From Antedon mediterranea (lineage: Eukaryota; Animalia; Echinodermata): a stretch of 64,000 bases of DNA. The stretch covers positions 30,003,499-30,067,498 of the forward strand of contig NC_092676.1 of assembly GCF_964355755.1 (NCBI RefSeq). Direction: 5' to 3'. The position numbers and the translations under genes are program-made. Every line of letters begins with the position of its first letter. Positions within the stretch are counted from its first letter, which is position 1. The notes beneath the pieces were generated by a model. The model saw nothing but the letters and a program-made list of their open reading frames with translations, made no database searches and was not told the origin of the DNA. Positions 1-64,000 of the stretch are shown here, piece by piece.

Positions 1-2
1 AG

Positions 3-231
3 CAGATAACATCGGCCTTCTCCTGGGTCAAGTCGTTGGTCAACCAAACAAGATCATAGAAGAGTATACAAAAGAATGGGAAGGACCAGAAACGGCACCT
101 ACAACTGAACGGTTAGGTAAATCACTGACGATGCAACAAAGAATTGCAAATGCTACAGTGCATGTGAAAGCTAAGGTGAAGATTAACTTTGAGATGATGG
201 CAAAGGAAAAAGCTAAAGCCACTACAAGGTA
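3..231 (+). CDS. Partial 3'-terminal coding exon of an unidentified gene whose 5' part lies left of the window
   Basis: Reading frame 3 is open from the window edge to TAG at 229-231 (…QPNKIIEEYTKEWEGPETAPTTERLGKSLTMQQRIANATVHVKAKVKINFEMMAKEKAKATTR*). An AATAAA lies ~1.2 kb downstream (~1403). No family recognised; could be chance. Confidence 0.25.
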
Positions 232-372
232 GCATAGGACATATTAGCTAAACATGTGTCTACTGGACTAACTATGGATTTATCTTTAATCACCATTAGC
301 GTGTAACTCGGCAATTACAGGATCGATAAACTATTTAATAATTAATAGTTTTATATTTAGCCTTATTTAGTC

Positions 373-1016
373 GTGAGTGACAACCCTGGCACTATGTCAG
401 GATTGAACCCCGGCACTATGTCAGGATTGAACCCTGGCACTATGTCAGGATTGAACCCCGGCACTATGTCAGGATTGAACCCTGGCACTATGTCAGGATT
501 GAACCCCGGCACTATGTCAGGATTGAACCCCGGCACTATGTCAGGATTGAACCCTGGCACTATGTCAGGATTGAACCCTGGCACTATGTCAGGATTGAAC
601 CCTGGCACTATGTCAGGATTGAACCCTGGTACTATGTCAGGATTGAACCCTGGCACTATGTCAGGATTGAACCCTGGCACTATGTCAGGATTGAACCCTG
701 GCACTATGTCAGGATTGAACCCTGGCACTATGTCAGGATTGAACCCTGGCACTATGTCAGGATTGAACCCCGGCACTATGTCAGGATTGAACCCTGGCAC
801 TACAGTATGTCAGGATTGAACCCTGGCACTATGTTAGGATTGAACCCTGGCACTATGTCAGGATTGAACCCTGGCACTATGTCAGGATTGAACCCTGGCA
901 CTATGTCAGGATTGAACCCTGGCACTATGTCAGGATTGAACCCCGGCACTATGTCAGTATTGAACCCCGGCACTATGTCAGGATTGAACCCCGGCACTAT
1001 GTCAGGATTGAACCCC
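373..1016. repeat. 30-bp minisatellite, ~21 tandem copies (unit ACTATGTCAGGATTGAACCCYGGC…); one copy has a 5-bp insertion
   Basis: Direct reading: near-identical 30-mers with C/T variation at one position. The ORF-track 'proteins' on both strands here (NPGTMSGL…, PGFNPDIV…) are repeat translation artefacts. Confidence 0.95.
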
Positions 1017-2094
1017 AGACTTCGTATTGGAAGACAAGCATGTTAACCACCAAGCTACAGCACCACTACATTATAAGCCACTCATTGTCAAAGTACATTA
1101 AAAAGCTTGGCACTGTTTAAATTTTCTTTTAAGCTTGGTTTCTACTATGACGTAACACAATGACGTAGATACAACACAAGCAAGTTGACCAAAATAATCA
1201 TTGCTTGTGATTGGTCAAACCACCTGCGTTACATGTTGTGTCTCTATGGGAACCAAGCAGCAGTACTAATAATTATTTCAGATACACTGATAATGCCCTA
1301 TGTTGCCTGTAATTGTATTGTTCACTCATGTGTGTCTGTTGTAATATTGCTGTCTTGGACTAATCTCTATTTATTACAGATTCTGTTGGTATTTTGTGGT
1401 TCAAATAAAACCCTAAAAATAGGTTGAATTTTTGTAAATAAATTGTCAATTGGTAAATAATACGGTATACAGTAATATTTGTTTGCATTTTGAAAATTAA
1501 ATCAACGTTTTCTTTACGTGTATTATAATTTATTATACAATATGGTATTTTTTAGATTTTATTTGTATATATATAATATTAGGCTTTCAAAATGATTGTA
1601 TAACTTTGACCTTTTGTTGTATAAGCACGAACTTAATTATTCAAATGAATATTAATTTATAATAATCTAATGCTTTTGACAACCATCCGAAATCCTCTGA
1701 TTTAATGAAGTTCACTTTTCATCGATCAGAATTGATTTATTATTGATTTTAAACACACTGTTGTACCTGGTCATTGATGCGTTTGTAATCAGAACGATTG
1801 TGCAGGAGTTTGTTGATGAATGCAAGTGTGTGTATGGTACTGCAAAGTAAACAAATACTGTATTTATATTCAATAACTTGGGAACATTTCATTGAAGAAA
1901 ATAACACAGTTTTGTAAAGAATGTACACGTATCGGCTGTGAACATCGATTATGGTTTTTGAAAGCGTCTCCGTTATTTACTACAGTAGTTCAAACCTGTA
2001 TACAGCCATGGAACCAATACAAGGAATAGTAGGCCTATTATATTCCAGTGCATTTGATAAAAGTGATTGTATGTAGCATGTAAGGAACGTGTGG

Positions 2095-2560
2095 GCACCT
2101 TTTTGCCGACAATTGCTGGTGTGAGTCTACAGTGGTTTACCGTTTCCTTTTCTATTGTCCTTTTCTATTGGTAAAATCTGATAAATATAGGCCTAACTGG
2201 TCATGTCAATTTTCGCTATTTATATTTTTGGATTTAATTTGACTCAATATCGTTTTTCTCTTTTGCCGAAAACATTGCTGGTTTGATGTTATAGCCTACA
2301 GTGTGGTCTATCGTTTCTATTTTATATTGATAACATCTGGTAACTTTAAACTGGTCATGTCAAGTTTTGCTATTTTGATTTAATTTGAATCAATTATAGC
2401 TTTTCTCTTTTGCCGAAAACATTGCTTGTTTTATGTTATAGACTACAGTTGTTTCCGTTTCCATTTATACTGAAATTTTCTATAACATCTGGTAACTTCA
2501 ACTGGTCATGTCAATTTACGCTATTTTATAATTTGGATTTAATTTGAATCAATATCATTT
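2095..2560. repeat. ~150-bp tandem repeat x3 immediately upstream of the sulfotransferase start codon
   Basis: Three consecutive copies of ttttgccgaNaaNtgctgg…ctggtcatgtcaaNttNcgctatttNtatttNgatttaatttgaNtcaatatNNtttttctc end ~60 bp before ATG 2624. Confidence 0.8.
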
Positions 2561-2623
2561 TTCTGTATTAAAATTAATACGCATTGATCAGAATTTTGTC
2601 TAGAAGCTTCTAATCAAGTAGCA

Positions 2624-3913
2624 ATGAAATCAACAAGAAGGTATTCATATTTTTCAATCTTGATTGTGGCCGTGTTTATATTTATTTTAATAAGAGCACC
2701 GTACGAGAACAATACAGTGGACAATAGCAGTCATTATTTCGCTAAACCCCTCCATAGGAGTTTTATAGCAATGAGGGGACGTTTATTTTCTAAAAATAAA
2801 CTTGATCCTATGAGTTTACAGCAAAATTCCAGTTTAAATGCTATAAAGCACAAAGGTATACACATCCTGGCTATTGGACGAACAGGTTCGTCTTTCTTGG
2901 GTCAGATTATAGCACAGCATCCTCAGGTATTTTACATGTTTGAACCCGGTCGTATACTTGATAATCAACGGAAGACTCCAGATCAGAAAATTTATAAGAA
3001 CCCAAAGAATTTAGTTAACTATGTTGATATGATCGCGTCTATATACCATTGTAGATTTGATAATATGAAGTCGTACTTGAAAGCAATTATGCAACTTTCT
3101 TTCAATTCGAGACTACAAGAAATTCCAGATTTAACAGAGAAAAATCTTTGTAGGCCCACTAGAGGAGTGTCTCGCCGCAAACAAAATGAGTCTTTATCTA
3201 CGAAATGTGAGCCTGTCAGCCGTGAATTGACGCACAAATGTCAAAATAAAACGTTTACAGTCATCAAAACTATTCGAATTCATAACATCACAAACTTTAC
3301 CAAATTAGTAAACGACGATGATGTTGATTTTAAAATATTACATCTAATACGAGATCCACGAGGCATGATTTTGTCAAATCTCAGAGCTTGGCATAGAGAT
3401 GTGATTCACGCTATGAATGAAGAACACCGTTCTCTTTTTGATGCCAACGACTTACCTTCAGAACTTTACGAGTATTTAAACAACTGGTGTAAAGATTGGA
3501 TAGAAAATGCCGACTTTGGATATTCCAAGATTCCGTCATCACAATACTTGTCAGTCAGATACGAAGACATATCACTTTCTCCAATAGAATCAGCAACAAA
3601 GATATATGCAAAGCTTGGTTTAGGTGCTCTTACAAGTGATATTATTGAATGGATTAATAACAGTACATCCGGGTATAAAGGTGGTTCGTATGCTCTTTCT
3701 CGAAATTCTACTTTGAATGCTGAGAAATGGCGTCGAAGTATGACGTATGAACTCGCTGAACGAATACAAGAAATGGACAATTGTGGAAAGTTTATGGATG
3801 TTTTCGGTTACAAAAAGGTTAAAAGTCCCGAGGAATTGCATGATTCGAGTTTGTCATTGATTGGAAAATATTCGAAATCTTCGTTCAAAGCGCGTAAGAA
3901 CCATAAACCATAA
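2624..3913 (+). CDS. Carbohydrate (Gal/GalNAc/GlcNAc) 6-O-sulfotransferase-like, type II membrane protein, single exon, 429 aa
   Basis: ATG-initiated uninterrupted ORF. N-terminal hydrophobic anchor YSYFSILIVAVFIFILI. PAPS 5'-phosphosulfate-binding motif IGRTGSSFLGQI and 3'-phosphate-binding motif RDPRGMILS, spaced as in the CHST/GlcNAc6ST family. Confidence 0.8.
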   Translation: MKSTRRYSYFSILIVAVFIFILIRAPYENNTVDNSSHYFAKPLHRSFIAMRGRLFSKNKLDPMSLQQNSSLNAIKHKGIHILAIGRTGSSFLGQIIAQHPQVFYMFEPGRILDNQRKTPDQKIYKNPKNLVNYVDMIASIYHCRFDNMKSYLKAIMQLSFNSRLQEIPDLTEKNLCRPTRGVSRRKQNESLSTKCEPVSRELTHKCQNKTFTVIKTIRIHNITNFTKLVNDDDVDFKILHLIRDPRGMILSNLRAWHRDVIHAMNEEHRSLFDANDLPSELYEYLNNWCKDWIENADFGYSKIPSSQYLSVRYEDISLSPIESATKIYAKLGLGALTSDIIEWINNSTSGYKGGSYALSRNSTLNAEKWRRSMTYELAERIQEMDNCGKFMDVFGYKKVKSPEELHDSSLSLIGKYSKSSFKARKNHKP

Positions 3914-5149
3914 TGCAACACCCGAGAGTGCAAGTCAGCAGGACTTCGGAGGAAATACAACTGAGAGAGGGTCTTTAAAGTACTTTCTTTAGTATGCCAT
4001 TAACGTAACCATCAATGGATTCTCGACGAAATGTTCACTACTAATATATAAAACATAATTAATAATATTATACTGCAAAAAAAAATCTGTAAAATAGGCA
4101 TAATTATTGATATTTAGTTAGATAGGCTAGTTCATCCCTGAGATTAGTAGAACGTTTAGAAGAAAAGTTTGAAAATTTTAATTTTTTGAAACAAATGTTT
4201 TTTCTCAAATTTTATACCCAAGGAAAGCCACACGCGACCATTAATTACATGTGCAAATTATAACCGAGACAACAATAATACCATAATATATATATATATG
4301 ATTATAAAAAGAACAATTAAGTGAGTTAACCAATCACAGATTAGTTCGGACAAATCCACTCACGTCGTGATTTGTCAAATTACTCTCGAGTCTCGACGCG
4401 CTTACGTACCTCAGTTGAATTAAATTGGCCAATGATTTGCTTTTATAAAATGTTTTTATTAGTTTTATTAAAATTAGATCATACTGGATGTGTAGTTTTT
4501 GTTTTTTTAATGAAAAATTCTTTTGGACGTGAACGTGACAGGACACAAAGCAGACGATCGATCGTACAGTACACTCTTGACCAATCACAATTGACACTTC
4601 GGGATACGATGTTCATGTGATTATACGAAAGCATATCATTGGTGCGCGCAAAGGCAGCAAGAAGAATGGAGCACGTGTGATAATGCATTGATGAAGTGTT
4701 GTTGTTGTTGTTGAAATCATACCACAAACAAGGAGAATTGTTCATACAGTAGGCCTAGCCTAGGCCCTAGTGTAAATTGATAGCACATGGTCGGTGGTTC
4801 AGGTTTTTTTTTATTCAGAGATAATATTTATATCACCATTTAAAATATGAAATTGATTAAATCTAACGATGAAAAAAACATAAAAACCTCACAAAGTCTA
4901 GGCCTAGGCCTAGAAAATCCCCCTCCGTCAGCGTCAAGAAGAGTAGTGAAAGAAACAAATCCTCGCCTTCCTGGTGGGCGGTATGGCCAGTTCCAGGTGG
5001 TAAGTACCGTAAGTAACTAGGCCTAGGCCTAGCTGGGCCCCAAAAGGCTAGTAGCTAGGGTTATAGTTCAGTAGTAATAGCTAGGTCTAGTGACTGGACT
5101 GGCTAGTAGTAGTAGTAGTAGTAGGCCCGGGCCCTAGCCTATAGGCCTA

Positions 5150-6050
5150 GTAGGCCTGTCACACCAAAATCAGTCCGGACCAAAATCGGACCGATTTTGG
5201 CTGCCAAAATCAGTCCGGAGGACCATTTATGGCTGCCAAAACCTGTCCGGCCGGACCAATTTTGGCCGCCAAAACTGGTCCGGCCTGGATAAAATCGGTC
5301 CGGGCAGTAGGACTGTTTTTGGCCGCCAAATATCGTCCGGTCTTACAAAATGGTGCGCAAAATGAGGTCATAATGTATATTAAAAAAAGGCCATGATTAG
5401 TCATTATATTGAAAACTACGGGGTTTTATTTGTTATTTTAATATTATTAAGCCTGTTTTTTTTATTATCATTATTAGTAGTAACTCATCAATAATTAGTA
5501 CTAATTGTTAGGCTTTTTGTATACAATATGTATCTCTGCCTGTTTTTAATCCATTTTGTTTATTTTTAACATCTTCGTTTCCCCATGATGTTAAAAACAA
5601 TTTAATTTATTAATTATTTATGGTTAATCAATCAATATATCAATTCAATACAATTATTATAAAACAATTATCCAATATTGATTAGGCTGAGGAAGGAAAA
5701 AGGCCTCAATCATAAATAAAATCTAGCTGGCAATATCAGCGTCTCATACCCGTTCGTGTGAGTGTGTGGCAGGCCGAAATATGAGTGAACACCTTCATGT
5801 TTTTAGATAAAATACATTTATTTTATACTATAGTATTTATCCGACAAGATAACTTACTAATATATATCATGGGATATTTTTCTAGCCATAAACAACAGCA
5901 TCATAGGCCTAGTAATTCAATTAAAATCGACAGAAGAAAAGCCCGGACCGATTTTGGCAGTGGCGGACTGCTTTTGGCCACAATTTTAGAGCCAAAACTG
6001 GTCCGGCCGGACCGATTTGGCCCCGGACCATATTTATCGTGACAGGCCCT
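5150..6050. repeat. Foldback / inverted-repeat element with arrays of GCCAAAA…GTCCGG units; arms 5150-5345 and 5935-6050
   Basis: Left arm aggcctgtcacaccaaaatcagtccggacc… is the reverse complement of the right arm …ggtccggccggaccgatttggccccggaccatatttatcgtgacaggccc. Flanked by CTAG/GGCCTAGG low-complexity DNA. Confidence 0.6.
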
Positions 6051-6296
6051 AGTAGTAGTGATAGCAGTAGAATTAAGTATTCACTATGGTAGGCCCAGCT
6101 ACAATAGGTAGGCGTAGGTCGAGTAGGCCTAAATAAGCTAGGCCTAGACCAAACAATTTAAATTATTTTTTATATTGTGATAACGTAACATTGTAAACAA
6201 ATTTTTTTGCAGTATGAAATTGGTTTGTTGCAAGTGGCTGGAGCTGCATTAGTTTTACTTTTTTTCGTTTTGCTAAATATTTTACTCTCATCATCC

Positions 6297-9200
6297 ATGA
6301 ACACTGAACTGATCGTGGAAAACACTGATGATTACGCAATAACTATTCCAAAAGTCTTTTTCGAAGTATCAAATAATTATCAGCAATCAGTAATGAAATG
6401 GCAAGATCAGTACAGTAGAGGTGTATGTCTGTTTGCAGGTCATCGTTATAAATCATCAGCTGATGACCCTTCAGTATTTTCATCTACTGTGTAAGCATGT
6501 TTATTTGTTTAATGATTTGGTTATGATTCAATCAAGCTTTTATTTTTTTATTTATTCAATTTCTGCCATATACAATACATAGAAAAAAAAAACAAATATA
6601 AAAGGCAAGGAAAGATCAAACAGGTGCTAAACACCTATGCTAGTTGGTCAACAGAACAGAGCACAGAAATAAACCAAAACAAAAATTAAAGCATCTAAAT
6701 GTCGTTTTCTCCATCCAGGTTGGCAGTGTTACATAAAAAATAGTAATCCATGGTTGTGATATCTATATCTTACGATGAACAGTGATTTAACAGCAAATGT
6801 CTAACATGCTAACCAATACCTCTATGCAAGTTCTAACTTTAAAATATAATTGTCTTGGGATAAAGTCCTGTCGTTATTCTGATACACACACACTTGATTT
6901 ATTGAAGCTACTCAAAAGCCTTTTAGAGATCTTTTGTAATTTTATGAATGTAAAGGGATTTTGGTGACCATTAAAAAAAAAACTTGATTTTCTATCTTAA
7001 AAGGTTTCCATCAAATAGCAAGCAGCAACCATCTGTGGGCAATGGGTATTTAGCCACAGTAATCTACAGTAACACTGTGTATGTTAACGGTCTCTACAAT
7101 GGCAAGGGTACTAGTAGTCATCGTGCCAGAGTGCCATCCACTGCTGCCATCACAGCATCTCTGCAGGAATCACCAGTATCAGCTTCTCACTTCTACATCT
7201 TGGATGTTGCAAAAGGTAATGTCAATTATACGACCTGATATATGACCCCCAGGGAGGTGCGTCATTTGTCTGTTGTACATCATACCTTATGAATACCATG
7301 ATGTACCCCTGCATAAAAAAGTGACTTATCTTTAGGTGACCATGATGCACCCATTTTGATGCATTGTGACCATGTTGTTCATGATATGGTGGTTGGTAAA
7401 GTGACGAATATTGGAGCACCATTGTTCATTGACCCTGCATCAATAATTATTTGTAAATGACGCACCCATGATACACCTCTCCCGGGGGTCGTATAGTGTG
7501 TCATACAATTGCATAGTGTTATCTATTATAACTATAAGTTAAATGTGTATGAAACAAAATTAAGTTAAACCTGATGATGGTTGCTTGGGTGGGTGCTGTT
7601 TTATTATTAGGCTTTGTTACAGCAGGCCTAGAATTATATTTTAGGCTGATCTGAAGGCTTTTATGGTGATTCTTTTAGTGATTTTAAAGAGGCAATGAGT
7701 TAAAACTTGTAAAGGTTGCCTCATCTCTTAGTGTCTGTTACGTGTCTGTCAAAGTTGTTTTTGAATAATGAGGTAGGTTTTCCCACCTCCTCTTTTTTCT
7801 CAGCACCATTAATCCATAATCTGATATATTTTTCAGGTGTGTTTGTGCACCAGATAACAACAGGTGATGTAAAGGTGAGCCATACAACGTACGCGCACCA
7901 AGTGTTGAATAGACTTCTTGTTAACCAGATTATTATCAGTAGAACAAGTAATAAATCTGATGAAGTCACCGTGAAATTGGACACAAATTCTTTACCAAAT
8001 AGTACCGATATAAATTTCAAAGAAAATCCTTTAAAGGATAATATAAGGTAATTCTTCTACTTTTATGATTTTTTAAATTAAAATTAAAAAAATTAAAAAT
8101 GTTATGCATCCAACAGCGAGGAGCCAATTGCAGGGTGTCTATGCCTTTTCACATTCTTTTAAAACTACTAACATTTGGTGGAACCAACATTTTACACAAG
8201 AGTATCAAATGTAATAATATTAAGTTTAATAAGTTCAATTTACACTCTCAGTATACTGTTCATCTAACATCAGAATTGAATAAATGTGTAGTGGTTATTT
8301 TATCAAAAGTCATTATTATTATATACAAAAAGATGAACAAAATTAGTGGGATGATTCGAACTGACTAGAATGTAAAAAGAAATTGTTATTAATTGTTATG
8401 TTTATTATAGAAGTATGCAAGGAGGAATAATTGTTCCTGAACATGACAGCACCCAAGTTGTTACAGCTTACGTCTACTGGACAGATGTCCCATCATGCAT
8501 CACTTTACCGAAGGATGTTTCAGCGAGACAATACAACTTTATAACATCTATTTCAAAGACAAGTGGTGATGAGGCATATTACTTCTATACAGAAGGACTC
8601 AAAATGACTGCCAATAATGAGTTGTATCAAAACCATGTCGCTGCGTGGGAAACAAAATGGCGTAATGGGCATATAGACATTGACAATGTATACTTATCAA
8701 GAATAATATATAGTACCATGTATTATATATTGAGCTCACTTCCTCCTTTAAATACAACAGGCAGACTTGATTTTCCATTCTATGGGCTAGCACCTGGAGG
8801 GCTTGCCAATGGTGGGGGCAACCAGGACTACATGGGGCATGTGTTTTGGGACCAGGAGACATGGATGTACCCTCCAATTCTGTTGTTTCATCCAAACCTT
8901 GCAAAGTCGATGCTTAGTTCACGAACACGACATATAGACGCAGCAAGAAATATTGCTAAGTGTAATGGTTACAATGGGACTATGTACCCTTGGGAAATGG
9001 CTTACTCGGGTAATAACATAATCTTAACATTTAGTATAGTTTGCAAAATTAAAAAATAGAAAAATATATAATTATGATGATGATTTTAAATGTTTTTATC
9101 TTTAAACATTGCAGCATTTAAACATTTTTTTAATAGTAAAATATGATGATATATTTACAATTTAATGTTTTAACTTTCAATTTTTAGGTTATGATGTCTG

Positions 9201-12200
9201 TCCAGACAGAACCGTTGGTAAATTTGAACAGCACGTCAATGGAGACATAGCATATGCTCTTCAACAATATGTGAGAATGACTGAAGATGTACAGTTCCTT
9301 CTTGAAGAGAATGGGTTTGATCTGGCTAAAGGTCTGGCTGAATTTTGGTATTCGAGAGTGTACAATATAAGCATGACCAAATATGGAGTTATGGGTGAGT
9401 TTATTCAATTTTATTATAATTAAATTCTACACAATGCGTTGATTTAAGCATCTATTGAAATGAAAATATTACAGTGACCACGTCATGAACTTATTTGATA
9501 GTATACATAAAAAAAATTAATATCAAACGACTACTATTGCACGCCATGTGACCCACAATAGTCCAATCAAGTGACAGGAATTTATTTATGTGTTATATAA
9601 TATAACAATCCTCATGAACTTAGTATAAAATACATTATTCATCATGCTGTAATAAAGTAAGTGATTTATGATGAATCTGATTAAGTTCTACAATATATTT
9701 TATACCAGCTTATTGTTTTATATTTTAAGTACCGATACTAAATTGTTGTTTTGTTTTCACAGGTGTTATGCCTCCTGATGAATATCATGAAAACGTCAAT
9801 AACTCTGTATACACAAACATGGTAGCAAAAATAAGTCTGTTACTACCAAAACAATTAGCACAGATGCTTAACACCAGTGTGCCTGAGTGTTGGAGTGATG
9901 TTGGTAATCAAATGTACATTCCATATGATTCAAGTCTTAAGTACCACCCAGAATATGATGGCTACCAATTGGGTATAGATTATGTTCATGCTTAAATCAT
10001 AGCTCATGTTTTTAATACCATTTTATAGACTATTTGAAAGTTAACACTAATATTCTTTAAACTAATTATAATATTCTGTCTACACTATCAAACTTTATGT
10101 GACAAAAACATGTGATGATATATATGGACATGATTATGTCATATCACTACCATATTTGGGCACATCACACTTTTTGATAGTGTAGACCATGGATTAAAGA
10201 ATAGAAGGATATGCATCGACGTAAGATCAAGGGTTCCTTGACTCTCGCCGACAGACCGCGGACCGCCCACAATGTTACAGTTTAATTAACCGCATGGTAA
10301 CAACGAAACAGTCGCGTGCCTACTATATTGTTTACTGCACATGTGCAACGACATTTAACCTTGTTGGATACGCTTCTTTCGCGCGTTCTTTGGTGGCATG
10401 ATGTTTGTAGATGCTATCATTGTAATCATAGTCAACTATTGACTATGTTGTAATTAGTATAGGTTTCTGCCGCGATTGATCTACGCTAATGATTTTTTAT
10501 GATTAAAGTAGCATTTTATGACCTGTAGTAGCCCTACATCTGAGACAATAACTATTTGTTGTCTCATTTGTTGTAAAATTACAAAATCAGCAAGAATGCT
10601 AGCCTAGGCCCAGGCCTTATACTAGGCTAAACTGGGCTAGTAAAGCCTGTGATTTGCCGACATTGATACTGCCTAGGTAGGCCTAGGCTAATCTTAAATG
10701 TAGTAGATACAACGTATAATCATGATCTATATACTCACCGTTGTCTTACTTCTTGTGTGAATAATAATAGGTACTTTGTTTGTTCGTGATTAAGTTTGCC
10801 CTGCGTGTACTTTTCAAAACGACCGCTAGGCAACGAATCGCAACTATACATAGCCAGCCAATCCCGGATAAGGGATCGCTGTTTTCATTCAATTAGGCCC
10901 GGTGATTGGATGTGATGTGGATGACATAACCACTAGCCAATCACCAGGCACTACAGTTTAAATATAATCACATCGATAATTAAGGAGATTTATGAAGAAA
11001 CCACTGCTTAGCCATATATTAAAAACACGATTGTTGTATGTGTGAACACCGGCCACGCTAACAACATACATGGTCAAATGCATAATTTAATATTCTATAG
11101 ATTAACGCAATTTTTAATGACAAGATGGCAGGCAAATAATGATAATTCAAATATAAAAATTGCATATTTTATTAATATTACCAACTACTTAAAATTACCA
11201 GTAGTAAGAAAGTGAACTTTTCGTAGTCCGATTGTGATGAAACTAAAACAGAATTATTCAGCAATATATTTTTGTTGTCAATTAATCATTGACGCAGACA
11301 TGTCAATAGAACATTCAGACTGCGCATACGATTTCTACATGGTTACGTTTTGGTCTCAAAAAATGTAGCAGTTGATTCGCAGCGTTTTACAGAGGGCCGC
11401 GGTTAGAGACACGGAGTTCAATAAACGTGTTTGTTTGATTGGCAGCAGTGCTTTAGTATAGGCAAGCGCGTTGTAAAATCGTTTGATGTCACCGTCGATG
11501 CATATCCTTCTATTCTTTAATCCATGTGTAGACATAGCTTTAATGGTATTTTTCAAATTTCTTCTGAATAAGTCTCCATTTAATCCATAATGTGTGCCCA
11601 ACATACTACAGAACATATCAACCGTAATTGCTGTAGGCCACCCCTGAATTTTCCTTTAGTCAAGTTTATTTTTACTTCTTTGGAATTATTTTTTGAGATA
11701 ACTATTTAGTGAATATTAAATTTATTTGTCACAAACTGCCAAAGAGTGGGCGCATGGCCAACACAGGGAATTGGGAAGATATTGATAAAAAATATTTAAA
11801 TAAAATGTTAGTAAAACAAAATTGTAATTTATAATAGGAACTGTTGTGAAGCAAGCAGATGCCATCCTTCTTCAGTTTCCATTGATGTATGACATGCCTG
11901 ATGACGTCCAGGTCAACGACCTTCTACTGTATGAAACTTACAAGGGGAAGCCAGTGACTAACCCTGACGGTCCTGCCATGACCTGGGCAATGTTTACTAT
12001 TAACTGGCTGAAACTCAAGAATTTCACTAAAGCGTATGATGTCTTCAATAAAACATTTGCCAATATACAAGAACCATTCATGGTAAGATATTAACTGTAA
12101 TGTCTTTCCAATCAAATACTTATTCAGGTTTTTGTGACATACCCCTCCTTTGGCACCCCTATTTAGGATACACTTCTCCTCTGGCACACCCCTGTTAAGG

Positions 12201-12977
12201 ATACACACCCCTATTAAGGGGACACGGACAACATGCAAAATATGTTTTAATATTACAGCCAACCTCTATACTTTGAGAAGGGTTTGATACTTTGTTGGGT
12301 CTCAAAAGTGATAAGGTTTCTACTGTGTGTATTGGTGTTTGTCTCAATAGGTCAGGGATAGCTTTATTATCTTCAAAAATCTAAAGCTCTGTCTACACTA
12401 TCATACTAGTTTAACAAAAAAAGTGTGCTGTACACAAGCATTGTAGTAATATGCCCAAATTCGGTAGTGATATGACATTATCATGTCCATATATGGGCAC
12501 ATCACATTTTTTTGTCACATAAAGTTTGATAGTGTAAACAGAGCTTAACACAAAGCTTTCATTTTTCAAAATCTAAAATGTGGAGACTATTTTGTTTTCA
12601 AACAGACATGGACAGAGAACCCAGACGGTACCGGGGCTGTCAACTTCCAAACTGGAATGGGTGGTTTTTTACAAACAATAACATTTGGGTTTGGTGGTAT
12701 ACGGATAAAATCGTGCTTAGAATTTGACTTTGTTCTACCACCAAAGTCTACAACCTTTAATATTACTGGGTTGAACTATCTTAGTTCCTCGCTGAATTTT
12801 GTAGCTCGGGAAACGTCGCTAAGCATCACTTTAACTGAAGATAACTATAGAAGCATCATTCCAAGTCTTCAGTTAATTGTATCAAAAACGGAAACTTATG
12901 ATCTTAAATTAGGTGAGCCAATTATTTTTATGAATTTAGAAAATAAAACTTTTGCTTGTTGTACAGCTCACTACTAA
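6297..12977 (+). CDS. Glycoside hydrolase family 65 protein, PGGHG/ATHL1-like (protein-glucosylgalactosylhydroxylysine glucosidase-like); 8 coding exons, 749 aa
   Basis: Exons 6297-6490, 7004-7215, 7837-8047, 8411-9009, 9188-9394, 9763-9972, 11838-12082, 12606-12977. All have GT donors (GTAAGC/GTAATG/GTAATT/GTAATA/GTGAGT/GTATAG/GTAAGA) and AG acceptors, and phases are consistent (total 2250 nt). GH65 signature stretches: PGGLANGGGNQDYMGHVFWDQETWMYP, EQHVNGDIAYALQQY, PPDEYHENVNNSVYTNM, KQADAILLQFPL, TGMGGFLQTITFGFGGIRI. The start is taken as the first in-frame ATG (6297); the upstream open frame may be UTR. Confidence 0.8.
7228..7495. mobile_element. MITE-like inverted-repeat element in GH65 intron 2 (TIR tatacgacc…ccccagggaggtgcgtca / tgacgcacc…cacctctcccgggggtcgtata)
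   Basis: Terminal ~35-bp inverted repeats read directly; the internal AT-rich segment has no coding potential. Confidence 0.5.
8411..9009 (+). CDS. GH65 gene, exon 4 (largest; catalytic-domain core)
   Basis: Acceptor ttattatag|A; donor TCGG|GTAATA; phase 2 in, phase 1 out. Encodes …GLAPGGLANGGGNQDYMGHVFWDQETWMYPPILLFHPNLAKSMLSSRTRHIDAARNIAKCNGYNGTMYPWEMAYS. Confidence 0.85.
10077..10187. mobile_element. MITE family A copy (TIR CTGTCTACACTATCAAAC … GTTTGATAGTGTAGAC) in GH65 intron 6
   Basis: Shares termini and the internal gtgatgtgcccatatatggacatgat…atatcactaccatatttgggcacatcac core with ≥9 other copies in this window. Confidence 0.7.
12384..12546. mobile_element. MITE family A copy in GH65 intron 7
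   Basis: aaagctctgtctacactatca…tttgatagtgtaaacagagctt; same core as other copies. Confidence 0.75.
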
Positions 12978-14225
12978 AGAAATACTGTTATATGGTAGTT
13001 AATAATTAGGCAAAAGCCTTACTTTTATTTACTGTAACATTAAAAAAAAACCTCAAATATGTTTTTATTTCATTTCTAGGTAAGAAACAATAATTAATAA
13101 TAAACAAATAAATTTCCAACATAATTAAAAATAGTATTTTATTAATTTTTCTCCATTGTATGATATATTTTTTAGTATTTTGTATTATTTAAATCAAAAT
13201 GTGTAATAATAAATTATTTTTTCTATTTTCAGGAAAAACAGTGAAGATTGCAAGAGTTCCTGCTAGAATATGTAAAAAACAAAATGTATAACATTTATTA
13301 AGAAGCAGATGTTATTTTAAATTTCTTTAGAACTGCTTCATAATGAACAATGTCTTTCATTTACTAAATTTGTATCAATGGCCACCTGTTGCTGCAGGGT
13401 TTAGTGTCAATGGCCACCTGTTGCTGCAGGGTTTAGTGTCAGATGTAGATCTTTATTTTTACTGTATTTATATTATATCAATAGAAAGCAACAACATTAT
13501 TTATAATAAAACTTATTTTGTCGCTATGGCTTCTTGTGTGCAGTGCTTATTCACTACGAGGTTGATATTCAATGCAAAATATGTTATTTCTAATTATTTT
13601 AAATTTTTTTAAAATATAAATTCATATAAAATTGTTTCAACGTGTATTTTTCACCTTCATGAAAAACGAAAATTTGATTTCAAAAATAAATTCATATAAA
13701 AATACAAATTCTATTGTAATTAAAATATTTCATTTTGGAATGTTTGACACATTTAAGTAAATTGAAGACATTTAGGCTTTTTCTAAACTTTCACACCCAA
13801 GTAAGTACAATGGTAGTTAGATAATATTTACACATTAAACAATCAAAACTGAAATTCTCACTCCGATGTCTTAAACATTTTATGTATAATTAATGCTTTA
13901 TAATACTGTATTTAATTCAATAATTTACTAAAATGTTAAGGTTTAAGTTAAAATATTTGGTTAATAATTTGCATTTGCACATGGCAATCAAAAGGGAAAA
14001 AGAAAAATCACAATATGTTCATCAGTTTCATTTAGAAAACGTAACATGGTAGCTGTGCTCTGGATGTTGAGTACCAACAACATGAATTTGACTCTGAAAA
14101 ACAAAACATGTTTGTGTAAAATAACTACATAAAGCATTTTAAATTGGCCGAAATTTTGATATTGCTAACAAAAATATTTTATCGTAAAACTAATTTATTT
14201 GTTTGACTGGATTTTAGTGGTAACC

Positions 14226-17200
14226 CTAAGAAAATCTTATTGCATGAATTCTGTAGTAGACTCGTATACTTACAGGTTTTGGTAATGGGCCTAAAGCTGT
14301 GAAAGAAAGCTGCTGCAGTAGTAGTGTTATTAAAACATGCATTTCCATCAACGCAAACCATCTAACAGACAAGAAGAAAACAATTTGTAAATAGGTGTTA
14401 AGTGTGCAGGACATTGTACTGTATCTCAGCCTATGACTTGTCAAAAAGACAGATCATTTCATTCAAATCTCCTATTACTTTGAAATTAATAATTTAGACT
14501 AGTTTACCTTCCTGGACATTGGTATCGACCTCCGCCAAATCCTACAAACCCATCTAGGAACAAGTTCTTATCAAGATCAGCTGCCAACCAACGATCCTAC
14601 GACAAAAAAAGAGATGCATCACAACTTCCATCAGAAAGCAGTTGTAATATTATATGAAAAGTAGAACCAAATTGATGAAACTGCCTTTAAGCTGGTATAT
14701 TATATTATTATTGGTACACCCTTTGTTTCATTTTTTTAAATGATCTAATAGAAATAATAAGACTTCATTTCTTTCTATTGAGCTATTGCTGGTCAGCATG
14801 AGTGATGATTTGAATTTATGTAATATTTGTTTTATTTGGATCATAATTAGAAATATAAGAGATCAAAATTAATTTATTTATGACTGTAAACACTTTTATT
14901 TTAAAATCCATAAATCAATCTAATCTTTGTACATACATTTTCTAAAGCTCTGTCTACACTATCAAACTTTATGTGACAACAAAACGTGATGTCATATCAC
15001 TACCATATTTGGGCATATCACCACCCTATTTGACCACATCACACTTTTTTAGTCAAACTAGTTTGTTAGTGTACAGAGCTTATAATACATACCGGCTTAA
15101 ATGCATGTGGATCTGGGAAGTATCTAGGGTCTCTATGAGCCCAATATGGAGAGATCATTAGCATATCACCTGCTGGGATAGTGTAGCCCTGAAATAAAAT
15201 GTAAAAATTAAAAGAAAGAAATGGCATGAATACGACATTAATCTCATAGGCCTGAGGACGATCAAAAGTTGAGAAACTCAACAGTTCTTTTCAGAACTAT
15301 ATGTATGTGGTGTATCACAAACTTTGTATCAACATTTGATTTTGCCATGCAAACCTTCCAACAATATTTTCTTTGTGTTTTTAAACTGTGTTGTGATCAA
15401 AATTATTGCAATGTAAACATATGCGATTCAGCCATTTGCTGTTATGTAAATATACATTTTATGTGTATAGATATACAGAAAAAGACCTTGTACAAGATTT
15501 GAACCAAAGAAATTGGAAGCAATACCATCAATCCATTGATATTATTATTGACACTCATGCTTTGTTTTACAGACCTTCAGGTGAAAAGACTTGATAACCT
15601 TTCTAGCAATGACACCTGGTGAGCGAAGTCTAATCGTTTCTAGTATACATCTCTTGATAGATGGCAGTTTACCAATAATCTTTTCATCTATTATAAGGTC
15701 AGTTTGTTTGTCGCCTAATACATCATTTAATTCTGCAGAAACCTTTTTCATTTCTTCTGGATCGTCGAGAAGAAATGCAATTACCCAAAAACTTATCTGA
15801 AAAGAAAAAAAATAATGATACCAAACTTGAATATTGAAAAAAATTAAATGGTGATAAAAATAACAATGTTCAAATATGACTCACTGGAATAGCATTGGCT
15901 TGAGACGCCCATAAAAGCATAAGTGCGAAATTTGGTCCAACTTTTCCAACCTCACTCATCATCTGTTGACCCAAAGTCTGGAAAAGAAAAACAAATGTTT
16001 AAATTTAAATAACAACCTTACCTTTTTGTTGGATACTTACTTTGCCTTTAGCCATTTGGGAGCTGTTGAGGCCCAGTAGATGATTTAACAACTCTCCTCC
16101 ATGTGGCCCTGTCCTCAACCATCCTCAGTGTCTTATTGTGAGTCAGTTTAGTGTTTGATGGTACAGTAAAATTTAGTCAAATATTCTGGTTCATTCAAAT
16201 ATTAATTTACAAATGCACACTCACCATTGATTTTGATGATTGTGGTTTTATGTCGTTTTGAAATTTTGTAAATAGTTTGAGAAGCCATTGTTTGCATGCA
16301 GCCCAGTCTCTTAAAAAAAAACCCATTGGACATTTTATTTTAAATATGCTAGTTAAAAAGCAAAATTTACATTCTCTTTAATTACAGTCAACAATTGAGG
16401 CTGTTGGGAGTTAATTAGAGAATTATCTTAGCTAACTACACAGCGGTATAAAGAGAGTTACACCAGTACTTAAATCAGACGTAACTTACCGAAGCAAAAA
16501 GCCTGGAATTTGTGATCCATACTCAAACTGATCATCAAATTTAACAAATATATCTTCAAGTTCTTGCATCTTTTCTTCACCAGACACAATTCCTTCACCA
16601 AACAAGTTCTTTACAACTGCACCAAACATTACCTTTCTGTGGATGTCAATAACAGAATCATGTGAGTAACAATTGTTTTAGTTTTAATTAGGTCCGACTT
16701 AATCACGAGAACCCCATGGCTGATAGAGATTGGTAGACTTTTATAAAAGATTTTAAGGTCCAAAAATTATAAGAATATTATATATATAAGAATAATTGAT
16801 GCTTCCAGTTTGGTATAGTTTTTAAATACAGATGAACAATTTGAGTACATAATTCTCTTTTTTGCAAAAAAGATTTAATATTTTAATTTAACCTTGATAC
16901 CTTATAAGCTTCATGAGATCCATCTCGCCCCTTTTGTGTAATTTGCAAATCTCCTTCGAAAACTTGTTGCTGAGGTCCGCATAGTAATTATTATGCTGTG
17001 AGGGTGCTAATCTTCCTTTCATTAGATCATGCATGTCTGTGTGGTACTTTAAGAAAAGTTCAGGCGTTAGTGATGCTGAAAAATATAATACTTTATGATT
17101 ATTCAGAGTTTGGCTCACATAAGAAATCGTTTGTCAAAAATATCTATTATTTTATTAGTTATTAGTGCTTTTAAAATATTATACAATTGTTAGCAATTTG

Positions 17201-17977
17201 CCTGATTTATTTGTATATGTGAGCAGAGGGGCAAAAATATTTTTTTAATTGGAGCTTACCGGTGTTTTGTACGGCATCTACAACTGCTTGTTGGAAGTCA
17301 ACGCTTTTTGAATTGAAGAAATATTGACGATGATCATCAACATCCATTAGAAATGTCAAGTATTTGCCAGCGGCAAGTACAGTAAATACTGGGCCATGCT
17401 GTAAAAGAAAATGCTTTAAAATGAAAATGCTTTAAAATGAAAATTGTGAAGTGATTTAAAGTGTGTCATATGTGTTAAGGTTAAATTTAAAAAAAGTCAA
17501 CAATCAAAGGTTATTATAATCTGACAAACAATTTATTTGAAAAAAAAATTACAAAAAATACCATTGTCTTTAAAGTCTTAACCTTGTCTTATGTTACCTC
17601 AACAATAGCCTCAGTTAACGTACCCAAATATGATGATATTCCCAAATATGGTGATATGACATCATCATGTCCCTATATCATGGGCACATCACATTTTTGT
17701 CACATAAAGTTTGATAATGTAGGCAGAGCTTAATTCTAAATGGTAACATAATGTACAACAAACCCTATACATAGTACTGTACTTATATACCTACCATGTA
17801 TTTTGCATTATTGATATAACGCAAAGGGGTGACACCAAACTCAACACCAACACCCATCCACGGTATCCAACCACTGATCGTGGGAGGACTGTTCCGCCTG
17901 TTCAGCTTAACCATAAACCAATTCACAAGAATAATTGCAACAATGCTTGATATTACGATCGAAATTGTGAGTAACAT
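14226..17977 (-). CDS. Cytochrome P450, CYP7/CYP8/CYP39 clan (sterol 7-alpha-hydroxylase / prostacyclin-synthase-like); 10 exons, 450 aa
   Basis: Minus-strand exons 17795-17977 (ATG at 17977), 17260-17398, 16901-17075, 16490-16636, 16040-16112, 15884-15976, 15575-15796, 15093-15188, 14508-14596, 14226-14361. All junctions are GT/AG and phases are consistent (1353 nt). N-terminal membrane anchor + PPTISGWIPWMGVGVEFGVTPL (cf. CYP7A1 PPLENGLIPYLGCALQFGANPL). I-helix-proximal segment FALMLLWASQANAIPISFW. K-helix ETIRLRSPG. GYTIPAGDMLMISPYWAHRDPRYFPDPHAFKPDRW. Heme-binding FGGGRYQCPGRWFALMEMHVLITLLL, with the Arg codon split across the last intron. Confidence 0.8.
14944..15081. mobile_element. MITE family A copy inside P450 intron 8
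   Basis: aaagctctgtctacactatcaaacttt…gtttgttagtgtacagagctt. Confidence 0.75.
17620..17732. mobile_element. MITE family A, truncated copy (one TIR + core) in P450 intron 1
   Basis: Core ccaaatatggtgatatgacatcatcatgtccctatatcatgggcacatcac plus right TIR gtttgataatgtaggcagagct; left TIR absent. Confidence 0.5.
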
Positions 17978-18867
17978 TTTAGAAACTAGGCATACAAAGT
18001 ACTGTATATGCTAAAAATGTGGCGGAAAATACCGGTAGTGTTGCAACATAGCTTCAGTTTCGATCCAGGGACTACAAAAACAAATAAGTAGAGCGCCCTC
18101 AAAATTGGAGAAAAAACTATGGAGCGCTACTCTTAAAAACTTACTCTCTTTACGGTAACCCAGTTAAAATGAGTATGCCGCTACTTATTATACCTATTTT
18201 TGAGGTAATAATCTAAGTTACGTTTTGCTAATACGACGATAGATACTTTGAAGTCATCATTGGATGGACATGAAAAGAACATTAAATCGACGTTTCACAT
18301 TTCGTATTCCTGTCACGTCACACTTGAGTGCGTTTTGCATGTGTGTCGTGTGTATATTATATTTTTTAGTTTTTTACAGCTTAAAATTAATGTTATATAT
18401 CTAAGTATACTATTAATAGTTACTATTGTGTATCCTTCATTAGTAAGGTATGTTTTTGGAAGTTTAGTTTGGTTGATATAGGTAGACGTATGGGATGGCC
18501 TGGCCCTTATTAATTAAGTAGGGGGCCTAGGGCTAGCCTAGTTAGGCCTACTCTAGTAACTAGGCCTAGCTAGGCGAGGTCTAGGCCTAGGTAGAGTCTG
18601 AGATTAGGTCGGCTTACTACCTATTAGCTAGCCTAGCTAGAAGGGTAATACTAATCTACGCCCAGTACCGGGAGATAGGTATGTTTTTTTTAGGATATAA
18701 TTATAAAATAACATTAAGTACTTTTTGTTAAGTGGTAAATTTAACTTATATATATATATATTTATTTTTTTTTCCAGAAACAAGGTTAAAATCAGGTAAA
18801 ATACTTCATTTGTCACAACCCGTTTAACGTCAAACAAAACATCACTTGATCACAGACAGAGGTGAAA

Positions 18868-19693
18868 ATGGCGTCACGTACCGGATCAAGACCAAGTGGC
18901 TCGGATGGTAGCGATTTTGATCACAGAGAGAGGGTAGCAGATCACTATAAGATAAGGTGCAGCAAACACTGTTTCTCTTAGTAGTATCCTTATTATGGCT
19001 TATTAATATTTTAGTTTTAAAAAATGTTTTCACTATTACTGTAGATGATTCATGGATTACTACTATGTCAAAATTGTTCTATTTACTGCAGTTACTGCAG
19101 GTGTTAATGGATAATTGCATAAACTTCTACATTGAAACCAATTACACCATGCATAATGTAGTTACATCAGTCACTGCAGTAAAATAAATTTGACACGATT
19201 CCTTTGTAGAAAACATAATTTGTATATTTCTCATTCTAGTGCTGTACTGAAGCCAAAAATGAAGATTTGTATGCTTCTGAACTTAGTTGTAGCTGTAAAA
19301 ATTGCCGCTCTGGATGGAGCTTTACACATGGATCTACTGCCCCCACCAATTGACACCATCAAGATCCAACCATGGCATTACATCATCATCTGTAGCTTTC
19401 TCTCATCAATCGTTGGCCTATCATCACTTTCCAAGAGCAATGGCGCACTTCTCAATGTTTACAAGACTGGAACATTGCTATTCTGCCTTGGTGGTACAGT
19501 GTTTGGTATGATTACTCATTACAAGGAACTCCAAATGTACCTACAGACTGGTAAAGGCCTTTTGATATTTGGTTTACCAGCTATTGTTTTGCAATATGTT
19601 GGACTTTCTATTTACTTGGTTTTTACACTGTTGAATTATCGTTATGCAAGTAAGTTATCGGCTGCATGGCACATGAAAACTAAACGAAAATAA
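18868..19693 (+). CDS. Hypothetical small multi-pass membrane protein (tentative 2-exon model: 18868-18955, 19252-19693)
   Basis: Exon 1 ATG…[29 protein letters not shown] with donor ATAAG|GTGCAG (phase 2). Acceptor ttctcattctag|T then [27 protein letters not shown]…; the 167-aa ORF has ~4 hydrophobic helices and ends TAA at 19693. No family recognised; coding status unproven. Confidence 0.3.
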
Positions 19694-20260
19694 ATAAAAT
19701 TATATTGAAATTTGAACTATATTATTTTTTTGTTTGATTGATTAATAGACATTGAGATGTCGCACAGAATTCCAAGATCTTCCCCAGTTTAATGTGTATA
19801 AAGTTTTTAAAAAATTCTTTTTATCCATTTCTTACAAATTTGTCTTAAAAGTATTGATTAAGAAGATAATTATGTTACTAAACAACATTTTCTGTAACTC
19901 CTTCCAAGTACCCAAATAAGGTAGTGTTACGTCACAACAAGCCAATCACACAATACTTACTGGAGCTATTAGCAATTTATTAATATTTGACTATAAACAC
20001 ATAATATAAAACAAGCAACTACTTTCTGAAAATCAAATACAGTAAGCTTTGAAGATTATGATATGGTTAAACAATTCAATATCTGTCAAGAGTGGTTTTT
20101 TTAATTAGTCAATACTATCCATCACCAATTGACACATTTATTATTTATCATCGTTTATTTGAGTTAATTTCAGCATTATTTGTTTGTTCTGTTTTTTTTC
20201 TAACCATGTTTCACATTAACCTTCAATCACTTTACGAAACACTGAATGATGTAACATCTT

Positions 20261-20387
20261 AAAGCTCTGTCCACACTATCAAACTAGTTTGACAAAAAAG
20301 TGCGATGTGCGCAAATATGGTAGTGATATCATCTTCATATATGGGCACATCACGTTCTTTGTCGCATACAATTTTTTAGTGTAGATC
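20261..20387. mobile_element. MITE family A copy, 3' of the alpha-tubulin gene
   Basis: aaagctctgtccacactatcaaactagtttgac…ttttagtgtagatc. Confidence 0.7.
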
Positions 20388-20847
20388 ATGGCGAGTTAAT
20401 GTGTTTAGACTAGGCGCCGAGCATTTACATATTCGACGCGTTACGCGTCAACTACATGAATCAATTGACCAGGTATCTACCACCAAGCAGGACATTGTAC
20501 TTCTAACAACGACAGTTCATCCTACAGCATTAAGCCGTAGGATCATTCTTAACTACAAATACTTTATTTGGTCGATTGTTTGATCGGGTAGACTTCTTTA
20601 GGAAGACACTTTTGATCAGTTAGTTCGTAACAATTGCATTTATGCACAATACACATAGCAAAACATTATACATGGTAATTTATATTAATGGAAGATAATA
20701 TGTAAACTTTTGCTTTAGCCTACGTTAAGCGGGATGTGTTCAAGGCCCCGAACCCATATTAGGAAGACAACTCATTACTGTTTAACATTCAGCCATCCCA
20801 ATGATATTGCACCCTATTTTGGCAACAAAAAATCCACAATAAAATAA

Positions 20848-21849
<1,002 letters not shown>

Positions 21850-22050
21850 TTAGAACAATCCGTTATCGTCACGAAAATCGTCGTCATCATCACTTTATCG
21901 TCTTTCCATTATCATTCTCTCTGTACATTCAAAAGCAGCATACATTAAAGCACCATCCACGGATTCGTTTACTAAAGGCCAACTCAGACAGCGTCGTGTG
22001 GCTCACGAGTCGTCTCGTCGGGAGAAAGTTAAACATGTTTAAAGTTTTCT

Positions 22051-22262
22051 CGACGACCTAAAAACTACGCCCGACGATATCTCAAAACGACTCGTCTCGT
22101 CGGAATTCAACTCGGACAGCGTCCCGACGACCTAAAAACTACGCCCGACGATATCTCAAAACGACTCGTCTCGTCGGAATTCAACTCGGACAGCGTCCCG
22201 ACGACCTAAAAAATACACCCGACGCTATCTCAAGACGACTCGTCTCGTCGAAGAATCAAGAC
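22051..22262. repeat. ~75-bp tandem repeat (~2.7 copies) inside alpha-tubulin intron 3
   Basis: cgacgacctaaaaactacgcccgacgatatctcaaaacgactcgtctcgtcggaattcaactcggacagcgtcc repeated. Confidence 0.75.
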
Positions 22263-22328
22263 GTTTCGTCGGGCCTCGTCGTACGGACGGCGCTGTATGA
22301 GTTGTATACATACACATATATTTCTTAC

Positions 22329-22477
22329 CAGTTTTCTGATCCTGTCCAAAGCAAGATCAATTGTGAGTTTCCCAACAGTATAGTGACCTCTAGCATAGTT
22401 GTTTGCCGCATCCTCCTTTCCTGTTATCAACTGCTCTGGGTGGAACAAGCGACTGTACATTCCAGTTCGAATTTCAT
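22329..22477 (-). CDS. Alpha-tubulin, coding exon (residues 76-125)
   Basis: cag|ATGAAATTCGAACTGGA… [50 protein letters not shown], donor CTG|GTAAGA. 149 nt, phase 1 in / 0 out. Confidence 0.9.
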
Positions 22478-22914
22478 CTGAAAAGTTGATATTAGATTTA
22501 CGTATTATGCGTATCAAAACTCAATTATATGGGAGATAATCGCAGATGTGTAATAACACAAAATAATACAAAATACATTGATTGGGAATAATAGACATGG
22601 AAAGACAACATGGAGCATGGGAATTATGGGGCGCCATAAGCAGCAAAAGTGTGTAGGGAATGGACAGAAAATGTATTAATATGAATAATTAAAGGTTGTA
22701 CACTACAAGAATGAAAAACAAACAAAGAGTACGTTAACAAGAGGGAATTGAAGAAAAGGCAAAACGAAAAAGAAAGAAGAAAACTAGTACAGGACGCTTT
22801 GTGACGAAAATGCAAACGAAAAAAAAGGATCGGAATATCAAAAACGACTGACACTTTGCGACACCATTATGTAAACATGGTTTAGCTAACTGAACGTACG
22901 TATACGTATTGTTA

Positions 22915-23145
<231 letters not shown>

Positions 23146-23985
23146 CTATAACAACAACAACAAAATGTTTATTTTTATTATGTTAATATTTTTTTTATTA
23201 TTTATTTATTATTCCTTTCAGTGATTAAAAAAAAAGAAGGCACTAAGACGAGGAAAACTATCGCCAAGAGGCGTGTCTTTCCAACATGAGAGTTACTTTT
23301 ATTTAGAAAACATTAAGGTATTCCAACACGTATTGGCAGTAGGCCTACAGTATTAAAATCATTGAATTCTTGAGAAATAATCCCAAACAAACAGCATACG
23401 GTATTATACGTGGGCATACAGGACACCACGTATCCCACTATTTTTTGGGCGGTTATATAATTTTCCCCTTGAAATATGAATGGATAAATAAAGTCTTTTG
23501 TTCAGTACTACTAAAACTTGTCAACATCTGACTGTACAGCTAATTTACTCTCATCGGTGCTAAAGTAGTGTACTGTAATAATATATACCTCAGCATATTA
23601 ATGACGGTTGTCTGATGAGCTATTGCAGAGTATAAAAGATATCCGCTTGATAACTATTATTGCATGACATTTCGTGCTCGGAATCACGTGACCAATGAAG
23701 ACTGAGATCAAACGCTAATAAATTCAACCCTTTATTTCTTCTAAATTACAAATTCCCATGAACAGAAAGTGTGTCTGTTGACGCGAGTGCACGCATTATG
23801 ATTGGCCGACTACATGGAAACATATTTTTGTTTGAGAAATGAAATCTACGATGTGGTTTTGAATGTCAGTTTTCAATATTTTTGTATTTGAATAATTTAT
23901 TTTTGTTTTTTTAGTTTAGATTTGTGTAATGAATAAACGTATTAAAAAAGATCAATTGATATAAAAGATAAATTATATGAAGTAT

Positions 23986-24228
23986 GATAGACTTGCCCCA
24001 AGTATGATAGACTTTCCCCAAGTATGATAGACTTGCCCCAAGTATGATAGACTTGCCCCAAGTATGATAGACTTGCCCCAAGTATGATAGACTTGCCCCA
24101 AGTATGATAGACTTGCCCCAAGTATGATAGACTTGCCCCAAGTATGATAGACTTGCCCCAAGTATGATAGACTTGCCCCAAGTATGATAGACTTGCCCCA
24201 AGTATGATAGACTTGCCCCAAGTCTGTA
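23986..24228. repeat. 20-bp minisatellite x12 (AAGTATGATAGACTTGCCCC)
   Basis: Perfect or near-perfect direct copies; the overlapping ORF-track peptides are artefacts. Confidence 0.9.
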
Positions 24229-25805
24229 TTTATTTACAGTATTTTTGTATGTTAGTCCAAAAGTCGACGTTTCGATTTTTGTCTGAAAATACAAGCTCAA
24301 AACTCCGTCTGGAATCCAGACTAGAATATGACTATGTGGCTGCTATCGCGTTATTTATTCATAATAATGTTGCCTGCTATCGCGTTTTAATGAACCTTGA
24401 CCTTTCATTATTAATCCGTGTTCACACCCATCTTTGCGATTGCTCCGACATTCCTAATAGGCATAGTTGCTTCCCATTTTAATCAGTCTGGAGAATTGAT
24501 ACGTATGATTAGTACAGCAAAGTTCAATTTGCATCCAGGTCGGATATCTCGAGCTTTTTTTTTACAAATATAATCCGCATGGACTACATCATCGATCCAC
24601 GGATTAAATAAATCCCTTGGTATTTAATATTTTAACTTTTTAATTTAAATATTAAAAGCTCTACCCTGCGAACCCCCTTTGTTAAATCGTTGAGGTATTA
24701 TTATGGTTAAATGGTTCGACTTAATTAGGCCCACAATGCAACTTGAACCGAATGTTGGCTTCATGACGTAGGCCCTAGTTGTCATCGATATAAGAATTGG
24801 TTATTACCCTGTTAGTGTTAGTTAGTGTTAGTTAAAACGGATTAAGCATGCTTGTCGTTAAATTGTGGGTTTTTGGTGTAAGTAAACCCCTGTATTGAAT
24901 TAAGAAGAGCATGTTTTAAAGTAATATTTGAGTGGTTTTTTACAGAATCTGTAAACACCAAGTGGGCTTTTCCATTAAAAGATTAAGCCTGATTAGCTAA
25001 CATGATTTCACACTAGGCGATTTGTGTGTTGATGTATTTTGCTGTCATCCATTCTGTGTGACCGTGCTCATAATCTATGTCGATTCCCATTTCACACTAG
25101 GCGATTTGTGTGTTGATGCATGTGTAACGGCCGACTGTCATCCATTCGCAGTGTGAACGCGCTGTCGTTTCACAATCAATGTCGAGACCAATTTCCAATC
25201 TCATTTATCTTCAATAATTCATTTAATAACAAAATGATATTAACTTTATTTGCTGAAAATTGTTAATATTCCTACTGTAGGCCCTACCTATACTGTTAAT
25301 AATCTGTTTAAATTTAACTAGTGACATTATAGGCCTATATTATTTATTTTGGATCAACCTATGTTTTTATTCGCATTCAAATTAATATTAAATTACCAAA
25401 TCTTACGAATTTAAATAAACAAAATGTACATATATTAAATGAATAGATGACAAATCGAAGCTAAATGAAATTCTTTCAAGATTAAATGAATAGTTTAAAC
25501 GTTCTTAGCTTCGCTGTGTGGCTATATGCCGTGATACATTATAGGCCTACATGTACGTCCTACATACGAACAATGAGAACTAGACCACTTTCAATTATAA
25601 AATAATATGAAAATATATCGTGATTGATTAACAGCGAACATGGTGATAATGTATCCGTAATGATTTGATGTAACCATCCAATGGTGTATCATACACGTGC
25701 TCTCAATTCAAGACTAATTAAAAGTAACCGGCTAAAGGCAAATTTACACAGACGAGCGGTAACGGTAATAAAAATATAGAATCTATATTGTTCCTTATGA
25801 CGTCG

Positions 25806-25990
25806 ACCCTTAAGCTTGGTTCCCACTAGAACGTAACGCAAGGACGTAAACGCAACGCAAGCGTTTTAACCAATGGCAAGCGAAGATATAGACAGTTAGC
25901 AATAATAAGCCATCGCTTGTGATTGGTCAATTCACTTGCGTTGTGTTACGTCCTTGCGTTGCGTCGCTAGTGGGAACCACGCTTTACACA
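25806..25990. mobile_element. MITE family B copy (TIR GGTTCCCACTAGAACGTAACGCAAGGACGTAA…; internal TTGACCAATCACAAGCGATGG palindrome)
   Basis: Near-identical to the copy at 44472-44655. Related, more diverged copies at 36180-36300, 37090-37235 and a fragment at 1185-1236. Confidence 0.7.
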
Positions 25991-28078
25991 AAACGCGGAG
26001 CGGACGGGCGGTTTCCGCTCAGGATAGATACAGATTCTACGTGGAACAAGCTACGCGGTTTTCCACTTACCGCTTTACCGCGTCTGCTGTGTAAATTGGC
26101 CTTAAGGATCACTTCTAAAATCCGCAGTACACTAAATCTAATTAATAGGACTGGTTTGTATTTTGATTCATTCAATCAATATTTTCAGAGATACGAAACC
26201 CGTTTCCAGCTAATATTTCTTCCGTTTACTCGTTACAATTCACACATATCATTAATAATTTGTTTGCATAGAAAAACTATAAAGATTGTTTTGAATTGTC
26301 AAAAAAAAAAAGTACAAGAATGGCAAAAAAATGTATATATACAGAAACAACCGCGGCCTCGCGTTAATTAAAGGCATGGTTGTTACAATTATTTCATGTT
26401 TTAATGGACAGGTTTTTTTACCAAACCGTTGTCGAATACTAACCGATCACTACGTATACTCATCAGCATATTGAATCTCATTCTTAATAAATCTAAACTG
26501 AGGATGAGGTACAATACCATTTTAAATTGATAATTTAAATTGAACATTAATGTGAATGAAAGCAGCAAAAAACATTAATCGCGTCAAAACTATACAATTT
26601 GACCATCCCAACTGTCAAAACAAATCTTGAAAATTAAAAAAAAAACTAAATTATTTATAATATAGCTGAATAAATGAACAATAATATGATAGCAACACTT
26701 ACCATTTTAAAAGTTTAGAATCTCGCAATGTTACGTTATGAAATGGAAGCAAGATGTAAGGCGTTGCCTTCTCCAATGTGATGCGTGGAAAGAGCACGGT
26801 TAATATGCACGCCTGTTTCAATCTACAACCCGATAGCATCGATCTAAAGTCCACGATGCGCATGCGTTAGCTGATTTGCTAGAATACTCCATGCTAGAAT
26901 TGAGGAATACAATTCAACTATAATTATATTGCCATTTCTGTGATATATATGAAAATGAATAATAAATCTGTCACGTGTGTATCAATCAAATCAAATCAAT
27001 CTTTTTATTCATCAAAAACAATACAATGCAATAGGGCTACTTATATTTAAATAAAATATTTTACATTATTTTGGCAAATATCTAATTTTGTCGGCAAACT
27101 TAGTGATACATGGTAACATTAACTAGTACATACATATTACTAGCAATTATTGTTTTACGATAATAGATTTTGTTATAATGTATATTTTAATTCCTAATGC
27201 TTTTAGAATTTATAATTAATATATGTGCGTTTTTGTCTCTGGAGGTTGAACTATTCTTCTAATATGACTCGATGAGTCATCTGCTTGAAATATTCATTAC
27301 GATCTATAGTCTGCGTTCACACAGTGATACAGAAGATTACGCGAGCGTGCAAACGATGTTATCATTGATACGCGACGTGCAACGCGGTGCTAGGTAAAAC
27401 ATGATGTTCACATTGAAATGAATCTCATCAATTACAGTACTGTACCTTACAATAATCATGTTGACAACAAATGCGATCCATTTCGCACTGCAGTTGAACT
27501 GTAATTAACATATTGTACCGTATGTAGTTTATAGTTAAAGCTATTATGTGGGAAGCGCGGGGTGAAGCGATTACAAAGATGAGCAACCAGATCAGAAACA
27601 AGATAATATTAATGTACTATGTTATATAGGCATACACACACACATTCAGCGCGGTATCTGTATGCCATGTGTTAAAGTACTCATGTCATTGTATACATTA
27701 TGTTGGAATGCATAAACGAAGTTCATTTTAAATGTCACAATGAAGCGTCGAATGAAGTTACTCATTTCAATGTTGAAGGAATTATTTTAAAAAAAATTCC
27801 TCCATGATTAAACTGATTAACTTAACGATTAAATCATCAATGCTAAACACAAAATAATTCTCATAAAAACATTTATTATGGCCTAAACATTAATAAAACC
27901 GAGTTCCAAAAATGTTATTATAAACAAATCTATAAATATTGAATGTTCTCAAATTTATTAATTTGCTTTCACACACATACATTATTAATTCCTATAAATG
28001 GTCAACAATACAATTATTTACATAGATTGCAGAGTACTACATGAATTTAAAAATATTGATAGCATAATTATTAATAAG

Positions 28079-29050
28079 CTAAAATTGTTCTTCACTACTT
28101 GATTCATCAGTGTCCATCATAATTTCTTGGTAATCTTTTTCTAAGCACGCCATGTCATATCGAGCATCAGTAAACTCGCCTTCTTCCATTCCTTCGCCAA
28201 CATACCAATGGATAAACGCGCGCTTCGCGTACATCAGGTCGAACTTGTGGTCAAGACGCGCCCAGGACTCGGAAATGGCGGTATTATTGCTGATCATGCA
28301 GACGGCACGTTGCATTTTTGCTTGGTCGTCATTTGGAAAGTTTGTCGGAGTTTGGTGGTTTATACTAACTTTAAAACCAGTTGGACACCAGTCAACAAAC
28401 TGAATGTTCTTGTTGTGTCTTAAGTTCGAAACTGCAATATTAACGTCCGTTGGTACTACGTCACCGCGGTAGAGCAGGCAACATGACATGTAGTGACCAT
28501 TCTGATGATTACATTTGACCATTTGACTACCTTTTTCAAAACAGTAGCTGGTAATTTCTGGGATTGAACACGTTTGGTGAAAAGATTTCTCTGAAGATAA
28601 TGTTGGTGCAAAAGCTGACGAAACGAAGTGGATTCTCGGAAAAGGAACTAAGTTTGTTTGGAGCTCACTCATGTCAAAGTTCAAAACTCCTTGGTATCTT
28701 AACGAAGCGGTTATTGACGATATTGTCTGTACAATTAGACGATTTAAGTTCAAGTAGGATGGACGCTCAATGTCAAGATCTCGCCTGCAGATCTCGTAAA
28801 TTGCTTCGTTGTCAAATACAAAAGAACAATCACTCTCATCTACGGCCGATTTCATCGCAAATACTGCATTATATGGCTCTACAACAGCAGTTGAAACGAG
28901 AGGTGACGGATGAATGGAAAACATAAACTTATTTATCTTGGAAAATTCTTTAGAAAGCTCGTCCATTAGTAAGGACGTGAAGCCGGAACCTGTCCCTCCT
29001 CCTAAACTGTTGAATATTAGACATCCTTGTAAACTGCTGCACTGGTCGGC
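28079..29050 (-). CDS. Divergent alpha-tubulin-like paralog, last coding exon
   Basis: Acceptor ttatctttttag|GCCGACCAGTGCAGC…. Encodes [36 protein letters not shown]…[42 protein letters not shown]. Retains GGGTGSG and the NxDxxE catalytic-loop Glu but is otherwise far more diverged than the neighbour copy, with no C-terminal Tyr. Confidence 0.85.
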
Positions 29051-29428
29051 CTAAAAGATAATAAACATAAAAATAGAATTAAGATGTAGACTATGGAGAG
29101 ACTACAGAGATCCATCATTCGCTAGAAACTCTGATCAAGGCAATCTAACACAGGATGCTGAGATCAAAGCGTTTATCTGTGGCTGCGACACGATCAGTTC
29201 CATACTTTAGCAGAACACCGCGCGCCGACGACGATGAGAATGCGCACAAGTACCGTAAAGATTGCAGTGCACCACTTGTATAGTTCTGAAGAGAACTGTT
29301 AAGTTTCTCAACGTTTCGATCATTATACTATATGATCTTCATAGGAGTGAGAAGCAAAATGTCAAGGAAATTTTTTTTTAGTTTCCAGAAAATACGTTTA
29401 AGCAGCAGCAAAGAGTGAAGAAACTTAC

Positions 29429-29577
29429 CAATTTTCTAACTTGTTCCATGACGTTATCGATAACGCGTTTTCCCACCGAGTAACGCCCTCTTGCGAAGTT
29501 GTTGGCAGCATCTTCTTTGTCGTTAATCATTTGACGTGGACTGAAAAGACGTTTATAACGTCCGGTTCGAATCTCAT
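29429..29577 (-). CDS. Alpha-tubulin-like paralog, middle coding exon (149 nt, same phase and length as in the canonical gene)
   Basis: tag|[67 protein letters not shown], donor TTG|GTAAGT. Confidence 0.8.
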
Positions 29578-30001
29578 CTATTTCAAAATAAAAGAAAACG
29601 AAAATTATTATTTTTTTACTTACGATTAAATTAAGAACCATGGTTACCCGGATTCAAATTATTCAATTTCTTCCAAAAAAATAGCAAACGTTGTAAGAAG
29701 CTTCTTAATTGATTATATATACAAATAAAGAAACTAAAAAAGGACTAAATTCAAGAAAGAAATACCAATTAAACAGTCAGGGGATTTCCTGGTACAAGTA
29801 TTCAAGTGGCACTTGTTTGCAGTATGGAAGGAAAAATATGTTTACCTCCATGTTTGCAGTAAGCCCAAACTAAACTTTAGAAACATTTTAAAGAGAATAT
29901 TTTGTAATACAGCATCTCATTTATATAATTTCTTCGGAAATAGATTCAGTACCGAGAAAAACACACTTATTAAAATATTAGTTGAATTAAAATAATGTTA
30001 C

Positions 30002-30224
30002 CTATAGCAGTTGGCTCTAAATCAACGAAGATTGCTCGTGGGACGTGTTTTCCAGACTCTAGTTCGTTAAAGAACGTTTTACAAGATGAGTCGTCGAGTT
30101 CTATAGTCGTTGATTTGCGTCCATTTGCGTCTATACCGTGCTCAAGACAATACAATTCCCAGCATGCATTGCCTGTCTGTACCCCGGCTTGCCCAATGTG
30201 AATAGATAGACAATCACGTTGAAC
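30002..30224 (-). CDS. Alpha-tubulin-like paralog, first located coding exon (N-terminal region; 223 nt like its homolog)
   Basis: (VQ)[72 protein letters not shown], donor ATAG|GTAACA. The 5' boundary (acceptor tgatag| at 30225-30226) and the position of the ATG are uncertain. Confidence 0.65.
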
Positions 30225-32394
30225 CTATCAAATAAAACAAAATTTACAATTTTGTTGTTTTTTAAAATTTATTTATATTTTTATTTTTTATATGAAGCCA
30301 GTGTTCAGTACTATACTACACAATCTATATTACTACCTATATACTGTTCTTCCACCGTGCCTAGTAAAACCATGGAGGTAAAAAAATTAATTTTTTTACC
30401 TCCATGGTAAAACCATGGAGGAAATATGGTATAACGTACCAATATCAATCAGCAATAAAAAGAACAATGAAAAAGTCGAACACGTGTAACATTTGAATAG
30501 AACTAGTAAAAAGTAGTACATATAATATATATGATTTCCTCATCTTTATCGTTTCAAATTAATTAACTTAATAACTTATATAATTACTTATATAATAATT
30601 ATATAATACTTATAATTATATAATACTTATAATTATATAATGCTTATATAATAATTATATAATACTTATAATTATATAATTATATAATACTTATATAATA
30701 CTTATATAATAATTACTTATATAATACTTATATAATAACTTATATAATAACTTATATAATTACAATAAATAGCTAAGATAATAATAATAAAAACAAACAC
30801 GTATCAAATGAATACATTTTTAATTCCTTTTATATACATATATATATATACTCAGGTTGAAATTATCAGACCGTTAGGATAGAGTGCTCAATACCAAGGT
30901 AGAGCATATATAGTTTTATAACATTTTATCGTACAAGTTGTTTCATATTTTAATGTAATTTTATATTGTAATATTTACTTGTGTTTTATCTTATTTATTT
31001 TTGAATTGTAAATTTAACAATGTTTACTTTGTTGCAATGAATGGATTTGATTTGATTTAATTCAATTTCAGTATATCACCGGGCGGTTTAGAATTAATGT
31101 TCTATGCCTGATGTGTTTATATATTATTATTAATTATTTATTATACAAATTTGATAACATTTAAAAACAACTTAAACAATACAATAAATAATTGTTTGTT
31201 GAAAGAAATAAGTCAATTTACTTTAAGAGAGTGTACGTGCAAGTCAGTACATGTTAACCCCTTACATACAAAAATGTTTTTATGCTACCGCAAACCATGC
31301 GCAAACCTGACCTAAACCATCGATGGATAAGCTGTAATTAAATACTGTACTGTATAATACTGTATGAAGTACTGCGTTAAATACTGTATTAAGTACTGCA
31401 TAAGTACTGTATTAAGTACTGTACTGTATAAGTAAAATTATTGCATACATACCATTTTGTATTGAAGAAACGTTTCTGTACCAATCTCAATATAATGTGT
31501 CTACTTCATAAAGTACACGATCATAATAACGAAATGCTATGTAAGCCTGCAATATATCCAATATTGCTATCTACTTCCTGTTAGTTTTAAATAAAGTTTA
31601 CTTGTTCAATTATGTAACACATAGACGGTCTTTATTATACTGTTACAAATTGTTAATTTACTTGTCAATCAAATAAATGATATCGTATCCGGTCGTTTAA
31701 TTCATGGTTCAATCACGAAATTTAATTATAATAATAATTATAATATATTGGTTTACAACAATTTAAAATAAATTAAAATAAATACGAACATAGAAATATA
31801 AATTAAAAGGAATTTTACACCTTTTGTCAGGAAAAAGAATTGACTGATTATTTTATTTTAAAGGACACTAACAAACAACCCGGAATTGTCCCCCTTCATA
31901 AGGGCTTTTGCGTGTAAAAAATAAATAAAATACAAATATATACCAAAAAGAAATAATAACTCAAGAAATTGAGCACTAAGGGATTGAAATTTTGGAAAAG
32001 ACAAAAAAAAAAATATTATAATAATGTAAATTACCTTCTTTACACGTTTTTTTAGATGACAACATTTATCTATACTATAAGAGATATAATTATTAAGTGT
32101 GAAGAAATTGTTAAAAAAACAAAAAAACCAATCAAGCAACATACTCTCAGATTTGTAGCGTCTAGTTACGTTTGTCAGGCCCATGGTCATACCACGAAGG
32201 AGCCTCTAATGATATTATAACCATGGAGTAAAGAACCGCTTATTTTATTCGTATGTATTGTCAAACCCTGATTCAACCATGGACCCTATGTTTAAATTTA
32301 AACGATACGGTACGTAACCATTGTCGTGGTTTTTGAATAGCTATTGAATCGATGAATCGATGAATCTGAAGGGTTTCGATCCAAGTCGGCCCTA

Positions 32395-33230
32395 AACCGT
32401 CTCGGCCAAAGTCAAGTCGGCCCCAAGTCAAGTCGGCCTCAAGTCAACTCGGCCTCAAGTCAACTCGGCCTCAAATCAACTCGGCCTCACGTCAACTCGG
32501 CCAAAAAATAATCGGTCAACTCGGCCCCGTTAAAGTATGGAACGCAAAAAGTGCAAATGAAGGGGATTGATAAAATAATATTTCTTCTTTTTTAACTATG
32601 AATAATTCTGACTTTTAATGAATATTATTATTTAGACAATATGGCCTAATATATTTAGCAAAAAAATAGGAATGATTTCACCAACTTTCCTTTTATTATT
32701 TACGTTTAATAAAATTTCGTAGCTGAGCCTCCCTGCGCGTTTGCCAGCTTTTTCGATATCTACAACTACTACGTGTTTTCGTTGACCGGGGGATTCCCCT
32801 TTTTTAAAAACGCAAATCATGCACAAAAACGATGTACGATCATTTTTTCTATGGCCAAATGGTGGAACGTAGGCCTCCGTCTTCGATTTCCTAAAATACG
32901 GTACCTGCACGTGTTTTTTTGTAACACGCGGGTACTTCTATTCATATCGGCAATGAGTTCATTTTTTTATATGATATTATATTTTTTATTTCTTCATTTT
33001 TTTTAAAACGTGGATAGTAAGAATCGTAATAATATTAAGCACTTTTTGCGTTGCATACTTTATTGTGGCCGAGTTGACCGATTAGTTTTTGGCCGAGTTG
33101 ACGTGAGGCCGAGTTGACTTGAGGCCGAGTTGACTTGAGGCCGAGTTGACTTGGGGCCGACTTGACGTGGGGCCGACTTGACTTTGGCCGAGACGGTTTG
33201 GGGCCGACTTGACCTGCACCCATCTGAAGA
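32395..33230. repeat. Large foldback structure: array of ~15-bp units (CAAGTCAACTCGGCCT) at 32395-32510 and its reverse-complement array (AGGCCGAGTTGACTTG) at 33060-33200, separated by ~550 bp
   Basis: Direct reading of both arms. Lies immediately 5' of the HS2ST-like start codon (33265). Confidence 0.8.
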
Positions 33231-33264
33231 CACTCTCATAGAAAGAAAAGTGCTTCTACACGAA

Positions 33265-36200
33265 ATGGACAAACTATCAAAGATAGTAATTTTGTTGGTT
33301 ATTTATAGCATTTTTATGAGCATCGGATATATCAAATATTACGGAGAACGACCAATCAACAAGCTTCCAACAACATCATGTTGCCGCTCAGACTCTAATA
33401 CGACGTCAGCTAAAAAAGGTAGACCTATAGGATTGTTTACGGTACGAGAGTAGAAGTTATGAAACATGGTTATAGCATTGAGTACCGACTTACTAATCTT
33501 TCCTGGGTGATGGTAGTCATTACTACTTTATTATTACGTCACAGTATTGTTATTGGGAATCCCAACAAAGGGGTTTCCTAATCGTAATAAAATATAGTAA
33601 TGTATGCGTACATTATCTTTTATGTATGTTTTTGTTTAACATTTAGCATTTTCCTAATATCAGAATTATTAGATTGACTGTCAGGCTAGAGGTATTCCCA
33701 ATCCCCCGAGTGATTTTCATTTTCTTGTTTTTTGTTTGCAGGCCTAATTTTCACCTTTATTATGGCAATTAGAGTTACGAGCATTTATTAACTTTACCTT
33801 TGATCCAGCCTCCCTAATAGTTTGCATACAACGTGTTTCTTATTTTTTATGATGGCGATCGATGTCCTGTAATTGTACTTGACGTGAATAGCCATTCATT
33901 ATAGCTTATTCAAATACATAGGCCTTGGTACCTCAATAGACACCATACCCTAAGCAAACAATTTGTAAAGAGAGATTTATTTTCATATACCGATTGGCAA
34001 ACGTAGGCATAACAATGGTTAAGTGGCTTGTATTATAATTGTAAAGTGTACTGAAATGATATATGGTATTTGAATATGATTTTAATTTTACAGAGAAATT
34101 GTTTCTCGATAAGAAATCAAGTGACATGAACAAGTTTATTTTGCCAATCAAATCAGACTCGAAAAACAAGAGTGGGCCTAATAGTATGCCTATTATTAAA
34201 TCAACGAATGGTCGACGAAAGTTTCCTAGGAGGAAAAAGAAGAGATTTTTTTATTGGGAAGAATTAAAACAGACAATGCATTATCTACCTTTAGGCAGCA
34301 CATTTGATACAAACACGGTGAGTTGTATGCATTATCTACCTTTAGGCAGCACATTTGATACAAACACGGTGAGTTGTATGCATTATCTACCTTTAGGCAG
34401 CACATTTGATACAAACACGGTGAGTTGTATATAAGAAAATATGTCATGATTACAAATTTGAATGTTATTACATACTATATAATGAATTTAGGTATTACAC
34501 CAAACGTTTTGAATGTTATTACATACTATATAATGAATTTAGGTATTACACCAAACGTTTTGAATGTTATTACATACTATATAATGAATTTAGGTATTAC
34601 ACCAAACGTTTTGAATGTTATTACATACTATATAATGAATTTAGGTATTACACCAAACGTTTTGAATGTTATTACATACTATAATGAATTTAGGTATTAC
34701 ACCAAACGTTTTGAATGTTATTACATACTATATAATGAATTTAGGTATTACACCAAACGTTTTGAATGTTATTACATACTATAATGAATTTAGGTATTAC
34801 ACCAAACGTTTTGAATGTTATTACATACTATATAATGAATTTAGGTATTACACCAAACGTTTTGAATGTTATTACATACTATAATGAATTTAGGTATTAC
34901 ACCAAACGTTTTGAATGTTATTACATACTATATAATGAATTTAGGTATTACACCAAACGTTTTGAATGTTATTACATACTATATAATGAATTTAGGTATT
35001 ACACCAAACGTTTTGAATGTTATTACATACTATATAATGAATTTAGGTATTACACCAAACGTTTTGAATGTTATTACATACTATATAATGAATTTAGGTA
35101 TTACACCAAACGTTTTGAATGTTTTAAAGAAATTGATGTCTGCCTTTGCAAGTTTCTTGCCGAGTCGTTCAAACCTGCTACAATCTTGCTTGGTGACTGC
35201 ACTGTGACGTCATTCACTGGCTGTCAAACTTCCGAGCAGAAATAAAACAAGAAAACAATGTATAGATATTACAACACTATAATATTGTTAAATCGTTACA
35301 TTTTGTGTATCTAGGAGGAACGAATAATCTTCAACCGGGTACCTAAGTGTGGAAGTCGAACTGTTTTAGATATTTTCAAATATTTAGCGAACAGAAACCA
35401 GTATAATATGATAAGCTCTACAATATATGGCCCTCTTCATCTACCAGAAAATAAAAAGGTAATGTTTTAAATTTGATTCAAAACAATGGTTCTTTTGTCT
35501 TTAAAAAAAAATTTCTGTGAAGTCATCTATATTGGCAAAAAATACGGTTTTCTTTTACGTTCACACCACCCCATGGTAGGACTAATATAAGCCAGTCGTG
35601 ATGGTATAGCGCTTTGATGTTGGATGATTATGATTCAACAACAATTGTTACAAGGGACGACAAAATATAGAGCACACGTATCATAGGTCATATTACAGTT
35701 AAAGTTATTTAATGTTGATTGATTTTTGTTTATCTATTTGTCACAATTTAGGCTTTGATAAAAGAATTAATTCTGGCGGCGGAACCTCCGGTTTTATTCC
35801 AGCGTCATATGCATTTTTTAAGTTTTCCAAAGTAAGTAGGTACTCTTCCCTGATACATAATTTAATCCGATAATCAGCTGTGTCGTGTGTGCGTGCGTGC
35901 ATGTTTTGGTTGGTTTTGGCTTAGGATGAGGGAAGTCAATAGCAAATGCACGACGCACAGTAATGTATCGAAAGTAGTCCTTAGCTAGAAAGAAAAAAAA
36001 AATTCATTATTACCTTATCCATAGCTCATCAAGAGTTAGATATATAAACATAATTCGAGATCCCATAGACAGGTTCATATCGGAGTACTACTTCATACGT
36101 TTTGGCGACGACAGAAATCCTATGAACTTTTCGGGTACAGATCAAGAGAAATATCAGGTAATTCTAATATTATTTATTTGATTGGTTGTAATTTTGACCA

Positions 36201-37484
36201 ATCACAACGCGATCGATTATCCGAACTGTGTGTAATTGGTCAATTAACCTGCGTTGCGCGTACGACATTGCGTTCTTAGTGAGTGGGAACTACGAAGTAG
36301 CTCAAGTAGTATGTTACGCCGTGTGTGTCAAAATATTTTACGAATATTAAGCCGAATTATGAACTTAAGAAGTAAAGTGTACTACTTACTTACAGACCAT
36401 TAACGAATGTGTACTAAAACGACGCCCTGAATGCTCAGGGAATAGACTTCAGTATATAATTCCATTCTTTTGTGGACACAACCCTCAGTGCAGGTAAGAT
36501 AGATAATTTTCAGTATTGTTTATTGAGTTGTGGTGAGGTTCAGGTTCTTTTTTATTCTTTTCTGTCTGTCTACACTATCAAACTTTATGTGACAAAAAGG
36601 TGTGATGTGCCCATATATGGACATGATGATGTTATATCACTATCATATTTAGGCATATCACTACCATATTTAGTTGTCAAATTAGTTTGATAGTGTAGAC
36701 AGAGCTTAAGACTAATTAAACAGTTGTCATTCCCTGCAGGGCAACGTTTGACATTTAGTACGGTATATATGAAGTGTTACTCCATGATTGGATTCTGCGT
36801 TTACGTTATTTCTGACTCGACGATTGTGATTTTTTTAAACAGTTTGTTAAATAGTTCAATTCCTTTGGAGATGGCTAAAACTAACATACAACAAAGCTTC
36901 GTAACGTTAGGACTACTTGATGAAATTGAAGACACATTTGCTGTCCTAGAAAAAGCATTACCTCGATTATTTCAGGGGGCTACTGCTGAAATTGTTCGAC
37001 GCCAAAGTATGTAATCTCAATTATATTATAGTTTAACAAGTATGATTATTTTAATGTATGAATGGTGAATAGGAGGATGGCACGCCTACTTAAAGCGTGG
37101 TTTCCACTAGAGACGTGACGCGCGCAAAGACTGTAAGCGCAACATAGTGATTTGACCAATCACAAGCGATGGATCCGAACTGTCGCTTGCGATTGGTCAA
37201 CTCGCTTGCGTTGCGTCTCTCTTGATAGTATAAGTACCGTCGTAATAGGTAACTTGTATAATATAATTATTTCTGTTCAGTTGCGTTCAACTGTTAAGTT
37301 GAGTTATTTTATAATTTTTTCAGAGCAAAAGAAAAACAAACAATTTCAAACGAAGTCTAAAGTGATGCCAACAGAGGAAGTCAACAAAATTCTATTAAAA
37401 GAAATGTATTGGGAATATCAATTATACGATTATGTAAAAGAACGCTTAAAAAATCAGAAGAAAACTCTGGGTATCAAAAGGTGA
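33265..37484 (+). CDS. Heparan-sulfate 2-O-sulfotransferase / uronyl 2-O-sulfotransferase (HS2ST/UST)-like type II membrane protein; 8 exons, ~385 aa
   Basis: Exons 33265-33418 (MDKLSKIVILLVIYSIFMSIGYI signal anchor), 34094-34317 (basic stem; alternative donors at 34374/34431), 35315-35458 (EERIIFNRVPKCGSRTVLDIFKYLANRNQYN = 5'-PSB motif of HS2ST, cf. IIYNRVPKTASTSF), 35752-35831, 36025-36157 (RYINIIRDPIDRFISEYYFIRFGDD, cf. [25 protein letters not shown]), 36396-36493 (IIPFFCGHNPQC, cf. QIPFFCGHSSEC), 36843-37006 (LGLLDEIEDTFAVLEKALPRLFQGATAEI, cf. VGVTEELEDFIMLLEAALPRFFRGATEL), 37324-37484 (stop TGA). Phases are consistent; the exon 4/5 boundaries rest on a GTAAGT donor and tag|C acceptor and are less certain than the rest. 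Confidence 0.75.
34262..34432. repeat. 57-bp tandem repeat x3 that is both coding (19 aa, in frame: MHYLPLGSTFDTNTVSC) and carries a GTGAGT splice donor in every copy
   Basis: Unit atgcattatctacctttaggcagcacatttgatacaaacacg|gtgagttgt. The 3' end of HS2ST-like exon 2 sits in copy 1. Confidence 0.85.
34455..35115. repeat. 50-bp minisatellite x13 in HS2ST-like intron 2 (unit ttacatactatataatgaatttaggtattacaccaaacgttttgaatgtta, some copies 48 bp)
   Basis: Direct reading; overlapping ORF-track peptides (NLGITPNVLNVITYY…) are artefacts. Confidence 0.9.
36562..36708. mobile_element. MITE family A copy in HS2ST-like intron 6
   Basis: tctgtctacactatcaaactttatgtgac…gtttgatagtgtagacagagctt. Confidence 0.75.
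37090..37235. mobile_element. MITE family B copy (diverged) in HS2ST-like intron 7; another partial copy at 36180-36300
   Basis: gtggtttccactagagacgtgacgcgc…ttgaccaatcacaagcgatgg…cttgcgttgcgtctctcttg. Confidence 0.55.
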
Positions 37485-38460
37485 CTTTGGGGATATGGGT
37501 AATGCCTCATGTTAACGCATGCGCAGACTCTCTGAAGCGAATTTGATTTACCGGTTGCTGATCCTACTAATCAATAACTTCTACTACAAATATAAATGTG
37601 TTCTAATAATACAATGTTGTGTTTATATGCTTGTGGTGGGGCGTTTATTCGAGGAAATAAATAAAGGCCATGGATTCGGGAGGCGTTTTATTCAAATATG
37701 TTCTATTGTGGAGTTTATAAAGGTCGCCGTTCGTATTCAAATGAAAAGAGAAATCTTCAATGCAATTTCTCTGATTGTTAATGTTGATCTGAATTACGAT
37801 TATAAAATTGTGCGGATTATAAAACTAATCTAAACATCATGTGTGAAATGGAGATACACCCAAAGAAGGTTCAGACAATGAACTTCCAGTTTTCTATTCT
37901 TTAAATAACCCAATTGCTTTTTATTATTGATTGATGGCGACCATATTTCCTGTATAACTTAACTTAAATAGTATCAAAAGAAGACAGCGAAGTACCGCAC
38001 CACCACCACCGCGCAACACAGCACCACCACCACGTGACGCTTTAATGATTTGGCGCCCTCTATATTAAGTATCTACATAAACTTTCTACCGTATAAAAAC
38101 AGCATGTGCAGCTAGCTAGCTAGCAGCAGCCGGCCAGACAGCAGGTATTCAGCAGCAGCGTGGGTACACGTAAAGGGGGCCTAAAACTAGGCTATAGGCT
38201 ATACCTAGGGAAGGGTACTTAGATTATTATATTTTCTCAATTAGTATAATTATTATATATTGATTTTTATCAATTAATGAATACAGCGTAGGCCTAGTTG
38301 GTAATATATGTTTCTGAATGACGAGATTGAAAAGGCATCGACTTTCTCTCACACAGTTGTTACACTCTAGACTAGTAGTAGGCCTATCGATCATCTATCT
38401 AGGCCCTAGCCTAGTGTAGTAGGCTAGTCCTAGTTAAGCTAGGCATAAGCCTACACTGTA

Positions 38461-40998
38461 GGGGAGAGTGGGGTTGGTTGAATCGGAGGCAGGTTGAATC
38501 AGCCGTATTATTTCAGAAATTACAATTGGGTAAAAATTTGGTTGAACTACCTGGCAATTGGCTGACGTCACTCTACACGCTCACCAAAAATTATTCCGAT
38601 ACACGCTTGTTAACCTATTGTTCTAAAAATCCAGCTCGATTTGTGCCTGTAAGTACATTTTCCAATTTGTAAAGATTTTCGTTTTGTTTATTTATACTGA
38701 TTGTTTTTCCTGAAATCTTTAGTAGTCTTATATAACACATATATTAGGGTAAAATATTATATGATAAGCTTCTTGGTTGAGCCACGTATTTTTTTTCTAT
38801 GACACGAATTAATGCTGTCTGTGCCTATGGGGTTGGTTGAATCAGGTGATGCAACCTACCCCATCACGTGATGCAACCAACCCCAAGATAATAATGTGCA
38901 TTGTTTATGTTAATTTATGTAGTTTTAAACTTTTTCAACTCAATAATAGTAACTATAGAAATGTTCTTATACAGAATAGAAATTTAAAGATGTAAATTGT
39001 AAGAAATTAAACTACAACTACACTAGGCCTAGCCTAAAATTACAGTATTATTATTATTAAGTATTGTAAAAATATAAATAAACATCTTTCAAATAATTTA
39101 CTGTATTACTATAGGCATAGTTATTAAAATTAAATGATGGAGGCTACTATAGCCTATAGGGCCTAGTATACGACTGCCAGCGCTACCTATTTTTTTGTTA
39201 ATTCTAATGATCTTTCGTTTGCATTTTTCAGTTATCAACATACAGTCATGCCTAGAACTCATAAGAGAAAAACCGAACGGGGGAAAAACCCAGAAATGTT
39301 AAAACGAGCAGCACGAATTGTGATATTGGAGAACCTGTCTGTAAGATCAGTGGCAAAAGACTTTGATGTCAATTACAGTACACTCCAAAGACTTGTCAAC
39401 AAACTAAAGAAAGGTATGGATATTAAAATGTATGAAAATATAATAAGGTATTAAAATATTACTATTAGCTAACTGTATACATTAAACTATATTTTCAGAT
39501 GCCGATGGTGCTTTGAATTACCCTCTTGAAGTGACAAGAGCATTAACTGACACACACGTTGGATATGTCCGAAATCGACAGGTGTTTAGTGACAACCAAG
39601 AGGAAATGCTGGTTCAATATATATTGAGAGCTGCTGCTATGTATTTTGGTTTGACGCCGGATGATGTAAGGAAGTTTGCATATGAGCTAGCCATAGCATA
39701 TGAAGTAGATTTGCCACAAAGTTGGACTGAAAACCAGAAAGCAGGGAAGGATTGGTTTTGTTCTTTTTTGAAGCGTCACCCAAATGTTAGTATAAGAGCT
39801 GCAGAAGCGACAACTGATCAACCAGAAGCAGAAGATGAGCCAATTGCAGAAAATGAGCCAGTGGCAGAAAACGAGCCAGTAGCAGAAAATGAGCCATTGG
39901 CAGAAAACGAGCCAGTAGCAGAAAATGAGCCAGTGTCGGAAGATGATTTTGAAATTCCACCACCTATCAATGCAAGTCAACTATCAACACCCAATGAAAT
40001 TTTAGAGGATGAACCGTCCACATCTGCTGCATGCCGAAGATTGCCATTTAGCCCGGAAACTATTCGGCCATTTCCAGTTGCTCCACCAAGAAAAAACAAA
40101 GGCCATGGCAGAAAAACTTTAAAATCTGCAATTCTGACCGACACCCCAGAAAAAGAGGCAATAATGAAAAGGAAATCTGCAAGTAAAAGTAAGGGTAAAT
40201 CAAAATCGAAGTCGAAAACGCCAAACAACACTCAAAAAGAAAAACCAAGTAAGGAAACTGACTGGTATTGTGAAATTTGTGGAGAAAGCTACTCAAATAG
40301 CAAACAGGGAGAAAAGTGGGTAAAGTGTTTAGCGGAGGGTTGTGAAGAATGGTCACATGTGGAGTGCACCGAAAATGGACGCACATTCATTTGCTCGGTT
40401 TGCGAGTAACCAGTTTTTCATGTAAACATAAACATTTACTGTATATACTTAATTACATTTTTTGTTGTGCCAAGTTTGTTCCTGTAATTCTAATATATTA
40501 TTTTAAACAACTCAAATAAACAACTTAGGCTAGTTAAAAAGCCTAACTCTTTAAACAATTCATATTTATGTTATGGTGCTTTTTACGTGTAATAATAACT
40601 AACATTTTAAAAACATAATAGTGCAGCAGCTTTATATATCAGGAAATAGTTTTTTTAATAGTAGTTTATTAATTAATATATATTTGTTATAATGTGGTTT
40701 TCATCTTAATAAATAAATATTAAAGATATCATTGTATTTATTACATATTATTTCATGATTCAACCAACCCCACTATGTGATTCAACCTACCCCGATGAAG
40801 GGGTTGGTTGAATCGGTCGACTCATCTTGGTAATTTGCTTCTAACTTCTAAATATGTTTTCTGATGTCCATATAATTCACTGTGTTGCCTGAAGGAATGT
40901 TAGTGAACATACACTGTTAATTACAGCTTAACCAATGCAACCAAAAAAAAATTATGGTCAAAAATAGAAAATTTGATTCAACCAACCCCACTCTCCCC
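38461..40998. mobile_element. pogo/Tigger-like (Tc1-mariner superfamily) DNA transposon derivative, 2538 bp, 24-bp perfect TIRs, TA target-site duplication
   Basis: Left end TA|GGGGAGAGTGGGGTTGGTTGAATC (38461-38484); right end GATTCAACCAACCCCACTCTCCCC|TA (40975-40998) is an exact reverse complement. Subterminal hairpin copies of GGGGTTGGTTGAATC at 38825-38885 and 40755-40830. Internal ORF encodes CENP-B/pogo-type DNA-binding domains. Confidence 0.7.
39248..40409 (+). CDS. Element-encoded protein, 358 aa, 2 exons (39248-39413, 39499-40409): psq-type HTH + CENP-B/Tc5-type HTH, acidic EPVAEN repeat, C-terminal C4HC3 (PHD-like) zinc finger; no DDE catalytic domain
   Basis: ATG 39248. MLKRAARIVILENLSVRSVAKDFDVNYSTLQRLVNK (psq HTH). 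Donor AAAG|GTATGG, acceptor ttttcag|AT. RQVFSDNQEEMLVQYI…LTPDDVRKFAYELA…QSWTENQKAGKDWFCSFLKRHPNVSIRAAEATT (HTH_Tnp_Tc5/CENP-B). Six 18-bp repeats GAGCCAGTAGCAGAAAAC. Ends WYCEICGESYSNSKQGEKWVKCLAEGCEEWSHVECTENGRTFICSVCE*. Confidence 0.7.
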
Positions 40999-41405
40999 TA
41001 CTCTAAGTGCTGCTTAGGTAGGTATCTATTTACAGCAAGTCAAATGGCTGAGCGGTTAAGGCAGGGACACCAGGCCTTATTAGAGCTGTACATATTAAAT
41101 AGCTAATATAGTTAGTATCGAGAATTATTAATATTATTACGTTAAATAATGTAGGCCTCCTATTTAGGCCTAGCTAAGCTAGGCCTACAGCTAGCTAGGC
41201 CTATTTTAATAAGGTTTTGATTTAGACTAGGCTACACCTAGTCTATCTAGCTAGTCTAGCCTAGGCCTTTCTAGCTAAATAGGCCTATAATAATATTATA
41301 CTATTTATTAAGGGACAAGTCTTACTAATGGTGTAGCCATGGGTGGGCCATATTTCTATATTTGACATTTATTAACATTTCTTTTCTTACATAGGTACAT
41401 AAATC

Positions 41406-44400
41406 ATGGGAATAGATGCAGCAATTGCAGTGTTTTTTGCTGGATTCATAACATTAACAATAATAAATACAGTCGTATATCCGTCATCTGTTAATGGTAG
41501 GTATTTATTATGGTTGTAATTTTTGTTTACTTGATCAAATAATCTTTCTTTTTTATTTCAGAATCAAATATAACATTCCATTTAAACAATTTAAAACCAT
41601 TACTTATTACACATTTTATTTATATGACAGCCCTCAATAATAAAAAAATACTGAAATCAAAGAAGTGTAGCTTCCAAATTATCACTGTCAGTCTAGGGCA
41701 GTAATTTAATTTCATTCTCTCTGGCACAAGGAGACACAAATCTGTTTGGAGCTCCTTTCGTTGGTACAGGTACATGACAACAGAATATTATAACAATTAA
41801 CAGACAAATTAGTTTTATGCTTCAATCTTTGTACCCAAACTGTTGTCTTTTCAGAAACAACTAAAGATTTAAAACAAGAAACTAGCTTTAAAAGTAGACA
41901 TTTATTGAGTGTTGAAGAAGATTGGGTTGAAGAAACTCCTATTCCTCAGGTAATAGTGACTGACTTACTTTTTAATAACAATCTTACAGCACATGGACTG
42001 TTTTACACAGTCAACTGATCAGTGGAAAGCAAACTGTGAGTGATAACATTTGCAATGGATTTTTTGACAGAGGTGAAATCTTGTCTTGTGTATTATACCA
42101 CGTCCATACTTCTATGATATCACATACCTGGTCACAAATTTGTTTCTTTTCTTTGTCCATGTTAAGTTGACTTATGAAATATCAGGTGATACTTATCCAG
42201 AGGCGGTGGATGGTGGTAGTATACTTGAGTACACATGCTTACTTGTCTACAAAGTGGAACCAGAACATACTGCAATCAATATCTCATTTGAGGTAATGTT
42301 TTTTCATTTATAAGACTTAATTTTTGTTTGCAATTTTTTTATACATAAAAGTACACTAAACTTCATTAAACGATCCAAATCTGTAACTACAGATTTTTTT
42401 CTGGTCAATTTGTTTATTAGGGTTTTTTTTTACACTTGTTTTAAACAGTGCATAGAGATATGTATTTTGCACTATACATTTAAAACCATTAACTATCCAT
42501 GGCACTTTTAGTTGAGCTGTAATTTGGTGGTTGGCAATGCTTTCCTTCCAATCCTAAGGTCCAGGGTTCAAATCCTGACCATCACCATATCACTCATTCC
42601 AAGTTTTATCAACTCATGACTCTTTGAAAAAGAAAGAGATACAGATGAGACTGGCTACAGTATAATGTTATCAGTAATGTAATGCTGTCTTGTAAATGTG
42701 AATTATGAGCATATTTACTGTTAATATTCTTATAGCAATTTTCTTAAATGCTGGTGTACTTGAGATCTACGTTTATACCATGCTATACACTTTATTTTAA
42801 TTATTGATATATACAACATTGAGAATAAGAGACTTATTTATTAAAATATTTAATATAATAATAATCAATATTGTTTCAGGTTGATCTACCATTCAGTTCA
42901 TTTCATGAGGATTCTTTCAATGTCACACTTTATAGTGAAGCTCTAGGTATTTTACCCCACCAGACTATTGATGAAAATGTAGATGATGAAAAGTCCAAAG
43001 CTGCTGTGAAGATTCTTCACTTGTTTCACGATCCCATTGTACAAAAGGTAGTACAGTACTATATTTAATTTTGTATGATTTATTTACTATTTATAAATGC
43101 CAATTAGTCTTACATTCATCTGAATTATAAATTAAACTAAGCCAGGACCTTGTCATTTTTATCATTGATCAAGGGCTTCTCTCGTCCAGACAAAAGACAT
43201 AAGCCAATACGTTTGGGGTAGGTACTAGTTGCACAGGGCTGCCATAAGAGTCGGCAGTGCTGTGTTTCAAATGCCTGATGGAAACCAAGCGTACATTTTT
43301 GCAACAACATATTATTTTTAGAATGAATTACTAAAATAAAATCCTTGTTTTGTTTAACTCAGGTATATGTGAAAGTGGATATATCAGAATCAATGTGGGT
43401 TAACTTAACTGAGCCATGGAAGCGGCCAGATTGCTGGTGGGTGCCTGCCTTTCCAGACTGCTATCAAACTCTATATTCCGGTAAATAATAATAATAATAT
43501 GTAGCAATTGGCAATTTAGAAGATACTTGATACTTTCTTGATGTTGATGGATGTTGATGCATGTTGATGGTTAACAAGCTAAACAGCTTATATGACCCTT
43601 CCTTTTCTTTCTTCTTTTACACTATGCTATAATTAATGTATAGATGTTTGAGAGATACGGGTATGAACAATGTTTGTATTAAAAAGATAACTGTAAGTAA
43701 TGAAAATATTTGAGTTTAGGTGTTAAAGAGGATGTGCTAATAAGTGCGAAAGAGTAAACTTGCAGTCAAGAGATGTTCTAACTCATTGGTCTTTTCTTAA
43801 AGATTTATATACTCATTTTGACCACCATCCACATTTATATATACTTAATGATTTATAAAGAAATGTAAGTATTATTTGTGGAAAATTAATAAACAACAAA
43901 TTATTTTCAAACTATAAAACAATTAAATTGATTAAATTGAGTTTTATTTCCTCAGAATGTGTGTTCTATGATAAATCTCCAGAACAAACGTGGGACCCAG
44001 CTTATTGCTATCAGTTTAAAGTATCGGACTGTCTTCCATTTAACACTACCACTGAATGTTACTACATCAATACAACATCATGTCTCATGGCCTTGATCGC
44101 AGATGCAGAGCGCCCTCAGGATATGCTATGTCCAACGGATGTCAACGAGACTGATTGTATCCAGATTAACGATCGCGGATTGTTCTTTACTCAGTATGAC
44201 TTCAGTGTTCCAACTGTTGCTCCAATCCCTGAAACATACGAGAAAGATTTTTGTGGCATGTCTATGGAAAGCATTTGGAGTATGTAACATATTTCATAAT
44301 GAATTTGGATTTTTGGATACTCTCTAATCATTAATTGATATGTTTGCAGTATATTTTTTAAATTTTTTTTATTACATATGCATTCAACAACAGCCAGCAC

Positions 44401-47400
44401 AAACTCTCCAATTACAGGATGGATAAACTATTACGAATTATCATGCTTATAAACTAAGTCTCATTTGAAGCTTAAGCTTGGTTCCCACTAGAACGTAACG
44501 CAAGGACGTAAACGCAACGCAATCGTTTTAACCAATGACAAGCGAAGTTATAGACAGTTAGCAATCACAAGCGAATAAGCCATCGCTTGTGATTGGTCAA
44601 TTCACTTGCGTTGCATTACGTCCTTGTGTTGCGTCGCTAGTGGGAAGGAACCACGCTTCAGGGAGTGGAGTTGAAAAAGGTGTGAGTTAGCTACAGCTCC
44701 ACTATTTGGCAGAATATTTTAAATAAAATTCAATGTGGTGTTTTTAAGCTTTACATTTACTGTCCATTGTTATGATCTTTTAACATTTCTACCTTAATTA
44801 TAATTTTTTCAATTTAGTGACAGAGGAAACAGCATATGAGCGGCAGTATACATACGACAGTACGATCGAGGAAGATGAAAACGGTTGTGTGCGTGTACTC
44901 ATGCGTATCAAACCAATTATTACAACACCGCCACCAACGTACAATCCATACAAAGCTTTACGTAAGACAGAAAAGTACATAAATGCGAAGACTTGTATGA
45001 ATGCAAACACTACAGGATTCTACACACAACCTATTCAGCCAATTAATTGGAAAGATTTCAATATTACAATTTTGTTCACTGGTAGGCACATTTATTCTGC
45101 AATATATAAATATTTACCAATTATTTACATTGTTACAGGGATCTTACAGAGAAAAGTAATTTTCTGTAGTCGCAAGACCCTTTGAAAAAATCGTATTATC
45201 TTAACTTGAGAAAAAAGTGTCTGTTTGACATGAATATAAATAATAAAATCAAATTATTTGCATTTTTTGTTTACAAATATCATAATTGATCTTGTTTTAA
45301 CTTTAAATTTGTAGGTGAAATTTTCAACTATGTTGAAGTAAATCAAGTTTTAGTTTCAGAAGTTTATGTAAACATAACACAAAGTACTAAACTCATTAAC
45401 CAAATAAGACGTGTATTTGGTAAGTAAAGTTTTTAAACTTCTTTATCTCTTCTTTAATAAATAAGTTCAGTTTTAGGATAGAATTGTTTTGATATTTGAT
45501 TTTCCGTTAATTTGTTATCTTTCTATGAGACAGGCACCATTATTTCCACTTGTTTTGTGAATGAAATAAAGTTAACTTATCTTAGAAATATAATTTCTTA
45601 ATGTTTTTAAATTTTTAGCCATTCAAAAAATACCAATAAAAAGACCAGGTTACTGGGTATACAACAATCCAACATTTTCCGATCGTAATTTCACCCTGAA
45701 ACATGAACAAATACTTCACCACGGTGTTTTGATCCACCCCGAAGCGTTCAACCGCGGTTTCACCATGACGATTGATGTTCCAAAGGTTGATGATGTATAC
45801 TTGGCCAAATTTGAAAACATCACACCATGGTGGAAGACGGGAAAACATTTTGCAGCGATATCAGATTACCATATGTTTAATTCAACCTATAATACAAATG
45901 GCGACGAATTAACTTTGGAAACTGTAATAGATAAGATGGAAGGTTATTATGATGGGGATAGCAGATTGCCAGATATCACTTCTGAATGGGTTGTCGAACA
46001 AAATGATTACGGAGAAGAAATAATTGTTCAGTGTATATTTTCCGTCACACCATTTCTCAATATTAAAGATGTTGTTTGGCGCGACCACGGAAGATTAAAT
46101 TTTTATTTGTATTCTCGAGTTCTTTCATCAGTGGTGGCTGATAATGAGCTTAAATTTTCTATCACAGCCGATTTTAAGTTCCCACCAGGAGATGAACTAA
46201 TTCTGTATGCGTCTAGGACGAGCACCGTGACTGTTCAACCGTTTGTGCCACGTATTCCGCCAGTCAATGCCACTCAGGAACCAGACTGTCAAGATGACAT
46301 CACATATACTTTTGAATTATTCAACATTCTGGAATTTTCTATCAAGGATATCTGGATGAACGTGACTTGTCCCGATTTAGTTATCATACCGTCGACGCTT
46401 GAAGTTGAAATTATTCACCATGTTAATGTCACAAGTGATAGCAACGCTGATATCATGCTTACTACAGATCAAACATATCACATACATTACACAGAGTTGG
46501 CTCCTCAAGTACTTGCAAGAGGGCAGCAGACATTTCGACTGGTCAACAACGGTATTGCGCCGCATTACTCCATTGTTTGCAAAGTTTATCTTTCATTTCG
46601 CAAGGATAATAAGGCGTTAGTCCTTCCATATTTGGCAGGTGTCAGTAATGAACTGTTTACACCTGGCATTGAGTATATTTTATATGGGCGTGATTTAATT
46701 GAGAAGGAGGAGGAAGTTATGATATTGACAACACCAATGAGTAGGACTACTGTGTTGTTAGGAAATGCCACAGCTGAAATTCCTATTATGGTGGATGAAG
46801 AAGTAAGTTATGGCGTGGAAGAAGAGACAACACCTCTAATGTACTCGATGCCTGTTGGGTCAAATGCAACATTCATTATAAATATAACAGTACCAGAAAT
46901 AACCACAGAGGTCAGTGGTAAATAGTAGTAGTACTGTAAGATCTATTTTCCAATGATGCACATGTCTAAAAAGCTCTGTCAAATCAAATTAGTTTGTGTG
47001 CCCAAATATGCTAGTGATATGCTTAAATATGGTAGTGATATGCCCAAATATGCTAGTGATATGCTTAAATATGGTAGTGATCAGATTGCATTAACATTTA
47101 TTTGGAACAGTCCTAGAAAAAAGGTAAAAAACAAGCATATATTTACAATAAGTTAAATGAGTTACATCATAATATCCATATATGGACACATCTCATTTTT
47201 CTTGTCAAACTGGTTTGATAGTGTAGACAGAGCTCAATTGTTAAAATGTACTTTTTAAATGTTGATCTTGATTTTATTTTGTGTATATTAATTATACAGT
47301 AGTAGTTTTTAATTATGCAAAAATGTGTCATTATTCCTTCTATTCAATAAGATTTCATCTTTTTTTAGATTGAAATTTATTTTGGTATGCCAGCAGCAGT

Positions 47401-50400
47401 GTTAGCTGTCTATTATTCCAGAATCATATTTATTGGTGGAAATATAATAAACCTGGATATGGTTGATCTTGAGAAAGGAAGCGATATCATGGGTAAGAAT
47501 GGACACAGTGCTTGACTGTTAGGAGCAGAACAGTCCTTCAGGCCACCCATATTAAAAGGACACCCCTATTAAAGGGACACATGTTCCCACATTGCTGCAG
47601 GTCTTTCTGAATTACTGTATATGAGCCTCCCCCACATGATTATTTCATTGTATTTATCCTGTATGTTATTATATTGTGGTAATAAAATTAAATTGAAATA
47701 TTGATTGGTAAAAATCACAGAAGCCTGATGTTAAACTATAATTAGAACCCTGAAAATTGAACCCCATTTATTTTGTATTATTTGAATGTATTTCTTTAAA
47801 GAATCATGGGACATGACTACCAGAACAAACTTAAAACAGAAACTGGGAAACTTAACCAATATTGCAGATAATTTAAGAAACGAAAGTGGTAAGTTTCCTT
47901 AATATTCTTAATACAGCTACATCATATCATGTTATGATGCTTGGCTACCAATCCAAGGGTCCTGGGTTTAAGTCATATATGTTAGGATTTTTTCTAATGA
48001 CAAATTACAACTCCACTCCCAAAGACTTGTAATAAGACTTATGTCTATACTTAGATTAGTATATTCTTTATTTTCTCATAGATAACATTGTTCTTGAGTT
48101 TAATGTTGTACTCCTGGATGAAAAAGAAACAGTTGTAAAAGATACAGAACATGAGTTTAAGACAACTGTGATTTACACAAATGGACAAGACTTAGTACAG
48201 CAACAGAGTGTAGCAGTATTAGAACCTGACATCCAAGTGTATTTGAGAGTAGCCAATGAAAGCACAAATGCAGATCCAGGTAATGTACTGACATTACTAA
48301 TATGTACTCACTTTTCCAGCTCACATACATGTTAGCATTCTATCATTACTAATAAGTACTCACTTTTCCAGCTCACATACATGTTAGCATTCTATCATTA
48401 CTAATACGTACTCACTTTTCCAGCTCACATACATGTTAGCATTCTATCATTACTAATACGTACTCACTTTTCCAGCTCACATACATGTTAGCATTCTATC
48501 ATTACTAATAAGTACTCACTTTTCCAGCTCACATACATGTTAGCATTCTATCATTACTAATACGTACTCACTTTTCCAGCTCACATACATGTTAGCATTC
48601 TATCATTACTAATACGTACTCACTTTTCCAGCTCACATACATGTTAGCATTCTATCATTACTAATACGTACTCACTTTTCCAGCTCACATACATGTTAGC
48701 ATTCTATCATTACTAATACGTACTCACTTTTCCAGCTCACATACATGTTAGCATTCTATCATTACTAATAAGTACTCACTTTTCCAGCTCACATACATGT
48801 TAGCATTCTCTGCATGTTGTCATAAACAAACACTTGAATATTCAAGAGTTTTAGGTGAACAAAATTATTATTAGTGAAATATTTCAATTTTTAAAATGTT
48901 CTGTTTTGTTTATTACTGATAATTGTTAATAAATAAAAAAAATATGTTTTAAATGCTGTATCAAATCTGTAACTTTTTATATAGGTTTAAGTTGGCTTGT
49001 GAGCCATAGACCTTTCTTGTTCAAACATCATTATTGAGCACCTTTAAGTCACTCTACTCAAAACTCACATTTTCTGATGTTTTTGGCTGCTCCAGGAGCA
49101 ATGACTGGAATGGATTGATTGATGGAAAAAAATAAGTGAATGAAAATGATTTTGACTTTTTTGTACTAGGTGAAATCTTCCAGTATTATATAAAAGTAAA
49201 TCACACGTCAGTATCGCAGTCACCAGCCCACCACATAAATGTTACCATCCATCTACCATATATGATCATAAACAAACACTTTCTGCCTTATGAATATTCA
49301 AGAGTTCCAGTCAGAGGTAAAAAATTTGAACCAGGCTTTGAATATGAAAATGATGAGATTTTGCTACTGTACCTCTATAAACTAGATTTGGATGAAGTCA
49401 TCGAAGGAACATTTCTTGTGCAGATAACAACGAAACTTATGGAAGGTAAACTTAAAATTTGTGAATATGTTATGAAAAAAAGAGAAAAAAAAGAGATATT
49501 AAACTTTTTAAATTGTATGATGTCAATCATGACGTAATTTTGTACTTTATACTAAGTAAGTATGGGGGAATCAAGCCCATCCTCTACCTCTATACCACCA
49601 AGCCTGCCCTGATGGCTAGGGGTTAGATTTTCGAATCAAAGTATAAGCAGCGTTTTGTTTAAACTGTCTACACTATCAAACCAGTTTTACAAAAAAAGTG
49701 TAATGTGCCCAAATATGGTAGTGATGTGACACCACCATGTCCATATATGTACATTTTTTTGTCACATTTTGCAGGTATTTGTTTACAAGCTCAAGTTAAA
49801 TACGAAATGTCTAGTTTCTACCAGTGGGGGCGGTACTACCCTTACACAACAGTAAGTGAAAATGTCCTCAACATTCGCAATGCAACTCTTAAATTTATTG
49901 GAACTTCTCTTCACGATACTCCTGACAAATTGGTTGCCATCCATGAGCAAGTTACATACAGAATTACCATACCTCTGCCTCCAATATCCAGCAACCTAAC
50001 CATAGAGATATTCCTACCTACACGAAATGTAACACGAAAGATCTGGGAAGTCTTACAAATACAAGAGGAGATTCCAGAGGTCCTGCCAATCGAAGAAACT
50101 TTTTTTGATAATGGCTGCTATACTGTGATGAGACCATGCTTTTGTTATGGAGCTGGAAATATGTCTTTCGATGCCAGCTGGTTTATTTCGCGATTTACTT
50201 GTAAATTGAAAACTGACCAGATGTGTACCAACTCGACAGATTTGGACACCGGAGAAAGCAACATAACAAATTGTGATTACTCACCAGATGTGTACAGCAA
50301 ATGTCGAAATTTATCTAAAGAGATGTGTTTCCAAAATGAAAATGTGACCACTTATCTACAAACTCCAATATCACACTTTCAACAGATGGCTTGTAATATG

Positions 50401-53400
50401 TCAAACAGTACTATGAATAACAACGGTACAGCATTTAACCATTCATCCTCCTTTCCCTGGAATTGCACAGTTCATCGAACAGAGGCAGACTTATGTCACG
50501 AGTTCTCCACCAGTTTCTGTGAAAATGCACTATTTACTGAGTGCAGTTATTCTGGGGTTCCTCATCATCACAACGAAAGTGAGAGTATGAATGTTACAAA
50601 ACTTCATCTTGACGATTATATCGGCAACTGGAGTTGTGCTTGTTTAAAAGAAACTGAAGAAGGTAATCTAATTTTGTTTCATTTAGATTTAAACCCAGGG
50701 GCACAGAGCATGAGCAATATAATGTAACTACCCAGTAAGGCCTCTTAGGAGTGCTAAACCAGGGGCCTTAATTGCCCCATGTTTTAAGCCACTGTTATTA
50801 GTAATCTGATATTGATGATGATTCATGGTATATTAATTCACTCAACAATTAAAATCATACACGACTGACAATCATTATGTAATAATTATTTCCAATCAAT
50901 TCTTAATCTTGAAGTAGTCATGTCTCGGGACTATTCTATAGCCACCACGGATAGACTTTCTTCATCACATGCTTCTATGAATGGATGACTTTTGGGTGCA
51001 GGAACTCTAGTCAATCAAACTCAGTACCATTTTGATTTCATGATCATTAAAAAAATTTCCTCATCTAATTATTTCTAATAAATTCTTAATCTAGAGATTC
51101 AAGATGTAAAAGATCCATTTGAAGGTTTAAATTTAACAGCCATATTGGAAGGACACTACAACGCATCCAAGAAGCCATATCAGGTTTGCTCCTCATTACT
51201 TGCCAACAAATCGTTGCTAGCAAAACCCATCAAGCCTTCTGATGAACAACCTTACCAGAATCTATCGTCATCAGATCATCAGAATCTAACAGAAGATGAA
51301 GGATTTTATCCGATTCCAGATTTCTGCTTTGAAGAAACTATTATTGAGCTAGGAATGGCAAAGGTTGTTAATACTTCAATTGTAACAACAAGAGAGGGAG
51401 TTATTTGCACTTTTACAGGTGGAAATAATCACAATCCTCACCAACCAGGTGAGAATAAGTCTGTTAACTTAATTCAAACCACTTTATATTAAGTTCTGTG
51501 GAATACTAAATGCATACCTTAAATGTGTTTCTATGTAATACCCATAACTAAGCACCTGAATGTCTAGGTACTCCTCATGAAACCGCCTGTAGTGCATTAT
51601 AACGTTCAAGTTATATTACAACCTTTGACTATTTCTACCTAAAATTTTTATAGCTGCTTTTTCTTGAATTTTTCGTTAAAATATAAATCTTTTATATTTG
51701 TAGGTGTTAAATATAAGGCTATGAACCTACCAGGCTTTGGGTTAGGAGGCGATTCGGTATCAGTATATGTTACCATGGTGATATCTGACGAGGTAGAGAA
51801 TGTCCGAGATGAGACTCTGTTTATCAATGCTTCATCTACTTTCATGTACTTGAACATACCAATACCGCCACCATTGAGGTACGAAGAAAACTGCACATGC
51901 TCAAAGCCGCTTACACACTATTTTGACGTTGACTACCCACTTGACTGTGGATGTGAGTCGATGTATCTCGTAGGTCATAAACGCGACCTTTGTAACTGTA
52001 CAACAACATTTCACGAAATCGAAGAGTCATATTTTAGTGCGCCCTCATGTGATTGCGTTAATTTCTGCGAGAATAATGTACAATACTTCTTCAATCAACC
52101 AATGGTTAAGAACCTGGCAGACTTTGATAATGCAACATGTGATTGTGGATCGTATAAGGACTTTTCAAATTCACAGAATAACTTTGATTATTTATCAGAA
52201 TGTCGAGAGATGTATTTTAGAAATTACACTTGTCAAAATGTCAATCATACTGTTAAGAAAACTGTGGAGGAATGTCGGAATATTACAAGCAAGAACTGCT
52301 TAGAGGTCAATGAACTACAAGATATAAATGTTGCCTGGTTGTGTCAATGCTCATCTGACGGTCTAAACTGTTCCTGTGAATTTGACAGTTTTCCGTTGTC
52401 ACCAAACTTTGCAAATTACTCCATTGTTGAATGCCAGAATATGCCATGGGTTAAAACCAATGACGGTTATAACGGTGACATTTCATTGTGTGATTGTCAC
52501 ATTACAAATGGGTCTCCTGCAAAATCTTGTCACTGTTCTGGAGTTTGTTCAATACATATTACAAATTCATGTACTGCATACAATCACACATTTTGTGAAG
52601 ATGTCACACATTTAAGAGAATATCTCGTTAATGATGGACTCTGTATTTGTGAAAAATTCTATGGGTCAAATCATACCATTCAAGACGCTTTAAGATTATA
52701 TAAATACCATAATAATACCAAAATAATTTTGAAAAATCAAACCATGAACGGCATTGAAGATAGTCAGTTTAAAAATGGAACGTTTTTAAATGTCACAATG
52801 TCAAATTCCACAGCTACTAATGCCAATGAAACCACTCAAGTTTTGTATAAAGATCAATTGAGCTTGGATGACTTTGTCTTGTACTGTAATTGTTCAGATG
52901 TAGATATAATCATTCCAGATATCAAACCAGTACAATGTAAAGAGATCGCACCAAAAGAAGTCTTTGTCTGCCAGTGCTTCGTGCCGGCAGATAACGAAAC
53001 TCAACTAATTTTAGACAATTGGGATTATAACTTGACAATTGTTGACGAAGCTGTAACTTACCTTGGCGACGAGTTTGTTGTTATTGAACCCGAGTTAGAG
53101 ATATCATTTGTACGTATTGAACCGAATCCGGTTGATATCGTTGATAGTTTAGACTTTGTGAAGTTTGGATATAAGATCCAGCACACTGATTCATCCAATT
53201 CACCAGCGTACAACTTGACCCTATTCCTTGATGCTGTTAACTTTACCATTACAAACGGCAGCGGTAAAGTCTTACCGACTGATATTTTATCCAGCCGTTC
53301 CTGCTCCGATGAAACTCTTTGCGAAATCTCTTACGATAATGAGGTCGGACATTTCCATTTAGGATTTCTTCCAGTAGATGTAGACGGTGCTTCCTTTGAA

Positions 53401-56400
53401 GGCACGTTCTCTTTAGCTCTCCGAGATGATGTTGATTTCGTTGCCAACAGTATCATCAGCGGAACAGGAATCCTATGGTATGATAGCTGTGTTGTAGACT
53501 TTCCTGGTCGTCTGTATGGTCCAATCAATTCCTCAGACATCTGCCATATCTATGCACCAAACATCACTGCCAAACTAGAATTCACCACTGCGTATGCATA
53601 TATGTATCAAAATGAAGAGTATGGCATACCAAACACTTTCTCCATTGGTGACTATGTTGACATTCGTGCACATCTGTGGGTTCCTGAAATCACGTTAAAT
53701 GTTGCTAATTACAGCATCAGTGGAGATAACATGTTCTCTTTCACACCAGTGATGGCGGTGATGTTGTTGACGGACAGGATCTACGTAAGAAATGACACTG
53801 CCACATTCTTTCTAGATCAGCGTCACAATCCGCATGATAATGAATTCCACATTCTCTATCCTGATGAACAGTATGACACAGCGGAATTCACAGACAAGGG
53901 AATTGCGTTTATACCAGGTAAACAGATTATGAGTTTAATTTTAGAGTATATTAAGCTCTTTCTGCACACTATCAAACTATTTTGACAAAGAAAAGTGTGA
54001 TGTGCCCAAATAATATGCCCTAATAATATGGTAGTGGTGTGACATCAGACTTTGTTTCCTTGTACTAGTCCCATATCCCTTTATAACGTTACACCATATA
54101 ACTCTTTTAAACATTTATGACTGTTTTTGTTTTAGGTGTTCTAGTAAACCAAGCAGATAATATAGCATCACCTGAAGATTATCTCCTGTTAAAGTTCATA
54201 TTTACTTTAAAAGATGACCCACTCTGGAAACAAGATGACATCATACCCTTCACAGTATCTGTTGTATACTACAGTGATTATGACGGACAACTTTTGACAT
54301 TGATTGACAAGAATGTTGAATTAAAGGTCGTTGAACCCAGACTGACACTTAGAGTTGAGGTAAAGTCTAATGTGCAGTTAAAAATGCTACTGAAGTTCAT
54401 TATATACTGTGCCATCATCAAAAACATTCACCTACCTTTTTTGTGTTTTAAAATTTAAAAAAAAAAAAAAATACAGTGGCTTAAAAGCTATAAGCAATCA
54501 CTATGGCTAAACCCAGAAACCCTAAAGGTTAAGTGCTCCCAGAGTATGAGCAGCCCAATGTAACTACCCAGCGTTTGGGGTCTTCTCCATGGCTGTTCTT
54601 AATCTTTACTATTTGACTTTCAGATTCTTGATTATAAGTGGCAGGTTGAACAAGTACAGAACACAACAGGTTACACTTGTGTAGAGAACACTTGTTGTGA
54701 AGATGGTGAGCCTTGTGATACAGGCCGTGTGTGTGTTACAGACTCTTCTGATATGGACAATTGTGAGACTCACAGGTACTCCTGCACCACATACTCCTAA
54801 TACAATAATTTGTCTAAAGCTCTCTCTACACTATCAAACTTTATGTGACAAAAAATATATGGACACATTTGATGTCATATCACTACCATATTTGTGCACA
54901 TCACACTTTTTTTATCAAACTAGTTAGATAGTGTACATAGAGTTAAAATGTATTCTGCAAATATGTCTTGTTTAACCCTTTTGCATAAAAATGTATATCT
55001 GCTGTTTAAAAAAATATCAACACTATTCCATTCCAGGTGTTTATGCTATTCTGGATTTGCATTGAATGCTGAATCCACCTGTACTGCTGTGGGACGTACT
55101 GCTGGTGATATACTCGTGTTTGGACTGACTGTATTTCACAGCCAAGAATATACTGGTTAGTAGGCCTAAATAGTGAATTGAATAGATTGCAAACGAATTC
55201 AGTTGATTTTAAATAAATATTTTCATTTCAGGTAATGCATTTGATCTTTACATAACGTTATACAGTGACCTCAAGTCTGACCTTCTACCAGATACTGACA
55301 CAATGGGTCACATCCCTACAGATGGTTACCTTGGTAATGTAAGGAAACCACGATTAACACAAATAAGTGACCACGAATTTCAACTTTATGTTCATCGTTT
55401 TGATCATGTAGTGAGCTGCGAACGTTTTACAGTGCCATTCAGGATTAAGCCTTCTTTACATGTGTTTGCAGGGCAAACTTGGGAAGTGGAGGTAAGATTT
55501 TTGGCACCAGTCTACCTATCTAAGCTTGTGCTTATTTACCAGCCTACTAGATCTCTTAGATCAGGTGGCTAATGTCTGCTAGTAGACTAGTACATCTACT
55601 ATGGTGGACAAGCTTTTGGTAGCAGCTCCAATGTGGAATTCCTTACCAATTTAAATCAGACAGTGTGCTACTTTAAACTTTTAGACCCAGTTGAAGTCTT
55701 TCTTTTTCAAGTTATTGCCATCTATTTTAATTTATGTACAGCGCATTGAGAGCTTGCTATATGCGCTACAATATATAAGAATGAACTATTATTTATAATA
55801 AGTTGTCTAGATTGTGAGGACCAACATTTACATGTAATGAAATATTCTTTTTTTTGTAGGCAACAATGAATTACCGTTCTTCTAAGCCGTATGACACGCC
55901 ATTCAACATTAAATCACGACTGTATGACATGAAAGACATGAATGATACAATCCGATTCCCATTATTCGCTCCAGCCCCAAGTGTTCGCTTCAAAATGTTA
56001 CCATCAAGTGGTCAATCTAGCCCAATAAATTTTGAAGTTTTCTCTTCTTCTATGGCTCAAAATGAAGTCATGGTGAATGTACGAGAAGAAGATAAAATTG
56101 TGTTTCAGGCCGAAGTTGTTATACCAAAGATTAAGTGCAGTATGACTTTTAAATTAAATCTACCAGAAGGTAAAAGATTACTTGATTACTTCTTAAGTCT
56201 GGAACCATAATCCATATTTAAGACTACATTGATACATTAAGTATAATAAAGAAAATCAAATCAGTTCATTGAGTTCTTCATTTTTATCCATTTCTTAGGG
56301 AGTGGCATTACACTGGAAAATGTTACCATGGTTTCCATGGGTACTGCAATAGATTTTCCGGAAACTAATTTTGGTGAACCACAAGTGACAGAAAGCATTG

Positions 56401-59400
56401 ATGGACAAAAGTTCTTTTTTGCCTATTTTCCTGATATACACAGTAAAGCAAACACATTGAATACTCCACGGGTAATGTTATTTTAATTTTTTTTTAAATA
56501 TTTCTTTTCAAAATTTTCATTTTCAAAATATATATGTACTGTATATTCGGCAATAAGTGTTGACAAATTTTACCCTTTTCTGTACTATATGCTGTAGTTT
56601 TTTTCCGAAAAATATGTTAAAAGTTGTTAATTTATATACTGATATCAAATATTACAAAACAAAAATTTGTGTTTTTAAGTCTTTAGATTCCACCAAGCAG
56701 CAAATGTTCAAGTCAATGAACGGAGAACAGCAGCCGTACCCAACAAACCCAGAATGCAATGCTCTCAATTCCAGTTTATACGAGCAGACAATTCTTCTAG
56801 GGTGTTACCATAATAAAATGTCTTACTTTGGCGGTTTTATAACAGACATGCACCCATCTTTACCTTTCTACAATCTATCTCAAGTGATGACAAGGCAGTT
56901 GTGTTTGGATCATTGCAGGTAATGATTCTCATAGACTATATTTCCAACTTCTTCATTGTCATACTATCAACAATTGATTATTGATTGACAGAACTATGAG
57001 GCCCACTAGCTAGCCTACTGTAAAGTAGTGGCTGCGTGTGTGACAGTGGCTGAACTAGTACACCGGGGTAACCTCCTACTCGTCTTGAAAAATGTACTGG
57101 GTTCTTTAAAGTGCACATGAGTTAGATGTGTACACTGGACCTATGGTTTATAGTTCCTTATCCGAGAAGACTCTACTCTACCACCAGAACCATGGAGCGA
57201 GTGAGCCTCGAATGTGTTTTAATCTCTCTGCCAGGTCACTCGCTCAACATACATACATGCTATCAAGAATCTACCAATAAAACTCCTTTTTCAATCAATA
57301 AAATCAATCAATCAATGTCTTGATGAACTTTCAAATCAGTAATAGTGTGTATTTATACTTCCTAGTGATAGAAGATATGATTATGCAGGCCTGCTGAAGG
57401 GTGCTATCTGTTTGTGTGGGACTGAAGAGCAATTCATGCAATACTATCAAAATAGAACATTTGAATTGAATGGCACTTTACATCATGCAACCCTTGATCA
57501 TTGTAGTACACTCTGTACAGGTACATAAAGCTCTGTCTACACTACAACCCTTGATCATTGTAGTACACTCTGTACAGGTACATAAAGCTCTGTCTACACT
57601 ACAACCCTTGATCATTGTAGTACACTCTGTACAGGTACATACAGCTCTGTCTACACTACAAACTAGTTTGATGCAACCCTTGATCATTGTAGTACACTCT
57701 GTACAGGTACATAAATCTCTGTCTACACTACAACCCTTGATCATTGTAGTACACTCTGTACAGGTACATAAAGCTCTGTCTACACTACAACCCTTGATCA
57801 TTGTAGTACACTCTGTACAGGTACATACAGCTCTGTCTACACTACAAACTAGTTTGATGCAACCCTTGATCATTGTAGTACACTCTGTACAGGTACATAA
57901 AGCTCTGTCTACACTACAAACTAGTTTGATGCAACCCTTGATCATTGTAGTACACTCTGTACAGGTACATAAAGCTCTGTCTACACTACAAACTAGTTTG
58001 ATGCAACCCTTGATCATTGTAGTACACTCTGTACAGGTACATAAAGCTCTGTCTACACTACAACCCTTGATCATTGTAGTACACTCTGTACAGGTACATA
58101 AAGCTCTGTCTACACTACAACCCTTGATCATTGTAGTACACTCTGTACAGGTACATACAGCTCTGTCTACACTACAAACTAGTTTGATGCAACCCTTGAT
58201 CATTGTAGTACACTCTGTACAGGTACATAAAGCTCTGTCTACACTACAAACTAGTTTGATGCAACCCTTGATCATTGTAGTACACTCTGTACAGGTACAT
58301 AAAGCTCTGCCTACACTACAAACTAGTTTGATGCAACCCTTGATCATTGTAGTACACTCTGTACAGGTACATAAAGCTCTGTCTACACTACAAACTAGTT
58401 TGATGCAACCCTTGATCATTGTAGTACACTCTGTACAGGTACATAAAGCTCTGTCTACACTACAAACTAGTTTGATGTGTCTACTGTATATATGAGCACA
58501 TTGCATTTTTGTGTCATAAAAAGTTTAGTGTAGACAGAGCTTTAGACCAGGGAGTTGTAAAATTATTTTACAACTCCCTGTTTAGAAATACTTAGTTTTA
58601 TATGTTAATTTGACCAGGGAGTTGTAAAATTTTACCACTCCCTGATTTGACATCCTAGATTTTTTTCATGTTATATATTTCAAAGTAAAAGTTTCTCTCT
58701 TTATTATTATTTTTTTTAAATTTCTTTTTTATAGTTCTATTATCAATTTATAATATTTTAGAGGACATAAATATTGATTGTTTTATTGAATTTCGTTCTT
58801 TTTTTAAAATGTATGTATCACTATGATACATTCTGTTTGGATTATCTTTTTACGTAACCAATTACATTGTGAATGTGTGTGTCTTTTAGGTGAAAATGCC
58901 TCTTGTGGGTCGATGGAATTTGCTTTACTGTATGGTCCAATACCTGGATCTGTTCCTAAACAACAATGTGACTGGTATTCAGGATTGTATGATGAAACTG
59001 AGGTATAGCAATTGTCTAATCTGTAAATTTGATTATATCATTATAACATAATATAACATTGATAACAGCACAGGTATTTAATTATATTAATATTCGATAA
59101 ATTTAATTTTTAGGATGTGTTTGTGGTAGAATTCAGTTTATCAATTCATTCATTGGCTACTAAGGGTATAGAGGAATACCTACACTTACAAGTAACATAC
59201 GATCATGGAGAAAACAAAACAAGCACACTTCTACCGTTAGCCCCCTATAAAATAGAGGTATGCACATTTATACTTTCACTGAGGACGATCGAAGCATATT
59301 GATAGAATTTAACTTTTCAGAACTGCATACGTGGTGTACTGCATACGTGGTGTACTGCATACGTGGTGTACTGCATACGTGGTGTACTGCATACGTGGTG

Positions 59401-62400
59401 TACTGCATACGTGGTGTACTGCATACGTGGTGTACTGCAAACGTGGTGTACTACATACGTGGTGTACTGCATACGTGGTGTACTGCATACGTGGTGTACT
59501 GCAAACGTGATATTACATTTATATATATCTTGGTATCTTTATTTATATACACATAATAAAATGCATTTTTTGCATTTTTTACAATAAAATTACAACAATA
59601 TTAAAATGACATAAAAAACTTAAAATTTATGTATTTATACTGTCTTTGATAGTGAAATTGTTTATGTTGATAGATCTGATTAGACTTGAACTTGAACTAC
59701 ATTCATAATAAAATGTCTTTATTTGTAGACTGGAATAGTTAAACTTTTGATGAATGTTTATGTATCTCCAAAAATGAGTGGCTATGTTCCAGGGTATGTT
59801 ATTTTACATTATTAATACAAACATTTATAATGTGTTCTGCCTTCAATATACTGGAGGTATACAACAACATTAAAAAACACTTCTATTTTAAAGTACTATT
59901 TATTTTATAAAACAAAAACAAAAATTCCATTTTTTATTTTATTTTGAGACAAGTTTTTTACTTCGTAACCAATGATGGCATTCCTTTCTCTTATTTAGCT
60001 TTTCTTGTTTTTGTATTGTATTACTGTTTCTTATTGTTTATTATTCTTGTATTATTTGTCTTACCATTATAGAATATAATATATATATATAGTTTAAAAT
60101 TTTACCAAATAATATATTTTAATTTTTTCAGCGATTATTTAGAATATTATACAGAGGTTCGTCATGCTGCTCATTCAACCGTGACTGCGAGGGATGTTTA
60201 CATTTTGTGGATGTTGCCTAGTTACATAGAGTATGTAAATGTAACCAATCACCCATCACTACCATTTACATATAGACACATTGAAGATGTTGAGAATGTT
60301 GAAACTGACCCTAGAGTTGGAATCAAGTTTTATGTAAGTGTAATAAAATTGAAAATAGAGCATGAATACAAATTTATGTGTTACAAGAATGTATTTTGTA
60401 CTGTATATATTTGTACTGTCTTTCTTTTCTATTGGACAAAGTTGCAGTAACTATAATATACTATGCCTTAATAATACTACACTTATCTACTTTTGTTACT
60501 GAGAAGTTAGTTATCTTAAAAATGTTTCAATTAACTGTACCTTATTTTAATAAACTGCACAATTTGTCAATAAACTGTACAATTTTTCAATTAACTGTAC
60601 AATTTTTCAATTAACTGTACAATTTTTCAATTAACTGTACAATGTTTCAATTAACTTACCTTCTTTTAATAAACTGCACAATTTGTCAATAAACTGTACA
60701 ATTTTATAATTCACACTACAATTTTTCAATTAACTGTACAATTTTTCAATTAACTGTACAATTTTTCAATTAACTGTACAATTTTGAAATTTTTTGAAAA
60801 TTTAAAAATGTTTAAGTAACTGTACACTTTTTCAATTAACTGTACAATGTTTCAATTTTAACTGTGTTGTATATTCCTCTTCAGTTAAAATTAATCTAAT
60901 TTGTTTTTGTGACAGGTGAAAACCTTATTCCATGATGACGTGATAGGCTTTCACTTTATGGTGAGACTGGACCCACTTCACACCCTTCCACAGGGAGAGT
61001 ACCATTTGATGTCAATGACACAGGTGTATTATGACTCTTGGGGGATACACAACCATTTTGAGGAAGACTACACGTTTGATGTTGTACCCCATGCTCATCC
61101 TGTTGTACCTATTAAAATTACATTTGAAGGTAAATTCATTCCATGTCTTTAAGTTGAAAGGGAGCTTGTTTAGATAAGTTAACATTTGCTGTTGGAACAA
61201 TCAATAATGTGTTATTTTGGTTCTATTATAGTTCCATCTAAGTATTCAGGACGTGAACAATTGGATGGTGAGAAAGATTTTTTTATAAATTTCTTGTTTG
61301 TTATAGGATATTACATATATACAGTTTTCTTGTTGAATATATTTTTTTTTTTTTTTTTACAGATATTAAATTATCAACCTATAATGTTCTGTATGATGAG
61401 ATTAACAACATTGTGTATGCTTGTTTCTTCAACAATACCATTAATGTGTAAGTTGATCTATATTAATTGAAATGTAATCTAATTCAGAAATTTAATGTGC
61501 TATACTACTTTGCTTTAATACAATAATACAGTTATACTTATGCTATAGTATAATAATACAGTTATGCTATAGTATAATAATACAGCTATGCTATAGTATA
61601 ATAATACAGTTATGCTATAGTATAATAATACAGTTAAGCTATAGTATAATAATACAGTTATGCTATAGTATAATAATACAGTTATGCTATAGTATAATAA
61701 TAAAGCTATGCTATAGTATAATAATACAGTTATGCTATAGTATAATAATACAGCTATGCTATAGTATAATAATACAGTTATGCTATAGTATAATAATACA
61801 GCTATGCTATAGTATAATAATACAGTTATGCTATAGTATAATAATACAGCTATGCTATAGTATAATAATACAGTTATGCTATAGTATAATAATACAGTTA
61901 AGCTATAGTATAATAATACAGCTATGCTATAGTATAATAATACAGTTATGCTATAGTATAATAATACAGCTATGCTATAGTATAATAATACAGCTATGCT
62001 ATAGTATAATAATACAGCTATGCTATAGTATAATAATACAGTTATGCTATAGTATAATAATACAGTTATGCTATAGTATAATAATACAGTTATGCTATAG
62101 TATAATAATACAGTTATGCTATAGTATAATAATACAGTTATGCTATAGTATAATAATACAGTTATGCTATAGTATAATAATACAGCTATGCTATAGTATA
62201 ATAATACAGCTATGCTATAGTATAATAATACAGCTATGCTATAGTATAATAATACAGTTATGCTATAGTATAATAATACAGCTATGCTATAGTATAATAA
62301 TACAGTTATGCTATATTACTGCTAAAGCTATGCTAAAAAACTTATAGTTTTTTTTTTCAGTTATAAAGGTGGTTGTTTCATGACTGGAGATCTTCCATCC

Positions 62401-64000
62401 TATCTCACAGAGACACCTCACACATGTGAAGATTACTGTAACTGCACTTACTTAGAAAATCATCTGACTTTTGATAACTGTTCGAATTACGAACCACGAC
62501 CTTCTAACTGCACTTGTGGTTGCGTACCAGATTGTATTGAAGATATGATGTCTTGTGAAATAGACTGCTTAAATAATACATTCAGTAACGCTGATTTAAG
62601 CTCATGCTTAGCTGGTTGTAAGCGTGTTCAGGTAAACTGCACACAAGGATGCTGTATAGACACATGTGACAAAGATTTAGACTTGTGTCTGCTGAATAAC
62701 TGTGTTGAGTGCAATTATTTTGCAAACTGTTCTGTTGAGTTGAAATGTGCAGAACAGTGTATTTCAAAGAATGACGGCTGCAGTCAGACCTGCATTAGAT
62801 CACCAGTAACATGCCACGAGAACTGTTCGAGTGCATCATGGGATTGTTTATTAAATTGTAACCAACTTTGTGGAGAATCTACAAATACCAACTGCAAGGA
62901 GTATTGCTATTCAGACTGCCTAGCTGATGAAAACCGATGTCTTAGCGATTGCTGTTACACAGATTGCAATGTGAATGCAACTCTTTGTACTCAACAGTGT
63001 TCCACTGATTGTAGGCTTGATGGTAACTGCATTATATCATGTTTATCTAACTGTAATTCAACTGGATTTACTTGCAATGAAACATGCGCTGCTCAAGTTT
63101 ATGATTGTCAAGATAACTGTAACCAGAATTGTTCAGTAACCAGTTGTACAGTTATTATAGAAACGGATTGTGCTGAGGAAGAGGTCAATGACCTTGTGGA
63201 GAACATCTTAACAAACTATAGTTTAACAAATCTACATAATAATGGAATTATTGGTCTTGAAAAAGCTTCTTTGATGTTGACATCTGTAAATTGTTCCGGA
63301 AACTCTTGCACAACAGAGTTCCAGGTGACAAATACAAGCAGTAGTTGTTCTGCCACAGCTACAGAATACTGCCAAACAGATCTGGATTCATCTTGTGCTA
63401 TCAACTGCGTTGGTCTTTGTGAAGCAACGTCATCATGTATTGGGGAATATCTTAATTGTTTGGACACGTGTGGCAGTGACCCCACTGGGACTTGTGATGT
63501 AGTCTTATTAAGAAACGTTTCAATCGATTTCTGTTTAATTGATGCATTGAATTGTATTCTGATGATGAGTAACTGTTATTTAAGTTGTAATTCATCAGAA
63601 TCGTGTTTAAAATGTGATGACGTGTACTGTGCCAGTAATTACACCCAGTGCGTGGAAATAGTTACCATGGACAACAGAACATATTCAGCAGACAATGTCT
63701 TACATCAGACTTTAAATTTAACTGATGGTAATTCATGCTTGTCTGAATGTAATCGCAACTTAACCAAGTGTCAGCAAGTTTGCAGACAACATAATAACGT
63801 ATCATATATCTGTCATTCTACCTGTTTAAGAGGGCATTATGGCTGTGCGTCACAATGCTTGACGTACATCAACGAACAATCTATCTGTGGTATTGCTGAT
63901 TCTACTACAAATACCAATGAAACAAACTTAATACATAACAGTGAATGCAACAGACAATGTGAAGATGACTTAGTTATCTGTAAGCAGTTATTCTCGCACA
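41406..64000 (+). CDS. Giant multi-exon gene (≥33 coding exons, ≥10.9 kb CDS, ≥3,600 aa within the window; 3' end beyond the window): secreted/extracellular, heavily N-glycosylated, Cys-rich protein with EGF-like and WSC-like modules and a C-terminal CxxxC-repeat region; family not recognised
   Basis: Exons (all GT/AG, phases chain consistently end to end): 41406-41496 (ATG, signal peptide MGIDAAIAVFFAGFITLTIINTVVYPSSVN), 41731-41769, 41855-41949, 42167-42292, 42880-43047, 43363-43480, 43956-44279, 44818-45081, 45315-45419, 45619-46910, 47369-47492, 47802-47888, 48082-48279, 49170-49445, 49775-50662, 51095-51448, 51704-53917, 54136-54359, 54624-54775, 55037-55155, 55232-55491, 55860-56169, 56299-56471, 56680-56918, 57372-57520, 58890-59002, 59114-59257, 59729-59793, 60132-60333, 60916-61129, 61232-61267, 61363-61447, 62361-64000+. 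WSC-like signature LCLDHCR|RYDYAGLLKGAICLCG across exons 24/25. EGF-like CLCYSGFALNAESTC in exon 20. Confidence 0.75.
42495..42600. repeat. Possible tRNA-derived SINE fragment (box-B-like GGTTCAAATCC); related segment at 47925-47990
   Basis: …ggttggcaatgctttccttccaatcctaaggtccagggttcaaatcctgacc… vs …gcttggctaccaatccaagggtcctgggtttaagtc…. Confidence 0.3.
44472..44655. mobile_element. MITE family B copy in giant-gene intron 7, near-identical to 25806-25990
   Basis: cttaagcttggttcccactagaacgtaacgcaaggacgtaaacgcaacgcaa…cttgcgttgcattacgtccttgtgttgcgtcgctagtgggaa. Confidence 0.7.
45619..46910 (+). CDS. Giant gene exon 10 (1292 nt)
   Basis: Acceptor atttttag|CC, donor ACAGAG|GTCAGT. Open frame …IQKIPIKRPGYWVYNNPTFSDRNFTLKHEQ…ITVPEITTE with many NxS/T sequons. 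Confidence 0.75.
46969..47234. mobile_element. MITE family A copy with an internal duplication (gcccaaatatgctagtgatatgcttaaatatggtagtgatat x2) in giant-gene intron 10
   Basis: aaagctctgtcaaatcaaattagtttg…ggtttgatagtgtagacagagct. Confidence 0.7.
48285..48815. repeat. ~58-bp tandem repeat x9 beginning at the donor of giant-gene exon 13; every unit contains an acceptor-like ttttccag
   Basis: Unit actcacttttccagctcacatacatgttagcattctatcattactaataNgt. The first unit overlaps the intron's own 5' end (gtaatgtactgacattactaatatgtactcacttttccag). Confidence 0.9.
49661..49774. mobile_element. MITE family A, 3'-truncated copy ending exactly at the acceptor AG of giant-gene exon 15
   Basis: aaactgtctacactatcaaaccag…gtgcccaaatatggtagtgatgtgac…ccatatatgtacatttttttgtcacattttgcag| ; the right TIR is missing. 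Confidence 0.6.
49775..50662 (+). CDS. Giant gene exon 15 (888 nt); its acceptor abuts a truncated MITE
   Basis: Acceptor …gtcacattttgcag|GT, where the preceding 110 bp are a MITE-A copy; donor GAAGAAG|GTAATC. Encodes …AGICLQAQVKYEMSSFYQWGRYYPYTT…CLKETEE. Confidence 0.75.
51704..53917 (+). CDS. Giant gene exon 17 (2214 nt, 738 codons): extremely Cys- and N-glycosylation-site-rich extracellular segment
   Basis: Acceptor ttatatttgtag|GT, donor CCAG|GTAAAC. Contains ~28 N-x-S/T sequons and dense Cys spacing (…EENCTCSKPLTHYFDVDYPLDCGCESMYLVGHKRDLCNCTT…CQCSSDGLNCSCEF…SLCDCHITNGSPAKSCHCSGVCS…). Confidence 0.8.
53953..54050. mobile_element. MITE family A partial copy 36 bp downstream of the exon-17 donor
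   Basis: aagctctttctgcacactatcaaactattttgac…gtgcccaaataatatg…atggtagtggtgtgacatcagac. Confidence 0.55.
54826..54944. mobile_element. MITE family A copy in giant-gene intron 19
   Basis: aaagctctctctacactatcaaactttatgtgac…tagttagatagtgtacatagag. Confidence 0.7.
57489..58495. repeat. 52/66-bp tandem array (~18 units), each unit = last 32 nt of giant-gene exon 25 + GT donor + MITE-A terminal sequence
   Basis: aacccttgatcattgtagtacactctgtacag|gtacataaagctctgtctacactaca(aactagtttgatgc). The first unit is the genuine exon end (57489-57520) plus donor. The array ends in a MITE-A fragment at 58497-58548. Confidence 0.9.
59322..59508. repeat. 16-bp microsatellite-like tandem repeat x~12 (CTGCATACGTGGTGTA) in giant-gene intron 27
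   Basis: Direct reading. Confidence 0.9.
60527..60865. repeat. ~30-bp degenerate tandem repeats (caattaactgtacaattttt / caataaactgcacaatttgt) in giant-gene intron 29
   Basis: Direct reading. Confidence 0.8.
61518..62330. repeat. 30-bp minisatellite x~27 (TATAGTATAATAATACAGYTATGC) filling giant-gene intron 32
   Basis: Direct reading; C/T alternation at one position. Confidence 0.95.
62361..64000 (+). CDS. Giant gene exon 33 (open to window end, ≥1640 nt): CxxxC-repeat cysteine-rich region (~15% Cys)
   Basis: Acceptor cttatagtttttttttcag|T. Frame open for ~546 codons to the window edge. Absent from the ORF track because no stop falls inside the window. E.g. …CLADENRCLSDCCYTDCNVNATLCTQQCSTDCRLDGNCIISCLSNCNSTGFTCNETC…. 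Confidence 0.8.

What the first reader, a model, noticed from the sequence alone, without database searches (positions are those of the whole stretch)
28079..30224. Tandem alpha-tubulin pair: a canonical copy and a highly diverged paralog with identical exon architecture
Both genes lie on the minus strand ~5 kb apart and share the 223/149/~975-nt exon pattern, so they arose by tandem duplication. The upstream copy is nearly canonical. The downstream copy keeps GGGTGSG and the catalytic Glu but has diverged through most surface loops ([25 protein letters not shown] vs [27 protein letters not shown]). It has a two-codon deletion in that N-terminal loop. Its acidic tail is shortened (…[11 protein letters not shown]) with a terminal Phe instead of the tyrosination-cycle Tyr. 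This pattern is typical of specialised, e.g. germline- or cilia-specific, tubulin isotypes, and could be neofunctionalisation or early decay.
Basis: partly seen in the sequence, partly recalled or inferred. Interest (0 to 1): 0.6.

Follow-up and report, generated by a model that had tools for sequence, protein, structure and literature searches.

The report
Divergent alpha-tubulin gene in feather stars
Next to an ordinary alpha-tubulin gene, this feather-star (Antedon mediterranea) window carries an intact, unusually diverged second alpha-tubulin gene that selection has kept in two crinoid species, so it is a working specialised tubulin rather than a decaying copy.

Summary
Two alpha-tubulin genes lie head-to-tail on the minus strand. 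The divergent one has exons at 32184-32170, 30224-30002, 29577-29429 and 29050-28079. The canonical one has its ATG at 26705-26703 and exons at 23145-22923, 22477-22329 and 21825-20848. The spliced divergent model has no stops or frameshifts and equals RefSeq XP_071957039.1 (Antedon mediterranea) exactly.

The paralogs are 64% identical. The divergent copy is 60-65% identical to every other alpha-tubulin tested, including a fungal one. An 80%-identical ortholog sits in the same position in Anneissia japonica. Between these orthologs dN/dS is about 0.07, so decay and assembly chimerism are rejected.

All GTP-contact residues, D251 and E254 are kept. The lateral-contact loops and the tail were rebuilt and then conserved. 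K40 and the EEY end are absent.

The 223/149/~975 exon pattern is also found in a fish alpha-tubulin gene, so it does not prove a recent local duplication. The origin is unresolved; grouping with vertebrate TUBAL3 behaves like long-branch attraction. Expression and cell type could not be tested.

Surprisingly, the Anneissia ortholog carries E254N, a substitution that abolishes GTP hydrolysis in human tubulin. Verdict: a real but ordinary kind of feature, an undescribed crinoid tubulin isotype.

The parts
32170..32184 (-). Divergent alpha-tubulin, exon 1 coding part (ATG GGC CTG ACA AAC = MGLTN, followed by a GT donor). A second in-frame ATG lies 6 nt upstream at 32190.
   Evidence: Sequence. 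It matches the N-terminus of RefSeq XP_071957039.1. Use of this exon has not been verified independently by transcripts.
30002..30224 (-). Divergent alpha-tubulin, exon 2 (223 nt). It encodes [14 protein letters not shown]...LEPTAI and includes the shortened H1-S2 loop.
   Evidence: AG acceptor, GT donor. (alignment).
29429..29577 (-). Divergent alpha-tubulin, exon 3 (149 nt).
28079..29050 (-). Divergent alpha-tubulin, exon 4 (972 nt including the TAG stop). It carries GGGTGSG, the T7 loop with D251/E254, the M-loop, H11-H12 and the tail ...[11 protein letters not shown].
27954..27959 (-). AATAAA polyadenylation-signal candidate, about 120 nt after the divergent gene's stop codon.
   Evidence: This is a motif match only.
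26759..26812 (-). Block upstream of canonical exon 1 that is conserved with Anneissia (83% over 54 nt). It lies in the promoter or 5'UTR of the canonical gene. A GCGCATGCGCA palindrome sits about 50 nt further upstream in both species.
26703..26705 (-). Canonical alpha-tubulin, ATG at the end of exon 1 (ATG|GTAAGT).
   Evidence: The arrangement is the same in Anneissia and in a teleost.
22923..23145 (-). Canonical alpha-tubulin, exon 2 (223 nt).
22329..22477 (-). Canonical alpha-tubulin, exon 3 (149 nt).
20848..21825 (-). Canonical alpha-tubulin, exon 4 (978 nt including the stop). The protein ends in ...EEGEEY.
   Evidence: The encoded protein is 100% identical to the Anneissia neighbour over this exon.

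Best explanation
The feature is a functional, selectively maintained, highly diverged alpha-tubulin isotype gene of crinoids (Antedon mediterranea XP_071957039.1). It lies directly 5' of a conventional alpha-tubulin gene.

Shown:
- The gene has four exons, canonical splice sites and an intact 452-codon reading frame.
- An ortholog exists in the same tandem position in Anneissia japonica.
- Purifying selection is strong.
- Every residue that contacts the non-exchangeable GTP is conserved, as are D251 and E254.

Inferred:
- The protein folds as alpha-tubulin, binds GTP, pairs with a beta-tubulin and enters microtubules.
- There it can still trigger hydrolysis of GTP on the neighbouring beta subunit.
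- It differs from housekeeping alpha-tubulin in three ways:
  1. Both sides of the lateral protofilament contact were rebuilt and then conserved: the M-loop, and the H1-S2 and H2-S3 loops.
  2. The inter-dimer face around T7/H8/H10 has changed.
  3. The modification sites have changed: no K40, a shorter serine-rich tail with fewer Glu, and no -EEY end.
- The likely result is microtubules with altered lattice or stability and a different modification and partner code, used in a restricted cell type or stage. The cell type is unknown.
For: - Gene model: intact ORF, AG/GT at every junction, identical to the RefSeq protein.
- Family: Pfam Tubulin 8e-59 and Tubulin_C 3e-43. The best solved-structure matches are alpha-tubulin chains at 2.5e-209 over residues 4-447.
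- Ortholog: Anneissia XP_033113227.1 is 80% identical and has the same intron positions (9/226/149/972). It is followed on the same strand by a canonical 450-aa alpha-tubulin, 3.65 kb from its stop to that gene's ATG.
- Selection on the divergent orthologs: dN 0.107, dS about 1.5, omega 0.07. On the canonical orthologs: dN 0.010, omega 0.01.
- Differences by codon position in the divergent orthologs: 13%, 7.6% and 50%.
- Sites: at 270 columns that are at least 97% conserved in a panel, the divergent copy differs at 57 and the neighbour at 1. Thirty-eight of these are also changed in Anneissia, 28 to the same residue.
- All N-site residues tested are unchanged: G10, Q11, A12, Q15, D69, E71, D98-N101, S140, G143-G146, T179, E183, N206, Y224 and N228.
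- Region identity, paralog versus ortholog: M-loop 41% vs 88%, H1-S2 loop 31% vs 81%, tail 23% vs 62%.
- The two orthologs evolve at similar rates: 30 vs 20 unique changes, chi-square 2.0.
Against: - No transcript or protein evidence could be obtained with these tools. Expression rests on the existence of RefSeq models in two species.
- dS is near saturation, and the Nei-Gojobori and YN00 methods failed for the divergent pair. Omega is therefore approximate, although the codon-position skew is independent of it.
- Only two species are available, so selection cannot be assigned to individual branches.
- The Anneissia ortholog has lost the catalytic Glu (E254N). This shows that at least one canonical alpha-tubulin function is dispensable in this lineage.
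- The structure prediction failed (mean pLDDT 39.5 with a shallow 32-sequence alignment). The fold rests on sequence identity to solved tubulins.
Confidence: 0.85

Rival explanations
1. The divergent copy is a decaying duplicate: a pseudogene, or a gene under relaxed selection on its way to loss.
For: It has a very long branch. It is 60-65% identical to every alpha-tubulin tested, including a fungal one. Its GC3 is lower and its codon bias weaker than the neighbour's (GC3 0.41 vs 0.475, effective number of codons 54 vs 47.6). The Anneissia ortholog has lost E254.
Against: The ORF is intact and all splice sites are canonical. An ortholog is retained in the same position in a species separated by dS of about 1-1.5. 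Omega is about 0.07, and changes are concentrated at third codon positions. Twenty-eight otherwise invariant positions are fixed to the same new residue in both species.
Confidence: 0.03
2. The gene is not a crinoid-specific duplicate of its neighbour. It belongs to an old deuterostome paralog line, specifically as an ortholog of vertebrate TUBAL3 (tubulin alpha-like 3).
For: Neighbour-joining groups the crinoid pair with four mammalian TUBAL3 proteins at 79-81% bootstrap under weak rate correction. TUBAL3 shares 7-8 of the 62 crinoid-derived states, for example I5L, H107R, T109S and Y272F. If the rate had been constant, the stem branch would be about three times the age of the Antedon-Anneissia split.
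Against: Support falls to 10% as the gamma shape parameter drops to 0.25, which is the signature of long-branch attraction. Raw identity to TUBAL3 (60-61%) is lower than to canonical alpha-tubulins (63-65%). The number of shared states scales with each lineage's own divergence: nematode 5, louse 4, bird 6. In the 120 best-scoring hits listed by each of two searches of 5.8 billion proteins, only the two crinoid proteins exceed 67% identity.
Confidence: 0.12
3. The protein is a microtubule-stabilising or hydrolysis-poor subunit. Its changed T7/H8/H10 face slows or abolishes GTP hydrolysis at the inter-dimer contact, and this gives long-lived microtubules.
For: Several positions around the catalytic Glu are changed in both species: L252M, T253S/N, F255L/I and Y262F. 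H10 is heavily substituted. The Anneissia ortholog carries E254N. In recombinant human tubulin this substitution abolishes hydrolysis and gives microtubules without catastrophes (PMC8764682). That ortholog does not evolve faster than the Antedon one.
Against: The copy in this window keeps D251 and E254, so nothing shows reduced activity in Antedon. The effect of the flanking substitutions is unknown. The Anneissia state comes from a single assembly.
Confidence: 0.1
4. The divergence is an assembly or annotation artefact, such as a chimera or a mis-joined contig.
For: None was found in the window. The Anneissia scaffold does carry a gap-flanking duplicate of the gene's 3' end.
Against: The same gene, with the same exon structure and the same neighbour, is present in two independent assemblies of different species. 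The reading frame runs unbroken across the exons with consistent divergence along its whole length.
Confidence: 0.01

Closest known systems
Drosophila alphaTub67C (alpha4-tubulin), the maternal, oogenesis-specific divergent alpha-tubulin
   Same: Both are strongly diverged alpha-tubulin isotypes that coexist with conventional copies. Both have a distinct C-terminal tail ending in Phe instead of Tyr. alphaTub67C is not glutamylated (PMC10335831). The crinoid tail likewise has fewer Glu and lacks the -EEY end.
   Different: There is no evidence of orthology. The crinoid protein is about equally distant from all alpha-tubulins. The terminal Phe is not conserved in the crinoid lineage, since Anneissia ends in Ile. 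The expression pattern of the crinoid gene is unknown. alphaTub67C was not itself aligned here, so this comparison rests on the cited paper.
Vertebrate TUBAL3 (tubulin alpha-like 3)
   Same: Both are fast-evolving alpha-tubulin paralogs. TUBAL3 is about 76% identical to canonical alpha-tubulin and shares a handful of substitutions with the crinoid protein (I5L, V9I, H107R, T109S, D160E, T193S, Y272F). Neighbour-joining groups the two at about 80% bootstrap under simple distances.
   Different: The grouping dissolves under stronger rate-heterogeneity correction. Identity is only 60-61%. The shared states number no more than expected from TUBAL3's own divergence. The H1-S2 loop and tail sequences of the two are unrelated.
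Conventional animal alpha-tubulins (e.g. TUBA1A/1B, and the neighbouring gene in this window)
   Same: They share the same fold family, the same intron positions, the full set of GTP-contact residues, D251/E254, and the alpha-specific S9-S10 segment without gaps.
   Different: The crinoid protein differs at 57 of 270 near-invariant positions, against 1 for the neighbour. The H1-S2 loop is 2 residues shorter and has no Lys at position 40. The N-terminus is extended (MGLTNVQ-). The tail is shorter and serine-rich and lacks -EEY. Its protein evolution is about ten times faster.
Engineered E254N / E254A human alpha-tubulin (hydrolysis-dead mutants)
   Same: The Anneissia ortholog of this gene naturally carries Asn at position 254. 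E254N was made in human tubulin to block GTP hydrolysis (PMC8764682).
   Different: The Antedon gene in this window keeps Glu254. The natural protein differs at many other positions, and its activity has not been measured.

Membership tests
alpha-tubulin (tubulin/FtsZ superfamily) | Tubulin GTPase domain plus tubulin C-terminal domain | tested here: met
   PF00091 at 8.1e-59 and PF03953 at 2.8e-43, both far above the curated cut-offs.
alpha-tubulin (tubulin/FtsZ superfamily) | Closest to alpha-tubulin chains over the full length | tested here: met
   All 60 best solved-structure matches shown are alpha-tubulin chains. The best has E 2.5e-209 and covers residues 4-447. All named top database hits are alpha-tubulins.
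alpha-tubulin (tubulin/FtsZ superfamily) | GGGTGSG signature and the residues that contact the non-exchangeable GTP (loops T1-T6, helix H7) | tested here: met
   All 20 N-site positions tested are identical to the panel consensus in both crinoid orthologs. The list of contact positions comes from my knowledge of tubulin structures, not from a tool.
alpha-tubulin (tubulin/FtsZ superfamily) | Catalytic T7-loop residues D251 and E254, which activate GTP hydrolysis on the adjacent beta subunit | tested here: met
   D251 and E254 (codon GAG) are present in the window copy. E254 is Asn in the Anneissia ortholog.
alpha-tubulin (tubulin/FtsZ superfamily) | Forms a heterodimer with beta-tubulin and polymerises | not testable with these tools
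   This needs biochemistry. It is inferred only from conservation of the nucleotide site.
alpha-tubulins of the tyrosination/detyrosination cycle | C-terminal -EEY (or -EEF) end | tested here: not met
   The tail ends in -SEEQF in Antedon and -SEDEI in Anneissia. Among 218 retrieved alpha-tubulins, 153 end in Y and 11 in F.
K40-acetylatable alpha-tubulins | Lys at position 40 of the luminal H1-S2 loop | tested here: not met
   No Lys aligns at position 40. Two alignments place different residues there (Ile, Thr) because the loop is 2 residues shorter. A Lys sits 1-2 positions earlier, depending on the alignment. The canonical neighbour also lacks K40 (S40; A40 in Anneissia).
TUBAL3 orthology group | Monophyly with vertebrate TUBAL3 that survives correction for rate heterogeneity, and exclusive shared derived residues | tested here: inconclusive
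   Bootstrap support is 0.79-0.81 with simple distances and falls to 0.10 at gamma alpha 0.25. Shared derived states number 8 of 62, in proportion to TUBAL3's own divergence.
Recent tandem duplicate of the neighbouring gene | Sequence-level sister relationship to the neighbour, or features shared only with it | tested here: not met
   Bootstrap for divergent plus neighbour is 0%. The divergent copy shares 0-1 of 92 derived states with the neighbour. The shared exon pattern also occurs in a teleost gene. Adjacency and orientation are conserved in two crinoids, so an old local duplication remains possible.
Processed or unprocessed pseudogene | Disrupted reading frame, or neutral evolution (omega near 1) | tested here: not met
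   The 452-codon ORF is intact and has introns. Omega is about 0.07.
Germline- or cilia-specific isotype | Restricted expression in gonad or embryo, or in ciliated cells | not testable with these tools
   No transcript data were accessible. A scan for an RFX X-box consensus found no site near the promoter and no excess in the window: 15 matches against 19 expected.

The most novel reading that the evidence does not exclude
This is a crinoid-restricted alpha-tubulin lineage whose lateral and inter-dimer surfaces were rebuilt, and which tolerates loss of the catalytic Glu. The Anneissia ortholog naturally carries E254N, the substitution that makes human tubulin unable to hydrolyse GTP. On this reading the isotype builds intrinsically stable, low-turnover microtubules, and the Anneissia protein would be a natural hydrolysis-dead alpha-tubulin.
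Probability: 0.12. Interest if true: 0.75.

Novelty: new member of a known kind. Interest (0 to 1): 0.4.

Why it matters
Alpha-tubulin is among the most conserved eukaryotic proteins. The neighbouring gene is 98% identical between the two crinoids and 94% identical to a fish alpha-tubulin. A paralog that has changed about a fifth of the near-invariant positions and is still under strong constraint is a natural experiment. It shows which tubulin surfaces can be rebuilt: the lateral loops, the inter-dimer face and the tail. It also shows which cannot: the GTP pocket.

It adds an echinoderm example to the small set of strongly diverged alpha isotypes, such as alphaTub67C and TUBAL3. It also shows that these lineages tend to change the same subset of positions.

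The E254N state in the Anneissia ortholog, if real and expressed, would let the role of GTP hydrolysis be studied in a naturally evolved tubulin.

For genome annotation, the automatic name 'tubulin alpha-1B chain-like' hides a distinct lineage.

Tried and rejected
1. AlphaFold2 on a 32-sequence alignment gave an unusable model: mean pLDDT 39.5, pTM 0.31. The alignment is shallow and nearly uniform. No fold search was run on it, and this is not evidence about foldability.
2. Transcript evidence could not be obtained. An exact look-up of the RefSeq protein found no contig on record. Each ortholog's 90% cluster holds only the RefSeq entry.
3. Further orthologs were sought with two searches of the 5.8-billion-protein set, one with the full protein and one with an exon-4 profile. 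Among the 120 best-scoring hits listed by each, only the two crinoid proteins exceed 67% identity.
4. The neighbour-joining phylogeny could not place the lineage. The apparent TUBAL3 affinity behaves as long-branch attraction.
5. An X-box (RFX) scan, used as a hint of ciliary regulation, showed no enrichment and no site at the promoter.
6. Nei-Gojobori and YN00 estimates failed for the divergent pair because synonymous sites are saturated. Only the maximum-likelihood estimate and the codon-position counts are reported.
7. The literature searches returned no paper describing crinoid tubulin isotypes. The one crinoid genome paper searched gave no divergence date.
8. The extra copy of the Anneissia gene's 3' end was rejected as a real duplication. 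It is 98% identical and directly follows an N-gap.
Full report
**What is there.** The window is eukaryotic, about 35% G+C. The divergent protein is 100% identical to RefSeq XP_071957039.1, 'tubulin alpha-1B chain-like' of the feather star Antedon mediterranea. A tblastn of alpha-tubulin proteins against the window finds exactly two alpha-tubulin loci, both on the minus strand.

The divergent gene has four coding exons, all with AG/GT boundaries and no internal stop:
- 32184-32170, encoding MGLTN. A second in-frame ATG lies at 32190.
- 30224-30002 (223 nt).
- 29577-29429 (149 nt).
- 29050-28079 (972 nt including the stop).

The conventional gene has its ATG as the last three bases of a 5' exon at 26705-26703. 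I located this exon through a 54-nt block conserved with Anneissia. Its other exons are 23145-22923 (223 nt), 22477-22329 (149 nt) and 21825-20848 (978 nt).

In the direction of transcription the divergent gene comes first. Its stop codon lies only 1.37 kb from the ATG of the conventional gene.

**Check of the observation.**
- The quoted loop peptides, the two-codon deletion, GGGTGSG, Glu254 and the shortened ...[11 protein letters not shown] tail are all present.
- The two proteins are 64% identical.
- Pfam finds both tubulin domains in each protein.
- The best solved-structure matches are alpha-tubulin chains at E 2.5e-209.

Exon 2 is 223 nt in both genes only because the 6-nt loop deletion in the divergent copy is offset by an acceptor site 6 nt further upstream, which adds Val-Gln. 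The Anneissia ortholog has the same shifted acceptor but a one-codon deletion, and so has 226 nt.

**Is it alive or decaying?** Anneissia japonica, another comatulid crinoid, has an 80%-identical protein, XP_033113227.1. Its gene has the same intron positions. A canonical 450-aa alpha-tubulin gene with 3/223/149/978 exons follows it on the same strand, 3.65 kb from its stop to that gene's ATG. The tandem order divergent-then-canonical therefore predates the split of the two species.

| Ortholog pair | dN | dS | omega |
|---|---|---|---|
| Divergent genes | 0.107 | about 1.5 | about 0.07 |
| Canonical neighbours | 0.010 | about 1.0 | about 0.01 |

dS is close to saturation, so omega is approximate. 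A model-free count agrees with it. The divergent orthologs differ at 13%, 7.6% and 50% of first, second and third codon positions. The two orthologs evolve at similar rates: 30 against 20 unique changes, chi-square 2.0.

The gene is therefore under strong purifying selection. Its protein evolves about ten times faster than its neighbour's. This rejects pseudogene status and early decay. The presence of the gene in two independent assemblies rejects chimerism.

**What changed and what did not.** I compared the proteins at 270 alignment columns that are at least 97% conserved in a panel of 18 conventional alpha-tubulins.
- The neighbour differs at 1 column.
- The Antedon divergent protein differs at 57 and the Anneissia one at 50.
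- Thirty-eight columns are changed in both, 28 of them to the same residue.

All positions that contact the non-exchangeable GTP are unchanged, and so are D251 and E254 in Antedon. These positions are G10, Q11, A12, Q15, D69, E71, D98-N101, S140, G143-G146, T179, E183, N206, Y224 and N228. The list comes from my knowledge of tubulin structures.

Some regions differ most from the neighbour yet are well conserved between the two divergent orthologs:

| Region | Identity to neighbour | Identity between orthologs |
|---|---|---|
| M-loop | 41% | 88% |
| H1-S2 loop | 31% | 81% |
| C-terminal tail | 23% | 62% |

From established tubulin structure, the M-loop of one protofilament contacts the H1-S2 and H2-S3 loops of the next. 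Both sides of that contact carry lineage-specific substitutions: T56L and E90R at near-invariant columns, H88S, and Y282F and E284Q. I infer that lateral contacts were rebuilt early and then held.

Residues around the catalytic Glu are also changed in both species (L252M, F255L/I, Y262F), and much of H10 is changed.

Neither ortholog has Lys at position 40. Neither has the -EEY end. The terminal Phe of Antedon is Ile in Anneissia, so it is not a lineage feature.

GC3 and codon bias are lower than in the neighbour: GC3 0.41 against 0.475, and effective number of codons 54 against 47.6. This is weakly consistent with lower or restricted expression.

**Origin.** A teleost (Sparus aurata) alpha-tubulin gene has exactly 3/223/149/978. 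The pattern is therefore at least as old as the echinoderm-vertebrate ancestor and says nothing about a recent local event.

At the sequence level:
- The divergent pair is 60-65% identical to every alpha-tubulin tested, including a fungal one. The neighbour, by comparison, is 86% identical to that fungal protein.
- The pair shares 0-1 of its 92 derived states with the neighbour.
- A grouping of the pair with the neighbour has 0% bootstrap support.

I tested orthology with vertebrate TUBAL3, using authentic TUBAL3 proteins. Neighbour-joining joins the two long branches at about 80% bootstrap. Support falls to 10% as the gamma correction is strengthened. Raw identity is only 60-61%. The 7-8 shared derived states are in proportion to TUBAL3's own divergence. 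I read this as long-branch attraction, but the question stays open.

Among the 120 best-scoring hits listed by each of two searches of 5.8 billion proteins, only the two crinoid sequences exceed 67% identity. On present data the lineage is crinoid-restricted. An old duplication on the crinoid stem, followed by a burst of change and then constraint, is the simplest reading.

**Mechanism.**
- Shown: an intact, spliced, conserved and constrained alpha-tubulin gene with a complete GTP pocket and catalytic loop.
- Inferred: the protein pairs with a beta-tubulin and enters microtubules. There its rebuilt lateral loops, its changed inter-dimer face and its different tail alter lattice properties, stability, and the binding of modifying enzymes and partners. 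It has no K40, fewer Glu, conserved Ser residues and no EEY.
- Unknown: the cell type.

The closest functional analogue is Drosophila alphaTub67C. It is maternal, divergent, ends in Phe and is not glutamylated (PMC10335831). That is an analogy, not a family assignment.

**An unexpected point outside the window.** The Anneissia ortholog has Asn (AAT) where all conventional alpha-tubulins have the catalytic Glu254 (GAG). The surrounding motif occurs 240 times in the 218 retrieved alpha-tubulins. Anneissia's is the only non-Glu residue in an intact sequence context. E254N abolishes GTP hydrolysis in recombinant human tubulin and gives microtubules without catastrophes (PMC8764682). The Antedon gene in this window keeps Glu. 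This supports, but does not establish, the idea that the isotype serves stable rather than dynamic microtubules.

**Verdict.** The interpretation needs correction on three points: the gene is not decaying, the exon pattern is uninformative, and the upstream/downstream labels are reversed. In kind it is ordinary, a specialised tubulin isotype that automatic annotation has already modelled. It is undescribed as a lineage and unusually divergent for alpha-tubulin.

Noticed in passing
L001 (Anneissia japonica VUNX01045305.1) 12197-13168, codon for residue 254: The Anneissia ortholog of the divergent gene has Asn (AAT) in place of the catalytic Glu254. It is the only intact-context exception among 240 motif instances in the 218 retrieved alpha-tubulins. 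E254N is a known hydrolysis-dead mutation in human tubulin.
   Followed up: partly
window 20848-23145 and 26703-26705 (-): The 'canonical' neighbour lacks the K40 acetylation site (S40 in Antedon, A40 in Anneissia). Its exon-4 protein (325 aa) is 100% identical between the two crinoids even though the gene's synonymous divergence is about 1.
   Followed up: partly
window 26759-26812 and about 26856-26866 (-): A 54-nt block upstream of the canonical gene's ATG exon is 83% conserved with Anneissia. A GCGCATGCGCA palindrome, which resembles an NRF1-type site, lies just upstream in both species. This is probably the core promoter. No comparable conserved non-coding block was found for the divergent gene.
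   Followed up: partly
window 32382-32554 and 33039-33211: A foldback-type inverted repeat has 173-nt arms that are 95% complementary, built from a 16-nt tandem unit (GGCCGAGTTGACTTGA), with a 484-nt spacer. It ends about 190 bp upstream of the divergent gene's first exon. It may be a mobile element sitting in the promoter region.
   Followed up: no
window 30369-30408: A perfect 40-nt palindrome (ACCATGGAGGTAAAAAAATT/AATTTTTTTACCTCCATGGT) lies in intron 1 of the divergent gene. A related 30-nt sequence occurs in intron 2 at 29835-29864. An AT-rich microsatellite-like array lies at 30566-30791.
   Followed up: no
window 23980-24223, 22051-22250, 34276-35123: There are three tandem repeat arrays. 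A 20-bp unit repeats 12 times in intron 1 of the canonical gene. A 74-bp unit repeats 2.7 times in its intron 3. A 51-bp satellite repeats 13 times (98% matches) upstream of the tubulin pair.
   Followed up: no
window 19190-19693 (+), 2624-3913 (+), 8415-9059 (+): Flanking ORFs match other gene families: a Jagunal-family exon (PF07086, 6e-19), a sulfotransferase ORF of 429 aa, and a glycoside hydrolase family 65 exon.
   Followed up: no
window 39248-40409 (+): ORFs with HTH_psq and Tc5-transposase DNA-binding domains look like the remnant of a pogo/Tc5-type transposon. They include a repetitive acidic (ENEPVA)n stretch and a Cys-rich C-terminus.
   Followed up: no
window 45729-53985 (+): Several long ORFs of 133, 340, 398 and 773 aa are rich in Cys and in N-x-S/T sites. 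The three longest (the only ones scanned) have no Pfam match. They look like exons of a large secreted or surface protein of unknown family.
   Followed up: no
L001 13913-14974: A copy of the 3' end of the Anneissia divergent gene, 98% identical over 648 nt, directly follows a run of N. This is a scaffold-gap artefact, not a third gene.
   Followed up: yes
panel alignment, not a window coordinate: Independent fast-evolving alpha-tubulins tend to change the same positions. TUBAL3 is changed at 26-28 of the 62 crinoid-derived columns (42-45%), against 62 of 363 conserved columns overall (17%). This suggests a common set of 'relaxable' sites, and it drives long-branch attraction in tubulin trees.
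   Followed up: partly

What the first reader, a model, noticed from the sequence alone, without database searches (positions are those of the whole stretch)
38461..40998. pogo/Tigger-like element whose ORF keeps the CENP-B-type DNA-binding module but swaps the DDE transposase core for an acidic repeat + PHD-like zinc finger
The 24-bp perfect TIRs with flanking TA-TA are the hallmark of Tc1/mariner/pogo insertions, which fixes the element boundaries. The spliced 358-aa ORF has psq-HTH and Tc5/CENP-B HTH domains, as in the N-terminus of pogo transposases. These are followed by six EPVAEN-type acidic repeats and a C4HC3 finger (WYCEICG…CSVCE), with no DDE/D motifs anywhere. It is either a non-autonomous element encoding a TIR-binding regulator/inhibitor, or a snapshot of transposase domestication (CENP-B/Jerky-like) still inside its TIRs. 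Subterminal hairpins (GGGGTTGGTTGAATC…GATTCAACCAACCCC) suggest conserved transposase-binding sites.
Basis: partly seen in the sequence, partly recalled or inferred. Interest (0 to 1): 0.75.

Follow-up and report, generated by a model that had tools for sequence, protein, structure and literature searches.

The report
Catalytic-domain-deleted pogo transposon copy
This is a young, non-autonomous copy of a pogo-type DNA transposon in the feather star Antedon mediterranea that has lost its cutting (DDE) domain by an in-frame internal deletion; it kept its DNA-binding domain and a PHD zinc finger that is native to this transposase lineage, so it is an ordinary kind of object with some instructive details.

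Summary
[quoted passage not shown] It also has six 18-bp acidic repeats, a C4HC3 finger, no DDE domain, and repeated 15-mers near both ends.

The "swap" reading is wrong. Full-length relatives (576-623 aa, DD35D) from insects carry the same N-terminal DNA-binding domain, then DDE_1. After that come the same FSPExIRP...KSAILTDTPEK motif, a basic stretch and the same C-terminal finger. The window copy simply lacks about 290 residues of catalytic domain. Its acidic repeat lies in the variable post-DDE linker, where some DDE-bearing relatives also have tandem repeats.

The ends match full-length elements closely. They share TA|GGGGAG..GGGG termini and a nine-site layout at near-identical positions in crinoid, stick insect and snail elements.

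The best reading is a recently mobilised internal-deletion derivative, moved in trans. Its DDE-less protein could occupy the transposase sites as the P-element KP protein does, but this is untested.

DDE-less forms of this kind arose independently in several animals, including an apparently immobilised serrasalmid fish gene.

Novelty: new member of a known kind. Interest is moderate to low.

The parts
38459..38460 (.). Left TA, one copy of the target-site duplication
   Evidence: Read directly. TA also flanks both ends of the related Prorops, Bacillus and Gigantopelta elements.
38461..38484 (+). Left terminal inverted repeat, GGGGAGAGTGGGGTTGGTTGAATC. Site 1 is its inner 15 nt, 38470-38484.
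   Evidence: By my count from the aligned ends, 19 of 24 bases match the TIR of the full-length Bacillus rossius element.
38486..38500 (+). Site 2, a degenerate copy of the 15-mer (GAGGCAGGTTGAATC)
   Evidence: (D5). A copy sits at the same element position (26-28) in the Bacillus, Prorops and Gigantopelta elements.
38649..39231 (+). Candidate 5'-UTR intron (GTAAGT donor, polypyrimidine-AG acceptor 16 nt before the ATG). It contains the left site cluster.
   Evidence: Inference from sequence. GT donors sit at element position 188-189 in Antedon, Bacillus and Prorops, and an acceptor lies just before the ATG in all four elements. No transcript evidence is available.
38829..38884 (.). Left subterminal site cluster: sites 38829-38843 (+), 38848-38862 (-) and 38870-38884 (-), which form a hairpin-like palindrome
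   Evidence: (I2). Element positions 369/388/410 compare with 368/397/419 in the Bacillus element.
39248..39413 (+). Coding exon 1 (aa 1-55 plus the first base of codon 56). HTH_psq spans aa 15-51 (39290-39400).
   Evidence: AF2 pLDDT about 90.
39414..39498 (+). Intron, phase 1, GT..AG, 85 nt
   Evidence: The same junction is in XP_071950522.1. A phase-1 intron lies at the aligned residue in the Bacillus rossius element.
39499..40409 (+). Coding exon 2 (aa 56-358 plus the TAA stop)
39591..39791 (+). HTH_Tnp_Tc5 (CENP-B-type second HTH), aa 87-153
   Evidence: Pfam 30.8 bits, above the gathering score; pLDDT about 90.
39813..39818 (+). Left edge of the internal deletion. Homology to the N-terminal part of full-length relatives ends at aa 161 (nt 39815), where they continue into DDE_1 (…EATS|LSRATSFN…).
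39822..39946 (+). 18-bp tandem repeat, about 6.5 copies, encoding EP[IVL]AEN. It lies in the variable acidic linker that follows the DDE domain in relatives.
   Evidence: (D1, D2). Tandem repeats occur in the same linker of DDE-bearing P0054, P0056 and P0061.
40047..40160 (+). Conserved C-terminal motif FSPETIRPFPVAPPRK…KSAILTDTPEKEAI (aa 239-276), followed by a K/S-rich, NLS-like stretch (aa 277-309)
   Evidence: Aligned with DDE-bearing relatives. The motif has locally high pLDDT. Its function is unknown, and the NLS reading is inference.
40269..40403 (+). PHD-type C4HC3 zinc finger, C313-C357
   Evidence: All eight Zn ligands and W329 are invariant in the family; W340 is invariant and >=90% conserved. 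The family profile hits solved PHD fingers (ARID4 E 3.8e-5, MLL1 PHD3 E 4.2-4.8e-5, BPTF 5e-5). The AF2 model has pLDDT about 91, and Foldseek hits are almost all PHD fingers.
40515..40520 (+). AATAAA, a candidate polyadenylation signal beginning 106 nt after the stop codon
   Evidence: Read directly. Inference only.
40757..40814 (.). Right subterminal site cluster: 40757-40771 (-), 40779-40793 (-) and 40800-40814 (+)
   Evidence: (I14, I20). Distances from the right end are 227/205/184, identical in the Gigantopelta element and 229/207/187 in the Bacillus element.
40975..40998 (-). Right terminal inverted repeat, 24 of 24 complementary to the left one. It contains site 9 (40975-40989).
40999..41000 (.). 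Right TA, the second copy of the target-site duplication

Best explanation
The element at 38461-40998 is a non-autonomous, internally deleted copy of a pogo-superfamily DNA transposon in the genome of Antedon mediterranea.

Its parent family encodes a transposase of about 580-620 aa. That protein has an HTH_psq and an HTH_Tnp_Tc5 DNA-binding domain, then a DDE_1 catalytic domain (DD35D) and a variable linker. Its C-terminus carries a conserved FSPExIRP…KSAILTDTPEK motif, a basic stretch and a PHD finger.

One in-frame deletion of roughly 290 codons removed the catalytic domain and left everything else, including both TIRs and all nine copies of the 15-bp site.

Shown:
- the anatomy of the element;
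- homology of both protein halves to DDE-bearing relatives;
- absence of any DDE remnant;
- conservation of the end architecture;
- at least two near-identical copies on different chromosome-scale contigs.

Inferred:
- The copy was mobilised recently, in trans, by a full-length transposase that recognises the 15-bp sites.
- Its own product cannot cut DNA.
- If expressed, that product should enter the nucleus and occupy the same sites through its intact DNA-binding domain, competing with active transposase much as the KP protein does for P elements.
- The PHD finger may additionally tether it to chromatin.

I put the structural identity at about 0.9. I put the idea that the protein acts as an inhibitor at about 0.35, more likely as a by-product than as an adaptation.
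For: Protein homology:
- The N-terminal 161 aa match residues 1 to about 155 of the full-length relatives. The C-terminal part (from aa 228-239 to 358) matches their last 120-140 residues. Their residues from about 156 to 440 (DDE_1) have no counterpart in the window.
- Relatives have DDE_1 plus a weak PHD hit. The spacing is DD35D in 58 of 59.
- Of 185 retrieved proteins, 56 have N-terminus, DDE and C-terminus together.

End architecture:
- TA|GGGGAG…GGGG termini are shared with the full-length Prorops element (three copies over 99.8% identical, whose boundaries fall exactly at TA+TIR) and with the Bacillus element.
- The nine-site layout is shared to within a few bp (shuffle expectation about 0.1 site per element).
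- The intron position and phase are shared with the Bacillus element.

Youth and copy number:
- The TIRs are perfect.
- P0001 is 98% identical over the aligned residues.
- It sits on a 31.9-Mb contig, whereas the window's own gene XP_071955806.1 is on a 30.6-Mb contig.

KP precedent: PMC7776569.
Against: - No full-length (DDE-bearing) Antedon copy was found. None is in the window, and none is among annotated proteins above 50% identity. The Antedon assembly itself could not be searched.
- There is no expression evidence and no test of selection on the ORF. With perfect TIRs, the intact ORF can be explained by youth alone.
- The right edge of the deletion cannot be placed exactly, because the linker is not alignable.
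- DNA binding to the 15-mers and any inhibitory effect are inferred from the KP precedent, not tested.
Confidence: 0.8

Rival explanations
1. Inert relic. This is the same deletion derivative, but the ORF is not expressed or has no activity, and it is intact only because the copy is young. The element matters only as a passenger that titrates transposase through its ends.
For: The TIRs are perfect and the paralogue is 98% identical over the aligned residues, so little time has passed for decay. Deleted copies with different breakpoints occur in many species, as expected from random abortive repair. No evidence of selection could be obtained.
Against: The deletion is in frame and removes almost exactly one domain while sparing the DNA-binding domain, the NLS-like stretch and the PHD finger. 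NCBI annotates the paralogue as a protein-coding gene with the same splice. Similar DDE-less forms recur in at least six lineages, and one seems to be retained in fishes. Annotation bias towards open ORFs could explain most of this.
Confidence: 0.4
2. Domain swap or exon capture. The DDE core was replaced by foreign sequence, an acidic repeat plus a PHD finger captured from a host gene.
For: The architecture looks chimeric when this copy is viewed alone. Pfam gives only sub-threshold PHD hits.
Against: The same C-terminal motif and finger follow the DDE_1 domain in dozens of full-length relatives from insects, fishes, Hydra and metagenomes. Tandem repeats also occur in the linker of DDE-bearing members.
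Confidence: 0.03
3. Nascent host gene. This copy is being domesticated as a sequence-specific DNA-binding and chromatin-reading factor of the CENP-B/Jerky type, and its TIRs are merely not yet decayed.
For: A DDE-less derivative with the same architecture is kept as a 365-369-aa ORF in five serrasalmid fish genera. It shows no recognisable TIRs at the Colossoma locus.
Against: This copy has perfect TIRs, TA flanks and nine intact sites, which are the hallmarks of a mobile copy. A second, differently deleted copy lies on another chromosome. No orthologue evidence exists.
Confidence: 0.05
4. The element is autonomous after all, with a catalytic domain that was missed because it is divergent, on the other strand, or in further exons.
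For: None found.
Against: Six-frame tblastn with 31 relatives gives no DDE match anywhere in the 64 kb. A clade-specific DDE HMM covers 0 positions. Pfam gives no DDE hit at E up to 1. The region between the two homologous halves is 66 codons of low-complexity sequence that AF2 predicts as disordered.
Confidence: 0.01

Closest known systems
Full-length pogo-superfamily elements of the same clade: the Bacillus rossius LOC134529495 element (P0004; L004 2447-5364) and the Prorops nasuta 'tigger transposable element-derived protein 6-like' element (P0002; L001 2451-5131)
   Same: TA target-site duplication; a 24-nt TIR starting GGGGAG…GGGG (19 of 24 bases identical to Bacillus, my count); the nine-site layout at the same positions; the phase-1 intron position (Bacillus); the N-terminal psq and Tc5 HTH domains; and the C-terminal FSPE…TDTPEK motif, basic stretch and PHD finger (38-46% amino-acid identity).
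   Different: Those elements carry the DDE_1 (DD35D) domain and are 2.7-2.9 kb long. The window copy lacks about 290 codons of it and cannot transpose on its own.
P-element KP and other internally deleted, repressor-encoding non-autonomous elements (PMC7776569)
   Same: An internal deletion leaves the transposon ends and an ORF that keeps the site-specific DNA-binding domain but not the catalytic domain. The transposase has multiple binding sites near both ends.
   Different: It belongs to a different superfamily (THAP/P versus pogo). KP's DNA binding and inhibition were shown experimentally, whereas here both are inferred. This ORF also keeps a C-terminal PHD finger.
Passer family of pogo (DD35D; PMC7386202, PMC9976928)
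   Same: DD35D spacing in the full-length relatives, short TIRs (<30 bp) and TA target-site duplication.
   Different: Passer transposases are 400-500 aa with Brk and HTH motifs, and no C-terminal finger is reported. This clade is about 150 aa longer, has psq and Tc5 HTH domains and a PHD finger, and its TIRs start with GGGG. Family assignment within pogo was not resolved here.
Serrasalmid fish gene annotated 'uncharacterized protein zgc:113274' (P0036, XP_036428835.1)
   Same: The same DDE-less architecture, with DNA-binding domain, repetitive low-complexity linker, KxAILTDT motif and finger. It aligns end to end with the window protein at 36% identity.
   Different: It is an independent loss: its nearest DDE-bearing relatives are fish elements. 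No TIRs are recognisable at the Colossoma locus. It is kept in five genera, so it is probably immobilised or domesticated, and it is not a relative of the Antedon copy by descent of the deletion.
Vertebrate pogo-derived genes (CENP-B, JRK/JRKL, TIGD2-7, POGK, POGZ; PMC7386202)
   Same: Descent from pogo transposases, with retention of the bipartite HTH DNA-binding domain.
   Different: According to that paper most of those genes derive from complete transposase genes, and they are not described there as mobile elements. This copy has lost the DDE domain but still has perfect TIRs.

Membership tests
pogo superfamily (IS630-Tc1-mariner group) transposon | TA target-site duplication | tested here: met
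   TA flanks both ends, and also both ends of the three related elements examined. The Prorops copy boundaries coincide with TA+TIR. Because TA is palindromic, it cannot be separated formally from a TIR extension in this single copy.
pogo superfamily (IS630-Tc1-mariner group) transposon | Short terminal inverted repeats (type 1, up to 40 bp in PMC7386202) | tested here: met
   The TIRs are 24 nt, 100% complementary and unique in the window.
pogo superfamily (IS630-Tc1-mariner group) transposon | N-terminal bipartite HTH DNA-binding domain (CENP-B_N/psq plus HTH_Tnp_Tc5) | tested here: met
   Pfam HTH_Tnp_Tc5 scores 30.8 bits (cut-off 22.2) and HTH_psq 20.5 bits (cut-off 20.4). The helices are predicted confidently.
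pogo superfamily (IS630-Tc1-mariner group) transposon | DDE_1 catalytic domain with a DDD/E triad | tested here: not met
   It is absent from this copy. It is present as DD35D in the relatives that match both halves of the ORF. The copy is therefore filed as a non-autonomous derivative, not as an autonomous member.
PHD zinc finger | C4HC3 ligand pattern with PHD-type spacing, and Trp two residues before the His | tested here: met
   The pattern is C313-x2-C316-x15-C332-x4-C337-x4-H342-x2-C345-x8-C354-x2-C357, with W340 two residues before the His. The ligands are invariant in 28 family members.
PHD zinc finger | Significant profile similarity to established PHD fingers | tested here: met
   The family profile searched against PDB sequences gives ARID4 PHD E 3.8e-5, MLL1 PHD3 4.2e-5 and BPTF PHD 5e-5, each over the whole finger. 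The single sequence scores below Pfam's PHD cut-off (10.5 bits against 24).
PHD zinc finger | Cross-brace fold | tested here: inconclusive
   The AF2 model of the finger has pLDDT about 91. The Foldseek top hits are almost all PHD fingers (AL3 PHD probability 1.00), but the best E-value is 3.3e-3 and none reaches 1e-3.
PHD zinc finger | Zinc binding and a histone-tail or other ligand | not testable with these tools
   The family has aromatic residues at three of the four MLL1 PHD3 cage positions (the Y1576, M1585 and W1594 equivalents). This rests on the alignment and the cage definition in PMC8022399. It is a lead only.
KP-type repressor-encoding deletion derivative | An internal deletion that keeps the ends and the DNA-binding domain and removes the catalytic domain | tested here: met
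KP-type repressor-encoding deletion derivative | The product binds the transposase sites and inhibits transposition | not testable with these tools
   This needs EMSA or footprinting and a transposition assay.
Domesticated pogo-derived host gene (CENP-B/JRK/TIGD type) | Loss of TIRs and TSD, with a fixed single orthologous locus | tested here: not met
   The TIRs are perfect with TA flanks. A second, differently deleted copy lies on another contig.
MITE | Small (hundreds of bp) and non-coding | tested here: not met
   The element is 2538 bp with an intact 358-aa ORF.

The most novel reading that the evidence does not exclude
The DDE-less 'DNA-binding domain plus PHD finger' ORF is not an accident of one deletion. 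On this reading, this pogo clade repeatedly gives rise to TIR-bounded, coding, catalytically dead elements. Examples are the copies in a crinoid and a snail, and DDE-less proteins in a leech, a Drosophila species, beetles and a butterfly. Their protein would occupy the nine precisely spaced transposase sites and, through an H3K4me-type PHD cage, bind chromatin, so that it acts as a selected trans-dominant regulator or hyperparasite. Such elements would also be the raw material for host genes like the serrasalmid 'zgc:113274' protein.
Probability: 0.2. Interest if true: 0.65.

Novelty: new member of a known kind. Interest (0 to 1): 0.35.

Why it matters
The copy itself is a routine product of DNA-transposon decay. 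What it led to is more useful in three ways.

1. It belongs to a widespread animal pogo clade whose transposase ends in a PHD finger. The pogo surveys I could read do not mention this feature (PMC7386202, PMC9976928; searches).
2. The cis-architecture of this clade has nine sites at almost the same base positions in a crinoid, an insect and a snail. That points to a tightly constrained transpososome geometry.
3. DDE-less derivatives that keep the DNA-binding domain and the PHD finger have arisen repeatedly, and one appears to be retained as a fish gene. That gene is absent from the published list of vertebrate pogo-derived genes.

These points give concrete material for testing how truncated transposases regulate their families and how they become host genes.

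Tried and rejected
- DNA of the paralogous Antedon copy (P0001): not on record. The spliced window protein could not be looked up. I therefore have no copy-to-copy DNA comparison, no dN/dS, and no check of whether P0001's larger gap is genomic.
- Empty-site search in the window: no match.
- tRNA and Rfam scans of the element and its flanks: nothing.
- Foldseek with the whole 358-aa model: no significant hit, only weak CENP-B, LCoR-HTH and PHD matches. The C-terminal model did better.
- Literature: I found no paper on a PHD finger in pogo transposases and none on zgc:113274.
- A broad teleost orthologue set for the fish gene was not recovered. Only serrasalmids plus a Prochilodus fragment appeared, so I claim conservation only within that group.
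- A single ancient DDE-less lineage was considered and rejected. Breakpoints differ between lineages, and in an NJ tree each DDE-less lineage has DDE-bearing nearest neighbours. That tree has long branches and no support values.
- Assignment to Passer, Tigger or pogoR could not be done without reference sequences.
Full report

Yes. The 24-mer GGGGAGAGTGGGGTTGGTTGAATC occurs exactly twice in the 64-kb window, at 38461-38484 (+) and 40975-40998 (-). None is expected in shuffles. The perfect inverted repeat extends to 27 nt because it includes the flanking TA and one more base (I1).

Exon 1 is 39248-39413, a GT..AG intron spans 39414-39498, and exon 2 is 39499-40409, giving 358 aa.

Pfam finds HTH_Tnp_Tc5 (aa 87-153, 30.8 bits, above cut-off) and HTH_psq (aa 15-51, 20.5 bits, at cut-off). 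It finds only sub-threshold PHD-type hits and no DDE model. The acidic repeat is an 18-bp tandem array of about 6.5 units at 39822-39946. The 15-mer GGGGTTGGTTGAATC occurs 8 times at up to 2 mismatches, all inside the element, against 0.06 expected. A ninth, degenerate copy lies at 38486-38500.

**2. Where the window comes from**

The single-exon ORF at 2624-3913 is identical to XP_071955806.1, carbohydrate sulfotransferase 1-like of Antedon mediterranea, a crinoid, on a 30.6-Mb contig.

The best protein match to the element's ORF is XP_071950522.1 (P0001, 254 aa) from the same species, on a different 31.9-Mb contig. It is 98% identical over the aligned residues and has the same exon junction, but lacks aa ~160-263. 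So at least two near-identical copies with different internal gaps exist on different chromosomes. I could not fetch P0001's DNA.

**3. What the ORF is**

All other strong matches are proteins of 576-623 aa annotated as Tigger/pogo-like, with DDE_1. They come mostly from insects, and also from fishes, Hydra and metagenomes.

Alignment and tblastn show the following:
- Their residues 1 to about 155 map to 39248-39815.
- Their last 120-140 residues map to 40014/40047-40406.
- Their residues from about 156 to 440 (the catalytic domain) match nothing in the window in any frame.

HMMs built from seven full-length relatives cover the window protein over 152 of 153 N-terminal positions and 124 C-terminal-profile positions. 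They cover 0 of 287 DDE positions.

The full-length proteins all carry, after DDE_1, a variable linker. This is followed by FSPExIRPxPKAxPRK…KSAILTDTPEK, a lysine-rich stretch, and C-x2-C…W-x2-C-x2-C-x2-W-x-H-x2-C…C-x2-C. Of the 185 proteins collected, 56 have N-terminus, DDE and C-terminus together. Their catalytic triad spacing is DD35D in 58 of 59 cases.

The finger was therefore not acquired in place of the DDE core; it is the normal C-terminus of this clade. Tandem peptide repeats also occur in the post-DDE linker of DDE-bearing members P0054, P0056 and P0061. The acidic repeat is therefore best read as part of that fast-evolving native linker. The only structural difference from a full-length gene is one in-frame deletion of about 290 codons.

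**4. The finger is a PHD finger**

- The eight ligands and W329 are invariant across 28 family members, and W340 is conserved in at least 90% of them.
- A profile of the family hits solved PHD fingers over their whole length: ARID4 at 3.8e-5, MLL1 PHD3 at 4.2e-5 and BPTF at 5e-5.
- An AF2 model of the C-terminal 123 aa has pLDDT about 91 over the finger.
- Its Foldseek hits are almost exclusively PHD fingers. The best is the AL3 PHD, with probability 1.00 and E 3.3e-3, but none reaches 1e-3.
- In the HMMER alignment to MLL1 PHD3, three of the four H3K4me3 cage positions are aromatic in the family. The cage is Y1576, Y1581, M1585 and W1594 according to PMC8022399. The family residues are Y/F at the Y1576 position, W329 at M1585 and W340 at W1594. 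This is a lead to a chromatin-reading role, not a demonstration.

**5. The ends tie the copy to autonomous elements**

The Prorops nasuta element is present in three copies that are over 99.8% identical. Their shared sequence stops exactly at TA+TIR. It reads TA|GGGGAGACAGGGGCTAGTTGTTAC … TA.

The Bacillus rossius element reads TA|GGGGAGACCGGGGCTGGTTGTAAC at both ends. By my count from that output, this matches 19 of the 24 bases of the Antedon TIR.

The site map is nearly superimposable:

| Element | Site starts from the left end | Distances from the right end |
|---|---|---|
| Antedon | 10, 26, 369, 388, 410 | 227, 205, 184, 9 |
| Bacillus (full-length) | 10, 26, 368, 397, 419 | 229, 207, 187, 9 |
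| Gigantopelta aegis (DDE-less) | 10, 28, 368, 387 | 227, 205, 184, 9 |

For the Antedon and Gigantopelta rows, positions 26 and 387 come from the looser scan. Site orientations agree across elements at corresponding positions. About 0.1 such site per element is expected by chance.

The Bacillus gene has a phase-1 intron at the residue aligned with the Antedon intron. GT donors at element position 188-189 and an AG just before the ATG recur in Antedon, Bacillus and Prorops. This suggests a conserved 5'-UTR intron that holds the left site cluster. That is my inference, with no transcript data.

**6. How it most likely works**

Shown:
- The copy has every cis feature of the full-length elements.
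- It has no catalytic domain.
- It is young (perfect TIRs, near-identical paralogue).

Inferred:
- It was moved in trans by a full-length transposase of the same family.
- Its own product keeps the bipartite HTH domain, a basic NLS-like stretch and the PHD finger. If made, it should bind the nine sites without cutting.

This is the situation of the P-element KP protein. KP is encoded by an internally deleted element and represses transposition by binding transposase sites (PMC7776569). I rate the structural conclusion at about 0.9 and an inhibitory activity at about 0.35. No full-length Antedon copy, expression data or selection test could be obtained.

**7. Wider pattern**

An exhaustive HMMER search gave 3462 relatives at E up to 1e-3. 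Most full-length ones match in two stretches, N-terminal and C-terminal.

Sixteen of the 185 collected proteins have both ends but no DDE domain:
- Antedon (the window copy and P0001);
- Gigantopelta aegis, XP_041347801.1;
- Helobdella robusta;
- Drosophila ficusphila;
- several beetles (Parnassius apollo P0018 is a further DDE-less form but falls outside this count);
- a metagenome contig;
- a serrasalmid fish protein annotated 'zgc:113274'.

Their breakpoints differ, and in an NJ tree each has DDE-bearing nearest neighbours. I read these as independent losses.

The snail protein sits in a 1932-bp element (L005 3466-5397). It has TA flanks, the same TIR start, the same site layout and a 30-bp tandem repeat right after the second HTH. 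It is a close structural parallel to the window copy.

The fish protein is kept as a 365-369-aa ORF in five genera. It shows no recognisable TIR at the Colossoma locus. Its nearest DDE-bearing relatives are fish elements. It looks like an immobilised or domesticated derivative, but I did not test synteny or selection.

**8. Comparison with known families and novelty**

The copy meets the pogo criteria of TA duplication, short TIRs and a bipartite HTH domain. It fails the DDE criterion, so it is filed as a non-autonomous derivative.

Within pogo, the relatives share DD35D with Passer. However, they are about 150 aa longer and have a psq-type first HTH and the PHD tail, which the Passer descriptions do not mention (PMC7386202, PMC9976928). 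I leave the family unassigned.

As an object, an internally deleted DNA transposon that still encodes its DNA-binding domain is a known kind. The three interesting by-products are the PHD-tailed pogo clade, its base-precise nine-site architecture across phyla, and the recurrent DDE-less derivatives. They raise the interest somewhat but do not make this finding categorically new.

Noticed in passing
window 38461-40998; L004 2447-5364; L005 3466-5397; L001 2451-5131: Nine copies of a 15-bp site sit at nearly identical base positions and in the same orientations in elements from a crinoid, a stick insect, a snail and, in part, a wasp. The 15-mer sequences themselves differ. This implies a strongly constrained transpososome geometry.
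   Followed up: yes
L005 3466-5397 (Gigantopelta aegis, CM027790.1): A second TIR-bounded, TA-flanked, DDE-less element with an intact 345-aa ORF (XP_041347801.1). It has a 30-bp in-frame tandem repeat (GQSTDVPAVA-like, 4 units) directly after the second HTH, a close parallel to the Antedon copy.
   Followed up: partly
L006 6001-7110 (Colossoma macropomum) and cluster members P0179-P0184: A DDE-less protein with pogo DNA-binding domain and PHD finger, annotated 'uncharacterized protein zgc:113274'. It is kept as a 365-369-aa single-exon ORF in five serrasalmid genera, with no recognisable TIRs at the one locus examined. It may be an unreported pogo domestication. It is not among the 12 vertebrate genes listed in PMC7386202.
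   Followed up: partly
window 38649-39231; L004 about 2634-3000; L001 about 2638-2999: Candidate conserved 5'-UTR intron: a GT donor at element position 188-189 and an AG immediately before the ATG in Antedon, Bacillus and Prorops. It encloses the left site cluster. No transcript evidence.
   Followed up: partly
P0034 (787 aa, Logan contig), linker between DDE_1 and the FSPE motif: A full-length relative carries an extra segment of about 170 aa in the linker, with 'KGDGHCLIHA…HYNAV'. From memory this resembles the Cys and His boxes of an OTU-type cysteine protease. I did not check it against any profile.
   Followed up: no
window 20848-21807 (-) and 28079-28966 (-): Two alpha-tubulin-like ORFs lie 7 kb apart on the same strand. 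The second is clearly more divergent (for example, its C-terminal tail is …[11 protein letters not shown]).
   Followed up: no
window 363-819, 34766-35245, 57470-58506: Long tandem arrays that read as open frames on both strands or as repetitive peptides (PGFNPDIV units; YNEFRYYTKRFECYYIL units; QPLIIVVHSVQVHKALSTL units). They are probably satellites or minisatellites rather than genes.
   Followed up: no
window 38360-38450 and 41150-41210: Both flanks of the insertion are rich in short CTAGGCCTAG/AGCTAGG-type palindromic motifs (D7). The element may have landed in a low-complexity or repeat tract.
   Followed up: no
window 41036-41066: The sequence AGTCAAATGGCTGAGCGGTTAAGGC just right of the element looks to me like the 5' part of a class II tRNA or a tRNA-derived SINE head. 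ARAGORN and Rfam call nothing there.
   Followed up: partly

What the first reader, a model, noticed from the sequence alone, without database searches (positions are those of the whole stretch)
41406..64000. Unclassified giant extracellular gene: 33 phase-consistent exons, >3,600 aa, signal peptide, WSC-like and EGF-like modules, CxxxC-repeat tail
All 33 exons read with GT/AG boundaries and a single continuous reading frame, which makes a real gene near-certain. Exon sizes run from 36 nt to 2214 nt. The protein starts with a clean signal peptide. Exon 17 alone carries ~28 N-x-S/T sequons. Exons 24/25 encode a recognisable WSC-like carbohydrate-binding signature (C..HC…YDYAGLLKGAICLCG). The final exon is ~15% cysteine in CxxxC spacing and still open at the window edge. 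I cannot place the whole against a known family (polycystin/REJ-like, KREMEN-like or egg-coat/adhesion proteins are only loose guesses), so it is a candidate lineage-specific giant surface glycoprotein.
Basis: partly seen in the sequence, partly recalled or inferred. Interest (0 to 1): 0.85.

Follow-up and report, generated by a model that had tools for sequence, protein, structure and literature searches.

The report
Giant secreted pilin-like glycoprotein gene
This is a real 32-exon feather-star gene for a roughly 4,000-residue secreted glycoprotein whose core consists of the same two-domain "stalk" units found in bacterial fibrillar adhesins and pili and in giant surface proteins of choanoflagellates, a domain type that a recent survey of isopeptide-bond domains did not accept as genuinely eukaryotic.

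Summary
A + strand gene runs from 41406 to the window end. My model has 32 GT-AG exons in one frame and 3,619 aa. It includes the 2,214-nt exon with 28 sequons, the 36-nt exon, a signal peptide, a WSC domain above Pfam threshold, and a tail that is 14.8% cysteine and rich in CxxxC.

The window is from the crinoid Antedon mediterranea. The gene is annotated at NCBI as "uncharacterized protein", and that model has errors. Orthologs exist in Anneissia, Asterias, Acanthaster and the hemichordate Ptychodera.

The full protein is about 4,084 aa. It has no transmembrane or GPI segment, three conserved furin-type sites, and a C-terminal Asp-box domain.

The isopeptide Lys-Asp-Asn triad is absent. The most likely role is a disulfide-cross-linked extracellular stalk or matrix protein that binds glycans. 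That role is inferred, not shown.

The parts
41406..64000 (+). Whole gene as far as the window reaches: coding residues 1-3619 of about 4084. The last 465 residues lie beyond the window.
   Evidence: NCBI protein P0002 (Antedon mediterranea) maps exactly to these exons, and its residue 3336 of 3801 falls at the window edge.
41406..41496 (+). Exon 1: start codon and signal peptide (MGIDAAIAVFFAGFITLTIINTVVYP...). Missing from the NCBI model.
   Evidence: Met-to-Met alignment with Anneissia P0003
41855..41949 (+). Exon 2. Missing from the NCBI model.
42167..42292 (+). Exon 3. The mature protein begins here with a B-domain-like segment.
42880..43047 (+). Exon 4. Donor 43047 as in the NCBI model. 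The in-frame alternative at 43050 was used for my residue numbering.
43363..43480 (+). Exon 5 (start of the conserved CWW cysteine block)
43956..44279 (+). Exon 6 (conserved cysteine block, 77% identical to Anneissia)
44818..45081 (+). Exon 7
45315..45419 (+). Exon 8
45619..46910 (+). Exon 9 (1,292 nt). The NCBI model removes 46716-46826 as an intron, whereas Anneissia aligns across it.
47369..47492 (+). Exon 10 (part of the A domain of the best-preserved unit). Skipped in the NCBI model.
   Evidence: Conserved in the Anneissia, Asterias and Ptychodera proteins.
47802..47888 (+). Exon 11 (A domain, ADN motif). Skipped in the NCBI model.
48082..48279 (+). Exon 12 (end of the A domain, VLEP linker)
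49170..49445 (+). Exon 13 (B domain, DUF11/CLIPPER-like)
49775..50662 (+). Exon 14 (end of the B domain, next A start, first cysteine- and sequon-rich insert)
51095..51448 (+). Exon 15. The acceptor is uncertain among 51095, 51104 and 51113, all in frame.
51704..53917 (+). Exon 16, 2,214 nt. It has 28 sequons and 38 Cys and contains a cysteine-rich insert, then a B domain and the start of an A domain.
54136..54359 (+). Exon 17 (end of the A domain, ADN motif, VVEP linker)
54624..54775 (+). Exon 18 (cysteine knot with an EGF-type pattern, first part)
55037..55155 (+). Exon 19 (cysteine knot end, B domain start)
55232..55491 (+). Exon 20 (B domain)
55860..56169 (+). Exon 21 (B domain end)
56299..56471 (+). 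Exon 22
56680..56918 (+). Exon 23 (WSC domain, first part)
57366..57520 (+). Exon 24 (WSC domain, middle: YDYAGLLKGAICLCG)
57485..58477 (+). Minisatellite that starts inside exon 24 and fills much of intron 24. It carries 15 copies of the exon end plus the GT donor.
58890..59002 (+). Exon 25 (WSC domain end)
59114..59257 (+). Exon 26 (weaker A/B-like unit begins)
59729..59793 (+). Exon 27
60132..60333 (+). Exon 28
60916..61129 (+). Exon 29
61232..61267 (+). Exon 30, 36 nt (the smallest)
61363..61447 (+). Exon 31
62361..64000 (+). Exon 32, open at the window edge. This is the CxxxC-rich tail (14.8% Cys), with the dominant spacing C-x3-C-x6.

Best explanation
The locus is the Antedon mediterranea member of an ambulacrarian gene family (crinoids, starfish, acorn worm). 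It encodes a giant, acidic, heavily N-glycosylated secreted protein of about 4,084 aa.

Shown:
- The protein has a signal peptide and no membrane anchor.
- Its backbone is a chain of at least four or five two-domain beta-sandwich 'A-B' units.
- These units are homologous to the stalk units of bacterial DUF11/CLIPPER fibrillar adhesins and Gram-positive pilins, and to giant membrane-anchored surface proteins of choanoflagellates, apusomonads, ancyromonads and Amoebozoa.
- The animal and choanoflagellate B domains have lost the Lys-Asp-Asn isopeptide triad that bacteria keep.
- Several elements are inserted into or appended to this backbone: cysteine- and sequon-rich blocks, a cysteine knot with an EGF-type pattern, one true WSC domain, a roughly 900-residue C-x3-C-x6 cysteine tail, three conserved R-x-K/R-R sites, and a 120-residue C-terminal domain with one Asp-box.

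Inferred:
- The A-B chain acts as a long, stiff, protease-resistant spacer, as it does in adhesin stalks. Disulfide-rich inserts would replace isopeptide bonds as stabilisers.
- The WSC domain binds glycans.
- The cysteine tail mediates intermolecular disulfide cross-linking.
- Furin-type convertases cut the C-terminal region in the secretory pathway.
- The product would therefore be a component of an extracellular coat or matrix (cuticle, glycocalyx, mucus or egg coat) rather than a receptor.
For: Gene and orthologs. Secretion features, furin sites and the lack of a membrane segment in Antedon, Anneissia and Acanthaster. Acidity and the single Asp-box. WSC above the Pfam cut-off.

The profile of residues 55-1185 finds 264 proteins. 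Profile positions 720-1060 are repeated up to 14 times per protein. Named hits are Monosiga, Salpingoeca, Thecamonas, Fabomonas, Balamuthia, a Roseomonas 'isopeptide-forming domain-containing fimbrial protein / DUF11', and a planctomycete SdrD-like protein. These hits carry Pfam DUF11, GramPos_pilinBB and bMG10.

The B domain of a Roseomonas unit in the same alignment columns scores DUF11 34.1 bits against a cut-off of 24.6. It also scores TIGR01451 40.3 and TIGR04226 42.8 bits.

An HMM built only from bacterial and protist units hits the Antedon protein at E 5.5e-64 in five regions. The best of 100 shuffled sequences scores E 0.28. hhalign gives 94-99% probability for A at 844-981, B at 984-1172, B at 1968-2132, A at 2152-2310 and B at 2390-2502.

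Triad census: bacterial units have D and N in all 26 and K in 12. None of 25 choanoflagellate units and none of 19 aligned ambulacrarian B-type segments (some partial) has the K-D-N triad (alignment).
Against: Curated family models do not recognise the animal domains directly. Pfam gives no hit, and TIGR01451 scores only 13.1 bits against a cut-off of 24. Membership therefore rests on transitive profile homology and on a medium-confidence model built from an 11-row alignment.

The model of the N-terminal 1,131 residues failed (pLDDT 35). The folds of residues 63-840, of the cysteine inserts and of the tail are unverified.

Foldseek also ranks integrin alpha legs at the top, so fold similarity alone is not specific.

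There is no expression, localisation, glycan-binding, cleavage or cross-linking data. The matrix or coat role, the furin processing and the disulfide polymerisation are all inferences. The protist relatives are membrane-anchored, so an unseen anchoring partner cannot be excluded.
Confidence: 0.65

Rival explanations
1. The gene is a true orphan: a lineage-specific giant glycoprotein with no relation to any known family except a WSC module.
For: Pfam finds nothing in the 3,801-aa and 4,133-aa proteins at E up to 0.1. It finds nothing but WSC in eight segments at E up to 1. A PDB sequence search with the N-terminal profile finds nothing.
Against: Profile searches link the core to hundreds of DUF11/pilin-type repeat proteins with strong statistics, and shuffled controls are clean. 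Fold comparison agrees. Orthologs span two phyla.
Confidence: 0.04
2. It is a polycystin-1/REJ-type or KREMEN-type receptor, that is, a WSC-containing membrane protein.
For: It has a genuine WSC domain and a very large ectodomain-like sequence.
Against: No REJ, PKD, GPS, PLAT, kringle or CUB match was found. No hydrophobic segment follows the signal peptide in three full-length orthologs whose C-terminus is conserved.
Confidence: 0.02
3. The protein is the same, but its origin differs. An ancestor of Ambulacraria acquired the A-B repeat core by horizontal transfer from a bacterium or protist, rather than inheriting it from the unicellular holozoan ancestor.
For: Among animals, only ambulacrarian orthologs were found in two word-indexed searches and one exhaustive profile search. 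All 30 sampled distant hits were protist, bacterial or unnamed metagenomic, and none was metazoan. Best single-unit scores do not separate eukaryote from bacterial donors: Salpingoeca 52.5, a metagenomic protein 49.0, Fabomonas 47.7, the bacterial-looking P0009 46.1 and Roseomonas 43.8 bits.
Against: The gene has 32 spliceosomal exons and sits among ordinary animal genes. Like choanoflagellate units and unlike bacterial ones, its B domains lack the K-D-N triad. They also share the TxPEVT-type motif. This fits vertical descent followed by losses. No tree was built.
Confidence: 0.2
4. It is a skeletal or biomineral matrix protein: a very acidic, glycosylated, cysteine-rich secreted protein that binds calcium carbonate in echinoderm stereom.
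For: The protein has 537 Asp+Glu against 265 Lys+Arg. It has a signal peptide and heavy glycosylation potential.
Against: No match to C-type lectin spicule-matrix families or other known biomineral domains was found. An ortholog exists in an acorn worm. No echinoid ortholog surfaced, although sea urchins have the best-studied skeleton. Acidity is spread along the chain rather than concentrated in Asp/Glu-rich tracts (sequence).
Confidence: 0.08

Closest known systems
Bacterial and archaeal fibrillar adhesins with DUF11 (= CLIPPER, PF01345 / TIGR01451) stalks. Examples are Roseomonas fluvialis WP_244407810 and the crystallised CLIPPER domain PDB 9IFR (Protein Sci 2025, PMC12617251).
   Different: The animal domains fall below the curated HMM cut-offs. 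The Lys-Asp-Asn isopeptide triad is absent. There is no sortase, OmpA or archaeosortase anchor and no N-terminal adhesin head like that of the bacterial and protist proteins. The units are interrupted by cysteine-rich, N-glycosylated inserts and a WSC domain. The gene has 32 exons.
Gram-positive sortase-assembled pilins (SpaA 3HR6/3HTL, BcpA 3KPT, RrgB 2X9W, CppA 5XCB)
   Different: There is no LPXTG sorting signal, no pilin motif and no isopeptide residues. The protein is a single giant chain rather than a polymer of subunits.
Giant type I membrane proteins of unicellular relatives: Monosiga brevicollis XP_001747465, Salpingoeca rosetta XP_004988293, Thecamonas trahens XP_013761222 and AMSG_09866, Fabomonas and Balamuthia proteins. 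All are uncharacterised.
   Same: They have the same A-B unit, also without the isopeptide triad and with abundant sequons. They are eukaryotic.
   Different: Those proteins have 9-14 uninterrupted units and end in a transmembrane helix and a cytoplasmic tail (sequences). The ambulacrarian protein has fewer, interrupted units, no anchor, and a cysteine tail, furin sites and an Asp-box domain instead.
WSC-domain proteins (polycystin-1, KREMEN1/2, WSCD1/2, fungal Wsc sensors)
   Same: It has one canonical eight-cysteine WSC domain above the Pfam threshold.
   Different: Nothing else is shared: no REJ, PKD, GPS, PLAT, kringle, CUB or sulfotransferase domain, and no membrane span.
Cysteine-rich domains of cnidarian minicollagens and NOWA (CXXXC repeats). 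This is an analogy from my own knowledge and was not tested.
   Same: Both have runs of cysteines spaced by three residues in a secreted structural protein. In minicollagens such domains polymerise by disulfide exchange.
   Different: The spacing here is mainly C-x3-C-x6 over about 900 residues, rather than a compact six-cysteine module. No sequence match to any family was found. No collagen triple helix is present.
Integrin alpha-subunit leg domains (thigh, calf-1, calf-2)
   Different: TM-scores are low (0.34-0.38) and identity is 8-13%. There is no sequence-level link, no beta-propeller and no transmembrane segment. This is treated as generic tandem beta-sandwich resemblance.

Membership tests
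DUF11 / CLIPPER domain (Pfam PF01345; NCBIfam TIGR01451) | Match to the curated family HMM at or above its cut-off | tested here: not met
   Pfam gives no hit on the whole proteins or on the A-B unit at E up to 1. TIGR01451 scores 13.1 bits against a cut-off of 24, at the homologous position of the Antedon B domain.
DUF11 / CLIPPER domain (Pfam PF01345; NCBIfam TIGR01451) | Homology to bona fide family members shown by profile methods | tested here: met
   An HMM built only from bacterial and protist units scores E 5.5e-64, and shuffles score 0.28 or worse. hhalign gives 95-99% probability for the two best B domains and about 94% for a third. The Roseomonas B domain in the same alignment columns is DUF11-positive at 34.1 bits against 24.6.
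DUF11 / CLIPPER domain (Pfam PF01345; NCBIfam TIGR01451) | CnaA-like Ig-type beta-sandwich fold | tested here: met
DUF11 / CLIPPER domain (Pfam PF01345; NCBIfam TIGR01451) | Intramolecular isopeptide triad Lys-Asp-Asn. It is present in many but not all family members (PMC12617251). | tested here: not met
   None of the aligned ambulacrarian B domains has the triad. D and N are replaced by I/L/W/S and A/S/G/V. The bacterial controls have D and N in 26 of 26 units.
DUF11 / CLIPPER domain (Pfam PF01345; NCBIfam TIGR01451) | Tandem arrangement in a long secreted or surface protein with a signal peptide | tested here: met
   There are five regions of A and/or B matches along a 4,084-aa protein that has an N-terminal signal peptide.
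WSC domain (PF01822) | Full-length HMM match above the gathering score, with eight conserved cysteines | tested here: met
   The score is 35.2 bits against 27.8, covering model positions 2-81 of 82 at residues 2695-2793, which are encoded by exons 23-25. Eight Cys are counted in the sequence.
EGF-like domain | Match to an EGF-family HMM; six-cysteine pattern | tested here: inconclusive
   Only sub-threshold hits were found: EB module at E 0.51, and cEGF at 17 bits against 26.6 in the Anneissia ortholog. A C-x-C-x2-G-F-x7-C pattern is present in the sequence.
Polycystin-1 / PKDREJ family | REJ module, GPS site, PLAT domain, multiple transmembrane helices | tested here: not met
   Pfam finds none of these. 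No hydrophobic segment follows the signal peptide.
KREMEN family | Kringle + WSC + CUB + a single transmembrane helix | tested here: not met
   Only WSC is found. There is no membrane helix.
Sortase-assembled Gram-positive pilins | C-terminal LPXTG sorting signal and pilin-motif lysine | tested here: not met
   No LP.TG motif occurs in any ortholog. The protein is eukaryotic and lacks a cell-wall anchor.
Thioester proteins (alpha-2-macroglobulin / TEP / C3) | CGEQ thioester motif; MG-domain series with a TED domain | tested here: not met
BNR / Asp-box beta-propeller proteins (sialidases, sortilin, GH74) | Several Asp-box (S-x-D-x-G-x-x-W) blades forming a propeller | tested here: inconclusive
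   One conserved Asp-box is present in the C-terminal 120 residues, which lie outside the window. The match to GH74 blades is weak (E 0.015). There is too little sequence for a whole propeller.

The most novel reading that the evidence does not exclude
This may be the first bona fide animal family of pilin/CLIPPER-type fibrillar 'stalk' proteins. On this reading it was inherited from the unicellular ancestor shared with choanoflagellates, kept only in Ambulacraria and lost in other animals. Isopeptide staples would have been replaced by a new disulfide system, consisting of cysteine inserts and a ~900-residue C-x3-C-x6 tail, that polymerises the protein into a covalently cross-linked extracellular fibre or coat.
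Probability: 0.3. Interest if true: 0.75.

Novelty: new variant of a known kind. Interest (0 to 1): 0.55.

Why it matters
A 2025 survey of isopeptide-bond domains renamed DUF11 to CLIPPER. It judged its eukaryotic hits to be likely false positives or microbial contamination, and it left open whether such domains exist in eukaryotes (PMC12617251).

This locus is an intron-rich deuterostome gene flanked by tubulin, P450 and sulfotransferase genes and conserved across two phyla. Its core is homologous to those stalk domains but lacks the cross-link residues. That gives a concrete, testable case of how a prokaryote-style adhesin scaffold is used and re-stabilised in an animal.

It also links a set of uncharacterised choanoflagellate and apusomonad giant surface proteins to an animal descendant, and it adds a large unannotated component to the ambulacrarian extracellular proteome.

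On the practical side, the public Antedon gene model appears to need correction. It lacks a signal peptide, skips two exons that the orthologs keep, omits ortholog-conserved coding sequence in exons 9 and 14-15, and includes an insert derived from a repeat.

Tried and rejected
- A word-indexed search with the 2,214-nt exon alone found only one metagenomic ORF. Searching with the whole spliced model was needed to find the annotated orthologs.
- My first automatic gene model had 37 exons. Several were false small exons or wrong splice sites: 41731-41769, 44641-44679, the 20-nt and 22-nt pieces near 55.5 kb, and a split exon 29. Ortholog alignments corrected them.
- Pfam on whole proteins gave nothing. 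NCBIfam on the unit gave only a sub-threshold hit.
- AlphaFold2 on the N-terminal 1,131 residues with a five-row alignment failed (pLDDT 35), so no fold search was run on it.
- A PDB sequence search with the N-terminal profile gave nothing.
- A PDB search with the C-terminal domain gave only weak Asp-box blade matches.
- Literature searches for the ortholog LOC identifiers found nothing. A looser search requiring any two of DUF11, choanoflagellate, Monosiga, Thecamonas, echinoderm and metazoa listed no DUF11-containing paper among its top ten.
- Polycystin/REJ, KREMEN, ZP egg-coat, thioester-protein and sortase-pilin membership were considered and rejected on defining features.
- Contamination was rejected because of the intron structure, the animal neighbours and the co-linear orthologs.
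Full report
**The observation**

The window is AT-rich eukaryotic DNA. It independently recovered the 2,214-nt exon (51704-53917) and the 36-nt exon (61232-61267).

I corrected a few small false exons and splice sites using orthologous proteins. The resulting model has 32 exons, all with GT-AG boundaries, and 3,619 codons in the window.

The large exon has 28 sequons. The last exon is 14.8% cysteine, with 32 CxxxC pairs against 11.5 +/- 2.9 in shuffles.

**Organism and orthologs**

Searching with the whole spliced protein found the gene's own product, an NCBI "uncharacterized protein [Antedon mediterranea]" of 3,801 aa (P0002). It also found orthologs in:
- Anneissia japonica (4,133 aa, 61% identity)
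- Asterias rubens (2,528 aa, partial)
- Ptychodera flava (2,433 aa, partial)
- Acanthaster planci (5,175 aa)

An ENA metagenome contig carries co-linear exons at 35-70% identity. Anneissia aligns co-linearly over 42161-63999.

The upstream neighbours are ordinary animal genes: a sulfotransferase, a GH65 hydrolase, a P450 and two alpha-tubulins. A pogo/Tc5-type transposase remnant also lies upstream. Contamination is therefore excluded, and the gene is real and conserved across echinoderms and a hemichordate.

**Corrections to the public model**

P0002 maps exactly onto the window but has several problems:
- It starts at a different first exon (42055) and lacks the signal-peptide exons.
- It skips exons 47369-47492 and 47802-47888.
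- It removes parts of exons 9 and 14/15.
- It contains an 18-residue insert stitched from copies of a minisatellite.

The first 112 residues align Met-to-Met with Anneissia at 55% identity. The window ends at residue 3336 of P0002, and 465 more residues follow. The corrected protein is about 4,084 aa. Residue numbers below use that model. With the better exon-4 donor at 43047, they drop by one.

**General properties**

- The only hydrophobic segment is the N-terminal one, in all five orthologs. The three complete C-termini (Antedon, Anneissia, Acanthaster) end in a conserved ...GTW.CC motif with no transmembrane or GPI-type tail.
- R-x-K/R-R sites occur only near the C-terminus. The first of them is conserved in position between crinoids and Acanthaster.
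- The protein has 125 sequons and 215 cysteines.
- It has 537 acidic against 265 basic residues.
- The last ~120 residues carry one conserved Asp-box and weakly resemble single blades of GH74 propellers.

**Known domains**

Pfam finds nothing in the whole proteins. On segments, only the spliced exons 23-25 match. They form a full-length WSC domain at 35.2 bits against a gathering score of 27.8, with eight cysteines. The supposed EGF module has the right cysteine pattern but only sub-threshold hits.

**What the bulk of the protein is**

A profile of residues 55-1185 from five orthologs was scored against 1.84 billion representatives and found 264 proteins. Apart from ortholog fragments, the hits all matched profile positions ~720-1060. 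The matches were repeated up to 14 times per protein with a period of about 300 residues.

The named hits were:
- Monosiga brevicollis, Salpingoeca rosetta, Thecamonas trahens, Fabomonas tropica and Balamuthia mandrillaris
- Roseomonas fluvialis, annotated [quoted passage not shown]
- a planctomycete SdrD-like protein
- metagenomic "TIGR01451 family" proteins

These hits carry Pfam DUF11, GramPos_pilinBB and bMG10.

The repeat is a two-domain unit. Domain A is about 140-170 residues and has no named family, apart from weak bMG10 and SpaA-like signals. Domain B is DUF11/TIGR01451/TIGR04226-positive in bacteria. The motifs line up column by column with the Antedon sequence: TVPEITTE, LGNLTNIADN..SDNIVLEFNVVLLD, VLEP, ADPGEIFQYYIKVNH, WGRYY.

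Three further tests support the link:
- An HMM built only from bacterial and protist units hits the Antedon protein at E 5.5e-64 in five regions: 844-1173, 1961-2130, 2229-2316, 2387-2597 and 2825-3003. One hundred shuffled sequences give nothing better than E 0.28.
- Profile-profile comparison gives 94-99% probability for A 844-981, B 984-1172, B 1968-2132, A 2152-2310 and B 2390-2502.
- Weaker matches in orthologs suggest that further units lie in the first 840 residues.

**Structure**

A model of the N-terminal 1,131 residues failed (pLDDT 35). A model of one unit (residues 836-1135) used an 11-row alignment that included Thecamonas repeats. It reached pLDDT 74.6 and pTM 0.61, and it shows two beta-sandwiches.

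The sequence profile also reaches the SpaA pilin at E 7.8e-4. Foldseek additionally ranks integrin alpha legs and AgI/II C-terminal domains highly, but with low TM-scores. I treat that as generic resemblance.

**Isopeptide residues**

DUF11 was renamed CLIPPER when a Lys-Asp-Asn isopeptide bond was shown in 9IFR. The same paper regarded its eukaryotic hits as likely false positives or contamination (PMC12617251).

I aligned all B domains to one model. The bacterial proteins have Asp and Asn in 26 of 26 units, and Lys in 12. None of 25 choanoflagellate units and none of the ambulacrarian units has the triad, and the Asp and Asn positions hold aliphatic or small residues (visible). The fold is therefore kept and the cross-link chemistry is not.

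**Architecture**

The order along the protein is:
1. Signal peptide
2. B-like start
3. A conserved cysteine block (about 175-310; CWW...CIQINDRG)
4. Probable degenerate units
5. An intact A-B unit (844-1140)
6. The start of an A domain, interrupted by two cysteine- and sequon-rich inserts (about 1205-1480 and 1565-1940)
7. B (1968-2132)
8. A (2152-2310)
9. A cysteine knot (2325-2385)
10. B (2390-2597)
11. A region carrying the WSC domain (2695-2793)
12. A weaker A/B unit (2825-3003)
13. The C-x3-C-x6 cysteine tail (3073 to about 3690 and again about 3800-3960), with three furin-type sites between the two parts
14. The Asp-box domain

**How it most likely works**

What is shown: the protein is secreted, glycosylation-rich and unanchored; it has an adhesin-stalk-type domain chain without the isopeptide triad; and it has one lectin-type domain.

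What is inferred:
- The chain forms a long, rigid spacer, as in fibrillar adhesins.
- The cysteine blocks take over the stabilising role.
- The tail cross-links molecules by disulfides.
- Convertases cut the C-terminal part.
- The product is part of an extracellular coat or matrix.

I put about 0.85 on the domain assignment and about 0.5 on the functional reading.

**Alternatives**

- An orphan protein is contradicted by the profile and fold evidence.
- Polycystin/REJ and KREMEN membership fail on every feature but WSC.
- A biomineral role is possible only on grounds of acidity.
- Horizontal transfer as the origin cannot be excluded. No other animal homolog surfaced, and single-unit scores do not separate donors. 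The shared loss of the triad with choanoflagellates and the intron-rich structure favour vertical descent.

**Limits**

- There are no transcript, localisation or biochemical data.
- The animal domains are below the curated HMM thresholds.
- The structural evidence is a prediction from a shallow alignment.
- The search tools hold few annotated animal genomes, so absence elsewhere in animals is not proven.
- The folds of the first 840 residues, the inserts and the tail are unknown.

Noticed in passing
window 57485-58477 (intron 24, starting inside exon 24): A 57/72-nt minisatellite copies the last ~36 nt of exon 24 together with its GT donor. There are 15 copies of CTCTGTACAG|GTACATAA, against none expected by chance. 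Reading through the first donor meets TAA at once, so only the first copy gives an open frame. The NCBI protein carries an 18-residue insert (VHSVQFDATLDHCSTLCT) assembled from repeat copies.
   Followed up: partly
window 41406-41949, 46716-46826, 47369-47888, 50425-51273: The public Antedon gene model (P0002) lacks the two signal-peptide exons and exons 10-11. It also splices out coding sequence that the Anneissia, Asterias and Ptychodera orthologs retain. The deposited protein is therefore about 280 residues too short and has no signal peptide.
   Followed up: yes
window 48292-48809, 59322-59509, 60521-60857, 61538-62315: Four more intronic minisatellites are present: 52 nt x10, 16 nt x12, 20 nt x17 and 24 nt x32. 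Several create long spurious open frames on one or both strands.
   Followed up: no
window 20851-23145 (-) and 28082-30224 (-): Two alpha-tubulin genes lie in tandem on the minus strand. The second is noticeably diverged from the first (Tubulin_C 180.8 against 148.2 bits).
   Followed up: partly
window 2588-3910 (+), about 6975-12974 (+), about 15000-18010 (-): There is a single-exon sulfotransferase ORF of 441 aa, a multi-exon GH65-family hydrolase gene and a cytochrome P450 gene. This is ordinary animal gene context.
   Followed up: partly
window 39167-40406 (+), about 1 kb upstream of the start codon: A pogo/Tc5-type transposase remnant (HTH_psq and HTH_Tnp_Tc5 domains) is followed by an acidic ENEP(V/L)A repeat.
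   Followed up: partly
window 361-1117, 23914-24342 and 34229-35242: Further long minisatellite arrays produce open frames on both strands. The genome region is unusually rich in such arrays.
   Followed up: no
P0007, P0010, P0017, P0009 (sequences): The bacterial and protist giant proteins share the A-B stalk. They also share an N-terminal head with a common motif (GY.PY(V/I)D(L/V)(I/V)LP). The ambulacrarian proteins lack this head. The protist ones end in a transmembrane helix and a cytoplasmic tail.
   Followed up: no
The word-indexed protein search with the largest exon alone missed the identical annotated Antedon protein and all orthologs, yet the whole-protein query found them. A negative result from that tool on a single exon is therefore weak evidence.
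   Followed up: no

What the first reader, a model, noticed from the sequence alone, without database searches (positions are those of the whole stretch)
49661..49780. MITE breakpoint coincides exactly with a splice acceptor of the giant gene (possible MITE-derived acceptor)
A family-A MITE copy lacking its right TIR ends …catttttttgtcacattttgcag, immediately followed by exon 15 (GTATTTGT…). The polypyrimidine tract and AG used as the acceptor therefore appear to be MITE-derived or MITE-adjacent sequence. Either the MITE contributed the acceptor, or a deletion removed the MITE end together with the ancestral acceptor region.
Basis: seen in the sequence. Interest (0 to 1): 0.55.

Follow-up and report, generated by a model that had tools for sequence, protein, structure and literature searches.

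The report
Truncated MITE beside an ancient splice acceptor
A broken copy of a small transposon lies 7 bases upstream of an exon in a feather-star gene and now occupies the T-rich part of the splice signal, but the splice site itself is hundreds of millions of years older than the transposon, so this is an ordinary case of a mobile element sitting in an intron.

Summary
A ~142-bp palindromic MITE family has about 12 loci in the window. The copy at 49663-49767 (+) lacks its right ~26 nt, including the right TIR. It lies just upstream of the acceptor cag|GTATTTG (exon starts at 49775). Homology stops at 49767, so 7 nt (TTTGCAG) are not MITE. The window is Antedon mediterranea, and RefSeq XP_071957041.1 uses exactly this junction (…KLMEG|ICLQ…).

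The same intron, at the same codon and in the same phase 1, is present in Ptychodera flava (hemichordate; tttacag|GTATTGC) and in an unidentified ENA assembly (tttgctag|GTGTTGC). A fourth contig shares the donor. None of these loci contains the MITE. The AG and the exon boundary are therefore ancestral, and the MITE did not create the acceptor.

What is MITE-derived is positions -8 to -112. This includes the T7 tract and probably the branch point. Its pyrimidine content is typical of this gene's acceptors. The most likely history is a lineage-specific insertion followed by a deletion that removed the right TIR. The exact insertion point is unresolved.

Under neutral placement, an element end this close to an acceptor has about a 10% chance. 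This is a known kind of event, of low interest. A second juxtaposition in the same gene is more curious: a tandem array of exon end + donor + MITE terminus at 57485-58477.

The parts
49170..49445 (+). Phase 1 at both ends. Ends …ATGGAAG|gtaaac.
   Evidence: Frame analysis. Its translation is in XP_071957041.1 residues ~838-929. It is homologous to exons in L001, L002 and L003 that have a donor at the same codon.
49446..49774 (+). Intron of 329 nt, phase 1. Its position is conserved across Ambulacraria.
   Evidence: Best-scoring GT..AG pair for this junction. The orthologous introns are 184 nt in Ptychodera flava (L001 22112-22295) and ~780 nt in L002.
49663..49767 (+). 3'-truncated MITE copy (c49). 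It covers family-model positions 8-116 of 142. The left TIR is present; the right ~26 nt, including the right TIR, are absent.
   Evidence: nhmmer E=1.6e-26 with high posterior support up to 49767. 92.3% identical to the consensus. No remnant of the right TIR lies downstream: 58% (local) and 37% (anchored) of random windows score as well.
49750..49767 (+). MITE-internal T-rich segment TACATTTTTTTGTCACAT, now at -25..-8 of the acceptor. It is the presumed polypyrimidine tract.
   Evidence: Identical to the same segment of intact copy c12. Positions -22..-8 hold 11 pyrimidines and 9 T of 15, against means of 10.3 and 8.8 for the 12 modelled acceptors of this gene. Function as a tract is inferred, not shown.
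49768..49774 (+). TTTGCAG: the last 7 nt of the intron. Not MITE. It is the retained end of the ancestral 3' splice site.
   Evidence: Matches the family consensus continuation AAAGTTT at 1 of 7 positions. Orthologues have TTTACAG (L001) and TTGCTAG, within tttgctag (L002), at the same place. The same (T)nGYAG shape is seen at other acceptors of the gene.
49775..50424 (+). The end shown is the RefSeq one. The ORF stays open to 50724 and a good donor exists at 50662.
   Evidence: tblastn of XP_071957041.1 residues 929-1145 gives 100% identity to 49774-50424. The exon start is collinear and gap-free in the three-species alignment, with the junction Gly invariant.
57485..58477 (+). Related feature in the same gene: a tandem array of 57- and 72-bp units (15 copies of the exon-end peptide). 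Each unit is the last 34 nt of a coding exon + GTACAT donor + the left terminus of the same MITE family.
   Evidence: TRF, sequence, nhmmer hits to model positions 3-36 in the units, and 15 in-frame copies of TLDHCSTLCT.
58445..58544 (+). MITE copy with both termini and an internal deletion, closing the array. Its intact left end lies at about +6 of the repeated donor.
   Evidence: nhmmer model positions 3-141; sequence.

Best explanation
The acceptor at 49774/49775 is an ancient, conserved 3' splice site of a large, fast-evolving extracellular-type gene of the crinoid Antedon mediterranea (XP_071957041.1). A MITE of a family still ~86-96% similar among its copies entered this intron in the Antedon lineage, long after the echinoderm-hemichordate split. 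The copy later lost its right ~26 nt, the right TIR, by deletion. The most parsimonious version is a single deletion running from inside the element to a point 7 nt upstream of the exon, which would also have removed any ancestral intron sequence in between. As a result the YAG and the exon boundary are ancestral, while everything from -8 to -112 is MITE sequence. The element's internal T7-containing stretch now sits where the polypyrimidine tract must be, and the branch point most likely lies in the MITE too (candidate GTGAC, with its A at 49729). The arrangement is tolerated because that stretch is as pyrimidine-rich as this gene's native tracts.

Shown: the family; the truncation and its breakpoint; use of the acceptor in the RefSeq model; conservation of intron position and phase; and absence of the MITE in the orthologous loci.

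Inferred: the order of events, the extent of the deletion, and that the MITE tract actually functions in splicing.
For: Family and truncation.

No right-TIR remnant downstream.

Junction and phase.

RefSeq protein contains …TKLMEG|ICLQAQVKY… and matches the window at 100% over exon 15.

Ptychodera flava orthologue (L001): exon ends ACAACAG|gtatgag, intron of 184 nt, acceptor gaaatttacag|GTATTGC, same phase, and zero MITE-model hits in 40 kb.

L002: ACAATGG|gtaagaa … tttctttgctag|GTGTTGC, no MITE.

L003: donor at the same codon.

Three-species protein alignment is gap-free around an invariant junction Gly.

The MITE-derived tract has 11 Y and 9 T of 15, against acceptor means of 10.3 and 8.8.

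c49 is 92.3% identical to the consensus, like the other copies, so it is young relative to the intron.

About 5 of 12 loci are truncated, so truncation is routine in this family.
Against: No close relative (another crinoid) could be examined. The timing of the insertion, the empty-site sequence and the extent of the deletion are therefore not observed.

The three comparison loci are very distant (46-53% amino-acid identity over exons 14-15). The similarity of TTTGCAG to their 3' splice-site ends could reflect splice-site consensus rather than descent.

No RNA-seq was available here. Use of the acceptor rests on the RefSeq (Gnomon) model and on protein collinearity.

A 4-nt deletion reading would let MITE homology run to 49771, leaving only CAG outside the element.

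Branch-point assignment is by motif only.
Confidence: 0.8

Rival explanations
1. The MITE created the acceptor. On this view the AG, and so the exon boundary, come from MITE sequence: either a degraded GATAG of the right TIR or an AG generated at the break.
For: With a 4-nt deletion and one further indel, CACAT[AAAG]TTTG[A]cAG can be threaded onto the consensus CACATAAAGTTTGATAG (anchored alignment). The intact element carries several AGs downstream of its T tract.
Against: That threading scores no better than 37% of random windows. The intron position, the phase, the junction Gly codon and the GT(A/G)TT exon start are identical in Ptychodera flava and in L002, which have no MITE. The boundary therefore predates the element by hundreds of millions of years. 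For this rival to hold, an AG at the very same nucleotide would have to have been replaced.
Confidence: 0.03
2. Same end state, different route. The MITE inserted directly into the 3' splice-site region, about 7-10 nt upstream of the AG and possibly into the old pyrimidine tract. It then lost only its right TIR and its duplicated target, or it inserted already truncated. On this view no ancestral intron sequence was deleted.
For: The left flank ends …GCGTTTTGTT-TAA. Joining it to TTTGCAG gives a plausible acceptor, cgttttgtttaatttgcag|GT. In the same gene another copy of the family, with an intact left terminus, sits at about +6 of a donor. So the family can land within a few bases of a splice junction and persist.
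Against: The left flank is not more pyrimidine- or T-rich than 41% and 26% of intronic 15-mers, and it is below the mean of real acceptors. A full-length insertion at -7 would have put ~28 nt carrying five AG dinucleotides between the T tract and the true AG. That would probably have caused mis-splicing until the deletion occurred, and two precisely placed events are less parsimonious than one deletion. The family's target-site duplication could not be resolved, so the empty site cannot be reconstructed exactly.
Confidence: 0.3
3. The acceptor actually used, always or alternatively, lies inside the MITE. The in-phase AG at 49683-49684 (accag|TTTTAC) would add 30 MITE-encoded residues, because the exon-15 reading frame is open from 49663.
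For: The frame is open through the whole MITE copy. 49685 is the only other phase-compatible AG without an intervening stop (and direct reading).
Against: The RefSeq model does not use it. The orthologue alignment has no insertion at the junction. The sequence upstream of 49684 (…taaactgtctacactatcaaaccag) contains no T-run comparable to the T7 tract before 49775; this is from reading, and that site was not scored.
Confidence: 0.05

Closest known systems
Transposable-element sequence supplying 3' splice-site signals (antisense Alu poly-U tracts as polypyrimidine tracts in primate exonization; Sorek 2002 and Lev-Maor 2003, cited from my own knowledge; see also PMC8460874, listed)
   Same: A T-rich stretch carried by a mobile element lies immediately upstream of an AG and sits where the polypyrimidine tract should be.
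   Different: In Alu exonization both the AG and the new exon are TE-derived and the exon is usually alternative. Here the AG, the exon boundary and the exon are ancient and constitutive. Only the tract, and probably the branch point, have been replaced by TE sequence. No TE sequence enters the mRNA at this junction.
MITEs associated with alternative 5'/3' splice sites and exonization in plants (mulberry; PMC6593561)
   Same: An intronic MITE lies at or next to a splice site. That paper reports MITEs at ~0.45-0.5% of alternative-splicing sites and says alternative 3' and 5' splice sites are the predominant MITE-related modes.
   Different: That work is transcript-based and concerns alternative splice sites created on MITEs. 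Here there is no evidence of an alternative site, and the organism is an echinoderm.
Ordinary intronic MITE insertions decaying by internal or terminal deletion
   Same: c49 has the same divergence (92%) as the other copies. About 5 of 12 loci in this window are truncated at one end.
   Different: The only difference is position. The truncated end is 7 nt from an acceptor, a zone usually protected from TE insertions and deletions.

Membership tests
MITE (the family as a whole) | Terminal inverted repeats | tested here: met
   Arms of 15-24 nt, 84-100% complementary, in six copies. Examples: 36565-36584/36684-36703 at 100% and 12384-12407/12523-12546 at 92%.
MITE (the family as a whole) | Short (<~800 bp), non-coding, multicopy | tested here: met
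   Consensus of 142 bp. About 12 loci in 64 kb on both strands, inside and outside the gene.
MITE (the family as a whole) | Target-site duplication diagnostic of a superfamily | tested here: inconclusive
   Flanks are TAA/TAA (c12) and TTA/TTA (c54), but ATA/TTA (c15) and TAA/TTA (c58). TA, TWA and TTAA all fit some copies, so no superfamily is assigned.
Intact MITE copy (c49 itself) | Both termini present | tested here: not met
   The model alignment stops at position 116 of 142. The downstream sequence does not resemble the right TIR.
TE-derived splice acceptor / exonization | The AG dinucleotide and exon boundary originate from the element | tested here: not met
   49768-49774 is not MITE. 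The identical intron position and phase occur in orthologues without the MITE.
TE-derived splice acceptor / exonization | TE sequence is incorporated into the mature mRNA | tested here: not met
   The RefSeq protein and the orthologue alignment show no inserted residues at the junction.
TE-derived polypyrimidine tract / branch-point region | The sequence at about -8 to -45 of the used AG is TE-derived | tested here: met
   49663-49767 is MITE. 49750-49767 is identical to copy c12.
TE-derived polypyrimidine tract / branch-point region | That sequence is required for splicing (U2AF binding or branch-point use) | not testable with these tools
   This needs RNA-seq or lariat data, or a minigene assay. 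Only the composition could be compared.
Ancient conserved intron | Same position and phase in distant orthologues | tested here: met
   Phase 1 at the invariant Gly in Antedon, Ptychodera flava and L002. The donor is also shared in L003.

The most novel reading that the evidence does not exclude
This MITE family may be a recurrent supplier of splicing signals in the Antedon genome. Its internal T7GTCACAT stretch would act as a ready-made polypyrimidine tract (intron at 49.7 kb). Its left arm, AAACTAG|TTTGAT, would act as an acceptor. In the same gene an exon end + donor + MITE terminus has been amplified into a 15-unit array, and the RefSeq model draws from it an 18-residue, Antedon-specific insertion (VHSVQFDATLDHCSTLCT). 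If transcripts confirm this, the array would be a generator of MITE-derived mini-exons. Two MITE ends within 7 nt of splice sites in one gene would then reflect targeting or selection rather than chance (P≈0.026, post hoc).
Probability: 0.15. Interest if true: 0.45.

Novelty: new member of a known kind. Interest (0 to 1): 0.2.

Why it matters
As it stands, this matters little. It is one more example of mobile-element sequence being tolerated very close to a splice site because it happens to resemble the signal it displaced. It shows that the pyrimidine-tract and branch-point part of an ancient, constitutive 3' splice site can be replaced wholesale by young repeat sequence while the AG and the exon boundary stay fixed. 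It would become more interesting only if a genome-wide survey showed this MITE family enriched at splice sites, or if transcripts showed that the array at 57.5-58.5 kb yields MITE-derived exons.

Tried and rejected
(1) A degraded right TIR hidden in the start of exon 15 (MAFFT had suggested it). Rejected: local and anchored alignment scores are matched by 58% and 37% of random windows.

(2) Insertion into the ancestral pyrimidine tract. The left flank is not unusually T- or Y-rich, so there is no support either way.

(3) A recurrent pattern with copy c53 (53955-54056), which is also 3'-truncated near model position 109. Rejected: its end is 79 nt from the next acceptor.

(4) Internal paralogous exons as a stand-in for orthologues. 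There was only weak Cys-rich similarity and nothing at the exon starts.

(5) Word-indexed homologue search with Antedon exons 14+15 gave no hits. Pfam on ten exons or ORFs gave nothing for the giant gene. Exact look-ups of the neighbouring sulfotransferase ORF and of XP_071957041.1 found nothing on record. The profile search added only the L002 ORF and one short contig, L003, which stops before exon 15. No other crinoid locus could be reached.

(6) The tRNA-like look of 49560-49640 in the intron. ARAGORN finds nothing.

(7) Superfamily assignment from target-site duplications was inconclusive.

(8) L004 (the contig for P0003) was fetched but not analysed. It covers only the big exon.

Full report
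**What is in the sequence**

The window is AT-rich eukaryotic DNA (about 35% G+C). On the plus strand, 49170-49445 is a coding exon that ends …ATGGAAG|gtaaac. The next coding block starts at 49775, after …catttttttgtcacattttgcag|GTATTTGT. Both boundaries are phase 1, so the codon G|GT (Gly) is rebuilt across the intron. In a simple donor/acceptor scan, 49445^49775 is the top-scoring pairing. It fits a run of neighbouring phase-1 introns whose acceptors share the same T-rich…YAG|G shape.

**The repeat family**

A BLAST of the region against the window gave several matches in both orientations. Inspection showed a ~142-bp palindromic element with termini (TC)TAAAGCTCTGTCTACACTATCAAACT…AGTTTGATAGTGTAGACAGAGCTTTA(GA). 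Its inverted arms are 15-24 nt long and 84-100% complementary.

An HMM built from six copies finds about 12 loci:
- Intact or nearly intact: 10074-10194(-), 12382-12548(+), 14943-15082(-), 20260-20388(+), 36564-36709(-), 54815-54945(-), and 58445-58544(+), which has an internal deletion.
- Truncated or partial: 17629-17732, 46972-47101, 47163-47236, 49663-49767 and 53955-54056.

Some copies carry extra internal ~21-nt repeats. The target-site duplication is not resolvable from these diverged copies, so I assign no superfamily.

**The copy in question**

c49 aligns to model positions 8-116 at E=1.6e-26, with high posterior support right up to …TTTTTTTGTCACAT at 49767. It is 92.3% identical to the consensus, within the 86-96% range of the other copies.

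Of the seven copies that keep the right half, six continue CACAT|AAAGTTTGATAGTGTAGAC… and c20 has a diverged version. c49 instead continues TTTGCAG|GTATTTGTTTAC…. The 50 nt downstream of 49767 do not resemble the missing 28 nt: 58% of random windows score as well in local alignment and 37% in anchored alignment.

So the right TIR is truly gone, exon 15 is not MITE-derived, and the break lies 7 nt upstream of the exon rather than exactly at it. One caveat: a 4-nt deletion followed by TTTG would move the break to 49771.

**Is the juxtaposition surprising?**

Not statistically. I placed the five intronic copies at random in the 12 modelled introns (5.65 kb). At least one right end fell within 7 nt of an acceptor in 10% of trials, and any end fell near any splice site in 19%.

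**Identity of the gene, and use of the acceptor**

The gene has no Pfam domains, and the word-indexed search found nothing. An exhaustive phmmer search with the 739-residue exon found five proteins.

The best hit, P0001, is XP_071957041.1, an 'uncharacterized protein' of 3801 aa from Antedon mediterranea. It matches the window at 100% over exon 15, the large exon and the last exon. The window is therefore this crinoid's locus. The RefSeq model contains …FLVQITTKLMEG|ICLQAQVKYEMSSFYQWG…, which is exactly the 49445^49775 junction. In that model this is about the 10th coding exon, not the 15th.

- **Ptychodera flava.** P0004 is XP_070564843.1 from this hemichordate. Its genomic locus was retrieved as L001. 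The homologous exon ends ACAACAG|gtatgag at 22111. The intron is 184 nt. The next exon starts at 22296, after gaaatttacag|GTATTGCTCTG.
- **L002.** This is an unidentified ENA assembly. Its junction reads ACAATGG|gtaagaa … tttctttgctag|GTGTTGCT.
- **L003.** This fourth, short contig shares the donor at the same codon.

In the three-species protein alignment the junction Gly is invariant, and there is no gap for dozens of residues on either side. The MITE model has no hit (E≤1) in L001, L002 or L003.

The intron, its phase, the AG position and the first exon codons therefore predate the echinoderm-hemichordate split. The MITE, whose copies are still about 90% alike, is a recent, lineage-specific arrival. 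It cannot have created the acceptor.

**What the MITE does contribute**

Everything from -8 to -112 is MITE. The segment at -22..-8 (ATTTTTTTGTCACAT) has 11 pyrimidines and 9 T of 15. The gene's 12 modelled acceptors average 10.3 and 8.8, and the intronic background averages 7.9 and 5.3. The zone where metazoan branch points usually lie, about -18 to -45, is entirely MITE. GTGAC with its A at 49729 is one candidate, by motif only. I infer that the present polypyrimidine tract, and probably the branch point, are MITE-borne. That is not demonstrated.

**How it arose**

DNA transposons insert whole, so the missing right end implies a later deletion. I favour a single deletion from inside the element to -7, which would also remove whatever ancestral intron lay between. 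It needs only one event, and survivors would be those in which a T-rich stretch ended up next to the AG.

The alternative is direct insertion at -7..-10 followed by loss of the TIR. It is not excluded. The left flank (…GCGTTTTGTT-TAA) joined to TTTGCAG would make a plausible acceptor, but that flank is no more T-rich than 26-41% of intronic 15-mers. An intact insertion there would also have put five AG dinucleotides between the tract and the true AG. Only a closer relative can decide between these routes, and none was reachable.

**A second case in the same gene**

The array at 57485-58477 consists of 57- and 72-bp units. Each unit has three parts:
- the last 34 nt of a coding exon (…GCAACCCTTGATCATTGTAGTACACTCTGTACAG, encoding ATLDHCSTLCT);
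- the donor-like GTACAT;
- the left terminus of this same MITE family (AAAGCTCTGTCTACACTA[CAAACTAGTTTGATG]).

The last unit runs on into a MITE that has both termini, at 58445-58544. An intact MITE end therefore sits at about +6 of a donor, and the exon end + donor + TIR block was amplified to 15 copies.

The RefSeq protein reads …HHATLDHCSTLCT-VHSVQ-FDATLDHCSTLCT-G|ENASC…. This requires a 14-nt mini-exon and an acceptor, aaactag|TTTGAT, that lies in MITE-derived sequence. Ptychodera shows no counterpart of the extra 18 residues in the part that aligns; the preceding exon end itself did not align. The extra peptide is thus either an Antedon-specific isoform or a modelling artefact within a repeat.

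Counting this founder copy, the chance of two or more MITE ends lying within 7 nt of splice sites is about 0.026. That is post hoc and only suggestive.

**Comparison with what is known**

TE sequence providing 3' splice-site signals is well documented. Antisense Alu poly-U tracts are the classic case (from my own knowledge). MITEs at alternative splice sites have been reported in mulberry (PMC6593561). This case differs in that only the tract and branch-point zone of an ancient constitutive site are replaced, and no TE sequence enters the mRNA at this junction.

**Verdict**

'MITE-derived acceptor' is wrong for the AG and the exon boundary. 'MITE-derived polypyrimidine tract after deletion of the MITE end' is the best-supported reading. 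It is a new instance of a known phenomenon, and interest is low (0.2).

Noticed in passing
window 57485-58477 (plus the MITE at 58445-58544): A tandem array of 57- and 72-bp units. Each unit is the last 34 nt of a coding exon + a GTACAT donor + the left terminus of the same MITE family. There are 15 in-frame copies of TLDHCSTLCT and 15 copies of the donor. The intact MITE end lies at about +6 of the donor.
   Followed up: partly
window 57460-57520, units within 57485-58477, and 58890: RefSeq XP_071957041.1 reads into the array. It has an extra VHSVQFDATLDHCSTLCT, which implies a 14-nt mini-exon and an acceptor, aaactag|TTTGAT, inside MITE-derived sequence. Ptychodera shows no counterpart of this insertion in the aligned part. 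It is either a real isoform or a modelling artefact.
   Followed up: partly
window 49663-49774: The exon-15 reading frame stays open through the whole MITE copy. A second in-phase AG at 49683-49684 would add 30 MITE-encoded residues. The RefSeq model does not use it, and the orthologue alignment shows no such insertion.
   Followed up: partly
window 50424-51275: The RefSeq model ends exon 15 near 50424 and resumes at about 51275. Yet the ORF stays open to 50724, with good donors at 50578 and 50662 and a good acceptor at 51095. The model may skip about 140 codons of coding-looking sequence, or these may be alternative exon ends.
   Followed up: no
window 12382-12548, 36564-36709, 46972-47101: Some MITE copies carry a variable number of an internal ~21-nt repeat (GTGATATGCCCAAATATGGTA-like). 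The family therefore has a built-in mini-tandem repeat.
   Followed up: no
L001 31251-40167: The Ptychodera flava annotation splits the orthologue into two gene models. The 'next gene' after XP_070564843.1 continues the homology to Antedon residues 2381-2640.
   Followed up: partly
window 20851-22520 and 28082-30224, minus strand: Long minus-strand ORFs whose translations look like alpha-tubulin to my eye (for example [16 protein letters not shown]). No family search was run on them. They may be two tubulin genes, or a gene and a pseudogene.
   Followed up: no
window 361-1117, 34060-35242, 59251-59584, 61496-62344: ORF translations are strongly periodic (for example PGTMSGLN repeated at 361-1117), which points to minisatellite arrays. 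Those at 59.3 kb and 61.5-62.3 kb lie inside the giant gene. TRF was not run on these regions.
   Followed up: no
window 39486-40406 (+): A 307-aa ORF with a Tc5/pogo transposase DNA-binding domain (PF03221, E=3.5e-07). It is probably a remnant of an autonomous DNA transposon and is not obviously related to the MITE family.
   Followed up: no
window 2624-3910 (+) and 8376-12974 (+): Neighbouring genes: a single-ORF sulfotransferase (PF00685/PF13469), and an exon at 8376-9056 with a GH65 central catalytic domain hit, followed by further long ORFs to about 12.9 kb that were not scanned.
   Followed up: no

What the first reader, a model, noticed from the sequence alone, without database searches (positions are those of the whole stretch)
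57372..58548. An exon 3' end plus its splice donor amplified ~18-fold in tandem, seeded by a MITE insertion
The tandem unit is the last 32 nt of exon 25 (…TLDHCSTLCTG), the GT donor (gtacat) and ~20 nt of MITE-A terminal repeat (aaagctctgtctacactaca). Some units additionally include aactagtttgatgc. The array runs immediately downstream of the genuine donor, so the intron contains ~18 perfect copies of the authentic exon-end/donor context. This sets up massive cryptic-donor competition in a WSC-domain exon. In the exon's frame each extra unit ends in TAA two codons after the junction. It points to MITE-mediated slippage or unequal crossing-over at an exon-intron boundary.
Basis: seen in the sequence. 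Interest (0 to 1): 0.75.

Follow-up and report, generated by a model that had tools for sequence, protein, structure and literature searches.

The report
Splice-donor minisatellite built on a MITE junction
A 990-base tandem repeat in an intron copies the last 33 bases of a real protein-coding exon, its splice signal and the tip of a small transposon 15 times over; this is real, but it is the same kind of "splice-site minisatellite" already described in several human genes, where the cell usually just uses the first copy.

Summary
Window 57488-58477 is a head-to-tail array of 15 units, not about 18: six of 57 bp and nine of 72 bp. Each unit carries 33 nt of exon end, the donor CAG|GTACAT, a TAA target-site duplication and 16-31 nt of a MITE terminal repeat. 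The exon (57366-57520) is genuine. Three spliced exons give a WSC domain above Pfam's cut-off, and the collinear Ptychodera flava locus has the same junction (TGTACAG|GT, phase 1, Gly codon). That ortholog's intron is 295 nt, with no array and no MITE. The MITE family is real, with about 11 copies in the window. Only the last unit runs on into the rest of the element, so the array postdates the insertion. Unit junctions show 3-nt microhomologies (ATG, CAA), and variants form 186/330-bp higher-order blocks, which points to slippage followed by unequal exchange. That the MITE caused the duplication is only inferred, because this window is 9% minisatellite anyway. Minisatellites whose first unit spans an exon-intron boundary are known (human F7, IFI6, CBS, LMNB2, PDGF, ABCA7). 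In those genes the most upstream donor is used almost exclusively, so "massive competition" is not the expected outcome. I file it as a new member of a known kind, of moderate interest.

The parts
56700..56918 (+). 3' part of the preceding exon, encoding the first part of the WSC domain (...LLGCYHNK...QLCLDHC). It ends at donor TTGCAG|GTAATG.
   Evidence: ORF frame and Pfam WSC match. The Ptychodera ortholog has TTGCAG|GTCATT at the same position. The 5' boundary of this exon was not determined.
57366..57520 (+). Genuine 155-nt coding exon, the middle of the WSC domain: (S)DRRYDYAGLLKGAICLCG...TLDHCSTLCT(G). Acceptor is cctag|T; the exon ends in phase 1 inside a Gly codon.
   Evidence: The spliced product of three exons matches Pfam WSC PF01822 at E=1.6e-8 and 35.1 bits, above the 27.8 cut-off, over profile positions 3-81 of 82. 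The orthologous Ptychodera flava exon ends ...CNVTCT(G) with TGTACAG|gttagt, at the same position and phase.
57518..57526 (+). Authentic 5' splice site CAG|GTACAT, with the GT at 57521-57522.
   Evidence: Reading frame and WSC continuity across to 58890. Junction conserved in Ptychodera. It matches 7 of 9 positions of MAG|GTRAGT. The C at +4 is off the GTAA-rich pattern of this gene's other inferred donors.
57488..58477 (+). Tandem array of 15 units (6 x 57 bp, 9 x 72 bp). Unit order is S S L' S* S L' L L S S L' L L^ L L. Unit 1 is the authentic exon end. Higher-order blocks are S-S-L' (186 bp) and S-S-L'-L-L (330 bp).
   Evidence: TRF; unit parsing and variable columns.
57578..58444 (+). Span holding the 14 reiterated pseudo-donors CAG|GTACAT. 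Their GTs start at 57578, 57635, 57707, 57764, 57821, 57893, 57965, 58037, 58094, 58151, 58223, 58295, 58367 and 58439.
   Evidence: All are identical to the authentic site from -33 to +7. Using any of them would give an exon of 212-1073 nt with an in-frame TAA at 57526-57528.
57526..57528 (+). TAA that is both the left target-site duplication of the MITE and the first in-frame stop (GGT ACA TAA). It is repeated in 12 of 15 units and reads TAC in units 3, 6 and 11.
58444..58544 (+). The complete local MITE copy: TAA, then a 95-nt element with 16-19-nt terminal inverted repeats (AGCTCTGTCTACACTA...TAGTGTAGACAGAGCT), then TTA. Its left 19-34 nt form the 3' part of every array unit. It contains the 12-nt palindrome CAAACTAGTTTG, 3 nt before the 72-bp unit breakpoint.
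   Evidence: Inverted repeat and family copies. Hairpin fold z = -5.6.
58545..58644 (+). Two copies of a local hairpin (CAGGGAGTTGTAAAA / TTTTACAACTCCCTG) that abut the right end of the MITE. They are intronic and not part of the array.
   Evidence: 4 arms, found only in this intron.
58890..59002 (+). Next exon (113 nt), the end of the WSC domain: (G)ENASCGSMEFALLYGPIPGSVPKQQCDWYSGLYDETE. Acceptor is ttttag|G, donor GAG|GTATAG.
   Evidence: Ptychodera counterpart is (G)DSNTTCGGRDYITIYGP....

Best explanation
This is a young intronic minisatellite whose first unit spans a real exon-intron boundary.

Order of events:
1. A short Tourist-like MITE inserted at a TAA 5 nt into the intron. This left the donor hexamer GTACAT intact. 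(Shown.)
2. A 72-bp tandem duplication then arose, running from 33 nt inside the exon to 34 nt inside the MITE, with an ATG microhomology at its junction. (The junction is shown. Replication slippage or template switching is inferred, possibly helped by the adjacent 12-nt palindrome and the MITE hairpin.)
3. A 57-bp unit arose either by a 15-bp deletion between CAA repeats or by a second duplication at CAA. (The junction is shown; which route was taken is open.)
4. Unequal sister-chromatid or allelic exchange, or slippage in register, expanded the array to 15 units. This included block duplications of 186 and 330 bp, marked by a shared A->C variant. (The pattern is shown; the process is inferred.)

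Consequence (inferred by analogy with characterised human cases): the spliceosome still uses the first, authentic donor almost exclusively. At most a small share of transcripts uses copy 2 or 3. Those transcripts carry the in-frame TAA and would be removed by nonsense-mediated decay. The array is therefore a near-neutral or mildly deleterious by-product of a genome that makes minisatellites readily, not a device.
For: - Array anatomy and perfect conservation of -33..+7 in all 15 units.
- Exon authenticity: WSC domain across three spliced exons. The Ptychodera flava locus is collinear, with identical junction position and phase and the shared end TGTACAG|GT.
- The ortholog's intron is 295 nt with no tandem repeat and no MITE, so the array is derived.
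- The MITE family is real: about 11 copies in the window, with TAA target-site duplications on complete copies.
- Only the last unit is contiguous with the rest of the MITE, and the right terminal repeat is single.
- Junction microhomologies can be read directly from the sequence: exon ...CATG|CAACCC against MITE ...GATG|TGTC, and MITE CACTA|CAAACT against exon ATG|CAACCC.
- The higher-order structure is marked by the A->C variant in units 3, 6 and 11, each preceded by two short units.
- Minisatellites are abundant here: 19 arrays covering about 5.9 kb of 64 kb, six of them in this gene's introns. The Ptychodera locus has about 0.36 kb in 40 kb.
- Precedents: in F7, LMNB2 and PDGF only the upstream donor is used. 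In IFI6 and CBS two pseudo-sites are used in addition to the authentic donor (PMC1557585). In ABCA7 there is minor use of the second unit's donor (PMC5954066).
Against: - No transcript data, so which donor is used is inferred from mammalian cases. The organism is an unidentified invertebrate whose splice-site selection rules may differ.
- The donor is off the local consensus (C at +4), so it may be more sensitive to competition than a strong site.
- There are no reads, so copy number and even the presence of the array in the living genome cannot be confirmed.
- A causal role for the MITE hairpin or palindrome is untested. Ten other copies of the family in the window carry no comparable array.
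Confidence: 0.72

Rival explanations
1. One reading: the 14 identical downstream donors compete strongly with the authentic one. A large share of transcripts would then include array sequence, hit the in-frame TAA, and be degraded or give a protein truncated inside the WSC domain. The allele would be a hypomorph or on its way to becoming a pseudogene.
For: All 15 sites are identical from -33 to +7. The donor is not strong, with C at +4 and A at +5. ABCA7 shows that the length of a donor-containing VNTR can alter splicing and produce stop-containing isoforms. In F7, donor use shifts when upstream sites are weakened.
Against: In every characterised case the authentic, most upstream donor dominates. 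With long units (81-100 bp; LMNB2, PDGF) it is the only one used. F7 pseudo-sites do not compete even when they are strengthened to a consensus value of 91. All flanking exons of the gene are intact and conserved with Ptychodera, although a young array would not yet have left decay.
Confidence: 0.15
2. Assembly artefact: the array, or its length, was produced by mis-assembly of a short duplication, and the real locus has one or a few units.
For: Near-identical 57/72-bp units are the kind of sequence assemblers get wrong. No reads are available to check.
Against: The array has ordered internal structure: two unit lengths, three private or shared variants, and 186/330-bp blocks. It has clean microhomology junctions and a last unit that runs seamlessly into the rest of the MITE. 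The same contig resolves 18 other arrays, including a 24-bp x 32 array and a 51-bp x 13 array. That argues for a long-read assembly which handles such repeats. Even a two-unit version would still be the same phenomenon.
Confidence: 0.08
3. The array is functional and retained by selection. It could act as a length-tunable switch between productive and decay-targeted splicing. It could be a U1 snRNP loading platform in a long intron. Or it could be a spacer that moves the MITE hairpin, whose stem began at intron +6 in the single-copy state, away from the authentic donor.
For: In the reconstructed single-copy state the MITE stem starts at +6 of the donor. Both unit lengths are multiples of 3. 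VNTR length correlates with splicing outcome in ABCA7.
Against: The ortholog has no counterpart. The units are nearly identical, so the array is young and selection has had no time to be seen. Every frame-preserving read-through hits a stop. Folding of the whole intron gave no consistent picture of which copy pairs with the right terminal repeat. The high local density of minisatellites explains the array without any function.
Confidence: 0.05

Closest known systems
Human F7 intron-7 37-bp VNTR, and the same arrangement in IFI6 (6-16), CBS intron 13, LMNB2 (100-bp unit), PDGF intron 4 (81-bp unit) and ABCA7 intron 18 (25-bp unit)
   Same: It is a minisatellite whose first monomer spans the exon-intron boundary, so the authentic 5' splice site is followed by many identical pseudo-sites in the intron. 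Copy numbers are similar (5-26), and the unit sizes here (57/72 bp) fall between those of F7 and of PDGF/LMNB2. Use of a downstream copy gives aberrant, often stop-containing mRNA (PMC1557585; PMC5954066).
   Different: Here each unit takes in far more exon (33 nt, against 4 nt in F7 and 0 in ABCA7). It is also a chimera that includes the target-site duplication and terminal repeat of a MITE, which fixes the order of events. The host is an unidentified invertebrate with a Ptychodera-like gene, not a mammal. Splicing outcome and polymorphism are untested here.
MITE- or TE-derived tandem repeats and satellites (Xenopus Xstir and miDNA4, bivalve pearl/DTC84, Drosophila SGM and DINE)
   Same: A MITE's terminal sequence ends up reiterated in a tandem array. 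Microhomology-mediated repair and unequal exchange are the proposed expansion mechanisms (review PMC9659126).
   Different: In those cases the monomer is derived from the element itself and travels with it to many loci. Here only 16-31 of the 57-72 nt are MITE sequence and the rest is unique host exon and intron. The array is confined to one locus, and the other 10 or so family copies in the window lack it.
Microhomology-mediated tandem duplication followed by minisatellite expansion (replication slippage or template switching, then unequal exchange)
   Same: There are 3-nt microhomologies at both junction types. Multi-unit higher-order blocks share a diagnostic variant.
   Different: Nothing distinguishes it mechanistically. 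This is the generic process, seen here at a splice junction.

Membership tests
Minisatellite with first monomer spanning an exon-intron boundary (F7 / IFI6 / CBS / LMNB2 / PDGF / ABCA7 type) | Head-to-tail array of several or more units of roughly 10-100 bp inside an intron | tested here: met
   15 units of 57 or 72 bp at 57488-58477.
Minisatellite with first monomer spanning an exon-intron boundary (F7 / IFI6 / CBS / LMNB2 / PDGF / ABCA7 type) | The first unit contains the end of a genuine exon and its authentic 5' splice site | tested here: met
   WSC domain reconstituted across the junction. The same junction, phase and TGTACAG|GT are present in the collinear Ptychodera flava locus.
Minisatellite with first monomer spanning an exon-intron boundary (F7 / IFI6 / CBS / LMNB2 / PDGF / ABCA7 type) | Downstream units carry pseudo-donors identical to the authentic one | tested here: met
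   All 14 extra units are identical from -33 to +7.
Minisatellite with first monomer spanning an exon-intron boundary (F7 / IFI6 / CBS / LMNB2 / PDGF / ABCA7 type) | Copy number polymorphic between alleles (VNTR behaviour) | not testable with these tools
   Only one assembly sequence is available. The higher-order blocks imply past unequal exchange, but that is indirect.
Minisatellite with first monomer spanning an exon-intron boundary (F7 / IFI6 / CBS / LMNB2 / PDGF / ABCA7 type) | The most upstream donor is used, with pseudo-sites silent or minor | not testable with these tools
   No transcript data are available.
MITE (short non-autonomous DNA transposon), tentatively Tourist-like / PIF-Harbinger type | Terminal inverted repeats, small size, no coding capacity, multiple dispersed copies | tested here: met
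   Perfect 19-nt inverted ends in the local 101-nt copy. About 11 copies of 100-167 bp in the window; the terminal repeat has 26 matches against 0.16 expected.
MITE (short non-autonomous DNA transposon), tentatively Tourist-like / PIF-Harbinger type | 3-bp TWA (TAA/TTA) target-site duplication | tested here: inconclusive
   TAA...TAA at copies 12382-12548 and 54815-54946; TAA...TAT at copy 14943; TAA...TTA at the local copy. That is four complete copies, two of them perfect.
MITE (short non-autonomous DNA transposon), tentatively Tourist-like / PIF-Harbinger type | Terminal repeats shared with an autonomous element that encodes the matching transposase | not tested
   No such element was seen in the window. 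The only transposase-like ORF (39486-40406) has a Tc5/pogo-type HTH and no link to this terminal repeat.
TE-derived satellite DNA (monomer derived from, and dispersed with, the element) | The monomer consists of element sequence, and arrays recur at other copies of the element | tested here: not met
   Only 16-31 of the 57-72 nt are MITE sequence. No other family copy in the window carries the array.
WSC domain (Pfam PF01822) | Profile match above the gathering score, with the cysteine pattern | tested here: met
   35.1 bits against a 27.8 cut-off, E=1.6e-8, profile positions 3-81 of 82.

The most novel reading that the evidence does not exclude
The array may not be neutral. The reiterated donor-plus-terminal-repeat units could make expression of this gene depend on array length, as with the ABCA7 VNTR, by shifting the balance between productive splicing and stop-containing, decay-targeted isoforms. 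Alternatively, the expansion may have been favoured because it moved the MITE hairpin, whose stem started at intron +6, about 0.9 kb away from the authentic donor. Either way it would give a natural non-mammalian test bed of 15 identical 5' splice sites for 5'-to-3' scanning models against proximity models of donor choice.
Probability: 0.1. Interest if true: 0.6.

Novelty: new member of a known kind. Interest (0 to 1): 0.35.

Why it matters
- It is a clean example, with an outgroup for polarity, of how a minisatellite is born at a splice junction. The chimeric unit (exon end, donor, target-site duplication, MITE tip) and the Ptychodera ortholog that lacks both array and MITE together fix the order of events: insertion, then microhomology duplication, then block expansion.
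- If transcript data exist for the source species, 15 identical donors spaced 57-72 nt apart would test whether the "most upstream site wins" rule from human F7 holds outside mammals.
- For annotation, gene predictors and RNA-seq aligners can place the junction on any of the 15 copies. Reads need more than 37 nt of upstream overhang to tell copy 1 from a 72-bp copy.
- Beyond that it is an ordinary by-product of a repeat-prone genome.

Tried and rejected
- **Homologues of the three-exon WSC peptide:** a word-indexed protein search found nothing.
- **Source genome:** an exact-sequence look-up of the neighbouring sulfotransferase was not on record. The GH65-like ORF gave only hits of 53% identity or less, from mixed invertebrates. 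The organism therefore stays unidentified beyond sharing this gene with Ptychodera flava.
- **MITE family elsewhere:** a scan of metagenome contigs for the MITE terminus gave 0 hits.
- **RNA folding of the whole 1.5-kb exon-intron region:** the aim was to see which left terminal repeat pairs with the single right one. The minimum-energy structure is dominated by unit-to-unit pairing and picked unit 8 arbitrarily, so it was uninformative.
- **Coding potential of the array:** rejected. The 341-aa (+) and 342-aa (-) ORFs through it are artefacts of stop-free frames in a period divisible by 3, and the exon's own frame hits a stop in every unit.
- **Other WSC exons in the window that could have donated the repeat:** none found.
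- **Units acting as recursive splice sites (CTCTGTACAG|GTACAT):** the upstream 20 nt are only 60% pyrimidine, so this stays speculation.
- **Transposase-induced break repair as the origin:** less parsimonious, because the units span the element's end intact.
- **TA (Tc1/mariner-type) target-site duplication:** rejected in favour of TAA, because copy 12382-12548 fits only the 3-bp reading.
Full report
**1. The observation**

Reading 56900-59100 and running Tandem Repeats Finder confirm a head-to-tail array at 57485/57488-58477. TRF reports periods of 57 and 72 bp, with higher-order periods of 186 and 330 bp and scores up to 1572.

The 39-nt core CAACCCTTGATCATTGTAGTACACTCTGTACAGGTACAT gives 15 units, not about 18. 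The exon-end peptide recurs only inside the array.
- Six units are 57 bp (units 1, 2, 4, 5, 9, 10).
- Nine units are 72 bp (units 3, 6, 7, 8, 11-15).
- The total is 990 nt.
- The 72-bp units carry the extra CAAACTAGTTTGATG.

The first 40 nt of all units are identical. Only three columns vary:
- A->C at intron +8 in units 3, 6 and 11
- G->T in unit 4
- T->C in unit 13

**2. The exon is real**

The coding exon is 57366-57520. Its acceptor is cctag|T and its donor is ACAG|GTACAT.

Spliced to the upstream exon (ending at 56918) and the downstream exon (58890-59002), it gives ...LLGCYHNK...QLCLDHCSDRRYDYAGLLKGAICLCG...TLDHCSTLCTGENASCGSMEFALLYGP.... That product matches Pfam WSC (PF01822) at E=1.6e-8 and 35.1 bits against a 27.8 cut-off, over profile positions 3-81 of 82.

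A concatenate of three large upstream ORFs found one homologue: an uncharacterised 2433-aa protein of the hemichordate Ptychodera flava, at 36% identity. Its genomic locus (L002) is collinear with the window from about 42.1 kb through to the exons beyond the array.

In Ptychodera the corresponding exon ends ...MSDCNVTCT(G) with ACCTGTACAG|gttagt. The next exon starts (G)DSNTTCGGRDY... This is the same position, the same phase 1 in a Gly codon, and the same last seven exon bases. The preceding intron is also positionally conserved: TTGCAG|GT in both.

The Ptychodera intron is 295 nt. It has no tandem repeat and no copy of the MITE. The window's intron is 1369 nt, of which 918 nt are extra array.

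The 'exon 25' numbering could not be verified. The Ptychodera annotation splits the collinear region into two gene models, and the WSC exons fall in the second.

**3. The MITE is real**

The terminus AAGCTCTGTCTACACTA has 26 matches in the window against 0.16 expected. Outside the array there are about 10 further copies of a 100-167-bp element with inverted ends.

Complete copies are flanked by TAA...TAA (12382-12548 and 54815-54946) or by near-TAA. That fits a 3-bp TWA target-site duplication of the Tourist/PIF-Harbinger kind. The classification is tentative.

The local copy is 58444-58544: TAA, a 95-nt element, then TTA. It folds as a hairpin with z = -5.6.

The insertion point is the TAA at intron +6..+8. 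The donor hexamer GTACAT was therefore not altered. The in-frame stop GGT ACA TAA is the left target-site duplication itself.

**4. Anatomy of the unit and order of events**

A unit consists of:
- 33 nt of exon
- GTACA
- TAA
- 16 nt of terminal repeat, plus 15 further MITE nt in the long form

Every unit has the left MITE tip. Only unit 15 continues into the rest of the element, and the right terminal repeat is single. The array therefore postdates the insertion; this is shown directly.

The 72-bp junction GATG|CAACCC shares ATG with the exon's CATG|CAACCC. The 57-bp junction CACTA|CAACCC shares CAA with the MITE's CACTA|CAAACT. These 3-nt microhomologies are the signature of slippage, template switching or microhomology-mediated joining; that reading is inference.

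The 72-bp breakpoint lies 3 nt beyond a perfect 12-nt palindrome, CAAACTAGTTTG. The 15 nt missing from short units remove that palindrome.

The unit order is S S L' S* S L' L L S S L' L L^ L L. The A->C variant always follows two short units. This shows block duplications of 186 and 330 bp, that is, expansion by unequal exchange or in-register slippage.

**5. Did the MITE cause it?**

This is not shown. The window holds 19 tandem arrays, about 5.9 kb or 9% of its length. Six of them lie in the introns of this gene, and most have no MITE. The Ptychodera locus has about 0.36 kb of tandem repeat in 40 kb. None of the other copies of the family carries a flank array. The palindrome and hairpin make a local contribution plausible, but no more than that.

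**6. Consequence for splicing**

All 14 extra donors are identical to the authentic one from -33 to +7. Using donor k would give an exon of 212-1073 nt that reads ...CTGT*.

The donor matches 7 of 9 consensus positions. It has C at +4, whereas this gene's other inferred donors are mostly GTAA[A/T/G]N.

The arrangement is a described class. Borensztajn et al. 2006 (PMC1557585) list human genes with a minisatellite whose first monomer spans an exon-intron boundary:
- F7 intron 7: 37 bp x 5-9. Only the most upstream site is used, even when pseudo-sites are strengthened.
- LMNB2 (100 bp x 10-15) and PDGF (81 bp x 16-18): only the authentic site is used.
- IFI6/6-16 (25 pseudo-sites) and CBS: two pseudo-sites are used in addition to the authentic donor.

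ABCA7 intron 18 (25 bp x 12 or more) includes the exon-18 donor. It shows minor use of the second unit's donor and length-dependent splicing changes (PMC5954066).

By analogy, the expected outcome here is dominant use of 57520|58890, with at most a minor stop-containing fraction. 'Massive competition' is possible but is not the default. There are no transcript data to decide.

**7. Comparison and novelty**

The array meets all the structural criteria of the F7-type class. Polymorphism and donor usage are untestable here.

It is not a TE-derived satellite in the usual sense (review PMC9659126). Most of the monomer is host sequence, and the array does not travel with the element.

What is new is the chimeric unit, the non-mammalian host, and the ortholog that fixes polarity. 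Hence my verdict: a new member of a known kind, of moderate interest.

**8. Caveats**

- The organism is unidentified.
- Assembly error cannot be excluded without reads. The ordered internal structure, and the 18 other well-resolved arrays on the same contig, argue against it.
- RNA folding of the whole intron was uninformative.

Noticed in passing
window 48280-48809: A second array in the same gene (52 bp x 10, 98% matches) starts 13 nt after the donor CAG|GTAATG at 48279|48280. It does not include the donor. Each unit carries a strong acceptor-like TTTTCCAG and an A/C-variable ...TAA(C/A)GTACTC motif, giving ten pseudo-acceptors in one intron.
   Followed up: partly
window 61538-62315, 59322-59509, 60521-60857: Three further intronic minisatellites in the next introns of the same gene: 24 bp x 32, 16 bp x 12 and 20 bp x 17. 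The 24-bp array ends about 45 nt upstream of the acceptor of the large terminal Cys-rich exon. In all, 19 arrays cover about 9% of the window, against about 1% in the Ptychodera locus.
   Followed up: partly
window 46999-47237: A copy of the same MITE family whose internal motif (AAATATGGTAGTGATAT-like) is itself tandemly repeated (21/42-bp period). The family seems prone to internal tandem duplication.
   Followed up: no
window 58545-58644: Two copies of a 15-nt-stem hairpin (CAGGGAGTTGTAAAA / TTTTACAACTCCCTG) directly abut the right end of the MITE. The motif occurs nowhere else in the window. It may be a second small foldback element or a local duplication.
   Followed up: partly
window 57470-58495 (+) and 57478-58506 (-): Mechanical ORFs of 341 and 342 aa run through the array on both strands, because both unit lengths are multiples of 3 and two frames lack stops. 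They could be mis-called as genes.
   Followed up: yes
L002 33877-34958 versus window 57366-57520: The orthologous Ptychodera exon is 1082 nt against 155 nt here. It carries a Cys-rich insertion of about 310 aa between the CxCG motif and the C...C.G end of the WSC domain.
   Followed up: no
L002 10001-30167 and 31251 onward; window about 55500-55870: The Ptychodera annotation splits the region collinear with the window's exon series into two gene models (2433 aa and 2567 aa). The second starts at a Met that is conserved in the window (ATMNYRSS at about 55860). One long gene or two adjacent genes: unresolved.
   Followed up: no
window 2624-3913; about 7000-13000; 39486-40406: Other content of the window: an intron-less 429-aa sulfotransferase ORF (Pfam Sulfotransfer_1 and _3); exons of a GH65 / PGGHG-like glucosidase; and an ORF with a Tc5/pogo-type HTH and an 18-bp in-frame repeat (PVAENE).
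   Followed up: partly
window 382-1015; 34276-35123: Large, very homogeneous arrays outside the gene: 24 bp x 26, and two adjacent, unrelated 51-bp arrays (x3 and x13).
   Followed up: no
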